Origin: Candidatus Atabeyarchaeum deiterrae
GTDB lineage: Archaea; Asgardarchaeota; Atabeyarchaeia; Atabeyarchaeales; Atabeyarchaeaceae
Assembly: GCA_037310415.1 (NCBI GenBank)
Contig: CP147780.1
Location: forward strand, 584,701-648,700
Direction of reading: 5' to 3'
Length of the DNA: 64,000 bases
In this document: positions 1-64,000 of the stretch, in pieces
How positions within the stretch are numbered: position 1 is the first letter of the stretch
How the letters are laid out: each line of letters opens with the position of its first letter
The notes under the pieces: model-generated
Told to the model about the DNA's origin: nothing
Database searches by the model: none
Seen by the model: the letters and a program-made list of their open reading frames with translations, nothing else
Position numbers and translations under genes: made by a program

Positions 1-48
1 ACCTATCCTATATTGGAAGAGTTGTGAGAGAAAGAGGGAATTTGACCG

Positions 49-804
49 ATGGTTTACACAGGTTTGCATGGATTGATCGGTCTAGGGGTATCTTGGTGGA
101 CATCTAAGAAGAAACCTTTGAACATAAGTCCCTCAGGGATCGCGAAGCTTGCCTACGTAATTGGCTGTATGATCCCCGACTTGGATCTTCTTGGGTCAAT
201 CTTTTTCGTTGTTACTGGGCAGGGACTTGCGGCAGCGACCTCGGTTCACAGAACATACTCGCATAGCTTGATCACGATAGGCATCATAATTCTCTTGGGA
301 ATTATCATAGGGCGACTTGGCAAGGGTAAGGGTAAATACCAATCGATCCTCGTAGGACTTGGGCTCGGCATGCTTACGCACGACCTTTTCGACTTGCCTT
401 ACATGGTAGGGGTCTCTCTATTTTGGCCACTGCCAATTGGCACATATATCGCTGACCAAGGAACCTACAGAATTGGCTTGTTCTGGGATCTGCCTGGTGG
501 GCTTGCCAACTTCAACAGCGCACTTGATTTCCTCTTCGCAGGTCTGTTCTTCTATGCATTGTATGTTCTGGTGCGTCGAGTCAACAAAGAGAATAAAGGT
601 CTACTTTTGAAGATTCTTATCATACTATCGTTTGCGATCTTCATTGGGCTGGGAGCATGGGGGCTTATGGTTCCGGCAAACGCTTCTACGTTTCTATTGA
701 TCTACGCGCTTGCAGGGTTGCCTTACCTGTTGCTTATGATCTATATTCCTTACAGGTACAGGAGAGGGATATACGCGATCGGAGAAACAGGCAAGAAAAG
801 GTAG
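49..804 (+). CDS. Membrane-bound metal-dependent hydrolase-like protein (DUF457/YdjM-like)
   Basis: 251-aa ORF with about seven hydrophobic helices. HRTYSHS and THD motifs resemble the DUF457 membrane hydrolase family (recognised from memory, not searched). Confidence 0.5.
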   Translation: MVYTGLHGLIGLGVSWWTSKKKPLNISPSGIAKLAYVIGCMIPDLDLLGSIFFVVTGQGLAAATSVHRTYSHSLITIGIIILLGIIIGRLGKGKGKYQSILVGLGLGMLTHDLFDLPYMVGVSLFWPLPIGTYIADQGTYRIGLFWDLPGGLANFNSALDFLFAGLFFYALYVLVRRVNKENKGLLLKILIILSFAIFIGLGAWGLMVPANASTFLLIYALAGLPYLLLMIYIPYRYRRGIYAIGETGKKR

Positions 805-897
805 CATATCTTTTCCCACCTTTTTTTCATTAAACCGGCAAAGTGTACCGACATAATAGGCGACCCAACGCGCCGGAGATTCTGGGTTTTAGCGACT

Positions 898-1650
898 CTA
901 CGTTCCACTGGCTTTTGACAACCGCAGTTTAATGACGACTCCCCTATCCTCTATATTTCGCTTAGAGAAACCTATCTCAGACGATGAAAGAACCTCTTCA
1001 ACTTCATTGAGATACATCGAAGAATGAGCTCTCACAATGTTCAACAACAGAAAAGACATGAAGCGGCCATATCTTGCTTTCAATTGTGCGTTTACCTCTC
1101 TTGTTGTATCACGCCTGAATTCGTAGATCCACGCTTCGCCACCTTTCTTGAGGACGCGATTATCCTCTTTGAGACATTTGGTTGGTTTTAGCCAATGATG
1201 CATGCTGAGGGTGCTTATTACAAGGTCGAAGTAATCATCCTCAAAGGGGAGATTTGCGGCGTCGCCGATCCGAAATTTGACGCGTTGGGCAACTCCCATG
1301 GTCTCGGCGTTTCTGGTGGCCATCTCGATCATGGCTGGGGAAAGATCTATGCCCACAATCTCCAAGTGCTTTGATCGCTTGGCTATCTGCAGCGGAAGAT
1401 AACCAGGTCCTGTTCCCACATCCAATATTCTTCCAGAAGAGATTCTGCTTGTAACTTCATCAGCTACATTCTTGTGAAAGTCTTTTAGGAAGGGGGCTTT
1501 TCTGGCAACTAGAGCATAGAATCCGCTTGCAAAATCAGGAATACGTTCGATCTTCAGTAGTTTGCTCATACGGAGGCCACCCAAAATGCCTCTTTTATTG
1601 GGGTAAAAGCTGATCAGGTGGTTAGTAATGAAGTTGTCGGAAACCTTCAC
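898..1650 (-). CDS. Class I SAM-dependent methyltransferase
   Basis: Motif I ILDVGTGPGYL, acidic loop GIDLS, and DLVISTLSMHHW. The real start may be the internal Met at 1569. Confidence 0.8.
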   Translation of the reverse strand: MKVSDNFITNHLISFYPNKRGILGGLRMSKLLKIERIPDFASGFYALVARKAPFLKDFHKNVADEVTSRISSGRILDVGTGPGYLPLQIAKRSKHLEIVGIDLSPAMIEMATRNAETMGVAQRVKFRIGDAANLPFEDDYFDLVISTLSMHHWLKPTKCLKEDNRVLKKGGEAWIYEFRRDTTREVNAQLKARYGRFMSFLLLNIVRAHSSMYLNEVEEVLSSSEIGFSKRNIEDRGVVIKLRLSKASGT

Positions 1651-2128
1651 TCACTGCAAACAATAACCCAATGTAGAGGCATTTGATTATCGAGAATCGG
1701 TGTGGAGGCGAGTGGCTTAACAGGGTGATCTACACGGCAAATGCTCGAAATGTGGAACTGAGATCGAAGTTGAGCCACTAGGCAGTGGCCGAGTAATGGG
1801 TAAATGCAGGAACTGCGGAAGGGAGTTCGTGACGTCCATCTACTGGATGGAGAAGGGATAAGAAGAGACTTCCACGCCGCATACTGGACATATGCTTGGA
1901 TAGGTAGTTTCACTAATTCCTTCAACAGCCTTCTGGTCACACCTCTTCAATTCACTCTCAGGTGGCAATTAAAAATGCCGCAATGATCCATCGTCCGTGA
2001 ACTTGGTTTAGAACACTTCTTTCCGCAGCGTCAGCATAATAGAAGATTTAAGAGGCTTGCAGCGTTATTTCTATTGGAATGCGAAGGGGCGGAGTTCTTC
2101 CTTACCTTGAAAGAGTAGGTGGTGTGAA

Positions 2129-2518
2129 ATGTCAAAGCAGGGAAATAAGAATTGGGTATTTGAGGACAGCGAAGCCGTCATAGGCAATAACGTAGTAACC
2201 TTCAAGAGAAATGAAGATGCCATGTCGATGGTATCGTTGAGACATGTCGCAAGCGTTGATTTGAACTTCAATGTAGTCTACGTAAATATCGATCAAGGGG
2301 ACGCAAGTTCGCATGAGCCAGCTTTCTTCGAATGCAAAGCATCGACCAGAGAAGAAGCGAGATATTTCTTCGAAGCATTGAAGCAGAAAATGGATTTTGG
2401 CATACAAATGTCGAATCAGACAATGGGTTCAGGCACTCAGACAAGTTGCCCCTACTGTAAGAGCTTGATCGGTCCGAATGCCAAATTCTGTAGTTCTTGT
2501 GGTTCGAGCTTGAGTTAG
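2129..2518 (+). CDS. Small protein with C-terminal zinc ribbon
   Basis: 129-aa ORF ending in CPYC-x11-CSSC. The N-terminal half is unassigned. Confidence 0.5.
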   Translation: MSKQGNKNWVFEDSEAVIGNNVVTFKRNEDAMSMVSLRHVASVDLNFNVVYVNIDQGDASSHEPAFFECKASTREEARYFFEALKQKMDFGIQMSNQTMGSGTQTSCPYCKSLIGPNAKFCSSCGSSLS

Positions 2519-2699
2519 GCGAATGGGTCTAAGCTTGAGTATTAATTAGGCCGATATAGGTCCTCCCAATTTCATATTCAAAGTCAATCTCTTTTTGTTA
2601 ACTTTCCACTCAGCTCATTAAATAATGGCTTCATGCCCGCGCGCATGCCGCGAAAGTGATAGCCAATGGGATAGTTTGATTGTTTACTGATCTTAATTG

Positions 2700-3173
2700 T
2701 CATCGTATTGCTGACCTAAGGTGTTTTGGAAGGCGCAGTGATTGCCAATCTTGCCATCCTTGCCTTAGATTTTTTGGAAGGCGCCGTGTTTGCCAATTGA
2801 GTTCTTTGGCAATTATTGCCTCGGCATTAGCAGAATTGGTTGCTGCAACGACTTTAAGAGAATAGTAAGCAGCGCCGAAGGCGTGTTGGGGAACATGTGC
2901 AGTTGCCACCGCTTGGCCTGCTGCGTGCGCGGCAAAACAAGCCGCGTTATTTTCTTTCGCTTCGCGGGCGGCGGCGTGAGCTGCGAGCGCAGCCTTGCGT
3001 ATGTCGGCCATCTTAAACACGCCTGTGCGAACCCATGTTCGGCATGCTTCTATTGCTTTGCGGGGTCGGTCGTCCTTCGGGTATGTCTTCTCGAAAAATG
3101 GAAGTACTCGTTCGGCGCAGTCCGCGGCCCAGATTGCCAGCGATCTCTGATCTTGTTTGTTGAATTTCTTCAT
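2700..3173 (-). CDS. Conserved Ala-rich helical protein of unknown function
   Basis: 157-aa ORF with helical repeats (AIWAADCAERVLP, AAHAAAREA, AAHAAGQAVATA). Resembles a widespread uncharacterised helical family. Divergent from the peptidase gene. Confidence 0.55.
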   Translation of the reverse strand: MKKFNKQDQRSLAIWAADCAERVLPFFEKTYPKDDRPRKAIEACRTWVRTGVFKMADIRKAALAAHAAAREAKENNAACFAAHAAGQAVATAHVPQHAFGAAYYSLKVVAATNSANAEAIIAKELNWQTRRLPKNLRQGWQDWQSLRLPKHLRSAIR

Positions 3174-3196
3174 TGCTTTTATTGTAATCGTCTGAA

Positions 3197-3204
3197 TTTT
3201 ATAA
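3197..3204 (+). promoter_or_regulatory. Candidate TATA box for a leaderless M20 peptidase transcript
   Basis: TTTTATAA centred about 25 nt upstream of the ATG at 3225, in a 51-nt divergent intergenic spacer. Confidence 0.35.
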
Positions 3205-3224
3205 GCGTATCTAGAATTTACCTG

Positions 3225-4697
3225 ATGCTAAAAGTACTCTCAACAGATTCTAACCAGCGCACTAACTTTCAAATATGTGGGGTGATATACTCTAGGAAGA
3301 GTTGGGGATTATTAGGAGATGATTCTGTCTTGTCTGAGACCAAGAAGGTTCATGATCATATCGATGAACACTTCCAGGATCACTTGAAGGTTATGCAAGA
3401 GTATCTGAGGCAGCCAAGCGTCTCATCCACTGGAGAAGGTATGAAGGAAATCGTTGAGCTGACCCAGAAGTACATTGAGACAATGCTCGGGGGCTCGACG
3501 GAAGTCGTCAGCACTAAGGGATATCCTGTTGCGTATGGAGATGTCCAATCCAAGAAGAGCAAGAGAACCATGTTCATCTACGGAATGTATGACGTGCAAC
3601 CAGTCGAACCGCTTGATGAATGGGTCTCTCCCCCATTCGAAGCGAGGATAGTGGGTGAGAAGCTGATCGCAAGGGGCGCAATGAACTCGAAGGGGCCTCT
3701 TGTAGGCATGCTCTGCGCTTTGAAGTCGATCCTTGAAGTTACTGGAGACCTGCCGTTCAATCTCGTGTTCGGGGTGGAGGGTGAGGAGGAGCTGGGGAGT
3801 GTCCATTTGCCGGAGTTTGCGGAAAAGAAGTCAAGTGAACTCAAGCGTTGTGAGGCGCTACCTTGGTGGCTTCCCACTCAGGTCATGCCTGGAGCTCCCC
3901 CGGTCCTGAACCTTGGATTTAAGGGTATAGTCTACATGGAGCTTGAGTGTCAAACCAACCCATCGGACATTCACTCTGGTATGGCTAATATTATTCCTAA
4001 CCCTGTGTGGCGACTTGTTTGGGCGCTTAACTCTATGCGTGGACAGGACGAAGTACTCATCGATGGGTTCTATGATAATGTGCAGCCTCCGTCAACGGAA
4101 GACTTAGAATTGACTGATAAGAGCGCTCCGGTGGTTCTTGCAGCTACGCAAAGCATGTACAATGTCAAGAACTTCAGAAGTGATGTAAGAAACCCGAAAA
4201 CTGTGGCAAGGAACCTAATATACAAACCAAGCCCCATTAACATCGACGGCATCATAAGTGGATGGACTGGACCTGGAACAAAGACAATAACCCCGTCGAA
4301 AGTCATGGCTAAGATCGATGTTCGAATAGTGCCAAATATGACCACCCATGAGGTGGTTGATAAAATTAAATTGCATTTGAAGAAACACGGATTCGAGGAC
4401 ATTAAGGTGAATGTTCTTGGAGGCTATGAATGGGTCAAGACATCAATCAGGGATCCACTTGTTCAAGCCGCGATCAAGACGGTGGAGGAATTCGGCTACA
4501 AACCAGTGATAAACCCAATGATGCCCGCATCCGCACCATTCTACCTGTTCTGCAAGGAACCATTCAATATGAGAATGGTTAACGGAGGTCTAGGACATGG
4601 AGGACTTATACATGCACCTAATGAGTACTTGATGGTGAAGGACATTAGGAACTTTGAGAAGTCCTTCGCGTCACTTCTACTCAACTACGCCAAGTAG
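3225..4697 (+). CDS. M20 family metallopeptidase (ArgE/DapE/CPG2-like dipeptidase)
   Basis: GMYDVQP, ARGAMNSKGP and GVEGEEELGS motifs. ATG at 3225 follows the TATA-like box; an in-frame TTG at 3330 after GGAG is the alternative start. The ORF-track start at 2790 is an antisense-overlap artefact. Confidence 0.8.
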   Translation: MLKVLSTDSNQRTNFQICGVIYSRKSWGLLGDDSVLSETKKVHDHIDEHFQDHLKVMQEYLRQPSVSSTGEGMKEIVELTQKYIETMLGGSTEVVSTKGYPVAYGDVQSKKSKRTMFIYGMYDVQPVEPLDEWVSPPFEARIVGEKLIARGAMNSKGPLVGMLCALKSILEVTGDLPFNLVFGVEGEEELGSVHLPEFAEKKSSELKRCEALPWWLPTQVMPGAPPVLNLGFKGIVYMELECQTNPSDIHSGMANIIPNPVWRLVWALNSMRGQDEVLIDGFYDNVQPPSTEDLELTDKSAPVVLAATQSMYNVKNFRSDVRNPKTVARNLIYKPSPINIDGIISGWTGPGTKTITPSKVMAKIDVRIVPNMTTHEVVDKIKLHLKKHGFEDIKVNVLGGYEWVKTSIRDPLVQAAIKTVEEFGYKPVINPMMPASAPFYLFCKEPFNMRMVNGGLGHGGLIHAPNEYLMVKDIRNFEKSFASLLLNYAK

Positions 4698-4864
4698 CTT
4701 GAACTGCAAAGTTTGAGGGGGAAAGAGAAGCGAAAGTCCTTGGTCTACTGAGAGATCCGGCAAAATTCTTCGGGGCTGTAAGACGTGAGAACTGGAAGTC
4801 TGCCTTTGGATTCTTTCAAGCAATCACGATATTCATTTCTATTGAACGCTGGAGCTGATACAGA

Positions 4865-5779
4865 ATGAGACATAGAAACCTTGCCTTGATGCTGTGCGTC
4901 TTCGTGTTGGGAATTCTTATTTACGCAGGTATGGTAATTACACCTCAACAGTTTTCACAAGATAATATTACAAGTGGCAATTACAGTTATGATGACATTC
5001 GACTAAAGCCGCCAGTGATCCCACCTCAACCGATAACACAGCCAGACGATAATAGTTTACGTATCCATACTTTGTATTATGACGTGAAGCTCGTTTCAGG
5101 ATTCATTAAATCGTTTCTTGTAAATGGAACGAATATCTTGAAGAATAGTGAGATAGAGACAATATATGGTCTGTCGATGAATGAGTTTGCCTATGGAGAT
5201 CATGTTGGCAATATGCTGTATGCGCTCCAATGTAATTACAGGGCAACGTATTCAGTAGAAGCAAGGAATAATGAAACAACAGTAAAGTGTATAGTAGCAG
5301 ACAACAATTTCTATTCTGTCAGTTTCCTATTCAACAACACTTTCATATTCAGTAACAACACACCTACGGTAGAGGTGTTCACAACTAGAATCATTGATTT
5401 CTCAAGAACATCTCATCGAACTTCGGCTAATCAAATCTGTTTCATCTTTGATGCGAGTTCAGTTGATGCGTATTTTGATGACGTGAATTTCTTCTATGCT
5501 AACACAACTATCTTCACGCCAAATCTAGACTCATCTTATGCTGGGTACATGTTGTCTGGCGGAATAAACTTCACCATCTCAATCATGGAAAGTTACCCGA
5601 TGCGCCCAGGCAATTGCTCTTTCTTGGGTACGAGCTTTGGCCCTAGTTTTATGGGTTACAATGAGATTCAAGTGACTTATCACGGATTGAGCGACAGTAC
5701 GACACCTGTAAGAATTGGAGACATACTAACAGAATCTTTGCATTACACGATCCTTTTCGAGAATGAAACAATTGGATAA
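4865..5779 (+). CDS. Signal-anchored extracellular protein, probably N-glycosylated, unknown function
   Basis: N-terminal hydrophobic anchor LALMLCVFVLGILIYAGMVI, then about 280 aa with at least ten N-x-S/T sequons. No recognisable domain. Confidence 0.55.
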   Translation: MRHRNLALMLCVFVLGILIYAGMVITPQQFSQDNITSGNYSYDDIRLKPPVIPPQPITQPDDNSLRIHTLYYDVKLVSGFIKSFLVNGTNILKNSEIETIYGLSMNEFAYGDHVGNMLYALQCNYRATYSVEARNNETTVKCIVADNNFYSVSFLFNNTFIFSNNTPTVEVFTTRIIDFSRTSHRTSANQICFIFDASSVDAYFDDVNFFYANTTIFTPNLDSSYAGYMLSGGINFTISIMESYPMRPGNCSFLGTSFGPSFMGYNEIQVTYHGLSDSTTPVRIGDILTESLHYTILFENETIG

Positions 5780-5888
5780 ATAATCAGAGGTTGAGCAGGA
5801 CCTTCAATGGTCTTTGGATCACACTACTCCATCTCACCATCAGGAAATATCGAAAACAGCTCCACAGGGGCTTTCTCATCAATTTGCT

Positions 5889-6860
5889 TTATTTATGCCT
5901 TCTAAAGAAGACACCCAGGTTCCGAGGGAGAATGCCGAGATCGTCTAGAATGTCAAGATGCATCAGTTTTCTAAGTGTTTCTTCAGGTAGCTTATCACGC
6001 GATGCGCCATCCAGTAGTAAGTGTGTTTCTTCTTCAGAGAATTCCTCTTCTTCTCCAATCCATTCCATGAATTGCTTGTCTAATGGGCAAGCTCGTTGGC
6101 AGCGCATGCATCCTTCGAGGCAGTTATGCCAGGAAGCATCCATCCAGCTTGGGAAGGGGACATCACCTTTCTTTTCGTTATGATAGGTAATACATCGCTC
6201 AGCCCGCAGGAGGAAGCGATCCGAAGGAATAGCTCCGGTTGGGCAAGCTCGACGACACAGTTCGCATTTCTCGCAGTTGGGCAGCATTGTTGCTTCCTGC
6301 CAACTGTCTTCTTGGCAAGGCATGTCGGAGTAAACGGCTACAAGTTGGAGAAAACTTCCCATGCCAGAGACATAGCAGAGGTTGTTCCTGCCGTATTGCC
6401 CTAGACCACTTCGCACTGCCAATAGTTTTAGAGGCAATTCGGTTCCCGTTGACCTGTAGCCTTTTTCGCCGAGTATTTTTGCGAGAAGTTTCTGGATTTT
6501 TTCTGTTACGTCTTTGTATGCCGTGTAAGTAGGAGGAATGATGAGGGGACGGCGTTGTCCCTTCCAAGTGAAAATCGCTCGAGTCTGGGGTCTGGGAACA
6601 GCGACTACAATCATTGACTCTGCTTTTGGCAGGGTTTCTGGGATCTGGAAGCGAAGCCAAGCAAGCCGATCTTGGTAAAACTGATTGTCTAATAGTCCTT
6701 GATGATATTGCCCTTGTATATGTTCCTGCAGCAATTGCAGATGATGGATGGAAATCGCCCTTACCTGATAACCAAGATCTTTTAATCGATTAGGCAGTTC
6801 ATTGGCAAGCCTATTCATGAAAGAAGACAACATGTAAGCCACATATAAGCGCGACCGCAC
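5889..6860 (-). CDS. QueG-like / reductive-dehalogenase-like 4Fe-4S protein
   Basis: GLGQYGRNN...GS core followed by CEKCELCRRACPTGAI and CMRCQRACP clusters, the layout of epoxyqueuosine reductase-type enzymes. Start uncertain (GTG 6860, ATG 6833 or 6818). Confidence 0.6.
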   Translation of the reverse strand: MRSRLYVAYMLSSFMNRLANELPNRLKDLGYQVRAISIHHLQLLQEHIQGQYHQGLLDNQFYQDRLAWLRFQIPETLPKAESMIVVAVPRPQTRAIFTWKGQRRPLIIPPTYTAYKDVTEKIQKLLAKILGEKGYRSTGTELPLKLLAVRSGLGQYGRNNLCYVSGMGSFLQLVAVYSDMPCQEDSWQEATMLPNCEKCELCRRACPTGAIPSDRFLLRAERCITYHNEKKGDVPFPSWMDASWHNCLEGCMRCQRACPLDKQFMEWIGEEEEFSEEETHLLLDGASRDKLPEETLRKLMHLDILDDLGILPRNLGVFFRRHK

Positions 6861-6981
6861 TCATGTGAGACAAGATTTTCCAAGCTTGTCGGAGAACACT
6901 GATATTTCTGATATCCATGTCTAGCTGCCCGAATTTGTGGACTGATTAGATTTATAAGGCAATGTTATACTTTATGTATCG

Positions 6982-7830
6982 TTGGTAAGCATGACAGATG
7001 CTAAGGATACAGAGAATGTAAGAACTGGACTGAGCAGAAATGAGAGTCTACTACTGTCTTCTCTATCCGAAAGTGGCAAGACTATCTTCAGGATAGGTGA
7101 CATTGCAGTTGAACTAAAGTGTTCTTATGAGTATGCGAAAGTTCTTGCCCACAACCTGGTGAAAAAGAAGTGGATAATTGCTCTAACAAGAGGAGTCTAC
7201 CTCATAGTTCCATTAAGTGCAGGAGTAAAGTCACATTATACTGAGCACGAGTTTGTGATAGCTTCGTACCTTGCTTCGCCTTATTATATAGCATATTGGA
7301 GTGCTCTGAACTTCCATGGGTTTACCGAGCAGACACCTCTCACAGTCTTTGTCGCAATCACAAAAAGAGCAAAGAGTAGAGAGATTCTGAATGTCAAGTA
7401 CAACTTCGTGACATTAAGCGAAAGAAAATTCTTCGGCTTTGTACCAACGAAAATCGGCACATATGAAATCAATATCTCAGATCGTGAGAAGACATTAGTG
7501 GATGCTTTAGATCATTCTGAGTACTGCGGAGGCATACTTGAAACAGCAAGGTCTCTGTTGAATGCTAGGGAAAGGGTATCGATGGAGAAGATTGTCAAGT
7601 ATGCAGAAAGAGTGGGGAATACTGCAATAATCAAGAGGCTTGGATACCTAATAGAGAGTTTGAATCTAAATGTAGATTCAAAGATTCTCTTTGAAATGAG
7701 AGGATTGATTTCACCAGGAATGTCACATCTTGACTCTACATCTCCCAAAAAAGGTAGGTACAACACGAGATGGAACCTTTTGGTGAACGTCTCCAAGGAG
7801 ACTCTTGAAGAGTTGAGGCGAAGCTTTTGA
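6982..7830 (+). CDS. abiEi: Type IV toxin-antitoxin system antitoxin, AbiEi family
   Basis: N-terminal wHTH (IFRIGDIAVELKCSYEYAKVLAHNLVKKKWI, TRGVYLIVP) plus a C-terminal AbiEi-type domain. Its stop overlaps the next start (ATGA at 7827-7830). Confidence 0.7.
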   Translation: MVSMTDAKDTENVRTGLSRNESLLLSSLSESGKTIFRIGDIAVELKCSYEYAKVLAHNLVKKKWIIALTRGVYLIVPLSAGVKSHYTEHEFVIASYLASPYYIAYWSALNFHGFTEQTPLTVFVAITKRAKSREILNVKYNFVTLSERKFFGFVPTKIGTYEINISDREKTLVDALDHSEYCGGILETARSLLNARERVSMEKIVKYAERVGNTAIIKRLGYLIESLNLNVDSKILFEMRGLISPGMSHLDSTSPKKGRYNTRWNLLVNVSKETLEELRRSF

Positions 7831-8621
7831 TATCATCAGAGCAAATAAGGAGAATTGCGAGAGAGGAAAAACTCGCGGCTGGCGTTGTAGAGAAAGACTA
7901 CGCGCTCACATGGTTATTGAAAGGAATCTATCTGATGGGTAGCGGCTTGGATGATAAATTCGTTCTGAAGGGAGGTACTGCGATTAGAAAGGTCTATTTC
8001 CCTCAGACTTGGAGATTCTCGGAAGACCTAGACTTCACCGTTGCTGGGGCTATGAAACCTGAAGGCATAAAAGAATCTATTCAACGTGTACTCAAAACGC
8101 TTTTCCAAGAGAGCGGCATCAACTATTCGCTTGAATCGTTCCACTCGACAGAGGGATCAGTAACGGCTGAAGTCCAGTACGTTGGCCCATTGAATTTCAC
8201 AAATAGAATTAAGCATGACATTAGTTTGAGCGAGAAAATGGTATTGGAACCGGAACGTCGACCTGTTAGGACCATCTACTCGGATCTACATGAGTTCGAT
8301 TTGGTTGTCTACTCTTTGAATGAGATCCTCGTGGAGAAGATTAGGAGTATTATTCAAAGAGGCTACTCGCGCGACTATTATGATGTCTGGAGATTGTTGA
8401 GGGGGAATGGATTCAGGGATTCTGACATAAAAAGGCTTCTGAAAAGGAAATGCGAATTGAATGGGGTAAAGTGCGAGCCAAGTCTGCTGTTTGATGAGAA
8501 AAGACTGAGCGAGGCGCAATCATATTGGGAAAAAGGATTGCAGTACCTAACTAAGGAATTACCTCGGTTCGAGGTTGTCATTTCGGAGATGAAAGGGAAG
8601 CTGAGCTTCCTGCAAGAATAA
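7827..8621 (+). CDS. abiEii: AbiEii/AbiGii family nucleotidyltransferase toxin
   Basis: DYALTWLL, LKGGTAIRKVY and RFSEDLDF motifs. Translationally coupled to abiEi. Confidence 0.8.
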   Translation: MISSEQIRRIAREEKLAAGVVEKDYALTWLLKGIYLMGSGLDDKFVLKGGTAIRKVYFPQTWRFSEDLDFTVAGAMKPEGIKESIQRVLKTLFQESGINYSLESFHSTEGSVTAEVQYVGPLNFTNRIKHDISLSEKMVLEPERRPVRTIYSDLHEFDLVVYSLNEILVEKIRSIIQRGYSRDYYDVWRLLRGNGFRDSDIKRLLKRKCELNGVKCEPSLLFDEKRLSEAQSYWEKGLQYLTKELPRFEVVISEMKGKLSFLQE

Positions 8622-8623
8622 GG

Positions 8624-8743
8624 TTACTTGTAGCAATTAGCCTTACGCGCATCACCAATAGTCTTAGGATCGCACCTCTTCATTTCACTCTCAGGAAACA
8701 CCGAAAGAAGCTCCCAAGCCAAATCAAGAGTCTGATCAATGCT
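8624..8743 (-). pseudogene. Displaced atpB 3' end (copy B), 38 codons plus stop
   Basis: Reads [39 protein letters not shown]-stop. By hand alignment, 91 of 117 nt are identical to atpB 27600-27716, including a perfect 21-nt block at 8723-8743. Confidence 0.8.
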
Positions 8744-8868
8744 TAGAGGAGTCCGCTTGCTATTTGCGTGAAGCGCGTATCTCAACAACTTCGCAGAGAT
8801 CCAATCGATGTCAACCTTTGAATTTCAACAATTCTGAAGATCTGAGCAACGCATGCCAAAAAAAGACA

Positions 8869-9435
8869 TTAGGGCTTCTTCACTTCACGGTGTATCCACC
8901 AGACGAGCCCAATAACGATAGGAATTCCGAAAACAATTGCCGTCCAGACCAGTATCGTGATAATTGAGTCTACAACATAGTTCAGAGTCCAAGTAGCAAT
9001 GGCAACGTTCCAGTTTCCATCGATAAAGACCTTGATGCAGAACGCAATGAAGAGCAACAGCGGTATTCCACTTCCACCCCTTCTTGCACGTGAGCGTTTA
9101 CCGGAGAGGTGATATTCTCTCTTCTCCTTACTAGGCAGCCTTCTCCACCATAGCCAACCCGCCACTCCACCTACGACCGCAGGGACCCCAATAAAAAGAA
9201 GCTCCCAGAAAACCAAATACAAAATGAAAGTCACTACGTTCCCCATTGTCCAAAGACCCAAAGCCACAGGTACCAGGCCTGTCGACAGAGCACTCCCAAC
9301 GAACCATAAGAAGACATAAACTGCACCCACAAATGCTAGAATACCTGCTATCACAAATACGACAACTATGCCCCAATGTTTTCCCAGGAATTTCCTCCGA
9401 GCATCTGAACCACTTTCAGACTCAGTTCCTGACAT
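8869..9435 (-). CDS. Multi-pass membrane protein, unknown function
   Basis: 188-aa ORF with five to six hydrophobic helices separated by a basic loop (KEKREYHLSGKRSRARRGG). It is the only gene between atpB copies B and C. Confidence 0.5.
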   Translation of the reverse strand: MSGTESESGSDARRKFLGKHWGIVVVFVIAGILAFVGAVYVFLWFVGSALSTGLVPVALGLWTMGNVVTFILYLVFWELLFIGVPAVVGGVAGWLWWRRLPSKEKREYHLSGKRSRARRGGSGIPLLLFIAFCIKVFIDGNWNVAIATWTLNYVVDSIITILVWTAIVFGIPIVIGLVWWIHREVKKP

Positions 9436-9534
9436 CCTGAATCTCCTCTTCCTTCAAAACCAGAACAATTACAGTACTTGAATATGTGCCAAATATATAA
9501 GCATTGACATCGCGTGCGCCATTACGTACGAGCG

Positions 9535-9617
9535 ATTAGCTTTCCGCGCAGCCTCAATAGTCTTCGGATCACACCGCTTCATCTCACCCCCAGGAAACAC
9601 AGATAACGACTCCCAAG
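9535..9617 (-). pseudogene. atpB 3'-end relic (copy C)
   Basis: Reads [28 protein letters not shown], colinear with the atpB C-terminus. About 83 nt, same orientation as the other copies. Confidence 0.7.
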
Positions 9618-9718
9618 ATTCACATCCCAGTCGTGCGCTGGGCACGGATCACTTCTTTTGAAGCATCGACGGAATAGAAGATTTAAGAAGGACGGATGGC
9701 ACTGCTTACAGTGGCTGG

Positions 9719-10573
9719 GTGGGAGCGGACACCAGACTTCAAAAGATGGTGTTTCAGATGAAAAGAACAATGAGAATATTCATGCCAATTGTTTTTGTCC
9801 TTGCAGTTGTAATGATTGCGCCTATTTTCCTTTCATTTTACTATCCAGTGTTTCAAAATATCTTCGTCGCGTATTGGAGCCTAGTCGCTACTATCATACT
9901 GGTTGGTTTGACCGCATGGTACTCTATTATGACAAGCGAGACATTGGCTGAGACTAGAAAGGAGAGAATGCGACCAACACTTGCCCACGTAGTGAGCAAA
10001 GCACTACCCCTCTTGATAGATGACCTTGACAGGGAGATCGCTTCCAAGAACTACGACTACCACAATGATCCGCCGTACTTTCACACCCTAGACCCCGAAG
10101 CCCACGTCGAGAACGAAAACGTAATGGAGAAGTTTTTCATGCAGAAGCTGCTCAAAGAGTATCCTCGAACAGCCTTGCTCGTCAAAGACCACAATGAACT
10201 TGTAACTAAACTGAAGAAATCATACGAGGAAATCTTCAAGTCACTATACACAGAGGACTTCAAAACGACCATCCAAAAGGCTATAGACGAATACAACAAA
10301 ACTGCGGAGAAACCCATTGACCACACCCCGGAAAGCTACGCAATAGAGTTGATAAACTACTCCGATGAATTCATGATGAGCCTCACGGCAGACGCATTTA
10401 TGTTTTACAGAGCAAAGAAAGACGTCTTGAAGGAGTTTCTGGTGCGGGAAGAAGTTCAAGAGAAGATAAAAACTCGTGATGAGATCTCCTCGAAACTCAA
10501 GGAAAGTGCAAGAGAACTGAAAGAAGAGTTTGAGAAGATACAGAGAACATTGGCGGAGGAATATCTGTTGTAG
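9719..10573 (+). CDS. Membrane-anchored coiled-coil protein, unknown function
   Basis: Two N-terminal TM helices, then a K/E-rich helical region. The start is more likely the Met at about 9758. Confidence 0.5.
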   Translation: MGADTRLQKMVFQMKRTMRIFMPIVFVLAVVMIAPIFLSFYYPVFQNIFVAYWSLVATIILVGLTAWYSIMTSETLAETRKERMRPTLAHVVSKALPLLIDDLDREIASKNYDYHNDPPYFHTLDPEAHVENENVMEKFFMQKLLKEYPRTALLVKDHNELVTKLKKSYEEIFKSLYTEDFKTTIQKAIDEYNKTAEKPIDHTPESYAIELINYSDEFMMSLTADAFMFYRAKKDVLKEFLVREEVQEKIKTRDEISSKLKESARELKEEFEKIQRTLAEEYLL

Positions 10574-10809
10574 TCTTCGTGGATCCCGGTCAGAAGTCAT
10601 TTCATCTCCTTTCCTCTTGAAGTTCTCAAAGGAAAATCGCAATAGCAAACGGAGTGCGATGAAATGGAATCAAGGAGGCATCCTATTGAAACACTAGACT
10701 GTCCTTCAGGAAGTCACATTGACCCGATCAACAAGGCGAGCTAGGCTGTTGCGGACTGAGACATATACTCATACCTTGTTAGAGGCTTCTCTACGTTGTG
10801 AGTTGAGTG

Positions 10810-11697
10810 TTATCTTGAAGCTTTTCGCGGTTTCTGCGCTGGGTCGACGTGGATGACACAATGATGACACTCTGTCTCACGACTGACTTTGTCATGGACG
10901 TCTTCGGAAATCCTGTCTGCCTCTTCTATCGGGGTGCCTCTTGCCACTTCTATGTGGAAACCTGTGTGGACTATGTTTGGTCCGACATACTCGGCTATTA
11001 GATCATGGACGCCGAGTACCCCCTCGACTGATTTCGCAGTTGACTCTATTTTTCTCATGAATTGCTTGTTCGGTGCTCTGCCAACGAGGTAGCGGAAGTT
11101 GTCTTTGAAGAGGTATACGCCGCCTATGACGATTATTGCACCTATAATCATGGATGCTATTGCATCTGCTAGATAGTATCCTTGCGAAACTAGGTACACG
11201 CCTATCAAGGAAGGAACATAGGAGATCTCGTCTTTCACGAGTTGGACTAGCCCTGCTTTTGACGAAGCGCCTCTTTGCTTTACCCTCAGAATGCCAATCA
11301 TCGGAATTGCTAACACGAGCATGGATACTAAGATCGCTATCAGGCCGAGGCTGACGTTTTGGAGCGCACTGGATTCGGGTTGCAGAAACTTGTCGATAGA
11401 CTGACGGAAGACTTCGAGACCCATGAAAGATATGAAAATTACGGATGAGACGAGTGCCGCGACATTCTGTGTTCTTCCGCGACCAAACATGTAGAATTCA
11501 TCCGCTGGCTTCTTTGACCAGTATAGAGAAAGAAGAAGGAAGGCAGACACCAGTACGTCGCCGAGCACCTCCAACGCTTGCGCGAACAACACGAGGATGC
11601 TTGTCATAAAGTATGTCAGAAGTTGTAGAACAAAAATGATGGTGTAAGCTACGAAAGTGATTCTCAGGCCACGTGTTTCCCCGGCGTGTTCTGTCAT
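10810..11697 (-). CDS. Cation diffusion facilitator (CDF) family metal efflux transporter
   Basis: Six TM helices with LGDVLVS and ADAIASMIIG motifs, plus a C-terminal cytoplasmic domain (VHDLIAEYVGPNIVHTGFHIEV). Confidence 0.85.
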   Translation of the reverse strand: MTEHAGETRGLRITFVAYTIIFVLQLLTYFMTSILVLFAQALEVLGDVLVSAFLLLSLYWSKKPADEFYMFGRGRTQNVAALVSSVIFISFMGLEVFRQSIDKFLQPESSALQNVSLGLIAILVSMLVLAIPMIGILRVKQRGASSKAGLVQLVKDEISYVPSLIGVYLVSQGYYLADAIASMIIGAIIVIGGVYLFKDNFRYLVGRAPNKQFMRKIESTAKSVEGVLGVHDLIAEYVGPNIVHTGFHIEVARGTPIEEADRISEDVHDKVSRETECHHCVIHVDPAQKPRKASR

Positions 11698-11727
11698 TTG
11701 AGTCGTCCATCCGTCTATGACGCGTAG

Positions 11728-12303
11728 CTAGTGTTTGTGTTCGCTGGCTTTTTGTTCGCCGTGTTCGTGTTCGCCCATCGTTTCTCCTTCTTCGTGTTCT
11801 CCTTTGCCTGTTATGGATGTGTAGATGTGGTGTGAGAACAGCTCGAATCCAAGCATTGCTTTGATGTACTTCCTGGCGGCTACTACGTCATTTGGATCGT
11901 AGTCCTTTTTGGACATGGCGTCACTAAACTTCTCTTGCAGCACCTCTTCAACGGTATGTTGGAGGAATTCTATTACTTCTCTTGGGTTTCCTGTTTCGAT
12001 TGCTTTTTCTGCACGCGGAACTACTGGGCCCCAATCGAGTCCTGCTGGTTTCAGCCCAGTGTATGATGCTCCTTCTCCTGCTCTGTGCAAGCGCACTGCT
12101 GTTTCAAAGAACCAGTAGTCTGCAACCTCTTTTGCTTCCTTGCCTTGTTTTCTCGCTCGCAGTGTTTTCTCAAAAGCCTTCTTTAACTCTTCTTCCCCTT
12201 CTTTCGGCAGATAGGGAAGTATGAGTTTGACATTACCTTTCTCTAAGGCGCTAGTTGCGGCCTTAACGACGGGTCCATCTAATGTATCGCAATGTGGGGG
12301 CAT
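11728..12303 (-). CDS. Conserved hypothetical protein with His/Glu-rich tail (DUF6448-like)
   Basis: MPPHCDTLDGPVV start. The C-terminal tail GEHEEGETMGEHEHGEQKASEHKH suggests metal binding. Adjacent to the CDF gene. Confidence 0.5.
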   Translation of the reverse strand: MPPHCDTLDGPVVKAATSALEKGNVKLILPYLPKEGEEELKKAFEKTLRARKQGKEAKEVADYWFFETAVRLHRAGEGASYTGLKPAGLDWGPVVPRAEKAIETGNPREVIEFLQHTVEEVLQEKFSDAMSKKDYDPNDVVAARKYIKAMLGFELFSHHIYTSITGKGEHEEGETMGEHEHGEQKASEHKH

Positions 12304-12439
12304 CCCACTCGTTCACCTCCGCAGCATGAACAGGTTCCCTTCCTAATATTCTTGACTCTTATAATGGAATAAAGGGTCCGCTTCGTTTTCAGTTTTTGCA
12401 TCTTATATAGAATGGGGGTGTGATGACCTTGCAGATGGA

Positions 12440-15400
12440 TAGGGAAGGTAGCAGGAGACTGGTTTCGCGTGCTTCTGGAGGACATCCTCTATAACTTGCT
12501 TGTTTTCTTTGTTGGGATACCTGTTGCGGTTCTCTTTTTGTTGCTGGTTTTGTGTATTGCTTTCAAGTCTGCTCGCGGGTCCGTTTCTCACCTCGCTCGG
12601 TGGATGCTTCACGGCTTGGGGGTCTTGACACCGTACATGATCGTGGTGGTATTTGCGCTTGGTGTTGGAATTGCATGTTTCCATGTGCTGGTGTTTAGCA
12701 GTGAGTTGGTGAGGTTAACTCTCAGTTGTGCTGTTACTCTTTTGGTGTCTTACTCGATTCTCGCCTTGGCTGTGATGCATGCTAGGTGGTCGTCGAGTTT
12801 GGTAAAGTTCGTCGCGTTCTCATGTTTCTTCGTTATATTGATGGATGTTCTTGTTGGGTTTCTTGTGAGTGATGATTTGGTTCGGGTTTTGGCTTCTTGG
12901 GGTTCTTCTGTGTTTCTCGGGTGGCTTCTTCTCTATGAGAGGGATACTCTGAGGGCTTCAATGGGGTCCTTGAAACTAAGGATTAGGAAGCCTAAAGGTG
13001 ACGTGGAGCCTACATCTTTTGGCAATAGGGATCGTGAGTTGCCTGCAAATGGGAGCGGAGGAAGGAGTAGCGAGAGTGGGGGTTGTGAGGTTGGGTCAGT
13101 TGAGGTTGTCGGTATCCCTGAGAGTTACTTCTTCGGGAAGGTGGGGAATCGGAGAGACGGAGAAGCCGAGGGGTCCGGAGACGAAGATATTGCGGCTAGG
13201 TTTCGTGGATTCGCGGTGTCCCTGATTGAACATGGGTGCACCTTCGCGTTTAGCCAGGTTTACCATGGGGGTCGTGGGAGGTTCTTCATTCAGTGTAAGG
13301 AGCAAGATAGGTCTAAGCTTGCGCGGTTGGTGGAAGGTGTTGATGCATCTTTACATTCTTGGTTCCCCGATTTTGACACGAAGATACGCTACGGGGATGT
13401 TGAGTCTTCATTGGGTGGCGGGAGGCATGCTTGTGGTTGGGTTTCGAATCTGCCAGCTCCTTCGAGGAATCCTGTGAAGTATATTGCTGAGTTTTTTGTT
13501 CAGAGGAGGCTTACTGGTTCTGTGGTGGTGGTTGCTGAGGGGAGCACATCTTCTCTTTCATCTTTCGTGAAGAGGGGGCGTTATGGGAGGTTGTCGGCTA
13601 AGGCTGCGAGGCAGGAGCAGCAGAGCCCCATCGTGGGAGTGCACAACAAATCCACTATTACCAGTCGATCGAGTTGGGGTGCTGAGAAGGAGTTGAAGCA
13701 TTTAGGGACCGAGCTTGAGAGGTTGGGTTCGAAGCTGCAGGCAAAGTGTTGGATTACACTGACATGTGAGAGCTCCACGAGTGAGGAGGCTGAGATGGAT
13801 CTGGATTTGGTGCTTAGGACATTTGTGGGGGCGTTTAGTTTTGAGGAGGAGCGCCATGAGATGCGTTTTGGGAAGTTTCCCAGGAGGCAGGCTGAGGTTG
13901 TTTACCGCGCTACATCCAAGTTGAGTCCCCGGGGTAGGAGTACGGTTTTGCTGCCTTCTGATTTGGCGTTGTATTTTTGGTTGCCTGAGATGGACTCGGT
14001 TGCTCGGGTGAAGAGGAAAGGCGGTTTCTTAGCTCCTACTGGAGAGGAGGTTGAAGGTGGGGAGATTCTACTTGGTGGGGTTCTTCGCCATGGGTGTGTG
14101 TCGGATGTTGAGGCTCGCCTCACGCTTGGTGATTTGGCTCGCCACTGTTTGGTTGTGGGTTCCACTGGGAGTGGAAAGACGTGGACGACATTGTCCATAG
14201 CGATGGCTTTGCATCGGCTTGGGGTTCCTTTTTTGGTGCTTGATCCTGTGAAGAAGGAGTATAGGTGTTTGGTTGGCGCTGTTCCTGGGTTGCGTGTCTT
14301 CACGGTTGGGGATGAGGGTGTTGCGCCTTTTCGCTTCAATATTCTTGAGGTTCCCTTTGGAGTTAAGGCGCAGAAGCATGTTGACTTGGTGGAGGATGCT
14401 TTGTGTGCTTCTATTGTGATGTATCCTCCTGCGCCCTATGTTTTGCACATGGCTTTGAATCGCACTTACAGGGAACATGGTTGGGACTTGACATATGGAG
14501 AACGTGGTGGAGCTGTGTCTTTGCGTGATTTGAGGCGGAGTGTGAGGGACGTTGTTGTCGAGGAGGGTTACGAGGGTGAGCCGAGAAGCACTATTATTGC
14601 GGCTTTGAATACTCGGTTTGAGAGTTTATCTGTAGGTGGTAAGGGAGCGGCCCTGTGCAGCAGGGTATCCATGTCTCCTCAAGAGTTGATTGCTAATCCG
14701 ACTGTGGTTGAGTTTGGTGAGATGGGGGCGCAGGAGGATCGCGCCATGGTTATCCTCATGGTGCTATCGTCCATCTACGAGTATCTGCAGACACTTGGAC
14801 CAACATCTAAGCCCAGGTGCGCCATCATATTGGAGGAGGCCGGCTCACTCTTCGGCAACGTTGGCGCTAAGGGTGGAGCAGAATACGATTCTAAGGAATC
14901 TAGGAGAAAGGCGATTGAGGTTATTTCACGCATTACCGCTGAGATTCGCTCCCTTGGTGGCATGATTATTTTTGTGAATCAAAGTGCAGTTGGCTTGCCG
15001 CTTGAGGTGACCGAGAATACTTCCACGAAGATTGTGCATCAGGTTGCGGATGATGAGGATGCGGAGAAGGTTGCACGCATGTTCGGGTTAAATGAGGAGC
15101 AAAAACGTGCGCTTGCGAGTCTGGAGGTTGGTAGGCCTGTTATTAAGACGCCAAATGTGAGTCACCCGTTTCAGGTTGAGGTAACTCCTGTGACGAGTTA
15201 TGGGGTTGACCCTACCAAGTTTGTTACGGATGAGGAGTTGAGGAGGTACATGAGGGCGACGTTCTATGATGCTAACCCGCAGTATCTTAAGGCGAGTGTG
15301 ATGACGCCCACTGAGAAGACGCCAACATCGGCTCCGAGTGTGACCGTTTCCGTTGTGAATGGAGGCAGGCTAGCTGAATCAATTGTAGCTCGGGCAGACT

Positions 15401-15680
15401 TTGAGGCAAAGTTTTGTAAATCTGTGGGGAGACATCACGAGGGTGAGGGTGTGAAGGCGGTTGTGAAGCTGCTTATTGCGGAGGCTTCAAGGTATACGCG
15501 GAAACGTAAGGAGGAGGAGACGCTTGCAATGGAGATCCTCAACAGAGCTAATGACAAGTACTGCGTGAACCTGAGACCGGAAGTACGCAGGAGAGTCAAC
15601 GTGTTGGTGAAGAGGGAACTGATGGCTGACCTGCAAACGGCTGGCGGCGTGAGATCTTCCTAGTTGGAGAGTTATATTAG
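12440..15680 (+). other. G+T-biased tract on the + strand (tract 1)
   Basis: Codons of the 1064-aa gene end overwhelmingly in G or T when read by eye. The flanking genes (11728-12303, 15689-17473) are compositionally ordinary. Confidence 0.6.
12469..15663 (+). CDS. Membrane-anchored HerA/FtsK-like P-loop ATPase
   Basis: About 150 aa of TM helices, Walker A VVGSTGSGKTWTT, Walker B AIILEEAGSLF. The C-terminal block FGLNEEQKRALASLEVGRPVIKTP is shared with the 1265-aa paralogue at 30993-34790. GTG start. Confidence 0.7.
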   Translation: MLLEDILYNLLVFFVGIPVAVLFLLLVLCIAFKSARGSVSHLARWMLHGLGVLTPYMIVVVFALGVGIACFHVLVFSSELVRLTLSCAVTLLVSYSILALAVMHARWSSSLVKFVAFSCFFVILMDVLVGFLVSDDLVRVLASWGSSVFLGWLLLYERDTLRASMGSLKLRIRKPKGDVEPTSFGNRDRELPANGSGGRSSESGGCEVGSVEVVGIPESYFFGKVGNRRDGEAEGSGDEDIAARFRGFAVSLIEHGCTFAFSQVYHGGRGRFFIQCKEQDRSKLARLVEGVDASLHSWFPDFDTKIRYGDVESSLGGGRHACGWVSNLPAPSRNPVKYIAEFFVQRRLTGSVVVVAEGSTSSLSSFVKRGRYGRLSAKAARQEQQSPIVGVHNKSTITSRSSWGAEKELKHLGTELERLGSKLQAKCWITLTCESSTSEEAEMDLDLVLRTFVGAFSFEEERHEMRFGKFPRRQAEVVYRATSKLSPRGRSTVLLPSDLALYFWLPEMDSVARVKRKGGFLAPTGEEVEGGEILLGGVLRHGCVSDVEARLTLGDLARHCLVVGSTGSGKTWTTLSIAMALHRLGVPFLVLDPVKKEYRCLVGAVPGLRVFTVGDEGVAPFRFNILEVPFGVKAQKHVDLVEDALCASIVMYPPAPYVLHMALNRTYREHGWDLTYGERGGAVSLRDLRRSVRDVVVEEGYEGEPRSTIIAALNTRFESLSVGGKGAALCSRVSMSPQELIANPTVVEFGEMGAQEDRAMVILMVLSSIYEYLQTLGPTSKPRCAIILEEAGSLFGNVGAKGGAEYDSKESRRKAIEVISRITAEIRSLGGMIIFVNQSAVGLPLEVTENTSTKIVHQVADDEDAEKVARMFGLNEEQKRALASLEVGRPVIKTPNVSHPFQVEVTPVTSYGVDPTKFVTDEELRRYMRATFYDANPQYLKASVMTPTEKTPTSAPSVTVSVVNGGRLAESIVARADFEAKFCKSVGRHHEGEGVKAVVKLLIAEASRYTRKRKEEETLAMEILNRANDKYCVNLRPEVRRRVNVLVKRELMADLQTAGGVRSS

Positions 15681-15688
15681 ATGGTGAT

Positions 15689-17473
15689 GTGGGTCGGGGA
15701 GGATTACTGTATTTGCCAAGGGAGTCTGAAGGGCACGAGCACGTAGAGGATGACGCAGAATCTTCCCTGGGTTCCGATGAACAGGAAGAAGGGAAATGGG
15801 GTGAACTTCGCGAAGAAGCTGAGTTGACGGATGAATCGGCCCTTAGGGAATACGAGGAATCGCTGACAAGTCAGCAAGGGGAGGGGGGAAGAGAAAAAGA
15901 TGCCTCAGAGACCGATGATGAGTCAGTCGCCGTGTCTGAGGAAGAGGAATGGAAGCAATTCGTGGATTCAACTCTCAACGAATATGAGAATTCATTGAAC
16001 GAATCGATAAGAAAAGATGAAGTGGTCAAGGCGACAGAATCACAGGAATCCAGTGCAAATGTGGAGCAAAGAAGCCAGACAACTGAAGGGGAACCCCAAC
16101 AAATCGATGAGCCCACTAAGCGAGCAGAAGTTCCATCAACCGAACCACGACAAGAACCCAACATGGATAGGGATAACGAAGCGGACGGAGTAAAGGTGAC
16201 TGATAAGGTCACGGTGAAATTCGATGAGAATGAGGGCCTTACAATAATCTCTGAGAACTTGAACTATAGGATCGCAACTGTGGAGCATGAGACTATAGGG
16301 GGATTGGAATTCGACAGGTACAAGACTAACATGGGAGAAGAGTTTCTACACATACCTAGTGAAAACAAGTTGATCCCACCCTATGAAACGCCATGGTACG
16401 CATTACGTCCAAACACCGAAGTATATCTTGACCTGAGCTACAAAACTGACCGATTGCTGGAGGCGATAAGCAAGGCGGGAGGAGAAGTGGCGTTTCGAAA
16501 GGAGATGAAGGAAAGGGGCGCAATCTTCAGCAACGGAAATGTATACAGGCATCTGCACCAGCAGAGAGACGGCTTGAGAGCCGACAAACTGATTTCAGTC
16601 CTCAAATTTCTGGGAAGGAATCTCGATGAGCCAAACAAACATATCAGAGCGATAGGACATTGCAGGGCAATAGAAAACCCAAAACTACCATTCAGACTCA
16701 ATAACAACGACGGAGCAAGATTGATGGGAGCAAGGTATTCAGACGGAACTAACTCTGCATCGAAGGGACGTGGACCAAGATTCAACTACGCGAACAATGA
16801 CGCAGGGCAAAGAAACAGGATCGTAGAATCCCTGAAGAATGTTTTCGGTGGGGCAAATATACTCAACAGAGAGTACAACACTGGTGAAGTGGCGAAAGTG
16901 CGTACTTCATCAGACATCGTTGGATATGTATTGATGAGAGCAGGAGCTGTGACAGGGGAAATAGTTGACAAGAACCCACACATACCTGTGCTAATACGGG
17001 AAGGGTCTTTGGAAATGAAACGCGAGTGGCTAATCCAAGCATCTGGTGATGAGGGATACGTCTGGCCACAGAAAGGCAAAGTGTGCATAGGAAGAGCGGT
17101 TGAAGCATCAAGCGTTCTGTCCAAGGAGATGACCGATCGCCTTGATGGAATGAGTTGGCAGGACAAGTTCATAAACAGGAGATTTGTCTGTGGCATAAGA
17201 CCATGCAAGGATCTCCCTGGCGACATCTACGGAGTGGTAGAAGGTCATCCACCTAACCTTCTTTTGGAAGAGAAGAAGATGCTCAGTCATTTTGATATTG
17301 AGGCACGAATGTATCCCATAGAGATGCACAGGGGAAAGTATGGCGACTACTCAGCCCACTGGACCCTACAGACAGAGACAAGGGAAGATGGAAGACGATT
17401 CGCCGAAAAGATCGGGTTCCCCCAAGAAAGAAAACAAAAGAAGGCAGTTTCAGTCCTAAGACTCGACAGGTGA
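15689..17473 (+). CDS. Acidic N-terminal region fused to a two-motif LAGLIDADG-fold domain
   Basis: The first ~165 aa are D/E-rich. The LAGLIDADG-like pair ARLMGARYSDGT and REWLIQASGDEGYV has typical spacing and intervening helices (IVESLKNVFG, LLLEEKKMLSHFDI). Lies 25 nt after the ATPase gene. Confidence 0.55.
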   Translation: MGRGGLLYLPRESEGHEHVEDDAESSLGSDEQEEGKWGELREEAELTDESALREYEESLTSQQGEGGREKDASETDDESVAVSEEEEWKQFVDSTLNEYENSLNESIRKDEVVKATESQESSANVEQRSQTTEGEPQQIDEPTKRAEVPSTEPRQEPNMDRDNEADGVKVTDKVTVKFDENEGLTIISENLNYRIATVEHETIGGLEFDRYKTNMGEEFLHIPSENKLIPPYETPWYALRPNTEVYLDLSYKTDRLLEAISKAGGEVAFRKEMKERGAIFSNGNVYRHLHQQRDGLRADKLISVLKFLGRNLDEPNKHIRAIGHCRAIENPKLPFRLNNNDGARLMGARYSDGTNSASKGRGPRFNYANNDAGQRNRIVESLKNVFGGANILNREYNTGEVAKVRTSSDIVGYVLMRAGAVTGEIVDKNPHIPVLIREGSLEMKREWLIQASGDEGYVWPQKGKVCIGRAVEASSVLSKEMTDRLDGMSWQDKFINRRFVCGIRPCKDLPGDIYGVVEGHPPNLLLEEKKMLSHFDIEARMYPIEMHRGKYGDYSAHWTLQTETREDGRRFAEKIGFPQERKQKKAVSVLRLDR

Positions 17474-17479
17474 GGAAGT

Positions 17480-17788
17480 ATGGTTGATGATAGAGAAATG
17501 GTAGAAATGATTAAGCAAGCATATGAAGAGCTAAAGACCCGAGATATTGGAAAAGAGGAACTACTCGATTGGCTGAAAAGAAACGGTCTGACACTGGAAC
17601 AGGCGTCAATGGCCATCCACCTAGCCATCCAACAGGGTTTAATCCGATTTTGTTACCCACCCTCTGTTTGCGGAGAAGAACCAGTTCCAAGTTACGAAAG
17701 GATCACAGAAGAAGATCTGCTCCCGCCTGAACTACTGGAAGAAATGCGTACAAGAATTTTCGAAGAGAGTGTAGAGCGACGAAAATGA
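17480..17788 (+). CDS. Small helical (possibly wHTH) protein
   Basis: 102-aa ORF starting 6 nt after the preceding gene. No recognisable motif. Confidence 0.4.
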   Translation: MVDDREMVEMIKQAYEELKTRDIGKEELLDWLKRNGLTLEQASMAIHLAIQQGLIRFCYPPSVCGEEPVPSYERITEEDLLPPELLEEMRTRIFEESVERRK

Positions 17789-18054
17789 GGAAGACATCAT
17801 CAAAGAAAACGATCCCAACAACAGTACGAAGAATTGAAGCCGATCAAGGTAAATCATGAGGGTATCGAGATGGTCAAAATCGGCGGTAACCAAACCAACA
17901 AAACAGACTTCAAAACTGTTGATAGTTCATAGGCCTAGCTGGTCGCTGTGCCATTCGCTTATACCTGACAGTTCTCAGATAGTCCTCCTATTTCAGTAAT
18001 TCTGTAAGCATAACTAATGCCCAAAGGGTATCTCTCGACAAGTTCCCTTTGGTT

Positions 18055-19314
18055 TCATGGGTTCTGTCGCCGCGCTTGTTCAAGCCTCGGATTCCAACAA
18101 GTTGACGGAGGCATATGAATTTCATCAGGAAACCATGCATCGCTCACCATTTTCAACACTTCCTCCTTGGGAAGAGCCCTCGCTTTCATTGAAAGTTCCT
18201 TGTCAACTCTCTTCCTTTCTAGTGAAGCACTATGGAATCTGAAACCCTGTCGGATACAGATGTTTTGCCTCCTCACATTCCTGCGAAACTGTTTGACTTC
18301 TGCATCTGACCAACTGGGATGGATGAAATAATCTTTCGAAGTTTGGGGATAATAGAAGTCGAAGTTGTCATGCAGCTGACTCACCGGTCGATACCTACAA
18401 TCAGTAATCTGGACTTTCCATTCCCAACACTTAAGTCGCTTCTTCTCCATCTCCACAAAAGGTATGTCCCAATTGAAAATCATGAAAATCGATATCTCTT
18501 CGGCGTGATAACTGGCGTTCACCAAGATGTCTAGCTGTTTCTTTATCCGCTCAAATTCATCGTAACCCCAATCCCACGCAATTTTTGGGCTGTCAAACCT
18601 TGCTTTCTTTAGAGCCACTGCCAGTTCAGGCCTCTGTTCAAGTATCTTCCCGTCGAACCCACTTTGAGACTCGCAACGAACTACTCTTCCTTTATACTTC
18701 AACCCAGAGATCTCTGTGAGCAATTCATCAATATGCTCATTCATTAGTAAGTTGTTATCATAGAAGACTAGTCTATTGGAACAGAGCTCACGTTTTATGC
18801 TCTTTTTTGAAGTCCGTTTTGGCTCAAGCTTCCACGTGTAACAGAATTTGCACTGGCGGAGACATCCTCGAGTAGAATGAATGATTTGATAGTCAAGTTG
18901 ATGAGGGTTCTGCCTTACCAGTTTGTAATTGGGCAAACAATTCTCCGCCTTGTTATGAAGACCGACATATGGCTTGACCCGAAATCGCCTACACTTTTCC
19001 TTGAAGTCTTCATTGTTAAAGTGAAGAGAAACGTATATTCCGCCGATCCAGATAACACTTTTTGGATAGGCGTTTCTATAAAACGCAACACTATCCCAGA
19101 AGTATGTGCTCCAATACGTAAACAAGGAAGTTATCCATATCTTATCCGGAATGAAACCGACCCGGCAGTTGCCTATTACCAGTTTTAGCCTCGTTGCCCG
19201 CCCACTTTTCTTAATGTACGTTCCAATCTTCAATAGACCGATCGGTAAGAAGTTCTTATGATTTCTGCTCTTTCTTGGAATTGGGAAATCAGGCTCAACC
19301 AATAGTATTCTCAT
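18055..19314 (-). CDS. Radical SAM enzyme with N-terminal B12-binding-like domain
   Basis: RILLVEP...FLPIGLLKIG Rossmann-like start and CLRQCKFC (CxxxCxxC) cluster motif. Last gene of the five-gene operon. Confidence 0.8.
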   Translation of the reverse strand: MRILLVEPDFPIPRKSRNHKNFLPIGLLKIGTYIKKSGRATRLKLVIGNCRVGFIPDKIWITSLFTYWSTYFWDSVAFYRNAYPKSVIWIGGIYVSLHFNNEDFKEKCRRFRVKPYVGLHNKAENCLPNYKLVRQNPHQLDYQIIHSTRGCLRQCKFCYTWKLEPKRTSKKSIKRELCSNRLVFYDNNLLMNEHIDELLTEISGLKYKGRVVRCESQSGFDGKILEQRPELAVALKKARFDSPKIAWDWGYDEFERIKKQLDILVNASYHAEEISIFMIFNWDIPFVEMEKKRLKCWEWKVQITDCRYRPVSQLHDNFDFYYPQTSKDYFIHPSWSDAEVKQFRRNVRRQNICIRQGFRFHSASLERKRVDKELSMKARALPKEEVLKMVSDAWFPDEIHMPPSTCWNPRLEQARRQNP

Positions 19315-19318
19315 TAGT

Positions 19319-20329
19319 CTACCCTGTCTCCATTCTTCTTGGTATATGAATTCTGATCTCCATCTCCTTGCATAGGCTCAGAAGCTCCTTCGTGAGATGT
19401 TCAACCTTTGAAAGGTCTCTCTTACTGTTCTTCAACTCGTCTCTTTCCTCTCTTGTAATCGTCTGAACCCGCTTCAGAAGGCTTTCAACACCTTTGATGA
19501 AAACAGAATCTGTCATAGGGAATTTTGCCTTAATCTCGTGATGAACCTGTTCTATATCTTCTCGGCCCTTGAAGACTCTTTTCCTAGCATCCTTGTACTT
19601 GTATACGGTTCCGATAAGCCTTACATCCTGGGCTTTTCTTATTGTTCCATCCTTAATTAGCTCAACAACTTTCTCAACAATCTCTGGATCCGCAACCCTC
19701 CGGATTTCCTGAACCGCCGCATTCTTTACTAACTGTTCGAAGTGGCTGTATTTATCCTTCCTCATTTCTCCGTTCTTGACCATTAACTCAACTGCCTCTA
19801 TTTTCTGCGATATTGAAGCAATATTGTCGCCGGCAACAGCTTCTATCTGTTGCAAAGTCATTTTGTCTTCAACCCTCATCTTGCGGAACAGATTTGCCTT
19901 ATCATATGCATCCCACTTAGCCTTTCCCGCGATGTGCTCCGTGCAAAGCAGTCTGTATATTTCTTCTTGAGAAAGCCTCTCTACAATTACATTGCTCTTG
20001 ATCAACGTCCATTTGTCGTCTCCAGTATCCTTGTGGAGATGACGATAACAACACAATCTTGTGTTTCCTTCTAAGACCTCATGATCATATACTAATACGG
20101 GGTTGATTAACCCCCCATCGTTCTCAATTTGATGATACAACTCGTGAGTCGCGTCCCTTTGCCAAAGTTCCTGATCGATTATGTCATCAGTAACCTGTCC
20201 ACCGTGTTCACTAACAATAGTTGCGATTCTGGGATTTCTTGTGTAGTATCTCAATACGTATATGTCCAGCAACTTGTACTCGTATTTTATCTCCTTTCCT
20301 CTTATCGATAGAGCAATTTGATTTGCCAT
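19319..20329 (-). CDS. ParB/Srx-fold protein, DGQHR-like (EGNTR variant)
   Basis: YYTRNPR box, GGLINPVLV...VLEGNTRLCCY. Paralogous to 22192-23364 (shared KAQDVR segment). Confidence 0.65.
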   Translation of the reverse strand: MANQIALSIRGKEIKYEYKLLDIYVLRYYTRNPRIATIVSEHGGQVTDDIIDQELWQRDATHELYHQIENDGGLINPVLVYDHEVLEGNTRLCCYRHLHKDTGDDKWTLIKSNVIVERLSQEEIYRLLCTEHIAGKAKWDAYDKANLFRKMRVEDKMTLQQIEAVAGDNIASISQKIEAVELMVKNGEMRKDKYSHFEQLVKNAAVQEIRRVADPEIVEKVVELIKDGTIRKAQDVRLIGTVYKYKDARKRVFKGREDIEQVHHEIKAKFPMTDSVFIKGVESLLKRVQTITREERDELKNSKRDLSKVEHLTKELLSLCKEMEIRIHIPRRMETG

Positions 20330-20332
20330 TTT

Positions 20333-21829
20333 CTAACCCCCTAAGATCCTGAGCAAGTCAGCTTTCGACAAATAGCTGCGCTTAAATGTAATGCACTCTG
20401 TGTCGCCCAGAGTATATTTCGCGATCAGTTCCTTCTTCTCCAATATCTCATCAGTATATTCATCTATTGTATCTTTAGCGATAATCTTGAAGACCTTGCA
20501 TGGCTTGGTCTGCGTTATTCTGTGGATCCTGTCTTGCGATTGAAGATAGTCATCCATTTTGAAGGTTCGGTCCACATAGATTGCGTTGTTTGCGGAAGTT
20601 AGAGTTAAACCTTCTTTTGCGGCAGCTGGGTTCGCAATCAGCAACTTGCATCGCTCTTCGTTCATGAACTTCTTTACGATGTTGAGACGATCCATAATTG
20701 GAATCTCTCCGAAAAGCATCTGCGCCCCAAATTCCTTGAAACGATTCCTGAGTGTTCTAATGTTTCCAATGAAACTTGTCCATAAGATTGCTTTCTCTTT
20801 TCGCTCCACAACATCACGAACAAGTCTGTTCAAAACCTTGAACTTGCCCGGTTCCTCATTATACTGAATGTTTAACAAGCCTGGGTTGCTAGCGATTTGA
20901 GTAAGTCGGAGTAGTTTAACCAGATAATTGTCTATCTCTTCCTCGATCTTCTCTCCGTCGGAGTTAGAGATCTCATAGTAGAGTTCACTTCTAGCCTTGT
21001 CATAGGCTATTCTTTGCTTAGGCGCAAGTTCGGCGGTTACGTTCTCAAAAGTTTTTTCGGGAAGCTCCAATACATCCTTCGTTCTTCTAATAGAGACTGG
21101 TCTCAAGGTCTCCCTTAACGATTTTAGACTCAATTCGAATTGGCTCATGTCTTGGGCTCCCTTCAAGTCGACCTTGAATCGCTTTTGGAAAGCGTCAAAG
21201 TCGTCTCCAAGTAGCACGCCACCATCCAAGAAATAGAATTGAGACCACAGGTCTTCTGGTCTATTTGCAATTGGCGTCCCTGTGATTATGATCCTCTTTG
21301 CAACAAGACTCCTCAAGGAGATTACAGCTCTTGCTGTCTTCGATTTTGGGTTTTTCATTTTTTGGGATTCATCAAGAACCATTGCGAATCTTCGCTGCCT
21401 CAACAATAGTTCAATGAACTCGGTCTCCTGAATCAGGGATTCGTAGTTGGCTATATAGAAGTGTCCATAGGTTGTAAGCATGCGACCCCGTTGCATTCTT
21501 GAGCCGTCCAAAACTACTGGAAGGAGATTCGAGTGTTTCTCTATTTCGTCTTTCCACATATATAATAGAGACTTCTTACAAATAATAAGCGCACCGTCTA
21601 TCGTTTTCTCCTTCATGTTTCGGCACAGAGCATCGATGACGATTTTGCTTTTGCCCAGACCCTGCTCATCAAACAATGGCACGTCATTGTGAGTGCTGAC
21701 ATAGTCTGTAGCCTCGATCTGATGTTCAAGAGGCTCGGTTTTCGAGGAGAAATCAAATGTGACTTTCTTAATCAGTCTCAACCAACTCCTCAGGAAGCAC
21801 AATGTACGAGACATTAGTAAGTTTTTCAA
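20333..21829 (-). CDS. SNF2 family helicase
   Basis: Motif I DEQGLGKS, motif II VLDESQ, motif VI QSQDRIHRITQ. The annotated start overlaps the upstream gene by 62 nt, so the true start is probably TTG/ATT near 21780. Confidence 0.85.
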   Translation of the reverse strand: MKNLLMSRTLCFLRSWLRLIKKVTFDFSSKTEPLEHQIEATDYVSTHNDVPLFDEQGLGKSKIVIDALCRNMKEKTIDGALIICKKSLLYMWKDEIEKHSNLLPVVLDGSRMQRGRMLTTYGHFYIANYESLIQETEFIELLLRQRRFAMVLDESQKMKNPKSKTARAVISLRSLVAKRIIITGTPIANRPEDLWSQFYFLDGGVLLGDDFDAFQKRFKVDLKGAQDMSQFELSLKSLRETLRPVSIRRTKDVLELPEKTFENVTAELAPKQRIAYDKARSELYYEISNSDGEKIEEEIDNYLVKLLRLTQIASNPGLLNIQYNEEPGKFKVLNRLVRDVVERKEKAILWTSFIGNIRTLRNRFKEFGAQMLFGEIPIMDRLNIVKKFMNEERCKLLIANPAAAKEGLTLTSANNAIYVDRTFKMDDYLQSQDRIHRITQTKPCKVFKIIAKDTIDEYTDEILEKKELIAKYTLGDTECITFKRSYLSKADLLRILGG

Positions 21830-22187
21830 GACCGAGATCGACCATTAAGCGCAACAAGATGCTTTCTTCGTTTCTGGGCACTCCGATTATTAGTTCAAAT
21901 CTCAGTCCGGATGTAGCCCCAACAATATTCGAATAGTCCAGCAGTTGCTCTCTAGTTCTTTCTGACAACAAGTCATCTCCAGTTTTTGCCTCGCCAATGC
22001 ATAGCACCTTGGTTTCCATGTTTATGCCAATTACATCTGGTCTGTGTCTACCTATCCTCGGGGGAACATGCACCGCTTCACCATGAAATGTGTAATACTG
22101 CCCATCATATGCGACTGGAGCATACCCCTCCTCCCGCATCTTTCTGCCTATTAGGTCAACAAGCATTCGGTGCATCCGCGATGGCAT
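21768..22187 (-). CDS. Small PD-(D/E)xK-like nuclease-fold protein
   Basis: 139 aa with RPDVIG ... CIGEAKT, matching the D...(D/E)xK pattern. No other domain. Confidence 0.5.
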   Translation of the reverse strand: MPSRMHRMLVDLIGRKMREEGYAPVAYDGQYYTFHGEAVHVPPRIGRHRPDVIGINMETKVLCIGEAKTGDDLLSERTREQLLDYSNIVGATSGLRFELIIGVPRNEESILLRLMVDLGLEKLTNVSYIVLPEELVETD

Positions 22188-22191
22188 GTCT

Positions 22192-23364
22192 TCAACTCAC
22201 TTCGAACTTCTTAAACATCTCTGCTATACTCGAAATTTGTTTATATAGCTCGAGAATCAGTTCCTTCTTCTTTGGCTCCTCGCCTGCAACAATGCTCCTT
22301 TCCTCTTCTCGTGACATGCTCTTGAGGCCTTCTATACACTTGTTCATGTGTTCGAACAGTCTCGAAGCATAAGCTGGCATAGACAGACTGAGCTCTTCTT
22401 TTGCGGCGGAGAAACCTTCCTCCTTCAGTACTTTGACAATCTCTTTGTTATCAAACATCTTCTTCAGATCTCGAACGTCTTGAGCACGCACGATCTCCCC
22501 GTTCCCAACCCAATCACAGAAGTCTTTGTCTTCAAGCTCGTGTTTCTTCATTCCATCTATGATCTTCTTGCTCTCGTATTCAACGAAATATGAAAACTTC
22601 GTGAATGGATTGTCTCTGCCTGTGTAGCTTGGCAAAAACTGTTCGGTCATGAGTTTGTATGCTTTTATCCATCTTCTGATGTCGACCAACGAAAGTTTCG
22701 TCGTATCCATAAGTCGCCGTTCGCTGTATCCCCTCTTGTCCCATAGTATGTACAGCATTCTGGCTCTCTCGTAGGCTTGCCAGTCATTCTGTGCGCGTAA
22801 ATGTGCTATGAGGCGGATGAAGTTTCTTGCGCGCTCATCGGTGCCCTCTGGAAGGATCCTTGCCTTGATCTTCGTGTATTCCTCTTTCCTTGGGTACTTG
22901 TCTCTTAATTCTCTGTAGATAATCACTCTTGTGTTGCCATCTATGCACAGATATTTCTCACCTTTCTTCATGACCCAGATCATTTCGACGGCGCCACCGC
23001 CAGCCTCGATGCTGCTCTTCAATCTGTTGTATGCGTCCACATTCTGCTGTTTCAAGAAATAGACCAGGGTTTTTTGATTTGTTGTCTGCCCCGCGCTAAG
23101 ATAGTTGTCTCTTGCGTATCCAATTCTGGGATTCTCTTCATCCAATTCGATCTCGTCTATGGGAATATCATCGATTTCGATCTCTTCTGGCACGCCATCG
23201 ATTGGAACTTCCATTTTGTACCGATCCTTTTCCTCCTTTCTCTCACTCGGCGCCAGAAGTACACTTTTGTCATCAATGTCTTCGGACAACTTGTCACACC
23301 TCTTCTCTACATTTACCCCCTCATGAAGTCGTGCGGTGAACCCCCAGTGAGTCTGGCAAGTCAA
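22192..23364 (-). CDS. ParB/Srx-fold protein, DGQHR-like (DGNTR variant), acidic N-terminus
   Basis: IELDEENPR box and YLCIDGNTRVIIY. The start may be the internal Met (MEVPIDG). First gene of the operon. Confidence 0.65.
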   Translation of the reverse strand: MTCQTHWGFTARLHEGVNVEKRCDKLSEDIDDKSVLLAPSERKEEKDRYKMEVPIDGVPEEIEIDDIPIDEIELDEENPRIGYARDNYLSAGQTTNQKTLVYFLKQQNVDAYNRLKSSIEAGGGAVEMIWVMKKGEKYLCIDGNTRVIIYRELRDKYPRKEEYTKIKARILPEGTDERARNFIRLIAHLRAQNDWQAYERARMLYILWDKRGYSERRLMDTTKLSLVDIRRWIKAYKLMTEQFLPSYTGRDNPFTKFSYFVEYESKKIIDGMKKHELEDKDFCDWVGNGEIVRAQDVRDLKKMFDNKEIVKVLKEEGFSAAKEELSLSMPAYASRLFEHMNKCIEGLKSMSREEERSIVAGEEPKKKELILELYKQISSIAEMFKKFEVS

Positions 23365-23602
23365 GCATTCTGGCAGTCCTTTTAGTGTGATCTTGCCAAA
23401 ACATGTCTATATAGATTACGTTACACTTGAGACATTCACAATCCTCAGAAGAGCCTCGCGCCAAATCTATTCTTAGCTGAAACCATTGCAGGGCGTGGGT
23501 TGAATGTCTCGTCGGTGGACCGATCATAGAATCAATAAAGAGACAGAGAGGATCAGGCGAGTCACGTACTTGTAGTGACCGACCCTGTGACTAGCCTCAT
23601 TA

Positions 23603-23652
23603 TCTTAGGATCGCACCTCTTCATCTTACCCTCAGGAAACACCCGACGACAA
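23603..23652 (-). pseudogene. atpB 3'-end relic (copy D)
   Basis: Reads VFPEGKMKRCDPK. About 40 nt core plus a degenerate extension with a 1-nt indel. Same orientation as copies A-C. Confidence 0.6.
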
Positions 23653-24104
23653 CTCTTAGTTCTGCCAACCATCCTTTCCTAAGACAGAATTGCATCAACT
23701 GGATGCAAGTGGTGAACTGCTTGTGTAGAGAAGAGACAAAAAGATGTGTCGAAGTCATCCATACGCTAGGCGCCGATGCTCAGCGAGACATAATGTAGGA
23801 GCATCCTTTATGATCCGTCGATCTCAACGGAAACAACCTAGCATCAGAATCAATGAATTCGCAGAAATGAGTTCTGGACAGAAAGCTATATAGAAGGTAT
23901 TCTATAACAAATAATGACCGCGACGAATGAAAACAGACCAAAAAGAGAATAAAGAAGAAACAATATAGTAGCGCGACGAGCAGCCCAGTTGGTTTAAGCT
24001 CCGAATGGGGGTTAAAATGGGGAAATCAACAAAGAATTAGTGAAAACACACATAAATTAGACAGCTTTTCTTGATGAGAAGTAAGACAGAAAGGGGGTTT
24101 CGCA

Positions 24105-24524
24105 TTGGAAAGACTTCCCAACACTGAACTATTGGCATTAGTTGCAAGCTATCTCGGAACAATAGAAGGGCGAAAGCGCTTTCAAAAGATCGTGTTTCTC
24201 CTGAAGGAAGAGTCCGCGGTTCAATTCACCTATCCTTTCACTTCGTACCTTTACGGTCCCTACTCTTCAAGACTCCAAGATGACATCGACATCCTCGTAC
24301 GAACTGGCAATCTACAGGAAGAAAAGGCTGGTTCTCTTTTCCGCTACAAGATTACCGACCTGGGACGCAAGAATGCTCATCAAATAGAGAGGACATACAG
24401 GCAGCATCTCGCGAAAGATCTACGTGGCCACCTGAAAGACTTACAGCAACAGGACACCGAGGAATTGGTGAACCGATCGAAAAGAATAATGAACAAGAAA
24501 ATCAAACACAACATTTTCGCTTAA
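24105..24524 (+). CDS. wHTH protein, possibly Panacea/SocA (DUF4065)-like
   Basis: KRFQKIVFLLKEE and YLYGPYSSRLQDDIDILVRTG resemble the DUF4065 pattern (from memory). TTG start after GGGGG. Lies 11 nt upstream of the HD gene. Confidence 0.45.
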   Translation: MERLPNTELLALVASYLGTIEGRKRFQKIVFLLKEESAVQFTYPFTSYLYGPYSSRLQDDIDILVRTGNLQEEKAGSLFRYKITDLGRKNAHQIERTYRQHLAKDLRGHLKDLQQQDTEELVNRSKRIMNKKIKHNIFA

Positions 24525-24535
24525 GGCGAGAAGCA

Positions 24536-25870
24536 ATGTTTTGTGACCCTGAACTCAAGATCAGCATCCCATATGAATACGTAAAAGATCCAATTTATGG
24601 CTATATTAGAGTTTATGAGCACGAGCACAAGATCATCGATACCGAGTCGTTCCAGAGACTTAGACGTATAAAACAGCTAGCCGCGGCGCACTATGTATAT
24701 CCAGGTGCGACACACACACGCTTCTCTCACAGCTTGGGCGTAATGCACCTTTCAGGGCTCTTCGTCAAGCAGTTGCTTGAGTCCTGCAAGAATGAGATTC
24801 CAGATGATACTTTTTTGCGCTATTTCTTCTTAATGAGGCTATGGGGTCTCACCCATGATTTGGGACATGGACCCTACTCTCATACTTTTGACAAAGCGGT
24901 GCTTGAACATATGGGGATAAATCATGAATACATGTCCTCGAAGATTGTCGTGGATGACAATATTATTGCAGAAACCATAGAAAAAGATCTTAGCGACTAC
25001 GACATAAGACCTAAAACACTGTCAGAATACTTGGGTAAGACCCGAGAAGAATGGCCAAAGGGAGAGAAACTAGGTAACACACAACACAATGAATCATCCT
25101 TCTATTACGTACTGAAAGGATCTTATAGCACTGACATTATTGATTACTTGCTCAGAGACAATCTCTATACTGGCGCAGGGTATGGAAACTTCGACTGGCA
25201 ACGATTGATCTTATCTTCATGTCTACACGGCGATGAGGTTGCTCTAGACGTTAGAGCTCGTGATACGTTGGACGCTCTCTTGCTTTCGAGATTATTCTCT
25301 TTCAACACAATCTATTACCATAGATGGTCGAGAGCCGCGGATCACGTAATGAGAGTTTTCTTATCAAAAGCAAACAAGAAAATCGATCTGGCTGACTATG
25401 CCAACGATGTCGAGGAATATAAGAAGCTGGACGAGGAAAGCATTCTCCAAATGAGAGAACTCACTGACATCCCCGAGCGAAAAATGTTGCTTGACAGGGA
25501 AATACCCTTCAGAGAGATTGACAGACGCAAGATCCAGCTCTCCTCTGACATAGCGATTCTGGATGAAGATAACTTGAACTCTAAGCTCTCCGAGACATTG
25601 GAAAGCAGAATCCCTAGTGAAGCGTACTTTGTGGATACACCGAATTTGCCTTTGAACCCAATGAGGGATGAGGACGTCTGTATTGTTGACCACTCATCAT
25701 CGCCAACCGCGGTATGGCACGAGCCTGTCAGGAAAACATCTTGGGGAGAAGTACCTTACTCCGTTTGGATAGTACGACTATACCTAGACAAAAAATATGA
25801 AAAGAATGAGGAAGATGTAAAAAGGGCGTTTCAGGATGCTATCACAGGTAAGAAGGGATCACACTTCTGA
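24536..25870 (+). CDS. HD-domain phosphohydrolase, SAMHD1/dNTPase-like (COG1078-type), island copy
   Basis: HTRFSHSLGVMHL and THDLGHGPYSH motifs. Paralogue of 50396-51679. Confidence 0.8.
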   Translation: MFCDPELKISIPYEYVKDPIYGYIRVYEHEHKIIDTESFQRLRRIKQLAAAHYVYPGATHTRFSHSLGVMHLSGLFVKQLLESCKNEIPDDTFLRYFFLMRLWGLTHDLGHGPYSHTFDKAVLEHMGINHEYMSSKIVVDDNIIAETIEKDLSDYDIRPKTLSEYLGKTREEWPKGEKLGNTQHNESSFYYVLKGSYSTDIIDYLLRDNLYTGAGYGNFDWQRLILSSCLHGDEVALDVRARDTLDALLLSRLFSFNTIYYHRWSRAADHVMRVFLSKANKKIDLADYANDVEEYKKLDEESILQMRELTDIPERKMLLDREIPFREIDRRKIQLSSDIAILDEDNLNSKLSETLESRIPSEAYFVDTPNLPLNPMRDEDVCIVDHSSSPTAVWHEPVRKTSWGEVPYSVWIVRLYLDKKYEKNEEDVKRAFQDAITGKKGSHF

Positions 25871-26566
25871 ATTAGGCCCCTTTTGGTCATGCGACGGTTC
25901 TAATGGTTTTTCTTCTTCATAAACTAGTTATGTAGGAACTGATGTTGATTCAAAGATTCTTGATCTACATCGTTGCCAGTTTTCACTTGTCAAGGAGCTT
26001 CGCAATAGTTCATCCTATCCGTTACTTGGGAATTGACCCTATAAGAGCGTGATTCTCGAACTCGCTAAACCTCGTGAGTATGGACGGTTCTGAACGTTTG
26101 AGAAGTGTGTGAATGCCAGATTTCATATACAGGGTAGCGGAGAGCTCAGTGAAAAAACATGTCGAATAAGAACGTCTGTTAACGCCCTAACCTAAGGTTA
26201 TAGAAAAGGCTATGCAGAAGGAAAATCGAATTCTTATCATGGTCACCCTTGGCAACTAGGGAGAATAGAAATAACAATGAACAAAGACAAGGGAAATTAG
26301 AGGAAACCATGAGTCCCTGGTGACCTTCCCTACGAGCACCATCGATGTACTCAGAATCCAAGAGAGAAGGTTAAGCGGTTGAGGACGCAGGACTATCGGG
26401 CGCCTCTCTCAGGGCTTTCTGCAAAAATGGTATAGGATGAACAGCCACGAATCGAGTAGTAGAAGAAGGCAAGATAAGTATGAGACTATTAATAATATCC
26501 ACGGAGTAGCAGGATTAGTGTGCGGTTGCGCAGGTTGTGATTGATCTATATTGATGGATTCTTCAT

Positions 26567-27352
26567 ATGCATGATTTTCTAAGGGTGGTTTTGTTGAGAA
26601 TGACTAAGCGGAAACATGTAGTAATCGTAGATACAGGATTTAGGCGACTGATTTATCCCTTGGATTCCTCGTTCATAAAGGATTTGGATCCAAAGCGTGT
26701 TAATAGTTGGATTGAGACTGGTTGGAGTATAGACAAGACTGTCATGCTTGAAATAGATTATCCAACCATTCCAGAATATCGTAGTCCTGAAGGCTCAGTC
26801 GCCTCGAACATATTCTCAGGCATAATATATGCATGGAACACGGGTAAATACTACAGGATAGTCACTTTTAGCAAGAGATATTTTGAAGAAGTCGACGAAT
26901 TTAACAGGAAAGTTGAAGTGTATCATGAGGGGCTTCATTTGAGAAGCTATGAGGACTCTCTGCTTACTGGCTCAAGACCTTTGACAGAAGACGATGTTGC
27001 AAGGGCAGAGGTAGAATATGTTAGAAAGACTTATGGTAATGAGGGGTTTGCTGCAAGGGGGAGACACATATTGACTAATGAAGAAGAGTTCAAGAAAGCT
27101 GATGCGATAGCGGGGGTTGTCGCTCTCCTATGGCTCAGAGAATACTTCGAGGAGGAGCAGGCAAGGTACAGCCCGGTATCTTTCTCCATCCCGTCAAATA
27201 GTGAGTTTGTCAACTCCATCAGAAAGACGCACTATTCGATGATGATTCAACCTGTTACAGCATTTTACAGAGCAGCATTCAACCTTGATCCGTCATTGAT
27301 CTTTAGACACTGTTTGAAGAAGATAAACCTGCGCAACGATTCTCCAGAGTGA
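26567..27352 (+). CDS. Hypothetical protein with HExxH motif (possible zinc metallopeptidase)
   Basis: 261-aa ORF. A single HEGLH motif is the only clue. Confidence 0.4.
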   Translation: MHDFLRVVLLRMTKRKHVVIVDTGFRRLIYPLDSSFIKDLDPKRVNSWIETGWSIDKTVMLEIDYPTIPEYRSPEGSVASNIFSGIIYAWNTGKYYRIVTFSKRYFEEVDEFNRKVEVYHEGLHLRSYEDSLLTGSRPLTEDDVARAEVEYVRKTYGNEGFAARGRHILTNEEEFKKADAIAGVVALLWLREYFEEEQARYSPVSFSIPSNSEFVNSIRKTHYSMMIQPVTAFYRAAFNLDPSLIFRHCLKKINLRNDSPE

Positions 27353-27572
27353 GGACCGAATTGCAGAAGGCGATACCGAAAGAAATGATAGAGCCTTTAA
27401 GAGCCAAGTATGAGAGCGAATGGCAGGAAGAGTGGGAGAAGGCAGTTCTAAGGATTATGCTGTTCACTTAATTCCTGTAGAATATGCACTAAATTACGCC
27501 CTACGGGAATACAACACAGACACACCTCGCAGGAAGGCCAAAAAAGAAGGGTCAGACAGCCAAAAAAGAGGA

Positions 27573-29075
27573 CTACGCAGTTGCTGACTGGGACATGTGC
27601 TTATACCTGTTCGCTTTCCTCGCAGCGTCAAGGGTCTTAGGGTCGCACCGCTTCATCTCACCCTCAGGAAACACAGACAACAAATCCCAGGCGAGATCAA
27701 GAGTCTGATCAATGCTACGATCCACATATTCACCTTGAGTGATAAACTTCCGCTCAAACGTATCAGCAAACTTCAAATACGCCTTATCCCGATCACTCAA
27801 AGCCTCCTCACCAATCACAGCAACTAAATCCCTGAAATCCATACCCTCACTAAAAGCATAATACAACTGATCCGACACTTCCCTATGATCCTCACGCGTC
27901 AACCTTTCTCCAGATTTTGTCACACCGATCCCCTCCTTCATCAACCGACTCAAAGACGGACGCGGGTCGATCGGGGGGTATATACCCTTGTGATGGAGAG
28001 CCTCAGAAATAATGAGCTGTCCCTCAGTAATATACCCAGTAAGATCTGGAACGGGGTGTGTGATATCAGAATGCGGCATCGTCAAGACTGGCATTTGTGT
28101 TATTGTGCCTTTTCTGCCTATTATGCGTCCTGCTCTTTCGTATATGCTGGCGAGGTCTGTGTAGAGGTATCCTGGGTATCCTCTTCTTCCTGGGACTTCT
28201 TCTCTTGCTGCGCTGATTTCTCGTAGGGCTTCTGCGTAGTTTGTCATGTCTGTTAGGATGGCTAGGACGTGTAGGTTTTGTGTGTATGCTAGGTATTCTG
28301 CTGTTGTTAGGGCGCATCGGGGTGTTATGATGCGTTCTATTGCTGGGTCGTCTGCGAGGTTTAGGAATAGGACTGTGCGTTCGAGTGCGCCTGTTCGTTC
28401 GAAGTCTTTGCGGAAGTATTGTGCTTCTTCTGCTGTTATGCCCATGGCTGCGAATACTACGGCGAATTGTTCTTCTTTGCCGAGTACTTTTGCTTGGCGT
28501 GCTATTTGTGCGGCTATGCGGTTGTGTGGTAGTCCTGCTCCGCTGAAGAGTGGTAGTTTTTGTCCGCGTACGAGTGTGTTCATTCCGTCTATGGTGCTGA
28601 TTCCTGTTTGGATGAATTCTCGGGGGTATGCTCGTGCTTCGGGGTTTATTGGGCTGCCGTTTATGTCCCACATGTCTTCGGGTATGATTGGTGGTCCGTT
28701 GTCTATGGGTTCGCCTGAGCCGTCTAGGGTTCTGCCGAGTATGTCGGTTGTTACTGGGATTTTTAGTGGTTCGCCTGTGAATTGTGCTTGTGTGTTTTTG
28801 GTGTCGAGTCCTGTTGTGCCTTCGAAGACTTGGACGATGGCTTTGGTTTTGGTGATTTCTAGGACTGTGCCTCTTCTTTTTTCTCCGTCTGGTGTGGTTA
28901 TGTTGACGAGTTCGTTGTATCCTACGCCTTGGACGTTTTGGATGATGATTAGTGGTCCTGTTACGTCTGAGATGGTTTTGTAGGTTCTTTTGGCGTAGAG
29001 TGCTGCTGCGGCGATGTGGGCGGCTGTGGCTGTTTTGGTGGCGCTTTCTTGTTTTTGTTGTTTGGTTGTTGCCAT
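27573..29075 (-). CDS. atpB: A-type (archaeal V-type) ATP synthase subunit B
   Basis: Colinear AtpB sequence ([73 protein letters not shown]). Has a 28-aa T/K/Q/A-rich N-terminal extension. Confidence 0.95.
27600..27716 (-). repeat. atpB 3'-end copy A (functional gene end; putative att-like site)
   Basis: Homologous to copies B, C and D. The shared core of about 40 nt encodes [13 protein letters not shown]. Confidence 0.7.
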
Positions 29076-29132
29076 GGGTGTGTTCTCCGTGTTGTTGTTT
29101 GAGGTGGTTGGGGTTTGGTTGATTGTGTGTGT

Positions 29133-29144
29133 CTTATAATTTTT
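29133..29144 (-). promoter_or_regulatory. Candidate TATA box upstream of atpB
   Basis: CTTATAATTTTT is one of very few A-containing patches kept in an otherwise A/C-purged spacer. It lies 58-69 nt upstream of the atpB ATG. Confidence 0.3.
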
Positions 29145-29494
29145 GTGGTTTTGGTATCTGGTGTTTTGGGTTGGTTAGGGGAATGGGAGGGTCTGTAATC
29201 TTGGGTTTGGTGAGATTGGAGTTGAATGGTTTGGAGGGGGAATTGGACTTGAATGGTGGGGGTGTCGGGTTTTTTTGTGTGATTGTCTTTCTGTGTCTGT
29301 CGATGCTTTTTGTTGTAGGTTAGGTTGATCTTGGGTAGGAGGTGGGTAAGTATTTCTGGATGGTGAGGTTTGATGGAGGATTGGTGAGTACTTCCTTGTT
29401 GGCTGGTTTTTTCTTCTGTTTGGTTGGTGTGACGTGGAGCTCTCGATGAGTTTTGGTTAGGTGTAGTGTGTTTTGTTCTGGTTGAATTTGGAGA

Positions 29495-30850
29495 ATGTTT
29501 ATATTTCAGTGCGTATTTTCTTTTTCGCGAATTGGCATAAGAGGAGATTTCACTTGTGCCGTTCGTTTTTCCGATTTGAAAAGGGTTGATTTTGGATCAG
29601 AGTGGGTGGCTTTGCCGAAGCGTAGTCAGGGGCGCAGGGTTAACGTTTGGGTTGCGTTGGCAGTTGTGTTGTTGGCTGTTAACATCGGTCAATTTGCGTT
29701 TTTTGTGTGGTTGCGGCCGAGTGTTCCGGTGGAGGATTCACCCATCCAAGTGGGGGACGTTACTGGTGTGAATAGGGCGAGTTTCCTTGGGAAGACGGTT
29801 ACGTTGGAAGGATACTTCGTTGGTGTGTTGGGGGGGAAATCGTTTCTCACTGCTGGTTTGGATGATTTTAGGCAGAATAGGATTCTTCCGTTGACGAGGT
29901 TTGTTACGATTGGGGGTGACCTTCCGCTGGATCTTTTGAATCAGACGGGTAGCCGCATCTTGCTGAAGGGGGTAGTTGGGATTGATGATTTGAATGCTAA
30001 TTTGACGCGTATTTCGTATGTGTCGCATAAGGTCGTTGAACCAAGTGCGCAGAATTATGCGCTGTGGAATTGGGATAAGCAGATTAGTATTCCTACGCCT
30101 CCGTTTCTGCAGCCGCATAAGTATGCGGTGTTGATGAGTGGGGGGTGGGATGCGGAGCACGCGTTTATGCGTTACTGGAATGATTTGAAATTCATGTTTG
30201 CTATTCTGACTGGGTATGGTTACAGTGGAAGTAATATTTTCGTTCTCTACAAGGATGGCGTTCCTGAGGATGCAGGGATATTTGTGAACGCTTCTTGCAC
30301 GTATGCGAATGTCGCTGCTGCTTTTTCGACTCTGCAGGCGAAGATGACGGATCTTGATGACTTGTTCATCTATACGACGAATCATGGGAACCCGGCGCTC
30401 TGCTTATGGAATCATGACGTACTGATTCCGTCTGACTTGGCGTCGATGTTGCAAGGTATCACGTGCCATGTCATGATCATCTTGATGCAGCAATGTTACG
30501 GGGGGGCGTTCGTACAAGATTTGAGTGGTTCGAACCGGGTGATTATGACCGCGGCGAATTCGAGTCAGTACTCATGGGCTTGCGACAAGGAAGGACCTTG
30601 GGATGAGTTTACGTACCATTTCATGGATGCGATGCGAGGGATGACCTTGATCGCAGACCCTGTGTTTGCAGACTACAATAGTGATGGGAAGGTATCCATG
30701 GTCGAGGCTTTCAATTATGCGCAGAGCATGGATAGTTGCGCTGAAATCCCCCAGTTTGATGATAACGGAGATGGCGTCAGTCATTCGGGATGGATGACCG
30801 TCGGCGGGGATGGCTATCCTGGTGGGCTCGGAGCTACGACGTTTCTGTAG
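29495..30850 (+). CDS. Membrane-anchored peptidase C13 (legumain-like, clan CD) family protein
   Basis: TM helix VWVALAVVLLAVNIGQFAFFVWL. Catalytic His-Gly FIYTTNHG and Cys IILMQQCYGG in clan-CD order. Ca-binding-like ADYNSDGKVSMVEAFNYA. Start uncertain. Confidence 0.7.
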   Translation: MFIFQCVFSFSRIGIRGDFTCAVRFSDLKRVDFGSEWVALPKRSQGRRVNVWVALAVVLLAVNIGQFAFFVWLRPSVPVEDSPIQVGDVTGVNRASFLGKTVTLEGYFVGVLGGKSFLTAGLDDFRQNRILPLTRFVTIGGDLPLDLLNQTGSRILLKGVVGIDDLNANLTRISYVSHKVVEPSAQNYALWNWDKQISIPTPPFLQPHKYAVLMSGGWDAEHAFMRYWNDLKFMFAILTGYGYSGSNIFVLYKDGVPEDAGIFVNASCTYANVAAAFSTLQAKMTDLDDLFIYTTNHGNPALCLWNHDVLIPSDLASMLQGITCHVMIILMQQCYGGAFVQDLSGSNRVIMTAANSSQYSWACDKEGPWDEFTYHFMDAMRGMTLIADPVFADYNSDGKVSMVEAFNYAQSMDSCAEIPQFDDNGDGVSHSGWMTVGGDGYPGGLGATTFL

Positions 30851-30992
30851 ATGATTGTTGGGACCATTTCTCCATATTTCTTCTTTTGACAACGACGAGA
30901 GTTCCGTGATGTCGGCCCGAAAAGTTGCCTTGCTCCTATTCTCAGAGAAAACGCGCAGAGTTGTCAGCAGGGTTTCGGGGAAGGGATTGCTT

Positions 30993-33900
30993 CTAGGTGT
31001 AGAGAAGTGCGCCGACTGTTATATGGTTGACTAGTTTGTTGGTTTCGTTCTCGTTGAATGGTAGGGGTGTTATTCCCCGGAGATTGAGGAATGCAAGTGT
31101 TCTCTGTAGTTTTGTGGCGTCTTTTTTCCATGGTGTGATTATGATTAGTCCCTTTATTTGTTCCTTTTGAAGTTCTTGTCTTATTGTTCCTATTTTTGCT
31201 GTTGTGGTTGATGGGTTCATTGTGTTGTTCGTCCAGACCGTGATCACGTATTGGCTTTGGTTATTGTTTGTTGTCGTTGTTAGTAGTTCCATGTTTTGGT
31301 CTATCCACATCGTGTTGATTCCTTTGTTTCGGAGGTCTTTGTGTATTGTGGTGGTTATGTATTCTTGTAGTATGTTTCGGTTTTCGTGGTCTGTGACTTG
31401 GTAGTATATTCTTGTTGTCGCTTGGGGGTTTTGGTAGTCTGGTGCTCTGACATCCCCGATGAGGTCCTTGGCAATTAGGGGTTCTATGTGTTTGATTAGT
31501 TGTTCCTTTGTTTTGATGTTCAGTCTTCTTTGTAGTATGGTTTCATCGATTATTTCATGTTGGTGTTTGAAGGCTTGTTTCACATCATGCCATAGTTGTG
31601 TCTCTTCGGGTGTGAGTGACCGTTGGCTCAAATTAGTTCTCGTAACGTGTTGGTGTTCTGGTTGCTCCTCACGTAGTGTTGGTGGTGGTGTGTTCATGGG
31701 TGGATTGGATGGTGTGGGTGGCTGGTAAGCATTTGGGGTATGGGATGTCTGTTGCTGGTTGTAGGTGAATGTGGAGCGTGGTGAGTTGTTGGAGAGGCTT
31801 TCTGTTTCTAATTCATGTTTGTCGTTTTGAAGCTGTTTTGTTTGTTGTTTCGAGTCTTTCATTGCTTCTATTGCTTTGATGTAGGTTCTTAGTGCTTCTT
31901 TATAGTCGCCGGCTTGGTATGCTTCTTCTGCTCTGCTTTTCAGTATGCTTGTTTCTGGGTCATGTGCTGTTATTGATTGGTTGTGCTCCGCTGGATTGGG
32001 TTTCGCTGTTTCTGCGTCGTAGATTATCGGGTAGTTTACCATGTTGTTTGTTATGATGTCTCTGTTGCTCACTTTTGGTGGGTTTATTTCGCATGTTCTA
32101 ATCCTTATGGCTTTGGAGTGTTTGGGTGTGGTTATTATGGCTTCCATCTTGGGCATTGCTTTGAGGTAGTTGGTTTGTTCTTCATTTAGGTTTAACCATT
32201 TTGCTGCTTTTTCGCCATCTACTGTTGTTCTTAGGAATATCTTGGTTGCAGAGTTTGCTAGTATGTTTTGACTTATGTTTGGTCTTTGTGTTGAGATTAT
32301 TACTCCTTGTCCTGTCGCTCTGAGTAGTAGTACCATTTGCTCGGTTATGCTTGTTTCAGCTGTTGTTCTTTTGGTTAGTATTTCTGGTACTATGTCGAGG
32401 GCGTCATCGATTATGAGTATGTGTTTCAAGTTGTCTTGTATTCCCCGTTGCTGGGCGGCTGTGGCTACGTACTTGGTGATGATGCTTGATATGAGACGCA
32501 AGTCTTCTCCTGTGCCATTTGTCTTGATTTCGCTCAGATCTATTATCGCTCTTCGTTTGATCAAGTCATTGAAGTTCACGTTGCTCTCGTCTTGATTGAA
32601 TACTTCGCTCAGTGGAGTTCTTGTAAAGGAGTATAGACGGTTGAGTAGAGCTTGGATTGTTGAGTTTATTTGAGGTATCGAGGCTGAACCGCTTCTCTTT
32701 GCGTAGCTTTCGAGCCACTCATTGAATCCACTCCAGTTTCTTGTGGTTTTGTCTTCGGATGATCTTTGCCTGATCGGTTGGTCCCTTTCTTCGCCATGTT
32801 CCTGGTCTCTCTTGTCTGGAGACGTCTTTTGTGTTATGTAGGTTACTAGAACCTCATAGAAAACCCGTTCCATTTGAGCGCTTAGCTCTCTGTTCTGATC
32901 TGTGAAAAGCGTTGAGAATGTCTCTTTGAGTATCGTGAAGATCTTCTTTGCATGAACATCAGGTTTTTCCATTTCTGGGTCAAACAGGCTGATCTTCAGT
33001 GCAGCGGTTTTCGACGCTGGCTTAAGATAGACAACGTTGTCCACTGATTTCACGAGGGGTTTGTACTCGCCTTTCATCTCTATTAATGTCCACGCGATAT
33101 CATAGCGCGACAGGTTCTCAAGTATTTTCATGATCAGCCTTGTCTTGCCGAATCCTGTTTCACCAAAAATGACAGTATGTAGCTTGAGATCCTGCAGTTT
33201 GATTCTCATTGGGCAAATCTCGTTTTCACCGTCGAGTACTGTGCCGATTATTAACTCCCCGTCTTCAAGCTCCTCCATTGAGGGAACATGAAAGGCTGGT
33301 ATTGATGTCTCGGGGATGCCTGCAACATGTTGCTCTGGTAGAAGGATCAGTGTTGCTGCTACCCTTGAAGAAGCATTCAACGTTGTGAACCCTATCGTCT
33401 GCCTGAATAGAAGATTAGTTAGATGTTTCGCAACATGTTTTCCTTTTAGCTTTTCGCATTCAATCCCAACTCCAGGGTTTGAGTAAATTGCCTCAATACA
33501 AGCGTCACCTTTCTCTTGCATCGACTTTGTTTCCTCAGGGGTCTCGCCTCGGTAGGCAACATATGCCGAGATCTTCCAGTAACCAGAGAGCTGTGCATTT
33601 CTATCTTCGCTAGCCTCTCTTTTCTTCTCATCGAGTTCAAGTAGTAACCTCATGTTGGGTTCCGTTTTCGCTTTTTCAATGAGTCTTGATTCTGATGCTA
33701 TTGATGGGGGTTTTGTTGCCTCCAAGTGAATTGTCATTGAAGCGGTGAAGCGTTCTCTTGTAAATGTTGAGATGAATTGCTCAACTTGGTTCTTTGGCAT
33801 CCCAGTAGTTGAGTCTGGGTTGGCCCTCCCCTTCAGGGCACTTACGGCAACATAACGCACATCTGTCCCTTGAATCCTTTCTATCTTGAGGAGCCTCCCG

Positions 33901-34790
33901 CGCGCATCGCCGGTGAAAGTCGAATCCCGACCGAGAATTGATCTGTAAACGCTCCACAGTTGGTATCCTTGTAGAAATTCGATCTTGGTGTTGAATCTGC
34001 TTTGCATTATGCTTCTAAGCTTTTGAGCTTTCTCTTCGGCTACTTCTGCAGCATGTTCTGCATCTGGACTAATTGCCAATGTGAAGAATTCCACTGATGA
34101 TAGACCTTTCTCTACTGTAAACTCGACACTGAAATCTGGAACATTATTCCATAAGGAAGTCATATGAGAAAAGTTGACTATCTCCCCAACCGTTGTCTCA
34201 AAATCCCTTTTTTCGTGTGTATGAATCATTAGTCCTTTACCTAGCGGCTCCAATGAATTTGTTGAGCGACTCGCCAACTTGAGAATGCACAAGGCGAAAT
34301 TCTTGTCCTTGCCCTTGAGCACAAGAGTCTTGCCACGGTAGACTGCCAAATCTGTGGCAGGATCCACGCACTCACCGTCTATTTTGATGTTTCTCCGAGA
34401 AAAAGACATGGCGACTGACCCAAGCAATGCGAGGAATCCGGAAACCAGAAGGAACTGGTTAAACAATACTACTAATGTACCAGAAGGCGAGGGCAATCCT
34501 GTTAATGAATTGCTCAGGCAGGCGGAAACAATACTAACAACTACTATACTTAGGGAGACTATTGCTGCACACTGCGACTTCTTCTTGATGTATTTCTCTT
34601 CAAATAGTCGGTAGGCGATGTATGACATGACCACGATTGGCGATGTCGTTAGAGTTATTCCCAGTGTCTGTTGGTATAGGGACGCTTTTTCCAAACCAAG
34701 GAGTTGCGTGAGCAATCTCGCGATAAGCAAAATGAATACATTGACCGCGAGCAAAGAGATTACTGCGTTTCTGCCGTTGATGATAAGCAC
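30993..34790 (-). CDS. Membrane-anchored HerA/FtsK-like P-loop ATPase (paralogue 2) with T/N/Q/P-rich C-terminal region
   Basis: N-terminal TM helices, Walker A IFGETGFGKTRLI, Walker B HILIIDDALDIV. The block LNLNEEQTNYLKAMPKMEAIITTP is shared with the 1064-aa ATPase. Confidence 0.7.
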   Translation of the reverse strand: MLIINGRNAVISLLAVNVFILLIARLLTQLLGLEKASLYQQTLGITLTTSPIVVMSYIAYRLFEEKYIKKKSQCAAIVSLSIVVVSIVSACLSNSLTGLPSPSGTLVVLFNQFLLVSGFLALLGSVAMSFSRRNIKIDGECVDPATDLAVYRGKTLVLKGKDKNFALCILKLASRSTNSLEPLGKGLMIHTHEKRDFETTVGEIVNFSHMTSLWNNVPDFSVEFTVEKGLSSVEFFTLAISPDAEHAAEVAEEKAQKLRSIMQSRFNTKIEFLQGYQLWSVYRSILGRDSTFTGDARGRLLKIERIQGTDVRYVAVSALKGRANPDSTTGMPKNQVEQFISTFTRERFTASMTIHLEATKPPSIASESRLIEKAKTEPNMRLLLELDEKKREASEDRNAQLSGYWKISAYVAYRGETPEETKSMQEKGDACIEAIYSNPGVGIECEKLKGKHVAKHLTNLLFRQTIGFTTLNASSRVAATLILLPEQHVAGIPETSIPAFHVPSMEELEDGELIIGTVLDGENEICPMRIKLQDLKLHTVIFGETGFGKTRLIMKILENLSRYDIAWTLIEMKGEYKPLVKSVDNVVYLKPASKTAALKISLFDPEMEKPDVHAKKIFTILKETFSTLFTDQNRELSAQMERVFYEVLVTYITQKTSPDKRDQEHGEERDQPIRQRSSEDKTTRNWSGFNEWLESYAKRSGSASIPQINSTIQALLNRLYSFTRTPLSEVFNQDESNVNFNDLIKRRAIIDLSEIKTNGTGEDLRLISSIITKYVATAAQQRGIQDNLKHILIIDDALDIVPEILTKRTTAETSITEQMVLLLRATGQGVIISTQRPNISQNILANSATKIFLRTTVDGEKAAKWLNLNEEQTNYLKAMPKMEAIITTPKHSKAIRIRTCEINPPKVSNRDIITNNMVNYPIIYDAETAKPNPAEHNQSITAHDPETSILKSRAEEAYQAGDYKEALRTYIKAIEAMKDSKQQTKQLQNDKHELETESLSNNSPRSTFTYNQQQTSHTPNAYQPPTPSNPPMNTPPPTLREEQPEHQHVTRTNLSQRSLTPEETQLWHDVKQAFKHQHEIIDETILQRRLNIKTKEQLIKHIEPLIAKDLIGDVRAPDYQNPQATTRIYYQVTDHENRNILQEYITTTIHKDLRNKGINTMWIDQNMELLTTTTNNNQSQYVITVWTNNTMNPSTTTAKIGTIRQELQKEQIKGLIIITPWKKDATKLQRTLAFLNLRGITPLPFNENETNKLVNHITVGALLYT

Positions 34791-34927
34791 CCGTAATTCT
34801 AGTATAAAAGCAGCTGGTATTAGAACCCCTCATTTGGCAGAGACGGTCCCAAAGGCAGAATGAAGAAAGAGAGAACCTGTGGACAAAGTACACGCAAGCG
34901 TGGTCGACTTTTTTCCTTATTCTCGAT

Positions 34928-36724
34928 CTATGCCGTGGCAGCTATGCTTGATGTTGACTTGCTTAGTAGAGATTCAAACTGCTGATCCATTCTTTTCTCA
35001 ACTTCGTCAAAGACTTCTTTGATTTTTGATTGCTCAACTATTTTGAGTCGAGCTATTTCGTCGTAGGTGCCTAGCTTAAGCACCTCACGAATTGGTGCAC
35101 CTAGATTAACCGCCCTTTTCATGTTCTCGTAGAATTTGATTACTGCTCTCAGTAACCTGTAGGACTTTGTTGGATCACAATATGAGTCGACTGGATGCAG
35201 GGCTGATTGCATCAAGTAGTCTTCTCTGATCATTCGGGCCGCCTCCAAGATCACCTTCTCAGTTTCAGGCAACGCGTCAGGCCCCACAAGTTGAACGATT
35301 TCCTTGAGTTCCTCTTCCCTTTGCAGCAAGGTCATTGCCGTCTCCCTTATTGAAGCCCATTCTGGGCTGACTTTGGCTTCGAACCATTCTCTTAGGTTAT
35401 CCTGGTATAGGCTGTAGCTTTGAAGCCAGTTTATCGCAGGGAAGTGCCTTCGGGAGGCTAGGTCCTTGTCAAGCGCCCAGAAGACCTTAACAATCCTGAG
35501 TGTGTTCACCGTGACTGGTTCTGAGAAGTCCCCGCCTGGTGGACTAACTGCTCCAGTTACACTAATGCTACCAATGCGCTCCTTGGGCCCTAGAATCACA
35601 ACTCTTCCAGCCCTCTCATAGAACTCGGACAGCCTGCTCGCGAGGTATGCGGGATACCCCTCTTCGCCTGGCATCTCTTCAAGACGACCTGATATCTCCC
35701 TTAGAGCTTCGGCCCACCTTGAAGTGCTGTCTGCCATTAGAGCAACATCGTAACCCATGTCACGGAAGTACTCAGCCATGGTGATTCCAGTGTAAATGCT
35801 TGCCTCTCTCGCTGCCACCGGCATGTTACTGGTATTTGCTATCAGCACCGTGCGCGCCATCAGAGGCTCGCCAGATCTCGGGTCAGTCAGCTTGGGGAAC
35901 TCCTCTAGAACTTCTGTCATTTCGTTTCCCCTTTCCCCGCACCCGACATAGATTATTATCTTAGCATCGGCCCATTTGGCCAATTGGTGCAGCATCACGG
36001 TTTTTCCTGTCCCGAATCCTCCAGGAATGGCCGCAGTTCCACCTTTTGCAGTCGGGAAGAATGTATCTATGATCCTTTGACCAGTAACCAATGGTGTATC
36101 GGTACTCAACTTAAACTTAATGGGACGTGCTCTTCGAACAGGCCAAGTTTGAAGGAGCGCTATTTTATTCTCTCCACCGTCAGCACTCTTAACAGTGGCT
36201 ATTGTGTCAACCAGTTTGTATTTTCCCTCATCCGCAACTTCAACTAACTCGCCTGACATACCGTAGGGAACAATTATCCTGTGTGTTACAAGTTTCGTTT
36301 CTGGAATTTCACCAACTGGTGTTCCAGGCTCCACCTTTTCACTTTTTCTCAACAATGGAATGAAATGCCACTCAGTGTCGCGGGGCAGTGCCTCCGTTAC
36401 GACGCCTCTCCTTATGAAGTCGCCAACAGCTTCCTTGATTCTAGGCAGCGGCCGCTGAATGCCATCAAAGATCTGACCGATCAGACCCGGACCCAATTCA
36501 ACTGACAATGGTCGCCCTGTAGCGATAACAGCTTCCCCCGGTTTGATCCCAGCGGTCTCCTCGTAAACCTGAATGGTGCAAACATCTCCAGATACCTTGT
36601 TCACTTCTCCGATTAATCCTTCGTCCCCTACTCTGCAGACCTCGTACATCTTAACACCGCGGAGACCTTCGGCATCAACGACTGGTCCTGAGACCCTGAT
36701 TATTTTACCATTGATTTCTGACAC
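34928..36724 (-). CDS. atpA: A-type (archaeal V-type) ATP synthase subunit A
   Basis: [15 protein letters not shown], Walker [11 protein letters not shown], and [32 protein letters not shown]. 598 aa, so no intein. Confidence 0.95.
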
Positions 36725-36932
36725 AGCGGTTCACCTTAGTGAATTAGATTCGAGGTCATCTGGATAAGCAATAGTGGAGATGGATTAGATCACCCTTAAA
36801 ACAGTTACGGCAAGTCAAACTTATTTAAAGATTGTGAAGACGCTCTCCCCTTTGAGTCGTCAGCCATCGACTACATGATGGAGGGTTCATATATCATCAT
36901 CTCTAAGCAATTGTTTTAGAGGATAGAGTATC

Positions 36933-37280
36933 ATGCATCTCTCTGTTGAGAGACTTATGAGCACAGTTGCACTCCTGTCTTTGGCGATGGCAATTGCGCC
37001 CCGACTCTTCGTTGCTGGCTCGATATCTTCTCAGTCTCTTTACAGCCCAGTCGGCGAAGTATTGGATGATCTTCTTAGAGTGTGGATTGTTAACCTGATT
37101 GTGATCGCGCTTTCGGTGGATGATACGTCTCTTTCTCTGAGTATCATCCCCTTCCTATTCATATTTCCAGCTACACTTATAGTCTGTATGGCTGACAGTC
37201 AGGCGTTTTTGAGAATCATGGGATTGGCCCTTTTGACCATTGTGTTCGCTATAGCTCGGTACGTAGCCAATCTGGTTTAA
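36933..37280 (+). CDS. Small membrane protein
   Basis: 115-aa ORF with three to four hydrophobic helices. No motif. Confidence 0.4.
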   Translation: MHLSVERLMSTVALLSLAMAIAPRLFVAGSISSQSLYSPVGEVLDDLLRVWIVNLIVIALSVDDTSLSLSIIPFLFIFPATLIVCMADSQAFLRIMGLALLTIVFAIARYVANLV

Positions 37281-37463
37281 GGTCTTTTGAAGCCTGAGCC
37301 ATCTAGTCTGAGTTGGATTGTTCACTTTTATGCCACCCTCTTCAAACATTTAAAGTACCAGTCTACTGTGATTGTGGAATCAGTGTCTCGGTGGAGGTCT
37401 GAACTTCGCGCAAAGATAGGGGAACGAATAGAAGCCAGTCAGCCTCTAAGGACGTGAATAGAG

Positions 37464-37775
37464 GTGATATTGAAACTGACGAAGACTGCTCCCCTAGACA
37501 TAGAGGAAGTGCTTGCATCAAAGAGCAGAATCAGGATACTTAGAGTGTTGGCTATGAAGGGACCTCTTAACATCACTGAGATCAGAAAGTGCACAAAACT
37601 TAACTACAAATCCATATCCAGAGCCTTAGAGGCTCTCAAGCAGATGAGAGTAATCGGAGAACTATCCATAGATCGAACGCGCAACTTCCGAGTGAAAGTA
37701 GAGAATGCCGAGACCTCGGCGCTGGTGGAACTGATCAAACGCCTCGCCAATCTTGAGAGAACTCGTAGTGGATGA
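37464..37775 (+). CDS. ArsR-like winged-helix transcriptional regulator
   Basis: SKSRIRILRVLAMKGPLNITEIRKCTKLNYKSISRALEALK. GTG start. Confidence 0.6.
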   Translation: MILKLTKTAPLDIEEVLASKSRIRILRVLAMKGPLNITEIRKCTKLNYKSISRALEALKQMRVIGELSIDRTRNFRVKVENAETSALVELIKRLANLERTRSG

Positions 37776-37981
37776 ATAGAACAGGAAAACAGATCCTAGA
37801 GCAGATGAACCTCATCTGCCTGAGTAGTTTACACCCAGCTAGCACCTAAAATATAAGACCTAAGAGCATCCTTATCAAATTGCGAGACAGATCTCCAAAG
37901 ACTCTTTCAAACATACTGGAGGGATAACTCATTACAGAGGAATCTGATATTCAGGAAGAGAATTCAAAAGGCGTTAAGACT

Positions 37982-38908
37982 TTGACCGATCTCCCCGGTG
38001 TCGGTCCCGCAATCGCCAAGAAACTAGTTGAAGCAGGGTACCGCCGAGTAGAATCAATAGCAGTAGCAGCAGTCCAAGAATTATCAAAGATAGCGGACAT
38101 AGGCGCTAACACAGCTCAGAAGATCATAGAAGAGGCACGTAAGGTTCTCGAAATCGGCTTCGAGACAGCAGAAGAAATCTTTAAACGCAGAAAGAATGTA
38201 GGGCGAATCATCACAAGCTCGAAGAACCTTGACACACTCCTGGGCGGAGGAGTTGAAACTCAGTCAATAACTGAAGCTTACGGCGAATACAGAACTGGAA
38301 AAACCCAGATCGCTCACCAGTTATCTGTAAACATACAACTTCCAGTCGAAAAAGGCGGACTGGAAGCCGGAGCACTCTATGTAGATTGTGAAGGAACCTT
38401 CAGACCAGAGCGCATCTACCAAATGGCGCTCGGACAAAAACTCGACCCAACCAAGGTTCTCAAGAACATAATAATCGCAAGAGCTTACAATTCCGACCAC
38501 CAAGTCCTGCTGGTTCACCAATCCGAAGAATTCGTTGAAGAGAAGAACATCAGGTTGATAGTGGTCGATTCAATAGTCGGGCACTTCCGCGCCGAATATA
38601 TTGGGCGTGAAAGATTAGCAGAGCGCCAACAGAAACTAAACAGACATCTGCATGAACTGCAAAGGCTCGCCGACATACATGGAGTCGCAGTATTCGTTAC
38701 GAACCAAGTCATGGCTAAACCAGACGTTTTCTTCGGAGACCCCACTCAACCAGTTGGTGGTCACGTACTTGCACACGTGCCTCAGACACGGCTTTACCTC
38801 AGAAGATCTAAGGGAAACATAAGAATCTGCAGACTAGTCGATAGTTCATATCTACCGGAAGGCGAAGCAGTCTTCGTGATCACAGAAGAAGGAATAAAAG
38901 ACCAGTAG
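37982..38908 (+). CDS. radA: DNA repair and recombination protein RadA
   Basis: HhH LTDLPGVGPAIAKKL, Walker A GEYRTGKTQ, Walker B LIVVDS. TTG start. The frame closes at 37925, so only TTG 37982 or a rare ATT at 37931 is possible. Confidence 0.9.
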   Translation: MTDLPGVGPAIAKKLVEAGYRRVESIAVAAVQELSKIADIGANTAQKIIEEARKVLEIGFETAEEIFKRRKNVGRIITSSKNLDTLLGGGVETQSITEAYGEYRTGKTQIAHQLSVNIQLPVEKGGLEAGALYVDCEGTFRPERIYQMALGQKLDPTKVLKNIIIARAYNSDHQVLLVHQSEEFVEEKNIRLIVVDSIVGHFRAEYIGRERLAERQQKLNRHLHELQRLADIHGVAVFVTNQVMAKPDVFFGDPTQPVGGHVLAHVPQTRLYLRRSKGNIRICRLVDSSYLPEGEAVFVITEEGIKDQ

Positions 38909-38956
38909 AGCCCCGTGAGGGTTCGCACTTCATTTTCTCTGCTCGAAAATCAAGCA

Positions 38957-39066
38957 TGGCGGGCCCGGAGGGATTTGAACCCACGACCACCGGCTGTCCG
39001 CAGATGCGCCAATTATCTCCAAGCACTTCGCAGGCCGGCGCCCTATCCTGACTAGGCCACGGGCCC
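38957..39066 (-). tRNA. tRNA-Arg(GCG) with a 32-nt intron at the canonical 37/38 position
   Basis: Reverse strand folds as GGGCCCG-UG-GCCU-AGUCAGGAUA-GGGC-G-CCGGC-CUGCGA[intron]A-GCCGG-UGGUC-GUGGG-UUCAAAU-CCCUC-CGGGCCC-G-CCA. One U-U mismatch in the T stem. Confidence 0.8.
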
Positions 39067-39270
39067 TTCACGAGACAATTCAGTTAAAGACTAGATCGGT
39101 CAGAGTTTAATACCTTTTCTTTCTCAGAAAGCAACTCTCCGCAAATCCCTAAAAGCAATTATTGCAATACCAGTACCATAACGGGAGTAGTTACTTTCAT
39201 CCAGGCTAAGCTTCACCTTCTTCCTACAGAAAGACTGACTCCCACCCAGCACTGAGGAGTTGTAAGCGGT

Positions 39271-40029
39271 TTGGAGGAAGAGACACCATCAAGCACCTCA
39301 CACTTGAAGGAGATAACGCTGAGAATAAGAGTCGTTGAGTTTCTGAAACTGCTAAAGAGAACTCACACCTACAGAGAACTATCGCGCGCTTCGGGGTTAC
39401 CAGTTACCGTGCTAAACAGGTACATCAAAGGAAGAGTAATACCAAGTCAAGGCAGAGCCAATCTGTTGCTCAGAACCTTTCGAGACATGTTCGATCTGTC
39501 ATCGGAAGTGAAAGGCAGAATTGTTTTCGACAAGAATGGATATCTTGACAATACTCCCCTCCTCAGTGACACGCTGCTATCCCGGGCCATAGCAGGAGAA
39601 GTCGCAAAGAGATTTGCAAACAAGAAGATAACCAAGGTACTATGTCCCGCCGTAGACGGAATCCCCATCGCGGTTCATATCGCAAATGAACTCGGCGTCG
39701 ACTTAATCATCGCTAAGAAGGCAAAGGAGGTTGGCATTGAGAGTTTTATTGAGGAGAGTTATATCCCAAGTTATTCGGGAGTGATGATGAGTCTTTATCT
39801 CCCAAAGAAAGCATTGTCATCCAAGGACAAGGTAGTCATAATCGATGACGTCATTCGGTCAGGAGAAACCCAACGAGCACTAATCAATTTGGCTGACAAA
39901 GTTGGAGCAGCAGTCGTGGGGATATTCATCTTAGTCTCCATAGGCAACTTATGGGAAACAGAGCTGAAATTACCTTCTACGTGCCAGATGGAGATCCTTG
40001 TGAAACTGCCCGTACCGACTCATTCCTGA
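39271..40029 (+). CDS. HTH + phosphoribosyltransferase-domain protein (PurR/GfcR-like regulator)
   Basis: N-terminal HTH (YRELSRASGLPVTVLNRYIKG) and PRPP-binding loop VVIIDDVIRSGET. Confidence 0.65.
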   Translation: MEEETPSSTSHLKEITLRIRVVEFLKLLKRTHTYRELSRASGLPVTVLNRYIKGRVIPSQGRANLLLRTFRDMFDLSSEVKGRIVFDKNGYLDNTPLLSDTLLSRAIAGEVAKRFANKKITKVLCPAVDGIPIAVHIANELGVDLIIAKKAKEVGIESFIEESYIPSYSGVMMSLYLPKKALSSKDKVVIIDDVIRSGETQRALINLADKVGAAVVGIFILVSIGNLWETELKLPSTCQMEILVKLPVPTHS

Positions 40030-40514
40030 CCTATTCTTAAGAGAACTTTGCGCAACAATCCCACCAAAGAAATGATACCTTTCATAACTGGATCAGAAAT
40101 ACCTCTCCCAAACTCGAGTCTCAATGGTTCGATCCCTAGCACAACAACCTTTGCGTCCAACTCATTCTGCAAGTAGTCAATAAGAAGCGACAAAGGAAGA
40201 ACATGTGTAGAGAAACTCAAACCAGCTATGTCATCCTTCTCTACTATCCCAACGGAACCAGGCTGCAGCCCCATCTCCGCAACATCGACTATTAGTACAT
40301 GAGAAGGGTGATACTTACGAATGGCGGCAGTAAAATTCTCTGGTGTCGCCCCAGCTTCTATGATACGTACACCTCTCTGCAGATACCCTTCCTCCTTCAA
40401 CCGCCTAGCCAGCTCAACACCGCCTCCATCGTCGCCCTTAAGTTCGTTTCCCACACCTAGCACAAGCAGACGACTAGCCCCCCGTAATCTTTCTAACAAT
40501 ACATCTTCAAGCAA
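40020..40514 (-). CDS. Hydrogenase maturation protease (HycI/HyaD family)
   Basis: LLVLGVGNELKGDDGGG motif, 164 aa. Confidence 0.75.
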   Translation of the reverse strand: MLEDVLLERLRGASRLLVLGVGNELKGDDGGGVELARRLKEEGYLQRGVRIIEAGATPENFTAAIRKYHPSHVLIVDVAEMGLQPGSVGIVEKDDIAGLSFSTHVLPLSLLIDYLQNELDAKVVVLGIEPLRLEFGRGISDPVMKGIISLVGLLRKVLLRIGQE

Positions 40515-40618
40515 CTACTCGAACACCACTAAACATTAAAAAGGCATCATCGCTGTTTTAATCTTGACCTTAACCCCGAGTCTCACTTTATAGGTTAACC
40601 TCCAAGAGGAAGAGCAAA

Positions 40619-41215
40619 ATGGCAGAAGAACCTTTTGGCGAGAAAAGCGAGGAAGAACCAGAAAAACAGGAAATTGAGGAAGCCCCGATTCCAGAGAAAC
40701 CCAAGGCTTTTCTCTCTGATTTACAGACCATCATAAAGAAAGGCGTGGAAGACGTATACAACCGAGGTTTCTACGGCACAAAACAAGAAGACGGAACGCT
40801 ACTGCTATCACCAGTAGAGACCATGTTCTCTCTTGAAAGAAACAGAATCGAATTACACGACGAGAGGACTGGAACTCAGATAGATCTCTACGAGTACCTG
40901 CAAAGACTATATGACAAACACCAAGATCTGTGGACACAGTACCTAGTCTACAGAGACTTAAGAAGCAGAGGATACATCGTGAAGCAAGGTCTCAGTGAGG
41001 AGATCCCTTTCAGAGTGTATCCGAGGGGGAGCGAAATCGGCAAAGACACCTCCAAGTATCTGATCTACATAGTTAAAGAAGGCGTACCGATCGAGTTAAG
41101 CAAACTCGACAAAGCAACAACGACAGTAAAAGGCATAGGAAAGAAACTAATACTCGCCGTACTCAACAGACAAGGGGAAGCAACTTATTACCAGATCTCA
41201 CAAGTAAGCATTTGA
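40619..41215 (+). CDS. endA: tRNA-splicing endonuclease
   Basis: YLVYRDLRSRGYIVKQG and FRVYPRG catalytic-domain motifs, 198 aa. Confidence 0.8.
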   Translation: MAEEPFGEKSEEEPEKQEIEEAPIPEKPKAFLSDLQTIIKKGVEDVYNRGFYGTKQEDGTLLLSPVETMFSLERNRIELHDERTGTQIDLYEYLQRLYDKHQDLWTQYLVYRDLRSRGYIVKQGLSEEIPFRVYPRGSEIGKDTSKYLIYIVKEGVPIELSKLDKATTTVKGIGKKLILAVLNRQGEATYYQISQVSI

Positions 41216-41223
41216 AATTCAAA

Positions 41224-42372
41224 CTAAGGTTTCTTGGCTATGAATGAACTAGGCATTTTGATAACATCAGCCTTCACGATTCGATCCCTGATTTTCACCC
41301 CAACAATCGCACCCTTCTTCGCAAACTTCCTCTTCACGTACGCCACCGCTATTCCCTTTTCAAGAACAGGAGAGTACGTCCCACTCGTGACACGACCGAT
41401 CACTTGCCCTGCCCGAACGATATCGTAGCCACTTCGCGGAATTCCTTTGTCTAGGAGAATCAATCCGATTCGAAGACGCCTAATTCCCATCCGTCTCTGT
41501 CTGAGTAACGCTTTCTTACCAATGAAAGATTTTTTCTTGAACTTCACGAAGAATTTCAATCTAGCTTCCAAGGGGGTTGTATGCTCATCAATATCCTGAC
41601 CATACAAGGGCATACCAGCCTCCAGTCTAAGAGTATCTCTGCAGCCCAATGCACAGGGCTTTATCCCGAATTCCTGCCCTGCGCTCAATATGGCTTCGAA
41701 TAGCTTAACCGCCTTAGCAGATTCATGAAATGGAACGCCGAACACACAAACCTCGAACCCGTCCTCACCAGTATATCCCGTTCTCGAGATCAGAACATTA
41801 AGCCCTCCAAGCTCAGTTTTCTTCACCGCAAATCTGGAAATCTCGTCAAGCTTCTCTGCAGTTAATTTCTGTAGAGCCGCTTCAGCCTTCTGCCCTTGCA
41901 CCGCAAACATGGGAGTAGAATCCGAGATGTTTTCGACTAGGACGTCGTACTTCTTGCTGCGTTTCATGACCCAGTCGAGATCCTTTTCTCTGTTAGAAGC
42001 ATTTACAACAACATAGAATTCATGGCGATCATATCGATACACGAACAGGTCATCAATTATGCCGCCATCAGGCCTGCACATCAAAGTGTACTCTGAGAGT
42101 CCCGTCTTTAGTCGTGTGAAATCATTCGTGGTCAAGTGGTTAATAAAGCGACGTGAATCTGGCCCAGTCACCTTGAATCTACCCATATGAGTTATGTCGA
42201 AGATGCCAACAGATTTTCTTACTGCCATGTGTTCTGCGACAATTCCAGTATTGTCGTACCAGAGAGGCATTTGAAAACCTGCGAATACGCTCATATGTCC
42301 CCCGTGAGAGACATGCCAGTTGTAAAGGTGGGTCTTCCGAGCCTCTTGCCCTTTGGACAAGGCAATCACCAC
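41224..42372 (-). CDS. gcvT: Glycine cleavage system aminomethyltransferase T
   Basis: THLYNWHVSHGGHMSVFAGFQMPLWY, VGIFDITHMGRF, and the C-terminal barrel. Confidence 0.9.
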   Translation of the reverse strand: MVIALSKGQEARKTHLYNWHVSHGGHMSVFAGFQMPLWYDNTGIVAEHMAVRKSVGIFDITHMGRFKVTGPDSRRFINHLTTNDFTRLKTGLSEYTLMCRPDGGIIDDLFVYRYDRHEFYVVVNASNREKDLDWVMKRSKKYDVLVENISDSTPMFAVQGQKAEAALQKLTAEKLDEISRFAVKKTELGGLNVLISRTGYTGEDGFEVCVFGVPFHESAKAVKLFEAILSAGQEFGIKPCALGCRDTLRLEAGMPLYGQDIDEHTTPLEARLKFFVKFKKKSFIGKKALLRQRRMGIRRLRIGLILLDKGIPRSGYDIVRAGQVIGRVTSGTYSPVLEKGIAVAYVKRKFAKKGAIVGVKIRDRIVKADVIKMPSSFIAKKP

Positions 42373-42510
42373 TAATAGAACCTTGGGATTTGGTTATTAA
42401 CGATTTCTCATGAGTTTCCTGTTACAGAAGCTTAAGACAATTGTAAGGTGAGGAAAAGGAAAAGAGTAAGAGCGCTTCTTCACTAGACCCCGAAAGACAG
42501 ATGTCACTTC

Positions 42511-43377
42511 GTGTACCATATTTCAACCGTTGTTGGTTGTGCCCTGAAACAGGAGGAGATAAGACTGGAGATAATCCCCATACATCCTGGCATGATAGAA
42601 TTCAATGATAACGTGATCGAGAGAATGCTCCAAGCACTGAACAAAGATGGATTTAGAATTATGGACAGCGACATTCTAGCCGTCACTTCAAAGGTGATTT
42701 CAGTATCAGAAGGACGAGTCGTAGAGTTAGACAAGGTTACTCCTTCCAGAAAAGCTTACAGTCTGTCCAGGAAATACAAAGTACTGCCCGAGATAAGCGA
42801 ACTCATAATTAGAGAGGCGGATATGATAATTGGAGGCATGGATGGAGTCATCCTGACTATCAAGAACAACTCACTTATAGCGAACGCTGGCATAGACAAA
42901 AAGAACGCTGGGCAAGGAAAAGTCGTTCTGCACCCACGTGATTCACCCAAAGCAGCTAAACGCATAAGGACAGATATCCTAAACAAGACAGGGAAAAAAA
43001 TCGGAGTCATCATAGCCGACACCAGAACCCAGCCTCTTAGAATAGGAGTTATCGGAATAGCTCTAGCTGTTAGTGGCTTCGAGCCAATAGTTGACGAAAG
43101 AGGCAGATCGGATCTTTTTGGCAGACCACTGCAGGTGACTAAGAGAGCGTTAGCAGACCAACTGGCCACAGCCGCAGAGATCTTGATGGGTGAAACAAAC
43201 GAATGCACGCCAGCTGTTCTGATCAGAGGTGCACCCGTGACCTTGAATGATCTAACACCATTGCCCAAGATGCAATACGTACCCCCTGATGAGTGTTTCT
43301 ACACAAAGATACTCTCCAGACTAAGAAGAAGATCACAGAGCAAAGACGTCAAACCACACAGAGATAGAAATGCATGA
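42511..43377 (+). CDS. cofE: Coenzyme F420-0:L-glutamate ligase-like protein
   Basis: VTSKVISVSEGR, ANAGIDKKNAG and IIADTRTQPLRIGVIGIALAVSG motifs. GTG start uncertain. Confidence 0.7.
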   Translation: MYHISTVVGCALKQEEIRLEIIPIHPGMIEFNDNVIERMLQALNKDGFRIMDSDILAVTSKVISVSEGRVVELDKVTPSRKAYSLSRKYKVLPEISELIIREADMIIGGMDGVILTIKNNSLIANAGIDKKNAGQGKVVLHPRDSPKAAKRIRTDILNKTGKKIGVIIADTRTQPLRIGVIGIALAVSGFEPIVDERGRSDLFGRPLQVTKRALADQLATAAEILMGETNECTPAVLIRGAPVTLNDLTPLPKMQYVPPDECFYTKILSRLRRRSQSKDVKPHRDRNA

Positions 43378-43419
43378 GGTTATCTGCTGAAGCGATTTAC
43401 AAGCGGGTGAAGAAGGAAG

Positions 43420-45549
43420 GTGCCTAGATCGAAGACAGGGAATGGATTCAGTTTGATCATAGCAGAGAAACCAGATGCCGCAAGACGCATAGCAGCTGCT
43501 CTTAGTCAAGCGACTCTTGACAACCCAAAAAGAGGCGAACTGCCACTTTACGAGATTAACAGAAACGGCGACAGAATAAAGGTCATGTCTGCGCTTGGTC
43601 ATCTTTACACATTGAAGCAATCCGGAAAAGGATGGGATTACCCAGTTTTTGAAATGGAGTGGGTACCAAAGTATGAAGTAGAAAAGTCTTCTATCGATAC
43701 CAAACCGTTTATAGAGAAATTCCGCGAGCTCTCAGCAGATGCCGAATCGTTCATTGTAGCAACAGATTACGATATTGAAGGAGAGACAATAGCATACTGT
43801 ATACTCAAATACGCGTGTGGCGAGGACGCTCTGAACAAGGCTAGAAGGATGAAATTCTCGACCTTGACGGACAAAGAACTGATCGAAGCCTATGAGCACA
43901 CGGCACCTCAAATCAACTTTCGAATGGCTGAAGCCGGGGAAGTCAGGCACAGAGTCGATTGGCTGTTTGGGATAAATATCTCTCGAGCCATGATTCTTGC
44001 CATAAAGCATGGCACAGGTAAATACAGGACCATGAGCACAGGACGTGTTCAGGGACCAACTCTTACATACATAGCCAATAGGGAAGCAGCAATAAGAAGC
44101 TTCGTACCGACCCCGTATTGGACGATCAATGCAGAGGCACAGATCAACGGAAAGATCTTTCCATTGGCTTACTCAAAGAATCGGATTTCCACCAAGAGCG
44201 AAGCCCTGCAAATCATTAACCAATGCCATAATAAGAAAGGCAACATCAAGGAGATCGCGAAGAGCTATCTCAAGATCCCCCCTCCATATCCATTTGATCT
44301 AGGTTCACTTCAGGCTGAAGCATACAAGTTGTTTGGCTTTGCCCCAAGCAGAGCGCTGTCGATAGCAGAGAGGCTGTACCTTGCCGCACTAATCTCGTAT
44401 CCAAGGACAGGAAGCCAGAAGATCCCCCAGTCAGTAGATGCGAGAGGCATCTTTCAATCCTTAACTCAACTCCCACAATACAAGTCACTTGCGACGGAAC
44501 TGGCAACTAAGGAGAAACTGGTTCCAAATCAAGGAAGTAAGGATGACCCAGCTCACCCACCAATAACCCCAACAGGAATATTGCCACCAAGGAACGGACT
44601 GCTAGAACCTGAGAGGAAGCTCTATGACCTAGTGGTTCGGCGATTCATGGCAGTTTACGGCAACCCCGCAACAAGTGAGAACATCACAGCAAGTGTAGAT
44701 ATTGATGGGCAGACCTTCTACCTTAAGGGCAGAAGGATATTTGAGATAGGCTGGGTGAAGTTTTATGGGCCCTATTTCAGAACTGAAGAAATCTTATTGC
44801 CTGAGTTACAAAAAGGGCAACCCATTGAAAAGATACGCACACACATCGACGAAAAATCCACTAGTCCTCCCCCAAGATACAACCCTAGCTCGTTGTTGAA
44901 GCTCATGGAAGAGCAAGAAATCGGGACAAAAGCAACACGAGCAGAAATAATGGATACTCTAGCACGACGCGGGTATGTGACTGGTGAGCGCATAGCTATA
45001 ACCGAGCTTGGTTTCGCTGTCGTGGATGTCTTGAGAAAATACGCACCACAGGTGCTCTCCGTTGACATGACCCGACAACTTGAGAAAGATATGGAGAGAA
45101 TCCAATTTGGAGAACTTAGGGGGGAAGAAGTATTTTCGAAAGCCGTATCGTTTCTTAAACCGATTCTTCGAAATTTCAAAGCGATGGAGAAAACAATCGG
45201 AACTGATCTGGATAAGGCTCTGCAGAAAGTCGTCAGAAAGTCAACTGCGATTGGGGCTTGCCCAGTGTGTAAAACAGGGCAGCTTATTATTATAAAATCA
45301 AAGAAGACAGGAAAAAGATTCATAGGTTGCACGAATTACCAGAACGCCCTGTGCAGATTCAGCGCGCCACTTCCACAGTCTGGCGCAATCCAGACGACGC
45401 AAAAACCTTGCCAGTCTTGTGGGTTCCCCACCATCATAGTAAGAATGAGAGGAAAACGACCATGGCAACTCTGCATCAATGGCAAATGCGAGAGAAACCT
45501 CAATAAGCGAGCCGCAAAGACTGCCACTCCGCCCGCTCCATCTGACTGA
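43420..45549 (+). CDS. topA: DNA topoisomerase I (type IA)
   Basis: Toprim LIIAEKPDAARRIA, active-site region LISYPRTGSQ, and C-terminal zinc ribbons (CPVCKTG, CTNYQNALC, CQSCG). Confidence 0.9.
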   Translation: MPRSKTGNGFSLIIAEKPDAARRIAAALSQATLDNPKRGELPLYEINRNGDRIKVMSALGHLYTLKQSGKGWDYPVFEMEWVPKYEVEKSSIDTKPFIEKFRELSADAESFIVATDYDIEGETIAYCILKYACGEDALNKARRMKFSTLTDKELIEAYEHTAPQINFRMAEAGEVRHRVDWLFGINISRAMILAIKHGTGKYRTMSTGRVQGPTLTYIANREAAIRSFVPTPYWTINAEAQINGKIFPLAYSKNRISTKSEALQIINQCHNKKGNIKEIAKSYLKIPPPYPFDLGSLQAEAYKLFGFAPSRALSIAERLYLAALISYPRTGSQKIPQSVDARGIFQSLTQLPQYKSLATELATKEKLVPNQGSKDDPAHPPITPTGILPPRNGLLEPERKLYDLVVRRFMAVYGNPATSENITASVDIDGQTFYLKGRRIFEIGWVKFYGPYFRTEEILLPELQKGQPIEKIRTHIDEKSTSPPPRYNPSSLLKLMEEQEIGTKATRAEIMDTLARRGYVTGERIAITELGFAVVDVLRKYAPQVLSVDMTRQLEKDMERIQFGELRGEEVFSKAVSFLKPILRNFKAMEKTIGTDLDKALQKVVRKSTAIGACPVCKTGQLIIIKSKKTGKRFIGCTNYQNALCRFSAPLPQSGAIQTTQKPCQSCGFPTIIVRMRGKRPWQLCINGKCERNLNKRAAKTATPPAPSD

Positions 45550-45555
45550 TTACTC

Positions 45556-45825
45556 TCAGAATCCCCCTTCTGAGCCCTCTCTGAGCAGATACTCCGCAAC
45601 TTCAATGACCCATTCTCCCGAACTACCGTTTGCCGCAAGCGACTGAAGGTAATTGCGCTTGACGAGCGCTCCATATGCCTTCAACCATTGCTGGTAGTGT
45701 TGCCGAACATTGTTAAGAGCCGCTTGGTGAGATTGACAGAAAACCTCCTCCTCAAGACCCAACATAGCCTTACAAATGCGACATCTCAGTCCATCTCTGT
45801 CAATGTGAGCATTCACTACAAGCAC
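45556..45825 (-). CDS. Small Cys-containing hypothetical protein
   Basis: 89-aa ORF with CRIC...CQSH. No family recognised. Confidence 0.4.
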   Translation of the reverse strand: MLVVNAHIDRDGLRCRICKAMLGLEEEVFCQSHQAALNNVRQHYQQWLKAYGALVKRNYLQSLAANGSSGEWVIEVAEYLLREGSEGGF

Positions 45826-45932
45826 CTTACATCAGCCCATCTGTGGTGATCGTGTCGGCGAAAAACGCTAATATTACGTCAGATTTATAAACTTCACCAG
45901 TCAATGAGTTAAAGCCAAAGAAGAAGCTGAAA

Positions 45933-46379
45933 ATGTGGCGGCATGTCATGGTTCGAGTGTGGTGGCCGAAATTCATTAGGAGACCGAGATTGAGGCTAAG
46001 CAAGCCAGGCTTAAAATTGCCTCAAAAACCCTCAGGCTCTACCATGTTTGTCTTGTCCCTCGTGTTTGTGTTGTTCGTCTTTGGTGGAGGCGTCTGGGAT
46101 CTCGTCAACAGAAACATCCTGCGACCGATGGGTAGCGACTCATCCGGTAATCCACTGCTGATCTATCCTGGCCTTGATTACCAGTTCATCATAGAGGGAA
46201 TCGTCGCCAGCGTCATGATTTTCATTGGTTTCATGGGGTTTGTTATCTTGTACCAAAGTACGCGCCACGTGTATAGACCAGGCTATGCAAAGCTTCTACT
46301 TGTCTCAGGTATAGTCCTCGTCTTTATGTCCTACCTACTCATGACCGTGATGTTGACTGCCAAGTTCTCGAGTGGCTAA
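45933..46379 (+). CDS. OSTC/DC2-like (OST3/OST6 family-like) small membrane protein
   Basis: 148 aa with three TM helices. LDYQFIIEGIVASVMIFIGFMGFVILYQS aligns by eye with [28 protein letters not shown] of human OSTC as I recall it. Confidence 0.45.
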   Translation: MWRHVMVRVWWPKFIRRPRLRLSKPGLKLPQKPSGSTMFVLSLVFVLFVFGGGVWDLVNRNILRPMGSDSSGNPLLIYPGLDYQFIIEGIVASVMIFIGFMGFVILYQSTRHVYRPGYAKLLLVSGIVLVFMSYLLMTVMLTAKFSSG

Positions 46380-46398
46380 TAGAGGACTCTAAGATTTC

Positions 46399-46971
46399 CT
46401 ACCAAGGTACTTTCTTAAGCCCCATGAGGTAGCTCACCATGTTTGTTACCAGGTGAATCAGAGGCGTCAGCACGACTAAAATCAAAGCATACTCCGCTTG
46501 AAATGGAAAAGTCAAGGACACAAAAACGAAAGCGCCAAACAGAAATGTAAGCTGATCAAGAAATGGAGCGGGCGCGCCTCTCCTTAAACCCATTCTTCGT
46601 TTAATGAATGAGCCGAGTAGATCTCCCATGAGCGCTCCTAGAGATATCATAAAAGCTCTCAATGGTGTGCATAGAAGGGTGGCAATTGAGATTGCAGACA
46701 GGTTCGTGAGCTCACTAAGGTAGTTTATTGCCCACAAGGAAATAAACGCTTCAAATACTCCGACAAGAATACCGCCGATCAATCCTCCTGCAAAGCCTCT
46801 AATTGTTTTTCCGTCACCAAAGATTCTACGCCTATCTACAAATGATCGACCGAAATCTATTGGGGATCCTCCGCCCACTAGTACAGGCACGGCGTTTGCC
46901 ACATATGCCGGAAAAATAAACCAAAGTGAAAAGACTACTGTGAATATGTCCATCTTCAGAGTATCCTCCAC
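46399..46971 (-). CDS. carS: CDP-archaeol synthase
   Basis: FPAYVANAVPVLVGGGSPIDFG...RRIFGDGKTIRGF, the hallmark of the DUF46/CarS family. Confidence 0.8.
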   Translation of the reverse strand: MEDTLKMDIFTVVFSLWFIFPAYVANAVPVLVGGGSPIDFGRSFVDRRRIFGDGKTIRGFAGGLIGGILVGVFEAFISLWAINYLSELTNLSAISIATLLCTPLRAFMISLGALMGDLLGSFIKRRMGLRRGAPAPFLDQLTFLFGAFVFVSLTFPFQAEYALILVVLTPLIHLVTNMVSYLMGLKKVPW

Positions 46972-47007
46972 GATTCGCTAGTTAAGCTCCAAATCAGGAC
47001 GCCGATT

Positions 47008-47700
47008 CTAGGATGCGCCCAACTCATTAAGTGAGAACTCAACCGACACCCCGACAGGCAATCTGTTGTGTTTTTCGAGTATCACTTTTCTCATTGAGGA
47101 ATCAATGAACCTTTCAAGTCTAAGTTGAACTCTACACCAAGGGTCCACAACCTGAGCAGCCACAGGAGAAAAACCCTCTTTGGGATCCTTGAGAGGATCT
47201 CCCTTTGCCTGATTCAAGACTATGGCGACAACATCAAAACGTTCTGCCACATGCATCATCACAGCCATCTGCCTACACATTTCCATGTTGATACAGACAT
47301 TCTCCTCTCGATCGAGACCCACAGAATATCTATACAGGGATCCAGCGGAGTCAAGGACAATTAACTTCACTTCTTCCTTGACCAGCATCTCAACTGAGTC
47401 AATTGCATCAGACTGATCGGAGAAGGATTGTGGAGACAAGAGAAGGAAATGTGACATATCAATGTTGTTGAATCTGGACGAAATTTGGAGAAAACGTTCC
47501 CTAGGGAAGGTTGATTCCGCTTCTATGAAGATTGCTTTCCAACCCCTAGATATACAGTTCAGGGCACACTGTAATGCTATGGATGTTTTCCCGGAACCAG
47601 CGACACCGTATATGTGGGTCAAGATGCCGCTTTCAACCCCACCACCTAGAAGGTTGTCTATCGGCTTGCAGAGTGTCTCAATAAGCACCAATGCGCTCAA
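47008..47700 (-). CDS. radB: RadB recombinase paralogue
   Basis: LLGGGVESGILTHIYGVAGSGKTS Walker A and LIVLDS Walker B. 230 aa, with no N-terminal HhH domain. Confidence 0.8.
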   Translation of the reverse strand: MSALVLIETLCKPIDNLLGGGVESGILTHIYGVAGSGKTSIALQCALNCISRGWKAIFIEAESTFPRERFLQISSRFNNIDMSHFLLLSPQSFSDQSDAIDSVEMLVKEEVKLIVLDSAGSLYRYSVGLDREENVCINMEMCRQMAVMMHVAERFDVVAIVLNQAKGDPLKDPKEGFSPVAAQVVDPWCRVQLRLERFIDSSMRKVILEKHNRLPVGVSVEFSLNELGAS

Positions 47701-47807
47701 CCTCGATCACTTTTCGATTCTATTTCAATCAACCATGGGATCATGGTCACATTATTGGAGCCATTGGATCAGATAGGATCGAGGATAAATGACAGTGAGA
47801 TGGCTCT

Positions 47808-49799
47808 TTAGCTTTTTGAAGATGAACCAGACGAATAGAAGTCATTCAACTCCTTAGATATTGCTCCGTCTACGTCAGAAAGAATCTTGTATGACTCGCG
47901 GATCCAAGAGGGGAGCAACTTGATACAAGGAGGCTTCGCGAATCTGTGGTCCAAGAAGAGAACAACGCCTCTGTCGTCAACCGATCTGAAGGCTCTTCCT
48001 GCAGCTTGAGCAGCCTTCCTGAAGGCGGGTATATTGTAACCATATTCTTTGCCTCTATTCGGGAACTTGCTCTCATAGTAGTCAATCGATGCTTTCACTC
48101 GGGGTGTAGGCTTGGCGTAAGGAACGCCAACAACCACCACTGTGTTTAGAAGGTCTCCTGGCAAATCGAGACCCTCAGAGTTCCTCCCTCCTTGAACACC
48201 AAGCAACACTCCTCCACCGCTTGAAGCGCTTTTGCAGAATGATTCAATCAAAACATCGTTCTTATTCGAGGTAGATTCGGGTTGTTCCTTGAATACGGGT
48301 TTCTCCAGAAGGCTCTCAAGACCTGCATTGACCAATCCATTAAGAACATCGTACGATGCAACAAAAACACCTGTGTTGATTGGTGTCGAATTCACCGCTT
48401 CGGAGATACGCAGCGATAGCTTCTCATACATAGAGAGAGATCGATCGCTGAGCGCTGTTGAAACACCTCTGCAAAACACTATGTTAATATTCTCTCTTGG
48501 AAATGGGCAGCCAAAAACTTGACTCTTTGTGTCAGCTGGCAGACCTGCGACATCTACATAGCATTCGATCGGCTCCAGCGTCCCAGACATACTGATGCTT
48601 GAGTGAACTTCAGCAATAACATGGGATGTTATTTGGCTCGGATCAAGGCAGACGATCTCAAGGTTGGCTCGTCTGCTCCCGCCGGCATCATCATCGGATT
48701 TCGTACTTGTTAGGACGTGGACATAGTGTTGTTTAGTGGAAGTTTCCAGCCATCTCATGAGAAAACCGGCGAGATGGTGAACACTCGACCTTGGCAGCTT
48801 GCCTTTCTCAAGAAGAGATTTCTTGATGGACTCACCAGATTCATGTAGGGAAACAAAAAGAGTCTCTAGTTCATCAAGCCCAACTCCATGTTCCCTAGCA
48901 AGTTTCTCGAGTAATACCACACCAGGGAGAGCGACTTCCCTCTCGGGCGCATTGTCTCGTATGTTTTCAACGACCGTGCACACACTCTCGATAAATCTTC
49001 TCGCATGCGATAGTCCAAACCTCCTAGCTTCCTGACCCGCTCCCCTTAAAGCGGCCGTACTCATTCTTTCACTGGCCATGTTGGCGGCGATATCTGGAAG
49101 ATTGTGAGCTTCGTCCATCACTAGAATATAAGAAGAGAGCGGCCGCTCGAAACTCTTGAGCAACGACTGTCTGATTTCATCATGAAGGAGGTAATTGTAG
49201 CTCATTGCAGCGACATCAACTTTGCCCACAATAAGCTTTGCCAGTTCATAGGCACAGAAGCCGTGCACTTTGCTTATCTCTGCAATCTCGTTGAATAGTG
49301 TCGGTTGCCCACTGATTCTTCTTATGACATCTTGAAGATCTTTCCTGTTGGATCTCAATTTCTCGAAGAACTGGCACGATCCACGCTTCTTTAACTCTCC
49401 GCAGATTTCCATTGCAGTCGTAGCATCCAAAGAATAATCCAATATGAGTTTGTTGAAGCATGCCTCGGATCTCCCGCGAATGGAGATGCCGCTCACACCA
49501 CCAGAACACTTCTTGCTGACCACCTTAAGCTCCTCAATTGCTCTGTCACACTCCTTATGGGTCCGCGCAACATAGAGTATTCTGAACCCATTTTCGCTCA
49601 CGAAGGGCAAAGTAGCGGAGAGAACGCCGATAGTCTTTCCTAGACCGCTTGCCGCTGCGACGGCCACATGTTGACCCAGTTTAACTGCTTCGTGAACCAT
49701 GTTTATGAATTCATCTTGGTACAGCCGCACCGATGAATAGGGGAAATAGCTCAAGGGAGTAGGGAGAATAGGCACTAAGGACACCTTTCCTTGCATCAT
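47808..49799 (-). CDS. xpd: XPD/Rad3-type Fe-S DNA helicase
   Basis: FPY...LYQDEF, AASGLGKT, a four-Cys Fe-S region (CFNKL, CGELKKRGSC, FCAYE), and DEAHNL. Start set at Met 30 of the ORF-track product. Confidence 0.85.
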   Translation of the reverse strand: MMQGKVSLVPILPTPLSYFPYSSVRLYQDEFINMVHEAVKLGQHVAVAAASGLGKTIGVLSATLPFVSENGFRILYVARTHKECDRAIEELKVVSKKCSGGVSGISIRGRSEACFNKLILDYSLDATTAMEICGELKKRGSCQFFEKLRSNRKDLQDVIRRISGQPTLFNEIAEISKVHGFCAYELAKLIVGKVDVAAMSYNYLLHDEIRQSLLKSFERPLSSYILVMDEAHNLPDIAANMASERMSTAALRGAGQEARRFGLSHARRFIESVCTVVENIRDNAPEREVALPGVVLLEKLAREHGVGLDELETLFVSLHESGESIKKSLLEKGKLPRSSVHHLAGFLMRWLETSTKQHYVHVLTSTKSDDDAGGSRRANLEIVCLDPSQITSHVIAEVHSSISMSGTLEPIECYVDVAGLPADTKSQVFGCPFPRENINIVFCRGVSTALSDRSLSMYEKLSLRISEAVNSTPINTGVFVASYDVLNGLVNAGLESLLEKPVFKEQPESTSNKNDVLIESFCKSASSGGGVLLGVQGGRNSEGLDLPGDLLNTVVVVGVPYAKPTPRVKASIDYYESKFPNRGKEYGYNIPAFRKAAQAAGRAFRSVDDRGVVLFLDHRFAKPPCIKLLPSWIRESYKILSDVDGAISKELNDFYSSGSSSKS

Positions 49800-49945
49800 T
49801 ATATTATTGAACAACCAACTATTATAATGCCCTTCTAATGATTCCATGTTAGTTTGCCAACACGTAGCCGAAAAACAAGTCAGCAACTCCGAACTATTGT
49901 CAAATTAGAAATTGGCGCCAACAACGCGGGGAATGTGAATAGAGT

Positions 49946-50311
49946 ATGACTCTAATACTTGGTGAAGAAAAGTGCGACGCAGGCGGAACGGTAGTCTCAG
50001 TATCTGTTATTGGTCTCGAAAACGCCTCGATTGTTCTTGTGACGGACAACAGAAATCAGTACCGAGTTGGAGCTATAGCACTCGCTACGCCAACTTCCGA
50101 GAGGATCGGACAAACCGGACCAACGGCAGTCACCTTGATAGGGGAAGACCGAGAAATTTTGGCCAAAGTTCTTGCTGCAAAGACATCGGCAGACACTGGA
50201 AAGATGGCGCTCTCAATAGTCGGTTTGAGAGAATATGACAATGAAGCAGCAGCCTCAATAATGAAGACGGTTCAGAACATAGTTTCGAAAAGCCAGAGAA
50301 GATTTGCGTGA
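49946..50311 (+). CDS. Hypothetical protein
   Basis: 121-aa ORF, no motif recognised. Confidence 0.4.
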   Translation: MTLILGEEKCDAGGTVVSVSVIGLENASIVLVTDNRNQYRVGAIALATPTSERIGQTGPTAVTLIGEDREILAKVLAAKTSADTGKMALSIVGLREYDNEAAASIMKTVQNIVSKSQRRFA

Positions 50312-50395
50312 TCTGGAAGCTACCCAAGCGAGAATTGGGTTCCGAAGAAGCATAATGGTGAGCTCGAACGTAGTATCGGTAGCCTGCAATATGAG

Positions 50396-51679
50396 TTGAG
50401 AAACATGACGAAAGCCTGGGGATTCATCAAGTGCCCGATTTTTAATTACATTCACATAAATCGTTTAGAAAAAGATCTAATAGACACCTATCCTTTCCAA
50501 AGGCTGAGAAGGCTAAGGCAACTGGTAGGGGCAGAGTATGTATATCCAGGAGCTTGCCATACTCGTCTTGAACACTCACTAGGAGTAATGCACCTAGCGG
50601 AAGAGCTTTCGACCAACATGGCCAAGAACGGAGAACTGACAAAAGACGAGATTCAGGAGGTCAAAATAGCTGCCCTCCTTCATGATGTGGGTCACGGACC
50701 TTTTTCTCATGTCTTTGAGCCAATACTAATGAAGAACCTTCATAAGACACACGAAGACATGAGCACATGGATCATAGGAAAGACTGAGATCGCCCAAATT
50801 CTGAAAAACGAAGGAATCGACCCGACCAGAGTCGGCGAACTGGCTGTCGGAAGGCTTGACAGGACAGAGAAGAGGTATCTGAACCAGATAATATCGAGTA
50901 CCGTAGATGTTGACAAGATGGACTTCGTTGTTAGGGATACGTATCACACTGGCGCAGAATATGGGCATGTTGATATTTTCCGCCTGATATACACAATGGA
51001 CACAATGGACAACAACATAGCCATTGACCTCACGGCATTGACAACCCTTGAAACCTTCATTCTCGCGAGAATAGAGTCCTTCAGGGCAATATACTTCCAC
51101 CGTGTCTCGAGAGCGGTCCAGATCATCCTTGAGAAGGCTATGGACGCCGCGAAAGATGAACTCGGACTAACGAGTTTCGCAGACGTCGATGATTACCTGA
51201 AGCTAGACGATTATACAATGTGGACTCGACTTAAACAGGTGGATGGAAGCAAGCAGATCATCGATATGCTCGAAAGAAGGGTACTCTTGAAACAGGCTTA
51301 CGAGAAAACTTTCCTTGCGAAGGACGAGATGCTAACAAGTGTTCTGACAAATGGGAAGGTTCGGGGGGAACTTGAGAATGAAATTGCCAAGACTGCAGGC
51401 CTTGCGACCGAGCAGGTAATAATCGACGTTCCTTCCCTGCCCTCGGTTGCTACTTCACATGCCCTGCCTCCAGAACAAATGGAGATACCTCTCTTCTACA
51501 AAGACCCTGCAGGTAAGAAACACCCCCGCAAATTGAGTGATGCTTCCAGAATAATAGATGTTCTAAGAGGCTATATGAACATAGTCAGAGTCTACACGGG
51601 CCGGGAAAACAGAGAAGCGGTGAGAAAAGCCTCGGAAAAAATACTTGGGAAGCCCCAGTCACTCGAAATATCATATTAG
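50396..51679 (+). CDS. HD-domain phosphohydrolase, SAMHD1/dNTPase-like (core-genome copy)
   Basis: HTRLEHSLGVMHL and LHDVGHGPFSH motifs. ATG at 50405 is the likely start. Confidence 0.8.
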   Translation: MRNMTKAWGFIKCPIFNYIHINRLEKDLIDTYPFQRLRRLRQLVGAEYVYPGACHTRLEHSLGVMHLAEELSTNMAKNGELTKDEIQEVKIAALLHDVGHGPFSHVFEPILMKNLHKTHEDMSTWIIGKTEIAQILKNEGIDPTRVGELAVGRLDRTEKRYLNQIISSTVDVDKMDFVVRDTYHTGAEYGHVDIFRLIYTMDTMDNNIAIDLTALTTLETFILARIESFRAIYFHRVSRAVQIILEKAMDAAKDELGLTSFADVDDYLKLDDYTMWTRLKQVDGSKQIIDMLERRVLLKQAYEKTFLAKDEMLTSVLTNGKVRGELENEIAKTAGLATEQVIIDVPSLPSVATSHALPPEQMEIPLFYKDPAGKKHPRKLSDASRIIDVLRGYMNIVRVYTGRENREAVRKASEKILGKPQSLEISY

Positions 51680-51727
51680 GCGATATCAAACGGGAAGAAG
51701 TGCAGATCAGAGCGATAGAGACCATTC

Positions 51728-52066
51728 CTATTTTCCCACAACATATGAGCGGACTTCTTCCCAGAGTTCTTTGCGCAATCTGGCGATATCATGTAACTCG
51801 ACTACTTCAGCATCTTTGATGGTGTTCTGAAGCTGTACGACGCTGCCCACCGCGCTGACATTTTCGACGTTGATGGGAAACTCAACATCTAGCCCCTTGA
51901 CAATCAGTTCAACTCGAAGTTCCGGAAGAGCAACTCTTATACTCCTCACAATGCCAACGATCCTAGCGGCTCCGTCTATCACGGCTCTGCCTATCAATCG
52001 CCCTGGCATCGAAAGCTCATACAATTCAGCCTCTGTCTGAGATTTAGTATTCTCGGATGACGCCAA
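51728..52066 (-). CDS. PRC-barrel domain protein
   Basis: LIGRAVIDGAARIVGIVRSIRV, typical of PRC-barrel proteins. Confidence 0.6.
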   Translation of the reverse strand: MASSENTKSQTEAELYELSMPGRLIGRAVIDGAARIVGIVRSIRVALPELRVELIVKGLDVEFPINVENVSAVGSVVQLQNTIKDAEVVELHDIARLRKELWEEVRSYVVGK

Positions 52067-52128
52067 CTTAATACCTCCAACTACTCTGCGAACATAGTAA
52101 TAATAAACGGTAATGTCAAACTATCTTT

Positions 52129-52668
52129 TCAGTTTTTCTGGGATTGTTGGAAACCCTTAACAATGAACACCTCTTCATCGCACCCAGCAGACTTGGCCTC
52201 GAAGTTGATTAAATTCGAGATGATTCTGACTAGATCCTCTGGTGTCGTTCTTCCTAATCCAGCCATTCGAGATACCTTCATCGAGGAAGAGATTAATGAA
52301 ATCCGTAGAAGATAGTGATCCGAGAGCAAACTTGCCGTTCTGCCCGCCTTCAAGTACCGATAGTTAATGTAGACTATGAAATCCAAAGATGAGAGGGTTT
52401 GAGACAACTCTGAAATGCGTTTCACTTCATGTTCATCTACGTAGTTGAAGTATATGCCCTCAGCTATTCCTGCTTCGAAGAACCTCTCTACCGAGAGAGT
52501 TCCCGAATGTCCTGCTGCCGATGTATTAAGACGATCCTTGAGAGTGTTCAGTTTCGCAAAACTATTGGCGATCAGGGTTACGACTTTGTCGTTAGACACT
52601 AGAAGCGAAAATCCAAGGTCAAGAAGAGAGAAACGAGGAAACCCATCATAAGACCCAAGTTTGCTCAT
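52129..52668 (-). CDS. Hypothetical protein
   Basis: ORF trimmed to the internal Met (MSKLGSY) to remove overlap with the upstream gene. No motif. Confidence 0.4.
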   Translation of the reverse strand: MSKLGSYDGFPRFSLLDLGFSLLVSNDKVVTLIANSFAKLNTLKDRLNTSAAGHSGTLSVERFFEAGIAEGIYFNYVDEHEVKRISELSQTLSSLDFIVYINYRYLKAGRTASLLSDHYLLRISLISSSMKVSRMAGLGRTTPEDLVRIISNLINFEAKSAGCDEEVFIVKGFQQSQKN

Positions 52669-52687
52669 CTGATTTCTCAACCCTATG

Positions 52688-53044
52688 TCAATGGGGGTTT
52701 TCCAAGTTTCGTAGGACTTTGATAGCCTCAAGGAGTGCTAACACCAACTTCGTCAACTGATATAGTTTCGAAGGGTCCTCGGTTTTTCTGATCTCAACTT
52801 CAACGGCCTTTAGCTTTTTCAGGATTGTTCCTGATAAAACAGGAATCGTTGCCTCGATGCTGCCAACATCTGAACGGTTACCAGGGGTGGTAATGGAGGA
52901 TGGTTCTTTAGACACACCACACTTCACACAGAATGTGTTGCCTTCAAATCTAAACATAGGTGAATTGCATACAGGACATGTCTCCTGTAACATAGTAGCC
53001 CCAGACCTCAGCAACTCAGCCATTTTCTTTATTACTTCGACCAT
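52688..53044 (-). CDS. UPF0148 family zinc-ribbon protein (autoantigen p27-like)
   Basis: MAELLRSGATMLQETCPVCNSPMF...CVKCG. Confidence 0.65.
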   Translation of the reverse strand: MVEVIKKMAELLRSGATMLQETCPVCNSPMFRFEGNTFCVKCGVSKEPSSITTPGNRSDVGSIEATIPVLSGTILKKLKAVEVEIRKTEDPSKLYQLTKLVLALLEAIKVLRNLENPH

Positions 53045-53176
53045 TAATCAAGGACACCTTCACAGAAAACACTTTTATCGCCAATAGTACTCTGGAACAG
53101 AGTGAACTTAGCATACCTTATTATATATTTCATTGCTAAGATTTAGAGGACGCACTCTAACCGAGGGAGAAGTAAC

Positions 53177-53455
53177 ATGAGTAAGAGAGCAGCTCAGAAG
53201 TACCAGCAAACAGTTGATGAGGTCGTCCAGATACTAAACGGCATAATAAGACCCGAGGCACAAATACCGAGGAATATCAAAAGAGCAGCCAGCACTGCTA
53301 TTGGACAGCTTCAGACAGGAAAGGGAAGCTATGCGTTGAAGGCTTCAAATGCAATATCAGTTCTGGAAGAGGTCTCACAGGATCCAAACTGCCCTCCGTA
53401 CGCAAGGACGATGATCCTACAGGTTCTCGCTAAGCTTGAAACGATACGGGACTGA
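53177..53455 (+). CDS. UPF0147 family protein
   Basis: IPRNIKRAA ... LEEVSQDPNCPPYARTMILQVLAKLE. Confidence 0.65.
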   Translation: MSKRAAQKYQQTVDEVVQILNGIIRPEAQIPRNIKRAASTAIGQLQTGKGSYALKASNAISVLEEVSQDPNCPPYARTMILQVLAKLETIRD

Positions 53456-53469
53456 AGTAATTAACGAAC

Positions 53470-53609
53470 GCGGGGGTGTCCGAGCTTGGTCAAAGGAGGT
53501 AGACACTATAAAGTGACCTATGCTCAGGACCTACCGGCGTAGAAGGCTGTCATTTTCGTGGCATAGCCTGCGTGAGCCTGCGAGGGTTCGAAGCCCTCCC
53601 CCCGCACCA
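53470..53609 (+). tRNA. tRNA-Leu(CAG) with two introns (19 nt at 30/31 and about 33 nt in the variable arm)
   Basis: GCGGGGG-UG-UCCG..AGGA-G-GUAG[ACACUAUAAAGUGACCUAU]G-CUCAGGA-CCUAC. Variable arm CGGCG..GCCUGC is interrupted by about 33 nt. Then GAGGG-UUCGAAG-CCCUC-CCCCCGC-A-CCA. Confidence 0.75.
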
Positions 53610-53738
53610 TTTATAATAAGAACTCATTTTACCATGCCCTGCAACACTGGGACGGGTGAACTAGATATGAATGTTCACTAGGAGAGCTCGCAGTGAATCC
53701 TATTTTATCATGTAGCAGAAACGGACAGTAAAAAAGAA

Positions 53739-53935
53739 TGGCGCCGTGGACCGGACTCTCCTAGCCGACATCATCAAGTCATGAATCAGCTAATTTGAAC
53801 CGGTGCTCCCCGAAAGGGGAACGGGATCTCGAGTCGAGGCGCGTCACACAGACGCACAGTCCCGCGCCTTAACCGGACGTCGTCGGTTAACAACCTCGCT
53901 ACGGAGCGAGAGTATTAGCCTTTGGCTACCACGGC
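53739..53935 (-). tRNA. tRNA-Ser(CGA) with three introns (D loop about 45 nt, anticodon arm 26 nt, T loop 38 nt)
   Basis: Reverse strand: GCCGUGG-UA-GCC..[insert with CUCGCU/AGCGAG hairpin]..GGUUAAGGC-G-CGGGA[26 nt]CUCGAGA-UCCCG. Variable arm UUCCCCUUUCGGGGAGC. Then ACCGG-UUCAAAU[38 nt]CCGGU-CCACGGC-G-CCA. Confidence 0.7.
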
Positions 53936-54079
53936 ACCAACAGTACGTTCTGACCCATTAAGAGAAACTATTAGCCAACGCTCTTTTAAAATACTTTCTG
54001 AAAGGAATTGCTTTTTAATAGATTTGAGCAATTGTTATGGGCTATAATCTCGCTCCATATAGAACTGCAGGAACCTTTT

Positions 54080-55618
54080 ATGGGGAACCAATTGAGTTTG
54101 AATCAGCGACGGCAAGACGCTGTACGAGTTTTGTTGAAGGCAGGTGTTCAGTTGAGCCCTGATGCTCTTAATTATCTGGATCTGCAACCGGATCCCGTTC
54201 ATCTTGCCTCTAAAACGCTGGCAGAGCTAGATAGAAGAAAAACCAAGCCGCTAATCATTACTAGAAACATGCTTGAAGAGATTGTGCCCATTCCCTCGCC
54301 AAAATACCCGAAGATTATTGATTTCAATGACCCGATCAGTCCAGTCAACGACAAGAGCATTGATGTAACCCCATTCGTGGAAGTAATGTCCTCGCTCTAT
54401 GAAGAATCATCGGCCCAAGGGAAGCTGGAAAACTTCCTAGCTTATTTTCGAAACCGTTACGAGAAAATGGTGAAACTGTTCAAAGCTAGGAAAGATGCCC
54501 TCGATGCAATTAGCATCAATGAAGTGGCGAAAGTGGGCGAAGGTAAAGAAGCAAGAGTCATCGGGCTTGTAACGTCCAAAAGAGAGACAGATAGAGGAGT
54601 AACGATTCTGGAACTCGAAGATCCAACTGGAGTTATCTCTGTGCTGATATCGACTATCAATGATAAGTTATACAACAAGGCTTCTAGAGTACTACTTGAT
54701 CAAGTCGTCTGTGTTGAGGGAGCTGCAAGGGATCAGAAAACGATATCGGCGAAAGACTTGAACTGGGCAGACGTTCCTTACGATCGAAGACCGAATAAGG
54801 CAAAGGAACCGGTTTACGCAGTGCTCATGTCAGACATACACTATGGTAGTACAAAATTCCTCAGAGACAGATTTGAGGAATTCATGGATTGGTTAAAGGG
54901 AGAAGGACCAACAGATCAAGCTTCAAGAATAGCGAGAAACATAAGATATTTGATCATAGCAGGTGACTTGGTCGACGGAATCGGCGTATATCCCAAACAA
55001 GAAGAAGAACTTGAAGTAAAGGATATATACGAGCAATATAGGCAACTTGCCGAATACATCAAGAGGATTCCGCAGAGTATTGAAATTATAGCGATCCCAG
55101 GAAACCATGATGCAACGCGCCTAGCGCTTCCACAACCACCAGTTCCAGACAGTTATATGAAGGCGATAACAGGATCCTGCACTAACTTTCGTATGCTGGG
55201 AAACCCTGCTTTTGTCAAGATCCACGGAGTAGAGATTCTCGTCTACCATGGGAGGATCATCGACAACATTCTCTCCACTCTTCCTGAGATCAGCAGCAGA
55301 ACTGTGGGTCAAGCGCTTCAGGAACTTGTACGGTGCAGGCATTTGGCTCCAACTTGGGACCCGAACAATCCAATAATCCCTTTGGACGAGGACTTGCTTG
55401 TGTTGGAGAGAATACCCGATATCTTTCATACGGGACATATCCACGTAAACGCGGTGTCTCAATACAGGGGAGTACTTACTGTTAACTCGGGAACGTTTCA
55501 ATCACAGACCTCATACCAAAGAGCGATGGGTGTGAAACCAACACCAGGCATAGTTGAGATTGTGAACCTTATGACATTAAAAGCCTCTCAGATTCAGTTT
55601 GGTGTCGGGGCAGAATAA
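54080..55618 (+). CDS. DNA polymerase II (PolD) small subunit DP1
   Basis: OB-fold region followed by Mre11-like phosphoesterase motifs VLMSDIHYGS, GDLVDG, IPGNHD and GHIH. ATG at 54080 preferred over the ORF-track start. Confidence 0.85.
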   Translation: MGNQLSLNQRRQDAVRVLLKAGVQLSPDALNYLDLQPDPVHLASKTLAELDRRKTKPLIITRNMLEEIVPIPSPKYPKIIDFNDPISPVNDKSIDVTPFVEVMSSLYEESSAQGKLENFLAYFRNRYEKMVKLFKARKDALDAISINEVAKVGEGKEARVIGLVTSKRETDRGVTILELEDPTGVISVLISTINDKLYNKASRVLLDQVVCVEGAARDQKTISAKDLNWADVPYDRRPNKAKEPVYAVLMSDIHYGSTKFLRDRFEEFMDWLKGEGPTDQASRIARNIRYLIIAGDLVDGIGVYPKQEEELEVKDIYEQYRQLAEYIKRIPQSIEIIAIPGNHDATRLALPQPPVPDSYMKAITGSCTNFRMLGNPAFVKIHGVEILVYHGRIIDNILSTLPEISSRTVGQALQELVRCRHLAPTWDPNNPIIPLDEDLLVLERIPDIFHTGHIHVNAVSQYRGVLTVNSGTFQSQTSYQRAMGVKPTPGIVEIVNLMTLKASQIQFGVGAE

Positions 55619-55632
55619 TATGATTTCCTGTG

Positions 55633-56886
55633 TCATAAGGTGTACTGGCGGGACAGTTTGGGGATGTAGCTTGAAACATTCTTTATCTTCTCATCTTCCT
55701 CGAGAACTTCCTTGACCTGATTCTGCGGCACCAAGAGCTTTATCTTCTTGGTCCTCCCATACCGACCCTTGCTTTCCACTTTGGCGTTAATTATCCCTAG
55801 CATATCCAGCTCATTTACCAGATCGCCAACACGCCTCTGTGTAAGCATGTCTAGTCCCAATTTTCCACAGAGCTCACTGTAAACCTCGAAGACACTTCCC
55901 GTAACTACCTCTTCCTCACCCTGTTTCTCCAACAAGTACGTGGTGTAGAGGACTAACTTTGATTGCAGCGGCAGAGTCCTCAAGGTCTCCGTTACTGTGT
56001 CGTACTCTATGCGTCCTTGAGCGGAGCGAACGTGTTTCTCGCTAACTTTGCGCTCGCCAGCTCGTTCACACAGGTCTCCAGCAACCCTCAGGAGATCTAA
56101 CGCTCTGCGAGCATCTCCATGTTCGCGGGCCGCCAAGGCAGCACAGAGATTAATAACCGAATCATCAACAACTTGGTCACGAAAACCAATGGCGGCTCGT
56201 TGCTTCAGAATATCCTGGAGTTCAGTGGCAGTATAAGGCGGAAAGACAACCTCCTCTTCACTAAGGCTGCTGACTACGCGCGGATCGAGATAGTCTTTGA
56301 ACCTCAAGTCATTAGATATTCCGACCAAACTAACCTTACCTTGTTTCAACGAGGTGTTAATCCTAGTCAGCTCATACAGCACATCGTCTCCATCCTTCTT
56401 GACAAGCATGTCGATCTCGTCGAGGACGATTATAATAAGTTGTCTCTTGTCGCTAATCTCTTCCAAGAAGCGTCGGTAGACCTCATCTGTAGGCAAACCT
56501 GTGAAGGGGACATCTAGGCCGATCTCTTTGCATAGATTAGCAAGAACCCGGTAGTTGGTATCCACAACTCTGCAATTCACATAGGCTGCACTTAAAGCCA
56601 AACCATCAGGCTCGGAGACCTTCGTCTTGGCGGATAGATGCTTCAGGACGTACTTCGCAGCTGCTGTCTTACCTGTGCCAGTCTTTCCGTAAATAAATAC
56701 ATTGGAAGGAACGGATCCTTTGAGTGCGGAACTCAAGATCATTCCCAAGCGAGCAATATGCTCCTCACGGTGAGGGAGCTCATCAGGAACATAAGTAGCC
56801 CTTAGCACATCTCTATTCTTAAAAATAGTTGGGGATCTAAGAAAATTGTCGAAGATATCATCCAATGATTCTTTATCGCTCGCCAT
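55633..56886 (-). CDS. cdc6: Orc1/Cdc6 replication initiator
   Basis: Walker A IYGKTGTGKTAAAK, Walker B IIVLDEID, sensor motifs, and a C-terminal winged helix. Confidence 0.9.
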   Translation of the reverse strand: MASDKESLDDIFDNFLRSPTIFKNRDVLRATYVPDELPHREEHIARLGMILSSALKGSVPSNVFIYGKTGTGKTAAAKYVLKHLSAKTKVSEPDGLALSAAYVNCRVVDTNYRVLANLCKEIGLDVPFTGLPTDEVYRRFLEEISDKRQLIIIVLDEIDMLVKKDGDDVLYELTRINTSLKQGKVSLVGISNDLRFKDYLDPRVVSSLSEEEVVFPPYTATELQDILKQRAAIGFRDQVVDDSVINLCAALAAREHGDARRALDLLRVAGDLCERAGERKVSEKHVRSAQGRIEYDTVTETLRTLPLQSKLVLYTTYLLEKQGEEEVVTGSVFEVYSELCGKLGLDMLTQRRVGDLVNELDMLGIINAKVESKGRYGRTKKIKLLVPQNQVKEVLEEDEKIKNVSSYIPKLSRQYTL

Positions 56887-57082
56887 CGATACTAACCCTC
56901 TCTATAACAACCTTCTGAAGCGCAACAAAAAAGGAAGGTTCAGCTAATTATAGTTTTGGGAGACGAATATAAGAATCCAGTAGTGCGGCAAAACGTCCAA
57001 GGATGGCAACTAGAAGCTTGTTAACGGGAAGGTAATACCTGACTGGAACCTACGTTCCAAACCTTCAGTGCGTTTACTGAGA

Positions 57083-57565
57083 CTAGCTTCTCGGCGCAAG
57101 CATCTTCTCAGCCTCAATAACCTCATTCTTTACCTTTTCGGTCCGCACGCGATACTCGTACCCGCCCGTGACATGATGCCGCTCCACAATGCCGTTGGAA
57201 GGATCGGATAGACGGTGGAGATAAGTCGAGACGGTACTGCTCCTCAGCTTTTGACTGAAGATTCTCTCGAACTCATCCTGAAGATCACGGGAGCTGAAGG
57301 AACCGTAGCGGAAATGCTTCAACAACAAGAACTTGACCTTGTCAATAGTACTGGACAAGCCAAGCTCCCCACCTTCAAGGTCAGTGGCCTCCTTACTTAG
57401 CCTCGAATCCTTTGAATCAGAGACGCTGGATGCCAAAACGCTTGAGATATATTCACCTATCGATTCAGAGAGCATTTTGGGTATCGCCCCTTCGAAGGTC
57501 ACGGTAACCTTTCCCCTCGTCTCAGGGTCAAAGACCTCTATCTTGATCAAGTTACTCTTAACCAA
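57083..57565 (-). CDS. Hypothetical protein with C-terminal wHTH-like segment
   Basis: 160 aa with SSTVSTYLHRLSDPSNGIVERH. Lies between cdc6 and the ORB region. Confidence 0.45.
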   Translation of the reverse strand: MVKSNLIKIEVFDPETRGKVTVTFEGAIPKMLSESIGEYISSVLASSVSDSKDSRLSKEATDLEGGELGLSSTIDKVKFLLLKHFRYGSFSSRDLQDEFERIFSQKLRSSTVSTYLHRLSDPSNGIVERHHVTGGYEYRVRTEKVKNEVIEAEKMLAPRS

Positions 57566-57821
57566 AAGAAACTCACCGGGAGCACCAGAACCTCAGTAAT
57601 CATTCACAGTTAGTGAATTCACAGGTATTAAAGGCTAACTACAATACTCACAAACTAAGCACTCAAGAACATAACTGAAAAAGTATATCCAAAAATCAAC
57701 CGCAACAAGCGGATCTTGGGCAAGGGGGAAAAAGTCGAACACTATAAGTGGTGCGCAGAGGGATCCACTCACAACTGTGAAAAAATGGAATTGGAATGTG
57801 AAAGGATAATGAGGAGTCGAC

Positions 57822-57845
57822 TTCTCCAGTGGAAATAGGGGGGTT
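57822..57845 (+). promoter_or_regulatory. Origin recognition box (ORB) 1
   Basis: TTCTCCAGTGGAAATAGGGGGGT matches the archaeal ORB core TCCAGTGGAAA followed by a G string. Confidence 0.65.
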
Positions 57846-58020
57846 AAGGAAAGCCATTTCCCGCCAAAAAGACTGAAAACAGCCCAGAATAAACAAACAG
57901 GACGACTCTTAAAGGGAGCCCAGTATTGATTTCACAAAAAGAAATTCACAGATTCACAATGGCAGCTGACACATCGCTTACTAGGTGGCACCCCATCATT
58001 TCCAATAGAACTGACCAGTT

Positions 58021-58118
58021 TAACTAGTTCTTGACTGACTATATGTTCAAAAGATTAGTTAAAATTATAGCGCAATCTTGATAAGAATAGATATATGCTA
58101 AACAAATCACTTTAAACT
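58021..58118. other. AT-rich candidate duplex unwinding element
   Basis: TTGACTGACTATATGTTCAAAAGATTAGTTAAAATTATAG...ATAAGAATAGATATATGCTAAACAAATCACTTTAAAC, lying between the two ORB elements. Confidence 0.4.
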
Positions 58119-58172
58119 GGGCTCTCTTGCGCACTGGATATCAAACCTAACTCACCCGACACCCTTGCGAGG

Positions 58173-58199
58173 TTCCAGTGGAAACGACAGGGTAGGGGT
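58173..58199 (+). promoter_or_regulatory. Origin recognition box (ORB) 2
   Basis: TTCCAGTGGAAACGACAGGGTAGGGGT has the same core and G string as ORB 1, in the same orientation. Confidence 0.65.
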
Positions 58200-58472
58200 C
58201 CCCATACTACCCGGATTGTTCTGACCTTATATGGACAAGTTCATCACTCAATACAGGAGACCACAATTCTTCTCCTAGATGCGACAGTCCCGGATCGCCG
58301 ACTACTGTCCTACTACACACTCGCTACCTGCCGTTTATTGTCTTCTTATGTAACATTGATACTAGACGTTACCTAAGACAATAGGACTGCTTCTCGACCA
58401 TTTGATCTGGCAGTACGCGAGTCTTCCGAGACGAAAAGCAGATAAGCCTTATCATCTGTTACATAAGAGGAG

Positions 58473-58871
58473 ATGAGATGTTACCTAAGAGAAGGGAATG
58501 TTCACATGATGGGGTTGACTGAGAGGGTTGAGTTGCTGTTTGGCAGGAAGAAGCGGATCGCCAATGAGATGGCCGGTCTTGCGTCCGCATTTGGTATAGA
58601 CCAGGGCAAGCTAGAGACTGGTGGTTGTCTGCGACTGGAAGATGTATACTGTGTTAAGCGCGGCAAGAGATACGGTCCTTACGGCCCGTACTACTACCTT
58701 TACTTTCACCGGACAGAAAAGATGGAGAAGCGGTATGTTGGGAAGAGGGCGGACCGATTGAAAGTAAGACAGGAGGTTAATGGGAAGTTAAGGGAGCTCG
58801 AGGCAGAGTACAAGAAGATCTTATCAGTTGAGCGGAGGTTGGCGAAGGCGCTGGGAATGCCTGCGGTCTGA
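58473..58871 (+). CDS. Hypothetical basic protein (DUF6788-like)
   Basis: 132 aa with RGKRYGPYGPYYYLYFHR and a K/R-rich coiled tail. Confidence 0.45.
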   Translation: MRCYLREGNVHMMGLTERVELLFGRKKRIANEMAGLASAFGIDQGKLETGGCLRLEDVYCVKRGKRYGPYGPYYYLYFHRTEKMEKRYVGKRADRLKVRQEVNGKLRELEAEYKKILSVERRLAKALGMPAV

Positions 58872-58974
58872 TGTCAACCATGAGACGTTTTGAGAAAGCT
58901 TTTCTATCTGTTCTGTTATCCACTTAAATGAATCTGGATTTGCTCAAGAATTGTGGTGTCTCTACATGAGCATT

Positions 58975-59736
58975 ATGAAGATTGTCGCCCTGTGTAACCA
59001 GAAGGGTGGTGTCGGTAAGACGACTAGCGCTGTTAATCTCAGCGTTGCACTCGGCATGCTTGGGAAAAAGGTCTTGTTGCTTGATCTGGATCCTCAGGCG
59101 AACTCCTCTGTTTCATTTTTCGGTTTTGATGTGTTCAACGCTTCACTCTCAATGTACAATGTCTTAGTTGACGAGAAAGTTGGCGTCCGCGACGTCATCA
59201 GGCGGACGGAGGAGGGGATTGATCTTTTGCCATCAAACCTGAATCTTGCTGGGGCTGAGCTTGAGTTGACTGGTTCCATAGCGGGTGAGACGGCTCTTAA
59301 GGACAAGCTTGCTGCGGTGCAAAATGATTACGACTATACATTTATTGATTGTCCACCTGCTTTGAATATCTTTACCATTAACGCTTTGGTTGCGGCCACT
59401 GATGTTTTTGTCTGTATTCAACCATCGTTTCTGCCAATGGTGGGAACTGAGCAGCTAACTAGAACCATCAAGATTGTCAAAGACAGACTCAACAAGCAGC
59501 TTAGGATATCTGGTGTCATTCTGACCATGTGCGATGAGCGAAAGATTATCTCTCGAGAGTCTATCAACGAAATCAATCGCTACTTCAGTGACGTTGTATT
59601 TGAGGCACGGATACGAATTGACGTGAAACTTGAAGAGGCCCCCTCATACACAAAATCCATATTCAAATATGCGCCAGATTCACGTGGCGCTGAGGACTAC
59701 ATGAATCTGGCCAAGGAAGTGATTAGACGTGTCTAA
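58975..59736 (+). CDS. parA: ParA/Soj family partition ATPase
   Basis: Deviant Walker A KIVALCNQKGGVGKTT, then LLLDLDPQ and FIDCPP. Confidence 0.85.
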   Translation: MKIVALCNQKGGVGKTTSAVNLSVALGMLGKKVLLLDLDPQANSSVSFFGFDVFNASLSMYNVLVDEKVGVRDVIRRTEEGIDLLPSNLNLAGAELELTGSIAGETALKDKLAAVQNDYDYTFIDCPPALNIFTINALVAATDVFVCIQPSFLPMVGTEQLTRTIKIVKDRLNKQLRISGVILTMCDERKIISRESINEINRYFSDVVFEARIRIDVKLEEAPSYTKSIFKYAPDSRGAEDYMNLAKEVIRRV

Positions 59737-60550
59737 TGAGAGTAAGCGAAGGCGGCTCGGCGCTACAGTTCTCGGCGAATTAGGTAAGCTGGCGAAGAGT
59801 TATGGAGTTCAAAAGATACCTCTCAACGAGATCGACTTGGAGGATCCGAAGTTTAGAACGCGGTACGACCTAGGCGAGAAACAGATTGTTGAGTTGGCAG
59901 ATTCCATTAGAAGTGAGGGTTTGATCAACCCTATTGTTGTGCGACGCAGGGCTGATTCAAAGTATCAACTGATATCTGGGTTCAGAAGGGTCGAAGCTGT
60001 CCGAAAACTTGGGGAGGACGCGGTTGATGCTATTGTGGTCAATGTTGATGATGATAGAGCCCTTAGAATTGCTGTCTCTGAGAACTTGAAGAGAAAGAGT
60101 CTCACACCTCTTGAGATTGGGTTGATGTGCGATAGATTGGTTAAAGAAGGTAGGTCCTATGATGAAGTCGGGCGGATGATGGGTCTTTCAGCCAAGCAAA
60201 TCCAACGTTATCTTCGTACATTGAAGTTGAATGAGGAAGTCAGGAAATCATTGAACGATGGAGCAATCAACTTTTTCACGGCTCTCGAAATAGGAAAAGT
60301 GGACGGCGCCGTCCAGTCTGCTTTATTAAAGAGGGTCTTGAAGGAGAAGCTGTCCACAAGGGACGTCTCCCAACTGGTGCAAGAAATGAGGAGAAGCGAG
60401 AAGAGAAAGAATATCATCGAGGATCTGCCTAACGTGAAGTTCAAGAAAGGTCAGATCATAATCGACTTGACTGGTGTTGAGTTGGTCAAGACTCTCAAAG
60501 CCCTTCTGAGGGAAGCTGAGAAGGGCACGATCCAGAATGCCATTAATTAG
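59729..60550 (+). CDS. parB: ParB/Spo0J-like partition protein
   Basis: IPLNEIDLEDPKFR, GLINPIVVRR and YQLISGFRRVEAV (GxRR box), then HTH MGLSAKQIQRYL. GTG start overlaps the parA stop. Confidence 0.8.
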   Translation: MSNESKRRRLGATVLGELGKLAKSYGVQKIPLNEIDLEDPKFRTRYDLGEKQIVELADSIRSEGLINPIVVRRRADSKYQLISGFRRVEAVRKLGEDAVDAIVVNVDDDRALRIAVSENLKRKSLTPLEIGLMCDRLVKEGRSYDEVGRMMGLSAKQIQRYLRTLKLNEEVRKSLNDGAINFFTALEIGKVDGAVQSALLKRVLKEKLSTRDVSQLVQEMRRSEKRKNIIEDLPNVKFKKGQIIIDLTGVELVKTLKALLREAEKGTIQNAIN

Positions 60551-60620
60551 CCCTCATACCGGTCGATGGTTTGACAAGGTTTATCAATCCGTATACTTTT
60601 TTGTATACGGGTGAAGTTCA

Positions 60621-61172
60621 TTGTTTGACAGGGCTTCTGAGCCTGAAGGTACAGCAGAATCCTTCAGAAAGCTCTTCAGTGACCCTATTGTGAAGAGGCT
60701 CTTGAAAGACTCTAACCTGACTAAGATACAATTTGAGACTCTTCTAATCAACTCGGTCTTTGATGAAATGGTTGGTAAAGACGGTGGAATGTATGACAAG
60801 AAGGCCAGCAGCAGGGTATACAAGGAATCCTTTAGAGCTTGGCACGCCAAGTCGTATCCCAAGGGTGTCTCCCGAGGTGCTTTCCGCCGTGTTCTCTTTC
60901 AAGCAAGTCGGAACGTGATCCGCTCCATCTACACGCTCTTCCTGCTTGGATACATAGGTATCTTGGAGACGCCAGGATTGCAGGGTTATATGGAACTATC
61001 TGAGATGGTGACTGAGTACAAACGCAAAATGGAGCAAAGACAACAAAAGAATCTGGTCAGAGAGCCACTTGGTGGAGAGGCCTTGAAACTGTTGGAGAAG
61101 AGTCTACTGAAGATAATCGACCAGTATGCATATCCGTTCACCGTTTTGGGTAAAGGAAACAATCGTGATTAG
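60621..61172 (+). CDS. Hypothetical protein
   Basis: 183-aa ORF, TTG start, no motif. Confidence 0.4.
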   Translation: MFDRASEPEGTAESFRKLFSDPIVKRLLKDSNLTKIQFETLLINSVFDEMVGKDGGMYDKKASSRVYKESFRAWHAKSYPKGVSRGAFRRVLFQASRNVIRSIYTLFLLGYIGILETPGLQGYMELSEMVTEYKRKMEQRQQKNLVREPLGGEALKLLEKSLLKIIDQYAYPFTVLGKGNNRD

Positions 61173-61269
61173 TATTCCGTCCCGGATCCATTTCTGTAGT
61201 CTTGAACCGTTGAAGATGAAGGGTTGCTGACCTGTAAGATTACTCGGATTACCAAGTGGTGAGATCTGA

Positions 61270-61845
61270 TTGTACCAACTGCCAAGACCAGAGGATATTA
61301 AGCGGCTAAGAAAGGATGTGAGCCTCACTCAGATCGAACTGGCCAAACGAGCCAGGGTCAGTCAATCACTCATAGCCAGGATAGAGTCCGGAACGGTTGA
61401 CCCGCGTATGTCTACGCTGAGAAGAATTCTTGAAGTCATGAATGACTGCTATCTCAGTAAGAGCCCTCGGGTGACTGTCTCTCAGGTTATGTGTTCTCCC
61501 GTGTTCTTTGTCAAAGCTACAGACTTTGTGCATACTGCCATTGAGTTGATGGAGAAGCATGGTGTCTCACAATTGCCAGTAATGAAAGATGAATCTCTCG
61601 TCGGCACTATCAGTGAAGCCACAGTAATCCGGCATATATCCTCTGGAAAGAATGTCTTCAACTCTACGGTGAATGACATTATGGACGAGAGTCTGCCCTC
61701 AGTTCCGCCTTCCACAGGTATGGACGAAGCTTCTGAACTCATGTCCAGAGGACATCCTGCAGTACTTGTCGTAGATAGGGGAAGAATCGTAGGTATCGTG
61801 ACAAAGATCGATCTTATAAGTCACCGTTCCCGATACAAAAAGTAA
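61270..61845 (+). CDS. XRE-type HTH regulator with tandem CBS domains
   Basis: LTQIELAKRARVSQSLIARIESG HTH followed by two CBS repeats (VSQLPVMKD..LVGTIS, PAVLVVDRGRIVGIVTKIDL). Confidence 0.75.
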   Translation: MYQLPRPEDIKRLRKDVSLTQIELAKRARVSQSLIARIESGTVDPRMSTLRRILEVMNDCYLSKSPRVTVSQVMCSPVFFVKATDFVHTAIELMEKHGVSQLPVMKDESLVGTISEATVIRHISSGKNVFNSTVNDIMDESLPSVPPSTGMDEASELMSRGHPAVLVVDRGRIVGIVTKIDLISHRSRYKK

Positions 61846-61864
61846 GCTTGGCAAAGGCAGGTTC

Positions 61865-62746
61865 TTACCGTAGTCTAAGGTACTTGTCCCATTGATGGCT
61901 AACCCATTTCTTTATCACGTCAACATCTTCTTTGGTTAAACCATCGTACCTTCCTTGTATCTTGAGGTACTCCTCTATAGGGGTTCTCTTTGCCGGATCC
62001 ACGAGATTCTTGCTTGGGCCAGTTAGTTCCAGTTTTTCGTTACTGATCTCGAAGAGGATCCACATCCCCGAGGTTATAGCTCTTCGTCCTACCTCCACAG
62101 TCAGGCTACCGTCACACAGCCATCCCGATGGACACGGAGCTAGTATATGAAGATACCTAGTCCCCTTTAGATCCTTTGCTTTTTTCACTTTGTCGTACAA
62201 GTCCCTAGGATAGGATGGACATGCTGTTGCAACATATTCGATCTCGTGAGAGGCCATAATCATAGGAAGATCCTTTTTTTTCTCCCGCTTCCCCGTCGGC
62301 GTAGTCGTAGTTTTCATGCCGTAAGGTGTCGCTCCAGAACGCTGGATTCCTGTGTTCATGTATGCCTCGTTATCATAGCATATGTAAAGGAAATTCGTTC
62401 CACGTTCTGCTGCACCCGACAATGCCTGTATCCCTATATCGGCCGTTCCTCCATCTCCAGCCCATGACAGAACTGTAATATCATCCTCTCTTCTCGCCTC
62501 CAGTGCAGCCACTATTCCTGAGGCTGCCGCTGCGGCTGCAGCGAATGCGATGTTGAGAGTAGGAATGTCAAGGGCAGATCTTGGGTATAGCCCTTGGATC
62601 ACGCTTGTGCAACAAGCAGGCACGACCATAATCGTCCTATTTCCAAGGGCCTTCAAGGTATATCTAAGTGCAAGAGTTGCGCCACAGCCGGCGCATGAAC
62701 TGTTTCCTGGTAAAAGTAATTCCTCTTCTGGAAATCCGAGTATCAT
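61865..62746 (-). CDS. porB: Pyruvate/2-oxoacid:ferredoxin oxidoreductase beta subunit
   Basis: CAGCGATLALR and the TPP motif WAGDGGTADIGIQALSGAAERG...YDNEAYMNTGIQRS. Confidence 0.85.
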   Translation of the reverse strand: MILGFPEEELLLPGNSSCAGCGATLALRYTLKALGNRTIMVVPACCTSVIQGLYPRSALDIPTLNIAFAAAAAAASGIVAALEARREDDITVLSWAGDGGTADIGIQALSGAAERGTNFLYICYDNEAYMNTGIQRSGATPYGMKTTTTPTGKREKKKDLPMIMASHEIEYVATACPSYPRDLYDKVKKAKDLKGTRYLHILAPCPSGWLCDGSLTVEVGRRAITSGMWILFEISNEKLELTGPSKNLVDPAKRTPIEEYLKIQGRYDGLTKEDVDVIKKWVSHQWDKYLRLR

Positions 62747-62753
62747 CTTCCTG

Positions 62754-63953
62754 TCACGCTCCCTTTTTTAGGTCAAACCATTTCTCTTCCTCTTTCGTTC
62801 CACCTTTCTCGAGCAACTTTATCGTCTCCTGGAAGATGGTTACCTGGTGGCTTGGGGTAATGTCTCGGCCTCCTAGACCAAGTACGAAACCAAATACCAA
62901 TGGTTGCTCTTTCAATCCGTAGAGCGCCCCCTTTGTCTCGGTAAACGCTGCGCCTCCAGATCCATAGGATATATCTCTATCTAGGACTGCGAACGCTTTC
63001 ACATGCTCTGCGAGGCTTCTTAGCTCATCGCGTGGAAAAGGTCTGAACATTCTGAGTTTTGCCGCTCCCACTTTGTTCCCCGCGTCTCTTAGCTCGTCAA
63101 CAGCTGCTCTTGCCTGAGCTGCCAGGGTACCCATGCTTATCATTACGACTTCTGCATCTTCGCAGCGATACTCCTGGATCAATCCGTCGTAGGTCCTTCC
63201 GAATTTGCTTTTGAACTCTCGATCGACTTCCCTTAGCGTCTTTCTGACATTTTCCATCGCTTCGTGAGCGAAGTATCTGTGCTCCATATACGAGGGGACA
63301 TTCTCCCCTTCTGTTCCATCCATATTGAGACTCCCTATCGTCATCGGGTTATCAACATCGAGCAATAGATGTTTCTTGGGATCGTGAGGTATGAATTCAT
63401 CAACATCTTCTTGGTTTGGGAGTTCCAATGGCTGTGAGGTATGCGAAAGTATGAAACCGTCCAAGCATATCATTGAAGGTAGAAGTGTCTGTTCAGAGAT
63501 TCTATAGGCTTGGATTACTGTGTCGAATATCTCTTGATTGCTTTCGACGTAGAACTGTATCCAGCCTGTATCTCTCTGCGAGATCGAATCGTTATGATCT
63601 ACATGGATGTTCCATGGCCCAACTGCCCTGTTTACTACACACATGACAACTGGCAGTCGCATCATGCTGGTCCAGTGAAGCATTTCATGCATGTAGAGTA
63701 ACCCATGTGAGGACGTTGCTGTGAATACTCGCGCCCCGGCTGCCGAGGCACCTACACACGCTGCCATGGCGGAGTGTTCCGATTCCACTCTCACGTATTT
63801 TGCTTTCATTTCACCCTTCTCAATTATCTTAGCAAGCCCCTCAACTATTGTGGTCTGAGGAGTAATCGGGTAAGCTGCAACAACCTCAACTCTTGCAAAC
63901 CTTGCCGCTTCAGCAGCAGTATAGTTACCTGTAGTGACTATTATTCGGCCCAT
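62754..63953 (-). CDS. porA: Pyruvate/2-oxoacid:ferredoxin oxidoreductase alpha subunit
   Basis: GNYTAAEAARFARVEVVAAYPITPQT and ESEHSAMAACVGASAAGARVFTATSSHGL. Confidence 0.9.
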   Translation of the reverse strand: MGRIIVTTGNYTAAEAARFARVEVVAAYPITPQTTIVEGLAKIIEKGEMKAKYVRVESEHSAMAACVGASAAGARVFTATSSHGLLYMHEMLHWTSMMRLPVVMCVVNRAVGPWNIHVDHNDSISQRDTGWIQFYVESNQEIFDTVIQAYRISEQTLLPSMICLDGFILSHTSQPLELPNQEDVDEFIPHDPKKHLLLDVDNPMTIGSLNMDGTEGENVPSYMEHRYFAHEAMENVRKTLREVDREFKSKFGRTYDGLIQEYRCEDAEVVMISMGTLAAQARAAVDELRDAGNKVGAAKLRMFRPFPRDELRSLAEHVKAFAVLDRDISYGSGGAAFTETKGALYGLKEQPLVFGFVLGLGGRDITPSHQVTIFQETIKLLEKGGTKEEEKWFDLKKGA

Positions 63954-63956
63954 TAC

Positions 63957-64000
63957 CTATTCACTCTCCCTCTTCATCTCTATTGCCTTGGACTTGCACT
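63957..64000 (-). CDS. porD: 3' end of a ferredoxin-type gene, probably POR delta subunit (partial)
   Basis: Reverse frame reads CKSKAIEMKRESE-stop, ending 3 nt before the porA ATG. Only 13 codons lie inside the window. Confidence 0.45.
   Translation of the reverse strand, partial: CKSKAIEMKRESE

Follow-up and report, generated by a model that had tools for sequence, protein, structure and literature searches.

The window, the whole 64,000-nucleotide stretch of the Candidatus Atabeyarchaeum deiterrae genome analysed here, contains the gene for A/V-type ATP synthase subunit B (atpB), whose product shares 85-89% identity with the AtpB proteins of Njord/Atabeya-like relatives. The atpB 3' end recurs in an array that spans 25.9 kb (1847-27716; Table 1), with seven copies or fragments on one strand, every one downstream of atpB. 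A sequence-only reading had described four copies (A, B, C, and D) and three units over 19 kb. All four are present in the same orientation on the minus strand, but full decayed copies E and F and a tail fragment, G, were also found, and the array holds at least five units plus the fragment. Given this extent, AbiEi and AbiEii lie inside the array rather than at its edge, and the predicted empty site (the atpB stop codon followed directly by abiEii) was wrong. A search with nhmmer recovered no extra copies elsewhere in the window or in the 10 kb to its left (74 kb in total), and the core shared by the copies is not a dispersed repeat over the range scanned. The 40-nt core has four matches at ≤3 mismatches, against 0.00 expected from 100 shuffles.

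Table 1. Positions of atpB, gene-end copies, cassettes with their cargo, and boundary motifs in the window
Feature	Position	Strand	Basis or remark
atpB, anchor gene	27573..29075	-	Pfam ATP-synt_ab, ATP-synt_VA_C, ATP-synt_ab_N
Composition block (atpB codons 1-330 and upstream spacer)	28085..29500	-	
Copy A, working gene end incl. stop codon and T-rich tract	27552..27716	-	nhmmer E 1.4e-42
Cassette 1	23686..27551		Pfam and PADLOC
261-aa protein with HExxH motif	26567-27352	+	translation
HD/dGTPase-like protein, 444 aa	24536-25870	+	Pfam/PADLOC
LmuC/PDC-M19A-like protein, 139 aa	24105-24524	+	Pfam/PADLOC
Copy D, displaced, decayed, full-length	23521..23685	-	nhmmer E 2.5e-24, profile positions 12-159
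Cassette 2 (12.7 kb)	10788..23520		Pfam and PADLOC; also DUF6448, CDF transporter, 419-aa protein, and 139-aa protein (nuclease-like by eye)
PD-Lambda-5_A-like paralogues (two)	22192-23364, 19319-20329		
SNF2 ZorD/DpdE-like helicase	20333-21829		
LAGLIDADG homing-endonuclease-like protein, 594 aa	15689..17473	+	double motif, free-standing gene
HerA-like ATPase, 1064 aa	12469-15663		
Fragment G, extreme atpB tail only (roughly ...RYKYMSQSATA-stop)	10721..10787	-	nhmmer E 0.006
Cassette 3	9644..10720		one protein
284-aa protein	9719-10573	+	no family match; membrane/coiled-coil appearance by eye
Family-1 boundary motif, upstream of copy C	9671..9690	-	CTTCTTAAATCTTCTATTCC
Copy C, displaced gene end	9480..9643	-	nhmmer E 6e-30
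Cassette 4 (0.8 kb)	8744..9479		one protein
188-aa protein	8869-9435	-	membrane-protein appearance by eye
Copy B, displaced, reading frame and stop intact	8581..8743 (coding part 8624-8743)	-	nhmmer E 2e-36
Cassette 5	5898..8580		Pfam
AbiEii	7827-8621	+	Pfam
AbiEi	6982-7830	+	Pfam
Fer4_16 protein	5889-6860	-	Pfam
Copy E, displaced, decayed, in-frame stop within core	5754..5897	-	tblastn; nhmmer E 1.7e-20
Cassette 6	2015..5753		Pfam; also M20 peptidase and 304-aa protein of unknown kind
Imm5-like protein	2700-3173	-	
Zn-ribbon protein, 129 aa	2129-2518	+	
Family-1 boundary motif, upstream of copy F	2036..2055	-	second copy
Copy F, most distal gene end	1847..2014	-	nhmmer E 5e-23

Gene-end copies and their divergence

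Copy A comprises the final ~55 codons of atpB, and it is in the last ~40 codons that accessory and defence genes have repeatedly been taken up. The repeats are 60-165 nt long and 75-87% identical to one another. Every copy continues past the stop codon into a T-rich tract, and the 5' limit differs between copies; a constant stop and T-rich tract with a variable 5' boundary is the pattern that would be expected of an attR-type junction. Two details of the sequence-only reading were reproduced: copies A and B match at 91 of 117 nt (78% identity), and both contain a perfect 21-nt block (8723-8743 and 27696-27716), with similarity ending just upstream of it. Copy D does have the 1-nt indel described earlier (a deletion 3' of the core), but a better profile extended it from the supposed ~13-codon stub to a full-length, decayed copy. 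Fragment G is 89% identical over 38 nt to the end of copy 4 in a related genome, L083 (blastn).

Synonymous and non-synonymous changes relative to the working end number 18/3, 15/0, and 14/6, the last being codon changes in copy B. Because these differences are mainly synonymous, each displaced copy must once have served as a functional gene end; the copies evolved in different lineages and are not decayed local duplicates. Copy F may be the oldest gene end in the array, since both it and copy A have a codon for His following RYK (AAGCAyATGTCC). Judged by eye, neighbouring copies have their longest stretches of identity at differing positions in the repeat, which fits variable crossovers, later gene conversion, or a fixed crossover equally well.

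Cassettes, junction modules, and related genomes

Most cassettes consist of defence, toxin-antitoxin, restriction-modification, or other accessory genes, and the units between copies bear no relation to one another. Cassette genes lie in both orientations, some units are multi-gene, and some genes have an apparent promoter-like motif of their own. No replication or virion genes were found in the cassettes.

Conserved modules outside atpB recur at the junctions. Upstream of copy C, CTTCTTAAATCTTCTATTCC marks the exact start of one such module (family 1); its boundary motif, expected 0 times, occurs twice in the window, and displaced copies in L083 and L085 have it upstream as well. Altogether, family 1 was seen at four junctions in three genomes with differing cargo, homology beginning exactly at CTTCTTAAATCTTCTAT, and its boundary motif was never found in inverted orientation. 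A second module (family 2) occurs twice, both times in Atabeya-1 and with differing cargo. At one of these junctions the atpB sequence is reduced to a 28-nt core, which is too short for easy homologous recombination and of a size typical of a recombinase core. Read by eye, the core shows no evident dyad symmetry around a 6-8-bp spacer.

The same architecture, again downstream of atpB, was observed in four related genomes (five including the window) with almost wholly different cargo. L083 has five extra copies, separated by units of 0.8-3.5 kb, and its copies 1 and 3 have a 10-residue segment in common but unlike tails; L085 has at least one extra copy and L143, the complete genome published for Atabeyarchaeum deiterrae group 1, at least four. 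Small contigs also show such arrays. About 120 other archaeal atpB loci have a single copy, the sole exception being an isolated 80-codon AtpB C-terminal fragment without an atpB body (L125). The atpB 3' end is a lineage-wide insertion hot spot of Atabeyarchaeia/Njord-like Asgard archaea. Neighbours of atpB, among them a C13 peptidase-like gene and a HerA-like gene, vary between genomes. Comparison of relatives, which had been suggested as a check, revealed different cargo between genomes. Contigs from five samples with this strain have one gene order and so show no presence/absence polymorphism or excision.

Search for an enzyme

Main ORFs were searched with Pfam, NCBIfam, and PADLOC, gaps were translated in six frames, and precomputed Pfam assignments were used for relatives. 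No integrase, transposase, or Cas1 was detected in the larger ORFs of the window, the island gaps, or the arrays of relatives, in line with the earlier report of no tyrosine/serine recombinase, Cas1, or transposase. More than 20 cassettes across five genomes, with island gaps examined in six frames, yielded neither an integrase gene nor a fragment of one. Viral contigs and JGI metagenomes contained no free element with the core or a cognate recombinase, only atpB genes and chance matches. A casposon was rejected: there is no Cas1 match and the boundary motif is never inverted.

The sequence-only reading had overlooked a gene inside cassette 2 for a LAGLIDADG site-specific endonuclease-like protein. 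Its AlphaFold2 model (pLDDT 90.3) matched the TliVMA intein endonuclease, PI-PfuI, PI-SceI, and I-DmoI in Foldseek (TM 0.68-0.70 and E about 3e-5 on the I-DmoI side). Both LAGLIDADG helices end in acidic residues, and D352 and E455 are invariant across the family; the predicted structure has the two alpha-beta-beta-alpha-beta-beta-alpha domains of a LAGLIDADG protein with both acidic residues in place. The array yielded no other candidate for a site-specific DNA-cleaving enzyme. The family is small, multi-copy, and lineage-restricted. A 57% identical homologue is encoded in the first cassette of the Atabeya-1 (group 1) atpB array, and one paralogue lies directly downstream of an intein-bearing nrdD, with no gene-end duplication there. 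A site beside an intein-bearing gene is a classic homing-endonuclease neighbourhood. In the window the gene adjoins the HerA-like gene, 10 kb from atpB, and it was not found in the L083, L085, L113, and L144 stretches.

Origin of the array

We favour, at a probability of about 0.45, a model in which an enzyme acting in trans has inserted non-autonomous cassettes serially into the atpB 3' end by Campbell-type recombination. Cassettes of 0.8-14 kb would enter one after another, presumably as circular intermediates, with the crossover placed inside the ~28-40-nt core (about ...TTTCCTGAGGGTGAGATGAAGCGGTGYGAYCCTAAGA..., encoding 12 residues). Each incoming cassette would bring an atpB-like end of its own to serve as the working gene end from then on; the end in use until then, together with its stop codon and terminator, would be displaced to the far side of the cassette. 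Because displaced ends retain the core, they could be used as targets for later insertions. The enzyme would be encoded outside the cassettes, and we infer that it is most likely a site-specific recombinase, supplied, e.g., by a provirus or integrative plasmid that the same hosts carry. That each insertion displaces the old gene end had been proposed earlier and is supported by the structure of the copies, by the like architecture with other cargo in relatives, and by differences that are mostly at synonymous sites. As in tandem integration, the units have copies of the target sequence as direct repeats on either side and the gene end is restored; as in islands or satellites mobilised in trans, the units are cargo-only and lie between att-type repeats. 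Tyrosine integrases have been reported from these genomes, as have integrated elements as small as 1.3 kb, ten of which coexist with circular forms (PMC11529989). The reused junction modules, the junction with a 28-nt core, and the lack of recombinase genes in cis likewise speak for this model. Against it stand the failure to find a cognate recombinase or a free element with the core in viral contigs and JGI metagenomes, the single gene order in the five samples, the differing positions of the identical runs, and the lack of evident dyad symmetry in the core.

Homing-type copying, driven by a double-strand break at the core through the LAGLIDADG endonuclease of the array or a paralogue, could also produce cassettes between gene ends. 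Repair would draw on a donor array: the body of atpB would pair with the working end there, the tail would pair with one of the donor's displaced copies, and the intervening cassette would thereby be copied in. Synonymous changes would shield the new end from re-cutting. The high-confidence fold with both catalytic acidic residues invariant, the homologue in the Atabeya-1 array, the restricted multi-copy family with its nrdD-linked member, the mostly synonymous divergence of the gene ends, and the lack of an integrase anywhere are all in its favour. We nonetheless consider it rather unlikely, given that the gene is missing from four related stretches, that its position by the HerA-like gene would also suit a defence component or selfish passenger, and that the nrdD-linked paralogue has no duplicated gene end beside it. 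The junction with only the 28-nt core is unaccounted for by this model alone, and it is likewise awkward for RadA-dependent homologous recombination between atpB-end repeats, in which no site-specific enzyme would be necessary. After one initial duplication, which this explanation presupposes, cassettes would loop out as circles or linear pieces and, after cell-to-cell transfer, re-enter any atpB end. Repeat length, variable 5' boundaries, mosaic-looking copies (copies 1 and 3 of L083), identical runs at differing positions, and genes for RadA and a RadA paralogue nearby are consistent with such exchange. However, copies of 75-87% identity are a poor substrate, junction modules are reused precisely beside unrelated cargo in different genomes, and neither the choice of this gene end nor the joining of cargo to it is explained; we regard homologous recombination alone as unlikely.

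The earlier view of the units as autonomous integrative elements, i.e., plasmids or viruses, each with its own atpB-targeting integrase, can draw on the nested direct repeats, which are the classical footprint of tandem tyrosine-integrase insertion and known in archaea (PMC6563490). It would demand the loss of every integrase gene from at least 20 integrase-free cassettes in five genomes, without a fragment left even in translated gaps; moreover, at 0.8-1.6 kb and no more than two small genes, many units are too small for such elements, and replication and virion genes are lacking. We therefore judge it quite improbable. Local tandem duplication with neutral decay, or chance similarity, has nothing in its favour except that the repeats exist, and is refuted by 0 expected chance matches, differences concentrated at third codon positions, and unrelated units between copies; we give it practically no weight. 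A combined reading, in which the atpB end acts as an integrase-free, integron-analogue platform through breaks by a LAGLIDADG-family or other enzyme followed by repair, appears doubtful to us. If true, cassettes bounded by copies of an essential-gene end would be captured and exchanged by site-specific breaks and subsequent repair, and the A/C composition block in atpB (described below) would be a mutational scar of recurrent single-stranded DNA intermediates.

The closest parallels to the array are tandem series of elements integrated in the 3' ends of tRNA or protein-coding genes, with SSV/pNOB8-type integrase elements and thaumarchaeal cryptic integrated elements (PMC6563490) as archaeal examples, in which target-gene-end direct repeats also flank the units, incoming DNA restores the gene end, and reuse of the site builds arrays. 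A protein-coding target had been called unusual for archaea, but 14 of 68 thaumarchaeal integrated elements sit in protein-coding gene ends (PMC6563490). The atpB units differ in having no integrase and often a single small gene, and we did not find atpB reported as a target in the literature on such elements. Integrase-less units mobilisable in trans or in cis include streptococcal CIMEs, genomic islands that borrow an ICE integrase, and the cargo-only satellites of Prochlorococcus tycheposons. In these, too, cargo-only units with att-type repeats amass beside one conserved gene and depend for mobility on an enzyme encoded elsewhere, as proposed for the atpB array; they are bacterial with a known helper, whereas our host is an Asgard archaeon and a helper was not found in viral contigs or JGI metagenomes.

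Like integrons, the locus has a one-sided array of short cassettes, mostly of one or a few genes, with accessory or defence cargo, each ending in a recurrent module beside a fixed platform. It is not an integron: no intI was found beside atpB, the repeats are gene-end copies rather than hairpin-forming attC sites (nine junction modules folded as single-stranded DNA gave z-scores of -0.95 to +2.2, with no significant folding), genes face both ways, some with an apparent promoter-like motif, and some units are multi-gene. The seg/mob genes of T-even phages undergo "intronless homing" by free-standing homing endonucleases. The presence of a LAGLIDADG-like gene near conserved essential genes (atpB, nrdD) and the possibility of recombinase-free mobility through break repair are similar here, but classical intronless homing creates neither a target-end duplication nor a multi-cassette array.

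No known organisms are more closely related to eukaryotes than the Asgard archaea, and, to our knowledge, their mobile DNA is barely charted. At this locus an essential gene adjoins a conserved hot spot, shared across the lineage, for the turnover of defence and accessory genes, and the layout is integron-like with no recombinase in cis. Its core and two junction modules provide defined sequence for tracing the missing enzyme, the LAGLIDADG-like protein is a candidate endonuclease, and the array is a ready marker for gene flow among Atabeyarchaeia populations.

Across codons 1-330 of atpB and the upstream spacer, G and T are nearly missing from neutral sites on the minus strand. Third codon positions are ~98% A/C up to a flip to G/T-rich composition at codon ~331. 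This block is clade-specific and adjoins the array, and any link to the insertion mechanism is conjectural. If the asymmetry is mutational, few local ones that we know of in a cellular gene would match it in strength, and it may hint at a DNA transaction that has gone unrecognised at the site.

Extent and content of the atpB array

The sequence-only reading had described four direct copies of the atpB 3' end (A, the working gene end, followed by D, C, and B) that bound three units of a 19 kb island. All four copies are present where it had placed them, on the - strand, and the details of its comparison hold: A and B are 78% identical across 117 nt, and similarity stops at the perfect 21-nt block, itself confirmed, on the 5' edge of B. 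A 40-nt pattern of the shared core, with ≤3 mismatches allowed, gave four matches and none in 100 shuffles. Searching by tblastn with the C-terminal peptide and by nhmmer with profiles built from the copies, we found two more copies (E and F) and a tail-only fragment (G). Copy D, previously seen as a short stub, proved with the better profile to be a full-length decayed copy. The array spans positions 1847-27716 and comprises six units (~3.9, 12.7, 1.1, 0.8, 2.7, and 3.7 kb), more than the earlier reading had allowed, and the abiE pair that was taken for its flank falls within it. Every copy includes the stop codon and the T-rich tract, and the 5' limit of homology varies by copy. Neither the remaining window nor the adjoining 10 kb on its left, taken from a Logan contig of this strain, contained a further atpB-end copy, and the region between atpA and atpB has no repeat array of atpA ends. 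Hence, the observation of a repeated gene end is confirmed and extended; the interpretation given with it is only partly supported.

Positions of features in and around the array (window coordinates unless a locus is named)
Feature	Position	Strand	Basis or remark
atpB, A/V-type ATP synthase B subunit	27573-29075	-	Pfam
Copy A, working atpB end	27552-27716	-
Copy D	23521-23685	-	nhmmer profile
Fragment G	10721-10787	same as A	tblastn/nhmmer
Copy E	5754-5897	same as A	tblastn/nhmmer
Copy F	1847-2014	same as A	tblastn/nhmmer
AbiEi/AbiEii	within array
LAGLIDADG-like protein, 594 aa	15689-17473		marginal LAGLIDADG_3 match, E 0.087
139-aa protein	21768-22187	-
HD + HD_assoc_2 gene, cassette 1	24536-25870
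HD + HD_assoc_2 gene, outside array	50396-51679
A/C block	28085-29500		extends to ~32700
A/C block, L083	3300-4450
A/C block, L084	8400-11000
A/C block, L085	2400-4800
A/C block, L143 (Atabeya-1)	2100-4500
Peptidase C13 (legumain/caspase-fold)-like, 451 aa	29495-30850	+	between HerA-like gene and atpB
HerA/DUF87-like ATPase, 1265 aa	30993-34790	-	between atpA and atpB
atpA	34928-36724
tRNA gene, 107 nt	38960-39066	-	Rfam
PolD small subunit	54008-55618		clustered with next two
Orc1/Cdc6	55633-56886	-
ParA/ParB	58951-60550

The cassettes, i.e., the DNA between successive copies, carry accessory genes, the majority of which match defence, toxin-antitoxin, or immunity families. Besides AbiEi/AbiEii, the cargo comprises a SNF2 helicase of the ZorD/DpdE type that adjoins a small nuclease-like protein (by-eye reading), two PD-Lambda-5_A-like paralogues, a HerA-like ATPase of 1064 aa, an LmuC/PDC-M19A-like protein and an HD/dGTPase-like protein, an Imm5-like protein, an M20 peptidase, a CDF transporter, and several unknown proteins of which some, judged by eye, resemble membrane proteins. 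The 139-aa protein, whose gene overlaps the start of the SNF2 helicase gene, has by eye a PD-(D/E)xK-like motif (GEAKTGDD), and the two together look like a split ZorD-type helicase-nuclease. The HD + HD_assoc_2 domain pair of a cassette 1 gene recurs outside the array.

Complete genomes have been published for Atabeyarchaeum, an Asgard lineage of wetlands (PMC11291895, PMC11529989); the closest AtpB proteins, at 85-89% identity, carry the Njordarchaeota label. Extra direct copies lie downstream of atpB in relatives too: five on an ENA contig (L083; units of 0.8-3.5 kb), at least one on a JGI contig (L085), and at least four in the complete genome of A. deiterrae group 1 (Atabeya-1; L143, CP147779.1), where the genes between the copies include those for a ParE toxin and a DpnII-type restriction-modification pair. 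The core is therefore not a dispersed repeat unrelated to atpB. Isolated displaced atpB ends, i.e., former gene ends, also occur on several small contigs. Between species the units vary entirely, and cargo is almost wholly different from genome to genome; within one strain, neither empty sites nor polymorphism appeared in five Logan samples, all five with the same gene order. Among ~120 loci of other archaea, atpB has a single end, with one fragment as the sole exception. This isolated 80-codon AtpB C-terminal piece (L125, Ga0209536_100198169, positions 642-881) is 65% identical to that of the window, lacks the atpB body, and has unrelated neighbours; it may be a displaced atpB end of a more distant lineage.

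Displaced gene ends and their junctions

Differences between working and displaced ends cluster at third codon positions. The codon changes are 14 synonymous to 6 non-synonymous between copies A and B of the window, 18 to 3 between copies 0 and 1 of L083, and 15 to 0 between its copies 0 and 4. Copy divergence equals that of true orthologues between genomes and, given this together with the third-position bias, the displaced ends are not decayed local duplicates. Each evolved under selection as a working atpB end, either in another lineage or on a mobile cassette that has to make the gene whole again. The third-position pattern thus lends support to insertion with gene-end replacement and to movement of cassettes among diverged hosts.

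The same non-atpB sequence precedes four displaced copies in three genomes (copies C and F of the window, copy 4 of L083, and copy 1 of L085). Homology among these junctions starts exactly at CTTCTTAAATCTTCTAT and continues into the atpB-like part, and the cargo adjoining this motif is unrelated at each of the four. The first cargo gene beside the motif is always directed away from it, and a TATA-like ATTTAAGA lies within the motif on the strand of that gene. We suggest that the motif may act as a promoter, serve as an arm for protein binding, or do both. Atabeya-1 has two occurrences of a second junction module (…TTTTGGCAGATYGGTTTCT…GGTTTAAC), in which homology to atpB begins inside the core, at TGAGGGTGAG; one of the two retains only 28 nt of atpB (28-nt core, TGAGGGTGAGTTGAAGCGGTGTGATCCT). 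Reused and precisely bounded arms, together with a minimal 28-nt core, would be the expected leftovers of a site-specific system. The junction modules showed no significant folding into attC-like hairpins, the Yucahu att motif (AATTAACTTAT) was absent, and junction motifs had only chance matches in viral contigs, none near an atpB core.

Insertion mechanism and candidate enzymes

We consider serial Campbell-type insertion at the atpB end to be shown by the sequence comparisons: each insertion replaced the gene end and displaced the old one. The cassettes, in the searches below, carry no recombinase gene of their own. The sequence-only reading had seen no tyrosine or serine recombinase, Cas1, or transposase in the island, and our searches for these enzymes were likewise negative across the large ORFs of the 64-kb window (Pfam), the island ORFs (NCBIfam and PADLOC), six-frame translations of 13 island gaps, and the relatives' arrays (precomputed Pfam annotation). 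The viral contigs scanned held no free elements with the core. A scan of JGI metagenomes gave no match to a first core pattern and 43 contigs with a second; these carried ordinary Asgard atpB genes save L085, L113 (a Njord-like atpB end), and the isolated fragment on L125. No known RNA families were found in the island. The sole RNA-family match was a tRNA gene, found by Rfam and missed by ARAGORN, that presumably contains an intron; neither partial tRNA copies nor an island adjoin it.

We rank first a recombinase supplied in trans, because arms are reused, one junction keeps a 28-nt core, and these genomes are reported to contain tyrosine integrases along with small elements that circularise (PMC11529989). 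Break-induced homing by a LAGLIDADG family ranks second. The 594-aa LAGLIDADG-like protein of the array shares 57% identity with one encoded by the first cassette in Atabeya-1, and its family has only 23 members, all from this lineage, with several paralogues per genome and an N-terminal HTH domain in some. A structure model built on the alignment of this family has high confidence (pLDDT 90.3, pTM 0.89) and matches intein-associated and free LAGLIDADG homing endonucleases (TliVMA intein endonuclease, PI-PfuI, PI-SceI, and I-DmoI; TM 0.68-0.70 against I-DmoI), and an invariant acidic residue ends each of both LAGLIDADG helices in the alignment. We regard this protein as a candidate site-specific nuclease. 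Its gene is absent from the L083, L085, L113, and L144 stretches. In Atabeya-1 (L267, CP147779.1 1017148-1038623, positions 6106-11476), a paralogue lies 250 nt downstream of an intein-bearing nrdD in the same orientation, with no nrdD-end duplication beside it. Homologous recombination alone ranks third, and the decayed autonomous elements of the sequence-only reading rank fourth.

That reading had also treated a protein-coding target as exceptional, but archaea are already known to have both tandem arrays and elements integrated at protein-coding 3' ends (PMC6563490), so such a target is not unusual. What is unusual is atpB itself as the target gene and a hot spot conserved across the lineage without a recombinase in cis; the run of tiny cargo-only units, also an unusual feature, resembles an integron. 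We found no paper on atpB as an integration site. Neither atpB nor ATP synthase is named as an insertion site in the main text of PMC11291895 and PMC11529989, and one of the two 'defense islands' that these papers describe may overlap this region.

A strand-specific composition block at atpB

In codons 1 to ~330 of atpB, A or C fills ~98% of third positions (each of the 25 Leu codons is CTA or CTC, Lys is always AAA, and Glu is always GAA); at codon ~331 the sequence turns G/T-rich, and in codons ~335-500 the A/C share of third positions is only 0-30%. This switch, placed within ~10 codons, is present in all six related atpB genes and in none of ~110 other archaeal atpB genes; it is clade-specific. 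We found no paper on such an A/C-only block. Low synonymous codon identity in the 3' third of atpB was considered as a sign of recombination and dropped because the A/C-only rule fixes most codons in the 5' part and inflates identity there.

The bias covers the 5' part of atpB and the spacer before it and extends to the 3' half of the HerA-like gene, with almost no G/T at neutral sites on the atpB-sense strand, and it is complementary in the C13 peptidase gene, which has the opposite orientation. Hence, it is a property of the DNA strand and not of the mRNA. The C13 gene is absent from all four relatives examined (L083, L084, L085, and L143) and already bears this complementary bias. The 1265-aa ATPase weakly matches the DNA translocase CedD in NCBIfam; it is conserved in L084 and Atabeya-1, whereas L085 has a truncated form and L083 lacks it. 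No other ATP synthase subunit genes lie near atpA and atpB, so the operon is split in this lineage.

The bias is limited to transitions, in a pattern that would be expected if C>T and A>G changes had reached saturation on the + strand rightward of ~28085 and on the - strand leftward of it. This polarity fits an origin, divergent transcription, or strand displacement away from ~28085, and is opposite to that expected from resection of a break. We found no mechanistic link between the block and the cassette array. Such blocks are rare: in ~150 kb examined, others occurred only in the second HerA-like gene, at 12.5-14.4 kb, and in a 300-nt segment inside the array, at ~9.1-9.4 kb. The block in this second gene, which encodes the 1064-aa ATPase (12500-14400), has a strong keto skew, with a G/T-rich + strand and a third-position A/C of 0.25; both main extreme skew blocks of the window involve giant HerA-like ATPase genes. 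The PolD, Orc1/Cdc6, and ParA/ParB cluster at 54008-60550 is probably the chromosomal replication origin. Keto skew changes sign near 58.3 kb; this putative origin lies ~30 kb from the atpB array, and its skew is far weaker than that of the atpB block.

Follow-up and report, generated by a model that had tools for sequence, protein, structure and literature searches.

A ParB/SNF2 gene cassette in an archaeal atpB island shares its radical SAM enzyme with several restriction-type operons

Five packed genes in an island bounded by atpB fragments

The window analysed here is a 64,000-nucleotide stretch of the Candidatus Atabeyarchaeum deiterrae genome. Five minus-strand open reading frames (ORFs), here called A to E, lie side by side within it. 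Gene A (22192..23364; 390 aa as listed) encodes a ParB/Srx-superfamily protein and gene B (21768..22187; 139 aa) a putative PD-(D/E)xK nuclease. Gene C (20333..21829; 498 aa) specifies an SNF2-family ATPase/translocase, and gene D (19319..20329; 336 aa) a ParB/Noc-like protein. Gene E (18055..19314; 419 aa) encodes a radical SAM enzyme with a B12-binding-type N-terminal domain. The gaps between A and B, C and D, and D and E are 4, 3 and 4 nt, respectively. The overlap between B and C is 14-62 nt long, the length varying with which of the TTG/ATG starts is taken for C; the true start probably falls at 21781-21814. An earlier note on this DNA had described five packed minus-strand genes with 3-4 nt gaps or overlaps. 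All five ORFs are present as described, and every motif quoted in that note was found in the translations. Upstream of A, ~45 nt from its listed TTG start, a minus-strand TATATA element (23408..23413) can be read from the sequence; it may serve the operon as an archaeal TATA box.

The cassette belongs to an array of islands, the boundaries of which are copies of the atpB 3' end. Using blastn, we found such copies at 27610-27716 (the native sequence), 23603-23655, 9536-9615, 8637-8743 and 5804-5868 of the window. Alignment of the copies revealed a conserved core of ~50 nt, and ORF remnants were seen. The minus-strand copy at 23603..23655, an att-like repeat, is just upstream of the operon. Together with the copy at 9536-9615, it forms the edges of the island segment that bears the cassette. 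The variable island around the cassette contains LmuC/PDC-M19A-like genes and the HD/dGTPase-like gene that had been noted before. A membrane HerA/FtsK-like ATPase adjoins the block and, among the ORFs scanned, nearby ATPases are all HerA/DUF87-like.

Proteins A and D are paralogous ParB-like proteins

The translation of A contains the motifs EENPR, IDGNTR and RAQDVR, and that of D contains NPR, LEGNTR and KAQDVR. The two proteins are paralogous (phmmer 5e-15). In family alignments, residues N78, P79, R80, G143, N144, T145 and R146 of A are invariant, as are N32, P33, R34, E87, G88, N89 and R91 of D. The NPR and DGNTR boxes of A are accompanied by a helical C-terminal half. A profile built from 33 homologues of D matches ParB (4umk, 1e-4) and Noc (7ol9, 1e-3), and aligns EGNTR with the GERRxR box of ParB. 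Consistent with this, the AlphaFold2 (AF2) model of D (pLDDT 89.8) retrieved ParB, Noc and KorB with Foldseek at E values of 2e-5 to 1e-3. Several of the matched crystal structures contain CDP or CTPγS. Protein D has an N-terminal NTP-binding-type ParB domain, a helix-turn-helix and a helical C-terminal domain.

For A, a profile of seven orthologues matches SbnI (5uje, E=1.7e-4) and, weakly, ParB chains. Matches of A to PADLOC models (PDC-M38A, 2.7e-7; PD-Lambda-5_A, 3.8e-5) are confined to its N-terminal part. The proposed ParB fold is thus upheld for D by profile and fold searches, and for A by the SbnI match; both proteins have the ParB N-domain fold and an equivalent of the GERRxR box. The acidic N-terminus ascribed to A did not survive alignment. 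Its first ~50 residues are not conserved among homologues, and the conserved protein begins near M51, at position 23214.

Proteins B and C resemble a nuclease and an SNF2 motor

Protein B contains the sequence RPDVIG...CIGEAKT. Across six orthologues P50-D51...E66-x-K68 is invariant, with x being alanine in the window protein. The B family comprises 270 clusters, all of ~139 aa and lacking a Pfam domain. No profile in Pfam, PADLOC, NCBIfam or the PDB matched B. Hence, its assignment as a putative PD-(D/E)xK nuclease is drawn from the motif.

Protein C contains GLGKS, DESQ and QSQDRIHRITQ. It matches the Pfam models PF00176 (SNF2-rel_dom, 2.2e-37) and PF00271 (Helicase_C, 3.7e-11), both above curated cut-offs. 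The two matches, an SNF2-related N-lobe and Helicase_C, place C in the SNF2 family, as the earlier note had claimed. The protein is an SNF2 core with no fused nuclease. In PADLOC, C matches ZorD (2e-56), DpdE (5e-38) and DrmD (4e-18), in each case within the helicase part of the model.

Protein E has a radical SAM fold and a basic C-terminal extension

The cluster motif of E, CLRQCKFC, has the form CX3CX2C. The three cysteines (C151, C155 and C158), which in radical SAM enzymes bind the [4Fe-4S] cluster, are invariant in an alignment of 58 E sequences and in one of about 80. The family, with 2110 matches in our search, is compact and very highly conserved. The window protein had a sub-threshold match to PF04055 (E=0.011) and no match to PF02310 in Pfam. 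Among 58 family members, PF04055 (Radical_SAM) was matched by 53 and PF02310 (B12-binding) by 33, with a best value of 1.2e-13. The AF2 model of E (pLDDT 91.1, pTM 0.87) has a Rossmann N-terminal domain, and the CX3CX2C motif lies in a partial TIM barrel, placing E in the radical SAM superfamily. E may be, as suggested, a B12-like radical SAM enzyme: the family matches and the model would fit, while window E itself stays below Pfam thresholds. Residues H19, S63-L64 and G91-G92 are conserved. Their spacing is like that of the classical DxHxxG...SxL...GG cobalamin motif.

The best fold match of E is AprD4 (6fd2; E=6.6e-9, TM 0.60), at 13% identity. To our knowledge, AprD4 is a sugar 1,2-diol dehydratase that does not use cobalamin, and its similar domain lacks this cofactor. 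MoaA, NifB, LIAS and, lower in the list, viperin were also matched. The top 50 fold matches included no solved class B methylase. We found no NCBIfam model match for E and no sequence-level match to any solved structure. Hence, these searches link E to no known metabolic enzyme, a link that would have spoken against the earlier note.

The C-terminal extension of E is basic, specific to the family and contains conserved cysteines C296, C306 and C353. Overall, E has 74 Lys and Arg residues against 47 Asp and Glu, giving a net charge of about +27, and ~14 Arg/Lys positions are conserved. This basicity fits a polyanionic substrate.

The five-gene block recurs in archaea and bacteria

The gene order A-E was found again at loci L001/L002, L015, L022, L043, L047, L084, L102 and L104, and in a divergent form at L103. 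These loci, at least nine beyond the window, belong to Thermoplasmata, other archaea, Actinomycetota, Ignavibacteria and Nitrospirota. The earlier note had asked whether the block is conserved in other genomes; its five genes are indeed found together across archaea and bacteria, with motifs invariant in alignments. Hence, the arrangement is more than chance. Homologous blocks adjoin OLD/AAA_15, Nmad3 or toxin-antitoxin genes. The block is horizontally mobile and moves independently of the island.

E is the last gene of six operon types

E-family genes are the last gene in six types of operon. The first is the ParB/SNF2 set of the window cassette and its recurring loci. The second, at ~16 loci, has DISARM-like DrmA, DrmB and DrmC (PADLOC 1e-85, 2e-24 and 3e-15) with a DrmE-like protein (Pfam DrmE_C, 1e-13). 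The third, at ~21-24 loci, encodes PbeA, PbeB, PbeC and PbeD (PADLOC 1.5e-235 and 3.5e-180). The remaining partners are a MORC-like GHKL ATPase (HATPase_c_3), type-I-like M and S proteins with a HerA/mad8-like protein (the T5 loci), and a DndB/DpdB-HEPN fusion (DpdB, 1.2e-25). Where enough upstream sequence was available, a partner set was present at 69 of 74 E loci, and the median gap between E and the gene upstream was 5.5 nt.

Some loci pair one E gene with two effector sets (GHKL and Pbe at L006 and L035; also L049, L051 and L055). Identity between E proteins is 0.54-0.63 within partner types and 0.53-0.56 between types. Window E is 70% identical to E of a Pbe and GHKL locus, and 65% identical to E of a DISARM-like locus. 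In these comparisons, E similarity does not track partner type, and E does not co-evolve with its partners. The proteins encoded directly upstream of E are unrelated from type to type.

No methyltransferase or Dnd genes were found in the DISARM-like and Pbe-like operons, where E appears, by analogy, to occupy the usual position of the modification gene. A motif scan found no methyltransferase at most E loci, and no Dnd or Ssp genes were present at any E locus examined. However, an N6_N4 methyltransferase adjoins six E loci, of which one is a T1 locus. A C5 methyltransferase gene is directly upstream of E in L070, and type-I-like M and S genes are present in T5. Hence, E is not always a stand-in for a methylase.

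Phages carry E without partners

Twelve IMG/VR contigs encode E without any partner. The neighbouring genes encode terminase, primase, exonuclease or DNA methyltransferase. Nearly all invariant E residues are kept in 11 of these 12 phage copies. Orphan anti-restriction modification genes show this pattern. In phage L094, E adjoins a DNA methyltransferase. In phage L092, it adjoins a second protein matching a 'DNA repair photolyase' phrog.

The cassette is distinct from described defence systems

No system of this composition is named in PADLOC, NCBIfam or the literature searched, in line with the earlier claim. The nearest comparisons are partial. Like the cassette, Dpd places a ParB-family protein (DpdB) beside a DNA-modifying enzyme and uses SNF2-type helicases in its restriction part. 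The DpdE match of C and the DndB/DpdB-HEPN fusion that partners E at other loci extend this likeness. However, the block has no DpdA/TGT-like or preQ0-pathway protein, and a radical SAM enzyme is the candidate modifier. Models of DpdA, DpdB and DpdC were matched by none of the five proteins, and C matches the helicase region of DpdE.

Canonical class 2 DISARM (DrmE-DrmA-DrmB-DrmC-DrmMII) has the DrmMII methyltransferase in its terminal slot. The sister loci with DrmA, DrmB, DrmC and a DrmE-like protein end in E, and share with DISARM the logic of modification plus a helicase/nuclease. In contrast, the window block has no match to DrmA, DrmB, DrmC or a methyltransferase, and the match of C to DrmD is weak. 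The window cassette is an effector set parallel to DISARM, and is not DISARM.

The best PADLOC match of C, ZorD of type I Zorya, is an SNF2 helicase fused to an Mrr-like nuclease; B and C could be a split helicase-plus-nuclease unit. However, B matches neither the nuclease region of ZorD nor any other model, C matches the helicase part, and there were no ZorA, ZorB or ZorC matches. Protein E may share with class B-type radical SAM enzymes a Rossmann B12-binding-type N-domain followed by a barrel with CX3CX2C. It differs in having its own basic C-terminal extension, and in being encoded in defence operons rather than with antibiotic or cofactor biosynthesis.

Pbe/CxC systems (PbeABCD / CxC-ABC ATPase-DndE) carry Dnd phosphorothioation or cytosine methylases (PMC10853773). 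In the sister loci, PbeA-PbeB-PbeC-PbeD are followed by E, in the slot described for Dnd/methylase genes. The window itself has no Pbe genes, and the five proteins have no match to DndC, DndD, DndE, SspABCD, PbeA (HKD-SF2) or PbeC (CxC ABC ATPase). Finally, PD-lambda-5 is classed by its authors as compact RM+Abi and includes a methyltransferase (PMC9519451). In PD-Lambda-5_A models, ~90 positions at the N-terminus are matched by protein A (E values of 4e-5 to 3e-3). The match is limited to the ParB-like N-domain, and the window proteins include no methyltransferase. With this likeness, a DNA modifier would once more be associated with a ParB-like domain.

A proposed role for E in marking host DNA

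We propose that the block is a mobile, modification-type system against viruses or plasmids, in which E marks host DNA and A-D are the effector arm. We put the probability of this interpretation at roughly one half; that the block has a defence role is likely. Briefly, E, a cobalamin-type radical SAM enzyme acting alone, would mark host DNA covalently. The simplest such mark would be a C-methyl or similar group that radical chemistry installs on a base or sugar, and the mark would confer self protection. The paralogous DNA-binding proteins A and D, probably NTP-gated, would load on DNA. The SNF2 motor C would translocate and the small protein B would cut unmarked DNA, perhaps as parts of protein complexes. 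E would be a self-marking modification module common to several operons, and A-D a restriction arm. Radical SAM-dependent DNA modification coupled to a helicase/nuclease arm had been suggested previously; the methylase-less DISARM-like and Pbe-like operons and the solitary phage copies speak for it, while we infer the function, including the chemistry of E and its DNA substrate. The AprD4 fold match, the lack of a solved class B methylase among the top 50 fold matches, the motif-based assignment of B and the methyltransferases at some E loci were counted against a DNA mark.

Alternatively, E could act on a nucleotide or small molecule, by viperin- or AprD4-like dehydration, giving a chain terminator or cofactor and no DNA mark. 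We consider this unlikely. The top fold match is a radical SAM 1,2-diol dehydratase, with viperin lower in the list. Furthermore, the E alignment has no stretch that varies as a target-recognition domain does; very high conservation of this kind is typical of small-molecule enzymes and counts against a DNA mark. The conserved basic residues could form a binding site for a triphosphate, and ParB-family proteins bind CTP, the substrate of viperin. However, identity to AprD4 is low, and the DISARM-like and Pbe-like operons in which E comes last are without their usual modification gene. Solitary phage copies beside DNA methyltransferase and terminase genes are hard to square with a host antiviral metabolite, and we know of no prokaryotic viperins embedded in helicase-nuclease operons.

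We think it quite improbable that E acts on DNA other than as the primary self mark, through hypermodification, lesion reversal or repair (as spore photoproduct lyase does), or damage to invader DNA. The methyltransferases adjoining E in L070, the T5 loci, c14 (N6_N4) and phage L094 would fit such a role, as would the photolyase-like neighbour in phage L092 and the basicity of E. Against this, most loci yielded no methyltransferase in the motif scan, and no spore photoproduct lyase was among the sequence or fold matches listed for E. A radical 'nuclease' would also be superfluous, since every partner set already includes a nuclease or helicase.

It is very unlikely that the target of E is a partner protein or small peptide, which E would modify or activate in the manner of a glycyl-radical activase or a RiPP-type maturase. 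One homologue is labelled 'pyruvate-formate lyase-activating enzyme' by JGI, Pbe-type operons encode a 67-aa protein, and peptide maturation often involves B12-type radical SAM enzymes. However, partner proteins are unrelated between operon types, hence there is no common protein substrate, and the phage copies are solitary. Moreover, PbeB-like small proteins belong to CxC-ABC/PbeABCD systems, the component list of which has no E-type enzyme (PMC10853773).

Equally remote is a role of A-E in partition or maintenance of an integrated element, the alternative raised in the earlier note, or in its transfer. Two ParB-like proteins, the ParB N-domain and HTH architecture of D, and the adjoining HerA/FtsK-like ATPase in an integrated segment would fit. 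However, a scan of ORFs around the operon found no ParA-type ATPase, and all five genes are also found together in unrelated contexts that lack a HerA-like gene. Partition systems do not include SNF2, PD-(D/E)xK or radical SAM proteins, and the other partners of E are bona fide defence modules.

We favour marking of host DNA by E. Since E also closes five or more other restriction-type operons and is found alone in phages, its probable role is to mark host DNA by a new kind of chemistry.

A five-gene cassette in a stack of island segments

The cassette comprises five co-directional ORFs on the minus strand, transcribed from A to E. These are A (ParB-like; 22192-23364), B (PD-(D/E)xK-like; 21768-22187), C (SNF2; 20333-21829), D (ParB-like; 19319-20329) and E (radical SAM; 18055-19314). 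An earlier note, made from the sequence alone, had flagged them as a candidate defence operon. Its coordinates match ours exactly and all motifs that it quoted are found in the translations. Intergenic gaps are 4, 3 and 4 nt. The B/C junction is an overlap, of 14-62 nt according to which start codon C uses. Judged by eye, a TATATA element lies ~45 nt upstream of A.

The same gene order (ParB-like, ~139-aa protein, SNF2, ParB-like, radical SAM) recurs elsewhere. The block is present in metagenomes (L001/L002, where it adjoins OLD/AAA_15 genes), at L015, L022, L043 (Thermoplasmata), L047 (Actinomycetota) and L084 (Ignavibacteriaceae), and in a Nitrospirota locus (L104). At L102 it has 80% nucleotide identity and is likewise adjacent to atpB. 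Here, the source gene calls split E into fragments and tblastn confirms that E is present. A divergent cassette occurs in L103 (5098-10600), in which D has 25% identity and the radical SAM protein is 536 aa long. This cassette adjoins Nmad3 and PDDEXK_4 genes.

In the window, island segments are stacked downstream of atpB (27573-29075), with a copy of the atpB 3' end bounding each, and one of them holds the cassette. The five copies, at 27610-27716 (native), 23603-23655, 9536-9615, 8637-8743 and 5804-5868, share an orientation, have 77-87% identity and contain a conserved core of ~50 nt. Two of them translate to peptides resembling the atpB C-terminus (ORFs 8624-8788 and 9469-9645). The repeats look like the product of serial integration of elements at the atpB 3' end, by which the island segments would have come to lie in tandem. 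We identified no integrase for this array. The L102 cassette occupies the same site with different neighbours. Hence, the atpB site looks like an integration hotspot.

At 12469-17788, the cassette segment (9.6-23.6 kb) also carries three further genes. The first is for a membrane HerA/mad8-like ATPase of 1064 aa with a hydrophobic N-terminus, one of two such giant ATPases in the window, and the next two are for an acidic 594-aa protein and a 102-aa protein, none with a family match. Together they may form a module for transfer or defence that belongs to this segment. In the neighbouring segment, at 24105-25870, a gene for a 139-aa protein (PADLOC PDC-M19A, 1e-10; also LmuC and DarG models) immediately precedes an HD-domain gene (HD and HD_assoc_2; PADLOC dGTPase, 1e-8). 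This pair may be a separate two-gene defence candidate. Another repeat-bounded segment contains two overlapping plus-strand ORFs of 282 and 264 aa (6982-8621), put forward in the earlier note as a candidate AbiE.

The window encodes subunits A and B of the A-type ATPase, with atpA (34928-36724) and atpB 5.8 kb apart. Within the intervening insert, a 1265-aa HerA/DUF87 (mad8-like) ATPase is encoded on the minus strand (30993-34790) and a Peptidase_C13 protein of the legumain/caspase fold on the plus strand (29495-30850). Hence, the ATPase operon appears interrupted. Further along, Rfam matches a tRNA at 38960-39066 (53 bits). The match spans 107 nt and the model only 71 positions, which suggests an intron. 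Together with the A-type ATPase subunits, this tRNA marks the host as archaeal. ARAGORN, in bacterial mode, finds no tRNA in the window although Rfam does.

ParB-like proteins, an SNF2 helicase and a putative nuclease

Protein C has an SNF2 core (Pfam PF00176, 2.2e-37; PF00271, 3.7e-11). It matches the PADLOC models ZorD (2e-56), DpdE (5e-38) and DrmD (4e-18), in each case only over the helicase part of the model. Protein D, a family of ~95 clusters at 90% identity, has no match in Pfam. A profile of 33 D homologues matches ParB (4umk, 1e-4) and Noc (7ol9, 1e-3), aligning the EGNTR motif of D with the GERRxR box of ParB. The AlphaFold model of D (pLDDT 89.8) resembles ParB, Noc and KorB structures (E from 2e-5 to 1e-3), several of which were crystallised with CDP or CTPγS. 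Protein A is paralogous to D (phmmer, 5e-15). Its profile matches the ParB/Srx-fold protein SbnI (1.7e-4), and its N-domain matches PADLOC PDC-M38A and PD-Lambda-5_A; conservation is absent from the first ~50 residues. Protein B belongs to a family of ~270 clusters, all of ~139 aa and without a Pfam domain. Profile searches of Pfam, PADLOC and NCBIfam gave no match for B, and a PDB profile search gave only chance-level matches. Its PD...ExK motif is invariant in six orthologues, and from this motif B is a putative small nuclease.

E is a radical SAM protein with an AprD4-like fold

E carries a CX3CX2C motif (C151/C155/C158). The window copy scores below threshold in Pfam; among 58 family members, 53 match Radical_SAM and 33 match B12-binding. 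H19, S63-L64 and G91-G92 are conserved, with a spacing that, in our own comparison, resembles the classical cobalamin-binding DxHxxG...SxL...GG motif. C296, C306 and C353 are also conserved. The protein is basic (net charge ~+27) and has no variable specificity region.

The structure model of E is confident (pLDDT 91.1, pTM 0.87). Its sole full-length fold match is AprD4 (6fd2), a radical SAM diol dehydratase (E=6.6e-9, TM 0.60, 13% identity). No class B methylase structure is among the best 50 fold matches. A profile of 58 E homologues found nothing meaningful among all PDB sequences (best E=0.36), and a fold search of viral structures returned only generic COG1032 proteins at ~12% identity. 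Given the match to AprD4, it is possible that E does viperin-like nucleotide chemistry.

E is shared by unrelated operons

Searching 5.8 billion proteins identified 2110 relatives of E. An exhaustive profile search gave ~30 full-length clusters at 50% identity with scores over 350 bits. Below these comes a tail, with 182 at E<1e-30 and 2258 at E<1e-3. E is present in 179 of the 185,579 species genomes scanned. Nearly all of the carriers are in lineages known to be anaerobic, namely methanogens, ANME-1, Methanoperedens, Bathyarchaeia, Thorarchaeota, DPANN, Chloroflexota, Omnitrophota, Elusimicrobiota and CPR.

Operon types were defined by clustering the neighbours in 82 E loci. In nearly all, E is the last gene, behind one of several unrelated gene sets. 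Type T1 is the ParB/SNF2 set of the window (6 loci). Type T2 has DrmA, DrmB and DrmC with a DrmE-like or 1100-aa protein (16 loci; PADLOC 1e-85, 2e-24 and 3e-15; DrmE_C 1e-13). Type T3 has PbeA, a small protein, PbeC and a PbeD-like protein (21-24 loci; PADLOC 1.5e-235 and 3.5e-180). Type T4 pairs a GHKL HATPase_c_3 protein with a ~330-aa or 505-aa protein (~20 loci). Types T5 (type-I-like N6 methylase, S subunit and HerA/mad8-like ATPase) and T6 (a DndB/DpdB-HEPN fusion) each have few loci. Together, T1-T6 account for 69 of the 74 loci whose upstream sequence is long enough. In 68 loci, the gene that ends just before E runs in the same direction (median gap 5.5 nt). One partner protein has a weak match to Pfam PF28273 (PP_RS20740), for which the linked literature concerns furfural tolerance and holds no functional information.

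Several loci have a single E gene flanked by two effector sets: GHKL and Pbe in L006 and L035, T4 and T5 in L049, L051 and L055. Proteins encoded directly upstream of E are unrelated between types, and hhalign found no common adaptor domain among them, save for similarity between neighbour clusters c10 and c13. The identity of E is 0.54-0.63 within types and 0.53-0.56 between types, which we read as the same. The window E is 70% identical to that of L006 (Pbe and GHKL) and 65% identical to that of L011 (DISARM-like). From the two-set loci, the unrelated upstream proteins and the equal identity within and between types, we conclude that E behaves as an autonomous, exchangeable unit. The idea that D and E form an obligatory modification pair was dropped because E occurs in other operon types with no ParB-like partner.

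Two further arrangements were observed. A Thorarchaeota locus (L058, 9980-12639) has a tandem pair of E-family genes, with a DUF87/HerA-like gene and a gene for 337 aa (clusters c20/c21) beside it. Genes of these clusters accompany E in L045 too and may be a seventh partner type. In Methanococcoides sp. FTZ1 (L003, 12692-21308), a DISARM-like operon with E adjoins two Cas1 genes and a family-B DNA polymerase, a casposon-like arrangement.

DNA methyltransferases lie beside some E loci. N6_N4 enzymes of cluster c14 adjoin six, including the T1 locus L015, type-I-like M and S genes define T5, and L070 has a C5 enzyme. Hence, E might elaborate or complement methylation. The DISARM-like and Pbe-like E operons contain no methylase or Dnd genes. 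In L070 (Methanobrevibacter, 8412-11215), the C-5 cytosine DNA methylase gene (PF00145, 3e-64) immediately precedes E, and no partner set accompanies the two. The layout hints that E could cooperate with, or act on, methylated cytosine.

Solitary copies of E in viruses

Homologues of E occur on twelve IMG/VR contigs, with 25-48% identity over the best segment (37-48% in eleven). Nearly all of the invariant residues checked are kept in 11 of the 12. No viral contig has a full partner set; in L086, a PbeD-like gene is directly upstream of E. Other contigs have E beside a gene for a terminase large subunit (L087, L095), a primase (L088) or a DNA methyltransferase (L094; phrog_116, 2e-97), and in L092 it adjoins genes for an exonuclease and a photolyase-like radical SAM protein. 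Phages also carry orphan methyltransferases as solitary genes.

A model for the cassette

Known modification-based immunity relies on SAM methyltransferases, phosphorothioation or 7-deazaguanine. The cassette appears to have the modification-restriction logic of Dpd and DISARM, yet it lacks DpdA, which defines the former, and DrmA, DrmB and the MTase, which define the latter. It also lacks the defining features of Dnd/Ssp/Pbe and of Zorya, and is a member of none of these. No named system in PADLOC or NCBIfam fits it. Literature searches on radical SAM enzymes with DISARM, Pbe/CxC, MORC, ParB/SNF2 or defence islands turned up no account of the E family in defence, and no link could be made between E and arCOG00938 of archaeal dark-matter islands. 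The nearest items are Ophion, another radical SAM system that differs in composition (rSAM, PHP and PRTase), and the Aravind-lab account of Pbe/CxC systems (PMC10853773). From that account and established knowledge, DISARM, Pbe/CxC, MORC-type and MADS-like systems are all paired with a DNA-modifying partner. E takes the place of this partner in its operons.

The most economical reading is that E is a self-marker and A-D a restriction arm. We base the first part on the sharing of E by two effector sets, the lack of co-evolution with its partners, its basic charge and its solitary phage copies. E would install a covalent self-mark on DNA, and A-D would be one of several alternative restriction arms. 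Within this arm, A and D would be two ParB-like NTP-switch DNA binders, C an SNF2 motor and B a small nuclease. The earlier note had offered partition or maintenance genes as an alternative; this is unlikely, as no ParA-type match was found among the tested neighbours and the movement of the block is not tied to the island.

We consider a defence role for the cassette probable (roughly 0.8). The odds that E specifically marks DNA are about even, and they fall somewhat short of even for the mark itself being new DNA chemistry. Our broadest proposal is tentative: the E family may be the first radical SAM, and probably cobalamin-dependent, writer of an epigenetic self-mark on genomic DNA. Such a mark would be new in kind, for example a methylated unactivated base or deoxyribose carbon. 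It would be read by ParB/SNF2, DISARM-like, Pbe-like and MORC-like machines, and copied by viruses of anaerobes to escape them. The idea of a DNA mark can be put to a direct test, since one host with a sister system, of the DISARM-like type, is in culture (Methanococcoides sp. FTZ1, CP195121).

In its own right, the ParB/SNF2/PD-(D/E)xK effector set is a probable defence architecture so far undescribed. If our proposal is true, six or more effector architectures would draw on a radical SAM enzyme as their portable 'modification module', which would be new chemistry in DNA epigenetics and restriction-modification. This would account for DISARM-like and Pbe-like operons without any known modifier. 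It would also suggest that a DNA modification has gone undetected in methanogens, ANME, Bathyarchaeia, Asgard archaea, CPR bacteria and other anaerobes, together with their viruses.

Follow-up and report, generated by a model that had tools for sequence, protein, structure and literature searches.

Bipolar, strand-specific transition bias anchored at a fixed site within the atpB gene of several Asgard archaea

As a rule, strand-compositional skew is a faint signature of replication spread over the whole chromosome. At atpB of Candidatus Atabeyarchaeum deiterrae, in contrast, it is concentrated in a few kb around one point of an essential gene, where it reaches complete saturation, which raises the question of what process could mark the two DNA strands so locally and with so sharp a boundary. 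We studied this locus in a window (the whole stretch of DNA analysed, 64,000 nt of contig CP147780.1) for which an initial annotation had read the gene codon by codon. The features of the locus are the following:

27573..29075, minus strand: atpB, subunit B of the A/V-type ATP synthase, 500 codons, host of the switch (Pfam, translation and codon table)
28086..29075, minus strand: saturated arm, atpB codons 1–330; synonymous sites of the sense strand all A/C, plus strand G/T-rich
28083..28088, minus strand: switch point GTC/TTG, codons 330/331 (maximum-likelihood change point and codon alignments)
27490..28085, minus strand: arm of opposite polarity, codons 331–500 plus 3' UTR/terminator; sense strand G/T-rich (78% of third positions)
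29076..29165, minus strand: atpB 5' UTR and conserved promoter block (alignment of four lineages and sequence)
29166..32800, no strand assigned: decaying upstream arm, plus strand G/T-rich, keto fraction falling from 0.84 to 0.58 (third-position profiles)

The product of atpB carries the Pfam domains ATP-synt_ab_N, ATP-synt_ab and ATP-synt_VA_C. Its codon table bears out what had been counted by reading, namely a switch sharp to a single codon at 28085/28086, with no codon ending in G or T other than ATG and TGG over about 330 codons on one side, and 38 of about 170 codons ending in A or C on the other. Third positions of codons 1–330 comprise 182 A, 141 C, 7 G and no T, far from ordinary frequencies of G/T endings for 28086–29075, and all seven G-ending codons are ATG or TGG; those of codons 331–500 comprise 65 G, 67 T, 23 C and 15 A (A/C-ending: exactly 38/170). 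Likewise, the 25 leucine codons of the left part are all CTA or CTC, while those of the right part are mainly TTG. Maximum likelihood places the change point after codon 330, with only codons 329–330 lying within 2 lnL units, and the change-point model gains 190 lnL units over a model without one. At the window baseline of 0.48, the probability of finding no keto-ending codon among 323 informative ones is ~10^-92, and the longest run of A/C-ending codons reaches 323 in atpB versus 4–35 in 15 other genes of the window. The switch site itself corresponds to a highly conserved AtpB motif, kept in all archaeal AtpB examined.

The interpretation first put forward for this pattern was that of saturating strand-specific transitions filtered by purifying selection, with C>T and A>G on the plus strand to the right of 28086 and on the opposite strand to its left, and it accords well with our results: the protein is colinear and conserved, codon positions 1 and 2 are only mildly shifted, and the non-coding 5' UTR is nearly pure A/C as well, except for its TATA box and its Shine–Dalgarno motif. 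The promoter block consists of a TATA-like AAATTATAAG at ~29143–29134, then CACACACAATCAACCAAACC, with GGAG at 29088–29085. Two 18-mer matches to the promoter motif occur in viral contigs.

The initial annotation had cautioned that the boundary might be an assembly join. This concern was not borne out and a chimera is ruled out, as the DNA across the switch has 100% identity with the window in two Logan assemblies built from separate sequencing runs (over 21.4 kb and 9.5 kb), and the same switch recurs in nine lineages belonging to the Atabeyarchaeia, the Freyarchaeia/Jordarchaeia and the Wukongarchaeota (data from NCBI, JGI, ENA and Logan). Long-read validation is also provided in the source paper, at the scope of overall genome topology. 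In codon alignments, the switch of the relatives falls at the equivalent of codons 336–342, and at ~codon 300 in Wukongarchaeota, the shift between lineages being 20–100 nt. It is not seen in more than 140 other archaeal atpB genes, and a 400-nt keto-difference scan across 1.29 Mb of outgroup and control loci returned no switch of comparable size. The lineages bearing the switch include Atabeyarchaeia and Freyarchaeia, groups with reported replication-type GC skew (PMC11291895), and no description of such a site-anchored extreme skew switch was found in the literature searched.

How far the asymmetry extends, and to what it is attached, can be seen in the flanks. The upstream arm spans a non-coding stretch, a C13-peptidase-like gene (29495–30850, plus strand) and the 3' third of a HerA-like gene (30993–34790, minus strand), and the third-position skew of the window flanks is independent of gene orientation, the opposite-strand C13-like gene being skewed likewise. 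In the relative L141, the upstream genes UbiA (minus), EndA (plus), eIF2B (plus) and HTH-PRT (minus) have one common absolute-strand skew, which is matched by the downstream genes Endo_dU (minus), RNaseIII (minus) and DUF2067 (minus), i.e., seven unrelated genes in both orientations over arms of 3.7 kb and 2.5 kb. The skew is a property of the DNA strand, not of the mRNAs. It decays over 1–4 kb upstream and 0.5–2.5 kb downstream: the arm facing oriC is saturated for ~1.4 kb and decays over a further 1.5–3 kb, while the far arm stands at ~80% for 0.5–2.5 kb. In L004, the profile is a sawtooth, in which the keto percentage declines from 50 to 0 along the terminal 1.5 kb of the gene upstream, stays there to codon ~330 and then jumps to 80–100; in Atabeyarchaeia-1, saturation is limited to the immediate vicinity of the switch. 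Such profiles reflect a one-strand transition bias whose strength depends on the distance from a fixed start. Moreover, the C13-like gene is a lineage-specific insert whose skew is highest beside atpB and lower at its far end than in the older HerA 3' end beyond; this skew was acquired in situ. Altogether, the atpB locus is a site-anchored, bipolar domain of strand-specific transition bias, in which, on either side of one fixed point in atpB, G/T has taken over every selection-free position of the strand whose 5'→3' direction leads outwards.

Sharp local asymmetries are familiar from transcription start sites, where GC skew at CpG-island R-loops and transcription-associated mutagenesis produce a sharp edge, a decay over 1–2 kb and a G/T excess on the non-template strand; the sign reverses where starts are bidirectional, and R-loops may make the skew self-reinforcing. 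The atpB pattern has the sharp edge, the kb-scale decay and the sign flip in common with them, but its stronger arm is on the wrong strand for atpB transcription, passes the promoter and crosses genes of both orientations. Divergent transcription, through mutagenesis or persistent R-loops, could in principle produce both arms if sense mRNA exposed the coding strand (3' arm) and antisense RNA initiated near the switch exposed the plus strand (5' arm), G-rich RNA then promoting further R-loops and making the skew self-reinforcing. The 3' arm does bear the classical non-template-strand signature and stops at the terminator, the 5' arm of L003 stops at the atpB promoter, a TATA-like TAATATA on the plus strand (28028–28034) could set an antisense start ~25–30 nt downstream, near the switch, and the in situ transcription of the ATP synthase genes ranks with the highest of any gene set (source paper). 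We nevertheless consider this account quite improbable. The G/T excess is on the non-template strand in the 3' arm only, that of the 5' arm being on the opposite strand and continuing 1.5–3.5 kb past the atpB promoter in the window, L004 and L005; the arms of L141 cross its seven genes regardless of orientation; the candidate TATA sits in invariant GYITEGQ codons, which makes its conservation uninformative; and atpA, which serves as an internal control, is unskewed:

34928..36724, minus strand: atpA, unskewed internal control (Pfam and third-position profiles)

Comparisons between lineages indicate whether the skew is a relic or a live process. Among Atabeyarchaeia lineages, 28–35% of the four-fold sites differ, and 277 of the 283 differences are A<->C; in control genes, both transitions and transversions are saturated. 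Between classes, the choice of A or C at four-fold sites is fully randomised, with no strong family-specific preference, and lineages with saturated synonymous divergence still have only 0–3 G/T-ending codons per ~325, a paucity that requires the bias to be continuous. The process is still active in every lineage, and at least three Asgard classes, Atabeyarchaeia, Freyarchaeia and Wukongarchaeota, maintain it independently of one another. For transversions, the left arm has diverged less (0.27–0.31) than control genes have (0.40), and thus gives no sign of a generally raised mutation rate.

These observations also bear on the alternative initially offered, a mosaic gene formed by homologous recombination with a donor of extreme skew, here taken as a single import of the 5' kilobase. 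The protein trees are mildly discordant, the left part grouping Frey with Atabey and the right part Frey with Jordarchaeales, and the switch lies in the most conserved protein segment, a plausible crossover anchor; the states shared by Frey and Atabey are, however, mostly ancestral (identical to the Odin consensus), and the flanking non-homologous genes are skewed in a gradient. Given the randomised A/C choice and a bias that at least three classes have separately retained while their synonymous sites diverged to saturation, we reject a single import as very improbable. No viral contig or mobile element with the 5' part of atpB was found.

To our knowledge, a bias exceeding 200:1 tops any natural mutational skew. 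A further possibility is that composition itself is under selection, either for an mRNA with as little G/U as possible in its 5' kilobase (free of structure, or escaping a nuclease or guide) or for a DNA element requiring strand-segregated A/C and G/T. The 0/323 saturation is indeed sharper than any known mutational equilibrium, the left-arm transversion divergence is below that of control genes, and the position of the switch is conserved across classes. Yet opposite-strand genes and non-coding DNA share the absolute-strand skew, which decays smoothly with distance, the recent insert has gained a graded skew of its own, codon choice between A and C is without strong family-specific preference, and amino-acid composition is shifted in the same direction; we therefore give selection on composition little credence. 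Regarding the last point, the bias leaks into the protein: the keto fraction of positions 1 and 2 is 0.43–0.45 in the left arm versus 0.50 ± 0.015 in 64 outgroups, amino-acid composition being dragged the same way in a mild shift, with few replacements to polarise at strongly conserved columns. This convergent enrichment in T/K/Q/N/P could mislead phylogenies using AtpB, a common marker, while hyper-skewed regions break stationary codon and nucleotide models and would be misread by gene finders based on codon usage and by detectors of horizontal transfer.

The polarity of the switch leads to the relationship with replication, for which the window contains its own reference:

57600..58450, no strand assigned: probable chromosomal oriC, polarity reference (ORB cores, keto shift)
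55633..56886, minus strand: Orc1/Cdc6 gene, adjoining oriC (Pfam)
54008..55618: PolD DP1 (Pfam)
58951..60550: ParA and ParB (Pfam)

The probable oriC holds two exact TCCAGTGGAAA ORB cores (57825–57835 and 58174–58184), each followed by a G-string, and displays a modest keto shift (0.43 to 0.57) of the same sign as the atpB switch but far weaker. The origin-type polarity noted in the initial annotation stands in this respect, its sign being that of the window oriC, whereas the switch is in all likelihood not the chromosomal origin, which probably lies at 57.6–58.45 kb. Near atpB, no ORB repeat was detected within 2 mismatches between 20.8 and 29.9 kb, exact TCCAGTGGAAA matches occurring only at 57825 and 58174; the Orc1/Cdc6 gene is ~27.5 kb from the switch, and the latter is inside a coding sequence, not intergenic. 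A regression on four-fold sites reveals no replichore-scale skew change across atpB (GC skew: −0.036 ± 0.029; keto: −0.010 ± 0.011), where the skew is local and roughly hundredfold stronger than at oriC. As in the skew switch of a bidirectional origin, G/T richness falls, whatever the gene orientation, on the strand that leads 5'→3' outwards from the point; unlike it, the arms decay to baseline within 1–4 kb instead of being replichore-wide, the skew is saturated (0% versus ~44/56% at four-fold sites around oriC), and the point is within coding sequence, with neither an ORB motif nor an adjacent orc1 gene. That the switch is the chromosomal origin, or else an artefact of assembly or sequencing, is barely credible: it has the sign change of an origin, but the canonical oriC is 30 kb away, no long-range skew step occurs at atpB, the gene is located at ~21% and ~44% from the record start in two complete chromosomes (positions that are not informative alone), and the feature recurs in identical independent assemblies and across lineages sequenced from four data sources. 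The locus would mark a long-lived local mutation hotspot, 30 kb off the probable replication origin. The distance is 55 kb on the L089 contig and 71 kb in Freyarchaeum deiterrae, oriC being upstream of atpB in all three cases; atpB transcription points away from oriC, the saturated arm being on the oriC side of the switch.

To account for this hotspot, we tentatively favour, without holding it to be quite probable, recurrent DNA synthesis or single-strand exposure from a fixed origin-proximal site, following either fork stalling or breakage with restart, or repair of an endonuclease break, and filtered by selection. From the fixed point in atpB, additional one-sided DNA synthesis and/or exposure of single strands would start again and again, either because replication forks travelling from the nearby oriC in the direction of atpB transcription stall or break at the switch, or because an endonuclease cuts there. 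After the lesion, the 5'-ended strand would be resected toward oriC and refilled, while restart synthesis would proceed on the other side; should this synthesis tend towards G.T-type misincorporation in the strand being made, the newly made strand of each arm would gain G/T. The gradient would follow from variable tract lengths and the codon-sharp edge from the fixed start, non-synonymous changes in AtpB would be purged by purifying selection, and one event per roughly 10^2–10^4 generations would suffice for saturation of neutral sites. Judged from composition, the switch would be the site of the putative stall, break or nick. The model is weakened by the missing sign of a raised mutation rate in the left arm, by a bias beyond 200:1 and by switch positions that vary by 20–100 nt between lineages. 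Single-strand deamination of resected 3' tails, if dominant, would yield the polarity opposite to that observed, so the model hinges on the assumed polymerase error bias, which archaeal EndoMS/NucS repair could even reverse.

A parallel is found in atpA. The Atabeyarchaeia-1 ortholog contains a LAGLIDADG intein, and its extein flanks have a bipolar skew as in atpB, while the intein body is unskewed, as are intein-free atpA alleles. Skewed flanks around an unskewed intein are what repair synthesis predicts, with one new strand per flank and both strands new in the insert; since the flanks could not be saturated by one round of homing, many successive events must be assumed. As a link to break sites, the parallel comes from one strong case, that of Atabeyarchaeia-1. 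Same-site atpA inteins of other lineages include three devoid of flank skew, for which reason we reject such skew as a general property of inteins, and one with a weak version. Within atpB, neither an intein nor a homing-endonuclease gene was found in ~180 loci, a limited sampling in which two apparent long matches turned out to be the atpA paralog, and no nuclease gene is conserved beside it. With kataegis, resection-tract clusters and mutagenic break-repair synthesis, the atpB locus shares a mutated strand that switches at a fixed point and kb-long tracts; the likeness to break repair extends to the association with a bona fide homing-endonuclease site in Atabeyarchaeia-1 atpA. It differs from kataegis in a polarity opposite to that of 3'-tail deamination after 5'→3' resection, and in being a very long-kept evolutionary steady state in an intact essential gene rather than a one-off cluster.

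Orc1-independent secondary initiation is another reading, which we regard as unlikely: R-loop- or D-loop-primed synthesis at the switch would displace the parental strands over 1–4 kb on each side, where they would remain single-stranded for long, as in the mitochondrial D-loop, and be deaminated (C>T, A>G). The polarity identical to that of the window oriC is in line with it, as are a bidirectional pattern, independent of gene orientation and conserved in position, and a gradient shaped like the mitochondrial one, which depends on the time spent single-stranded. The latter is illustrated by the heavy-strand deamination gradient of vertebrate mitochondria under strand-displacement/D-loop replication (PMC3269015), which resembles atpB in that C>T and A>G build up on a single strand to a degree set by the distance from a fixed start, most strongly at third positions and under the filter of selection. 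The atpB pattern departs from it by being bipolar about one point, far more extreme and limited to a few kb on a chromosome of 2.8 Mb, and by the joint saturation of both transitions. Furthermore, both the ORB motif and an AT-rich unwinding element are absent from the switch, no chromosome-scale skew change occurs across atpB, and the unskewed intein exactly between two skewed atpA arms is left unexplained. In hydrolytic deamination, C reacts much faster than A, yet the saturation of C>T and that of A>G fall in parallel along the gradient; misincorporation fits this better than hydrolytic deamination, in a test that does not discriminate cleanly between them. Deamination driven by thermophily is weakened by the wetland-soil source of the Atabeyarchaeia and Freyarchaeia genomes.

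More generally, atpB might contain a conserved cis-acting replication feature, 30–70 kb downstream of oriC in several Asgard classes, acting as a programmed fork pause/restart site or as an Orc1-independent initiation point, a possibility that we rate as rather doubtful. If true, its strand asymmetry would have rewritten every neutral site for kilobases, intein homing sites would be marked by the same process, and hyper-skew switches would be the footprint of DNA-synthesis restart in uncultured archaea. Similarly, if recurrent fork stalling and restart or break repair is the cause, sequence by itself would map a replication or repair event in organisms not yet grown, whose lineages sit beside the eukaryotic stem; Asgard fork dynamics, the error spectra of repair polymerases and intein homing would then be testable from existing metagenomes and metatranscriptomes.

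Finally, we considered whether the skewed atpB could be an orphan second copy beside an operon copy. This idea is unsupported and was dropped, since the unskewed sister cluster of atpB belongs to different organisms, and many Asgard lineages have atpB separated from atpA.

27573..29075, minus strand, atpB (Pfam ATP-synt_ab_N, ATP-synt_ab, ATP-synt_VA_C)

The third codon positions of atpB follow two opposite rules on either side of a single boundary. From the ATG to codon 330 (29075..28086), the codon table gives A182, C141, G7 and T0, all seven G-ending codons being ATG or TGG, and from codon 331 to the stop it gives G65, T67, C23 and A15. This recount confirms the codon counts of the initial annotation, G/T-ending codons not reaching an ordinary frequency in 28086-29075. 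Synonymous first positions obey the same rule, with Leu encoded by CTA or CTC in 25/25 cases in the left part and chiefly by TTG in the right part. The maximum-likelihood change point falls after codon 330 (lnL gain of 190), only codons 329-330 lying within 2 lnL units. Given the window baseline, the probability of 0/323 keto-ending (G/T) codons in the left arm is ~10^-92, and among 15 other genes of the window such a run has a maximum length of 35 codons, reached in the HerA-like gene adjoining the atpB region.

The switch is neither an artefact nor confined to the genome of the window. Across it, two Logan assemblies, each from a different run, match the window at 100% identity (over 21.4 kb and 9.5 kb), and it is also found in four close relatives with an AtpB identity of 85–89% (L003, L004, L005 and the Atabeyarchaeia-1 locus L167), in three Freyarchaeia/Jordarchaeia loci (~75%; L088, L089, L170) and in one Wukongarchaeota locus (67%; L141). 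It is absent from all 80 of the outgroup atpB genes taken from genomes, and the only metagenome-derived loci to do so among 80 are L087 (the L005 contig again), L088, L089 and L141. A scan for switches as large as that of atpB returned no case across 1.29 Mb of outgroup DNA; in the skewed lineages, seven of nine loci pass its threshold (L141 and L170 fall below), with at most one origin-type switch per locus, every time in atpB. The position corresponds to window codons 330–342 in seven of the eight lineages codon-aligned across the switch, the Wukongarchaeota switch occurring ~30 codons earlier than the others, and lies in all cases inside the most conserved stretch of AtpB; the profiles of Atabeyarchaeia-1 and Freyarchaeum deiterrae flip near the same codon. 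Atabeyarchaeia and Freyarchaeia are reported to have cumulative GC skew of the replication type, and Loki-, Heimdall- and Odinarchaeia are not (PMC11291895), which hints at unusually strand-asymmetric DNA synthesis in the lineages with the switch.

Between Atabeyarchaeia lineages, the four-fold sites of control genes (atpA, RadA and the 5' part of the HerA-like gene) are saturated, with transversion differences of ~0.40 and transition differences of 0.24–0.31, versus 0.27–0.31 and 0.00–0.04 in the left part of atpB, where transversion divergence is not raised relative to these controls. A<->C changes make up 277/283 of the left-arm four-fold differences, G/T-ending exceptions number 0, 2, 1 and 3 per ~325 codons, and the choice between A and C is fully randomised between classes (observed 0.31–0.59; 0.39–0.55 expected under independence). 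Therefore, each lineage removes G and T independently and continuously, the implied out/in rate ratio being ~200 in Atabeyarchaeia and about 10–25 in Freyarchaeia. This pressure also leaks into the protein: at positions 1+2 of the left arm, the keto fraction is 0.43–0.45 vs. 0.50 ± 0.015 in 64 outgroups, and the N-terminal extensions of AtpB have many T, K, Q, A and N residues.

It is the DNA strand that carries the skew. From 28086 to ~32.8 kb, the plus strand of the window is G/T-rich, a zone that spans genes of both strands:

29495-30850, plus strand, C13-peptidase-like gene, within the G/T-rich zone
30993-34790, minus strand, HerA-like gene, its 3' third within the G/T-rich zone

In L141, the same absolute-strand skew runs through seven unrelated housekeeping genes of both orientations, over ~3.7 kb upstream and 2.5 kb downstream. 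This indifference to gene orientation, together with the skew of non-coding DNA, argues against selection on mRNA or translation, while codon- or tRNA-based explanations are excluded because the atpB 5' UTR is itself nearly pure A/C, the exceptions being a conserved TATA-like box, the initiator block and GGAG. Simple transcription-associated mutagenesis was also rejected, since it fits the 3' arm but not the 5' arm. Further 5' of the promoter, in an A/C-rich spacer (29166-29300, minus strand), repeated CCATTC(AA) motifs (caCCATTCAAgtCCAATTcc, aaCCATTCAActCCAATCtc, tCCCATTCcc) are the main sites where T survives, and may on this basis be protein-binding sites.

The upstream arm has a sawtooth profile. 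In L004, the third-position keto content of the sense strand declines from ~50% to 0 across the final 1.5 kb of the preceding gene, stays at 0 up to atpB codon ~330, then leaps to 80–100%; in Atabeyarchaeia-1 and F. deiterrae, saturation is complete or strongest near the switch. Both transitions fall off in parallel along the gradient. The C13-peptidase-like gene, which separates the HerA-like gene from atpB in the window lineage only (it is absent from L004 and Atabeyarchaeia-1), is most skewed beside atpB, and at its far end the skew is weaker than in the older HerA 3' end lying beyond. This indicates that the skew is acquired in place, in a distance-dependent manner, and suggests that the gene was inserted after the adjoining HerA 3' end had become skewed. 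The mosaic gene that the initial annotation had proposed as an alternative is not borne out, a single import being ruled out by the independent maintenance of the bias in each lineage and by the graded skew of non-homologous flanks. In Freyarchaeia, the mild discordance between the trees of the left and right parts of AtpB is probably due for the most part to retained ancestral states, and a search of viral contigs found none with the 5' part of atpB.

As for the replication initiation point first read into the switch, the window has a textbook origin neighbourhood elsewhere:

54008-55618, plus strand, PolD DP1
55633-56886, minus strand, Orc1/Cdc6
57600-58450, putative oriC spacer between the Orc1/Cdc6-DP1 pair and the ParA/ParB pair, with two exact TCCAGTGGAAA
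58951-59736, ParA
59729-60550, ParB

RadA, a RadB-like gene, XPD and Topo IA complete this neighbourhood. Judging from its sequence, the spacer looks like a canonical archaeal oriC: TCCAGTGGAAA, which we take to be the ORB core, occurs at 57825-57835 and 58174-58184, each copy followed by a G-string, and cumulative GC skew reaches a local minimum at 57.6–58.45 kb, where keto content shifts from ~0.43 to 0.57, the sign matching that at atpB and the shift being much weaker. Since, in addition, a motif search of the window found no ORB-like motif near atpB and no long-range skew change crosses the gene, the switch is not the chromosomal origin. Bidirectional replication had been inferred in the source paper, the available text of which gives no origin position. 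The window oriC lies 30 kb upstream of atpB, and Orc1 lies 55 kb upstream on the L089 contig and 71 kb upstream in F. deiterrae (1.637 Mb vs. 1.565 Mb); in these three cases (3/3), transcription of atpB leads away from oriC, the saturated arm being the one on the side of oriC. The sign of the oriC-facing arm is opposite to the general replichore sign, and the far arm has the replichore sign, exaggerated. L141 and the window have an EndA/HTH-PRT neighbourhood in common. Within the window, it belongs to a domain (37980-45550) with an A/C-rich plus strand (four-fold keto 0.35–0.43) and genes in both orientations (RadA, HTH-PRT, EndA, GcvT, F420 ligase, Topo IA), the sign of which is consistent with a leftward replichore from oriC, though stronger than in the remainder of that replichore.

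A parallel exists in another gene:

L167 2500-5916 (Atabeyarchaeia-1, CP147779.1), atpA with a LAGLIDADG intein at 3223-4842

This 540-aa intein is inserted at the P-loop site (GFGTGK/TV), between a left extein flank of ~75 codons nearly all A/C-ending and a right one of ~130 codons mainly G/T-ending, i.e., the same bipolar third-position pattern as in atpB. The intein body is unskewed, as are the intein-free atpA alleles (window, L004), so that the atpB footprint recurs, in the lineages concerned, at a site where cutting and repair are known to take place. Inteins at the same site elsewhere show no flank skew (L032, L173, L174) or, in L107, only a weak version.

The G/T-rich strand is the one running 5'->3' away from the switch. 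Four processes would yield this polarity: synthesis diverging from a point, displacing the parental strand to deamination; divergent transcription, exposing the non-template strand; G.T-type misincorporation in strands newly made away from the point, by refilling after 5'->3' resection or by restart/BIR-like synthesis; and stalling of a fork, behind which the leading-strand template would be exposed. The opposite sign would be expected if the 3' tails remaining after resection were deaminated. The intein case, with its skewed flanks and unskewed insert, matches misincorporation, for which one strand would be new in each flank and both in the insert. This match, the geometry of the arms and the sawtooth lead us to favour, tentatively, recurrent stalling or breakage and restart synthesis at a fixed atpB site, the break itself being what we infer. 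A fork from oriC would fail there, with resection towards oriC, refilling, then restart beyond the failure point; resection and refilling would produce the long saturated arm that faces oriC, restart the shorter arm beyond, and variable tract length the sawtooth. A two-ended break by an endonuclease would be expected to leave an identical picture; no intein allele of atpB was found in ~180 loci. Such a stall or break model depends on an assumed polymerase error bias, and the bias demanded is extremely strong. Ranked second, an Orc1-independent initiation or D-loop site at the switch seems unlikely to us; behind it, R-loops from divergent transcription and compositional selection both appear quite improbable.

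Strand-asymmetric mutation, origin-type switches, mitochondrial gradients and break-associated clusters are known ingredients. A kilobase-scale, saturated, bipolar and gene-internal domain conserved across classes appears to be new, the literature searched offering no description of a local saturated skew switch in atpB, Asgard genomes or intein flanks.

The window encodes two large HerA/DUF87-domain ATPase paralogs (30993-34790, minus strand, 1265 aa; 12469-15663, plus strand, 1064 aa), in both of which long N- and C-terminal stretches lack annotation. The former separates atpA from atpB in the window, in L004 and in Atabeyarchaeia-1, and all that L005 retains of it is a gene of 457 aa, homologous to the C-terminal part. 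The latter belongs, with a cation-efflux gene and a DUF6448 gene, to a second block (10800-15660) with a moderately G/T-rich plus strand (four-fold keto 0.63–0.74), independent of orientation; its edges are fairly abrupt on both sides, not sawtooth, and the segment may have arisen by transfer or rearrangement. Genes of a defence-like or variable kind also lie near atpB:

6982-8621, AbiEi/AbiEii toxin-antitoxin pair
18055-23364, unannotated gene cluster around an SNF2-family helicase
24536-25870 and 50396-51679, two HD-domain (HD_assoc_2) proteins

The flanks of atpB vary by lineage, those of L167 and L005 containing ParE, DpnII/MTase, SLFN-AlbA and ParB-N genes. In L006, an ENA contig of 2.5 kb, an unskewed AtpB-like ORF (231-2345, 704 aa) has an internal duplication of ~240 residues of the nucleotide-binding domain, possibly an assembly artefact. 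Finally, a 107-nt tRNA gene (38960-39066, minus strand; Rfam match of 53 bits), missed by ARAGORN, probably contains an intron, in agreement with the introns reported in 92–95% of the tRNA genes of these genomes (PMC11291895).
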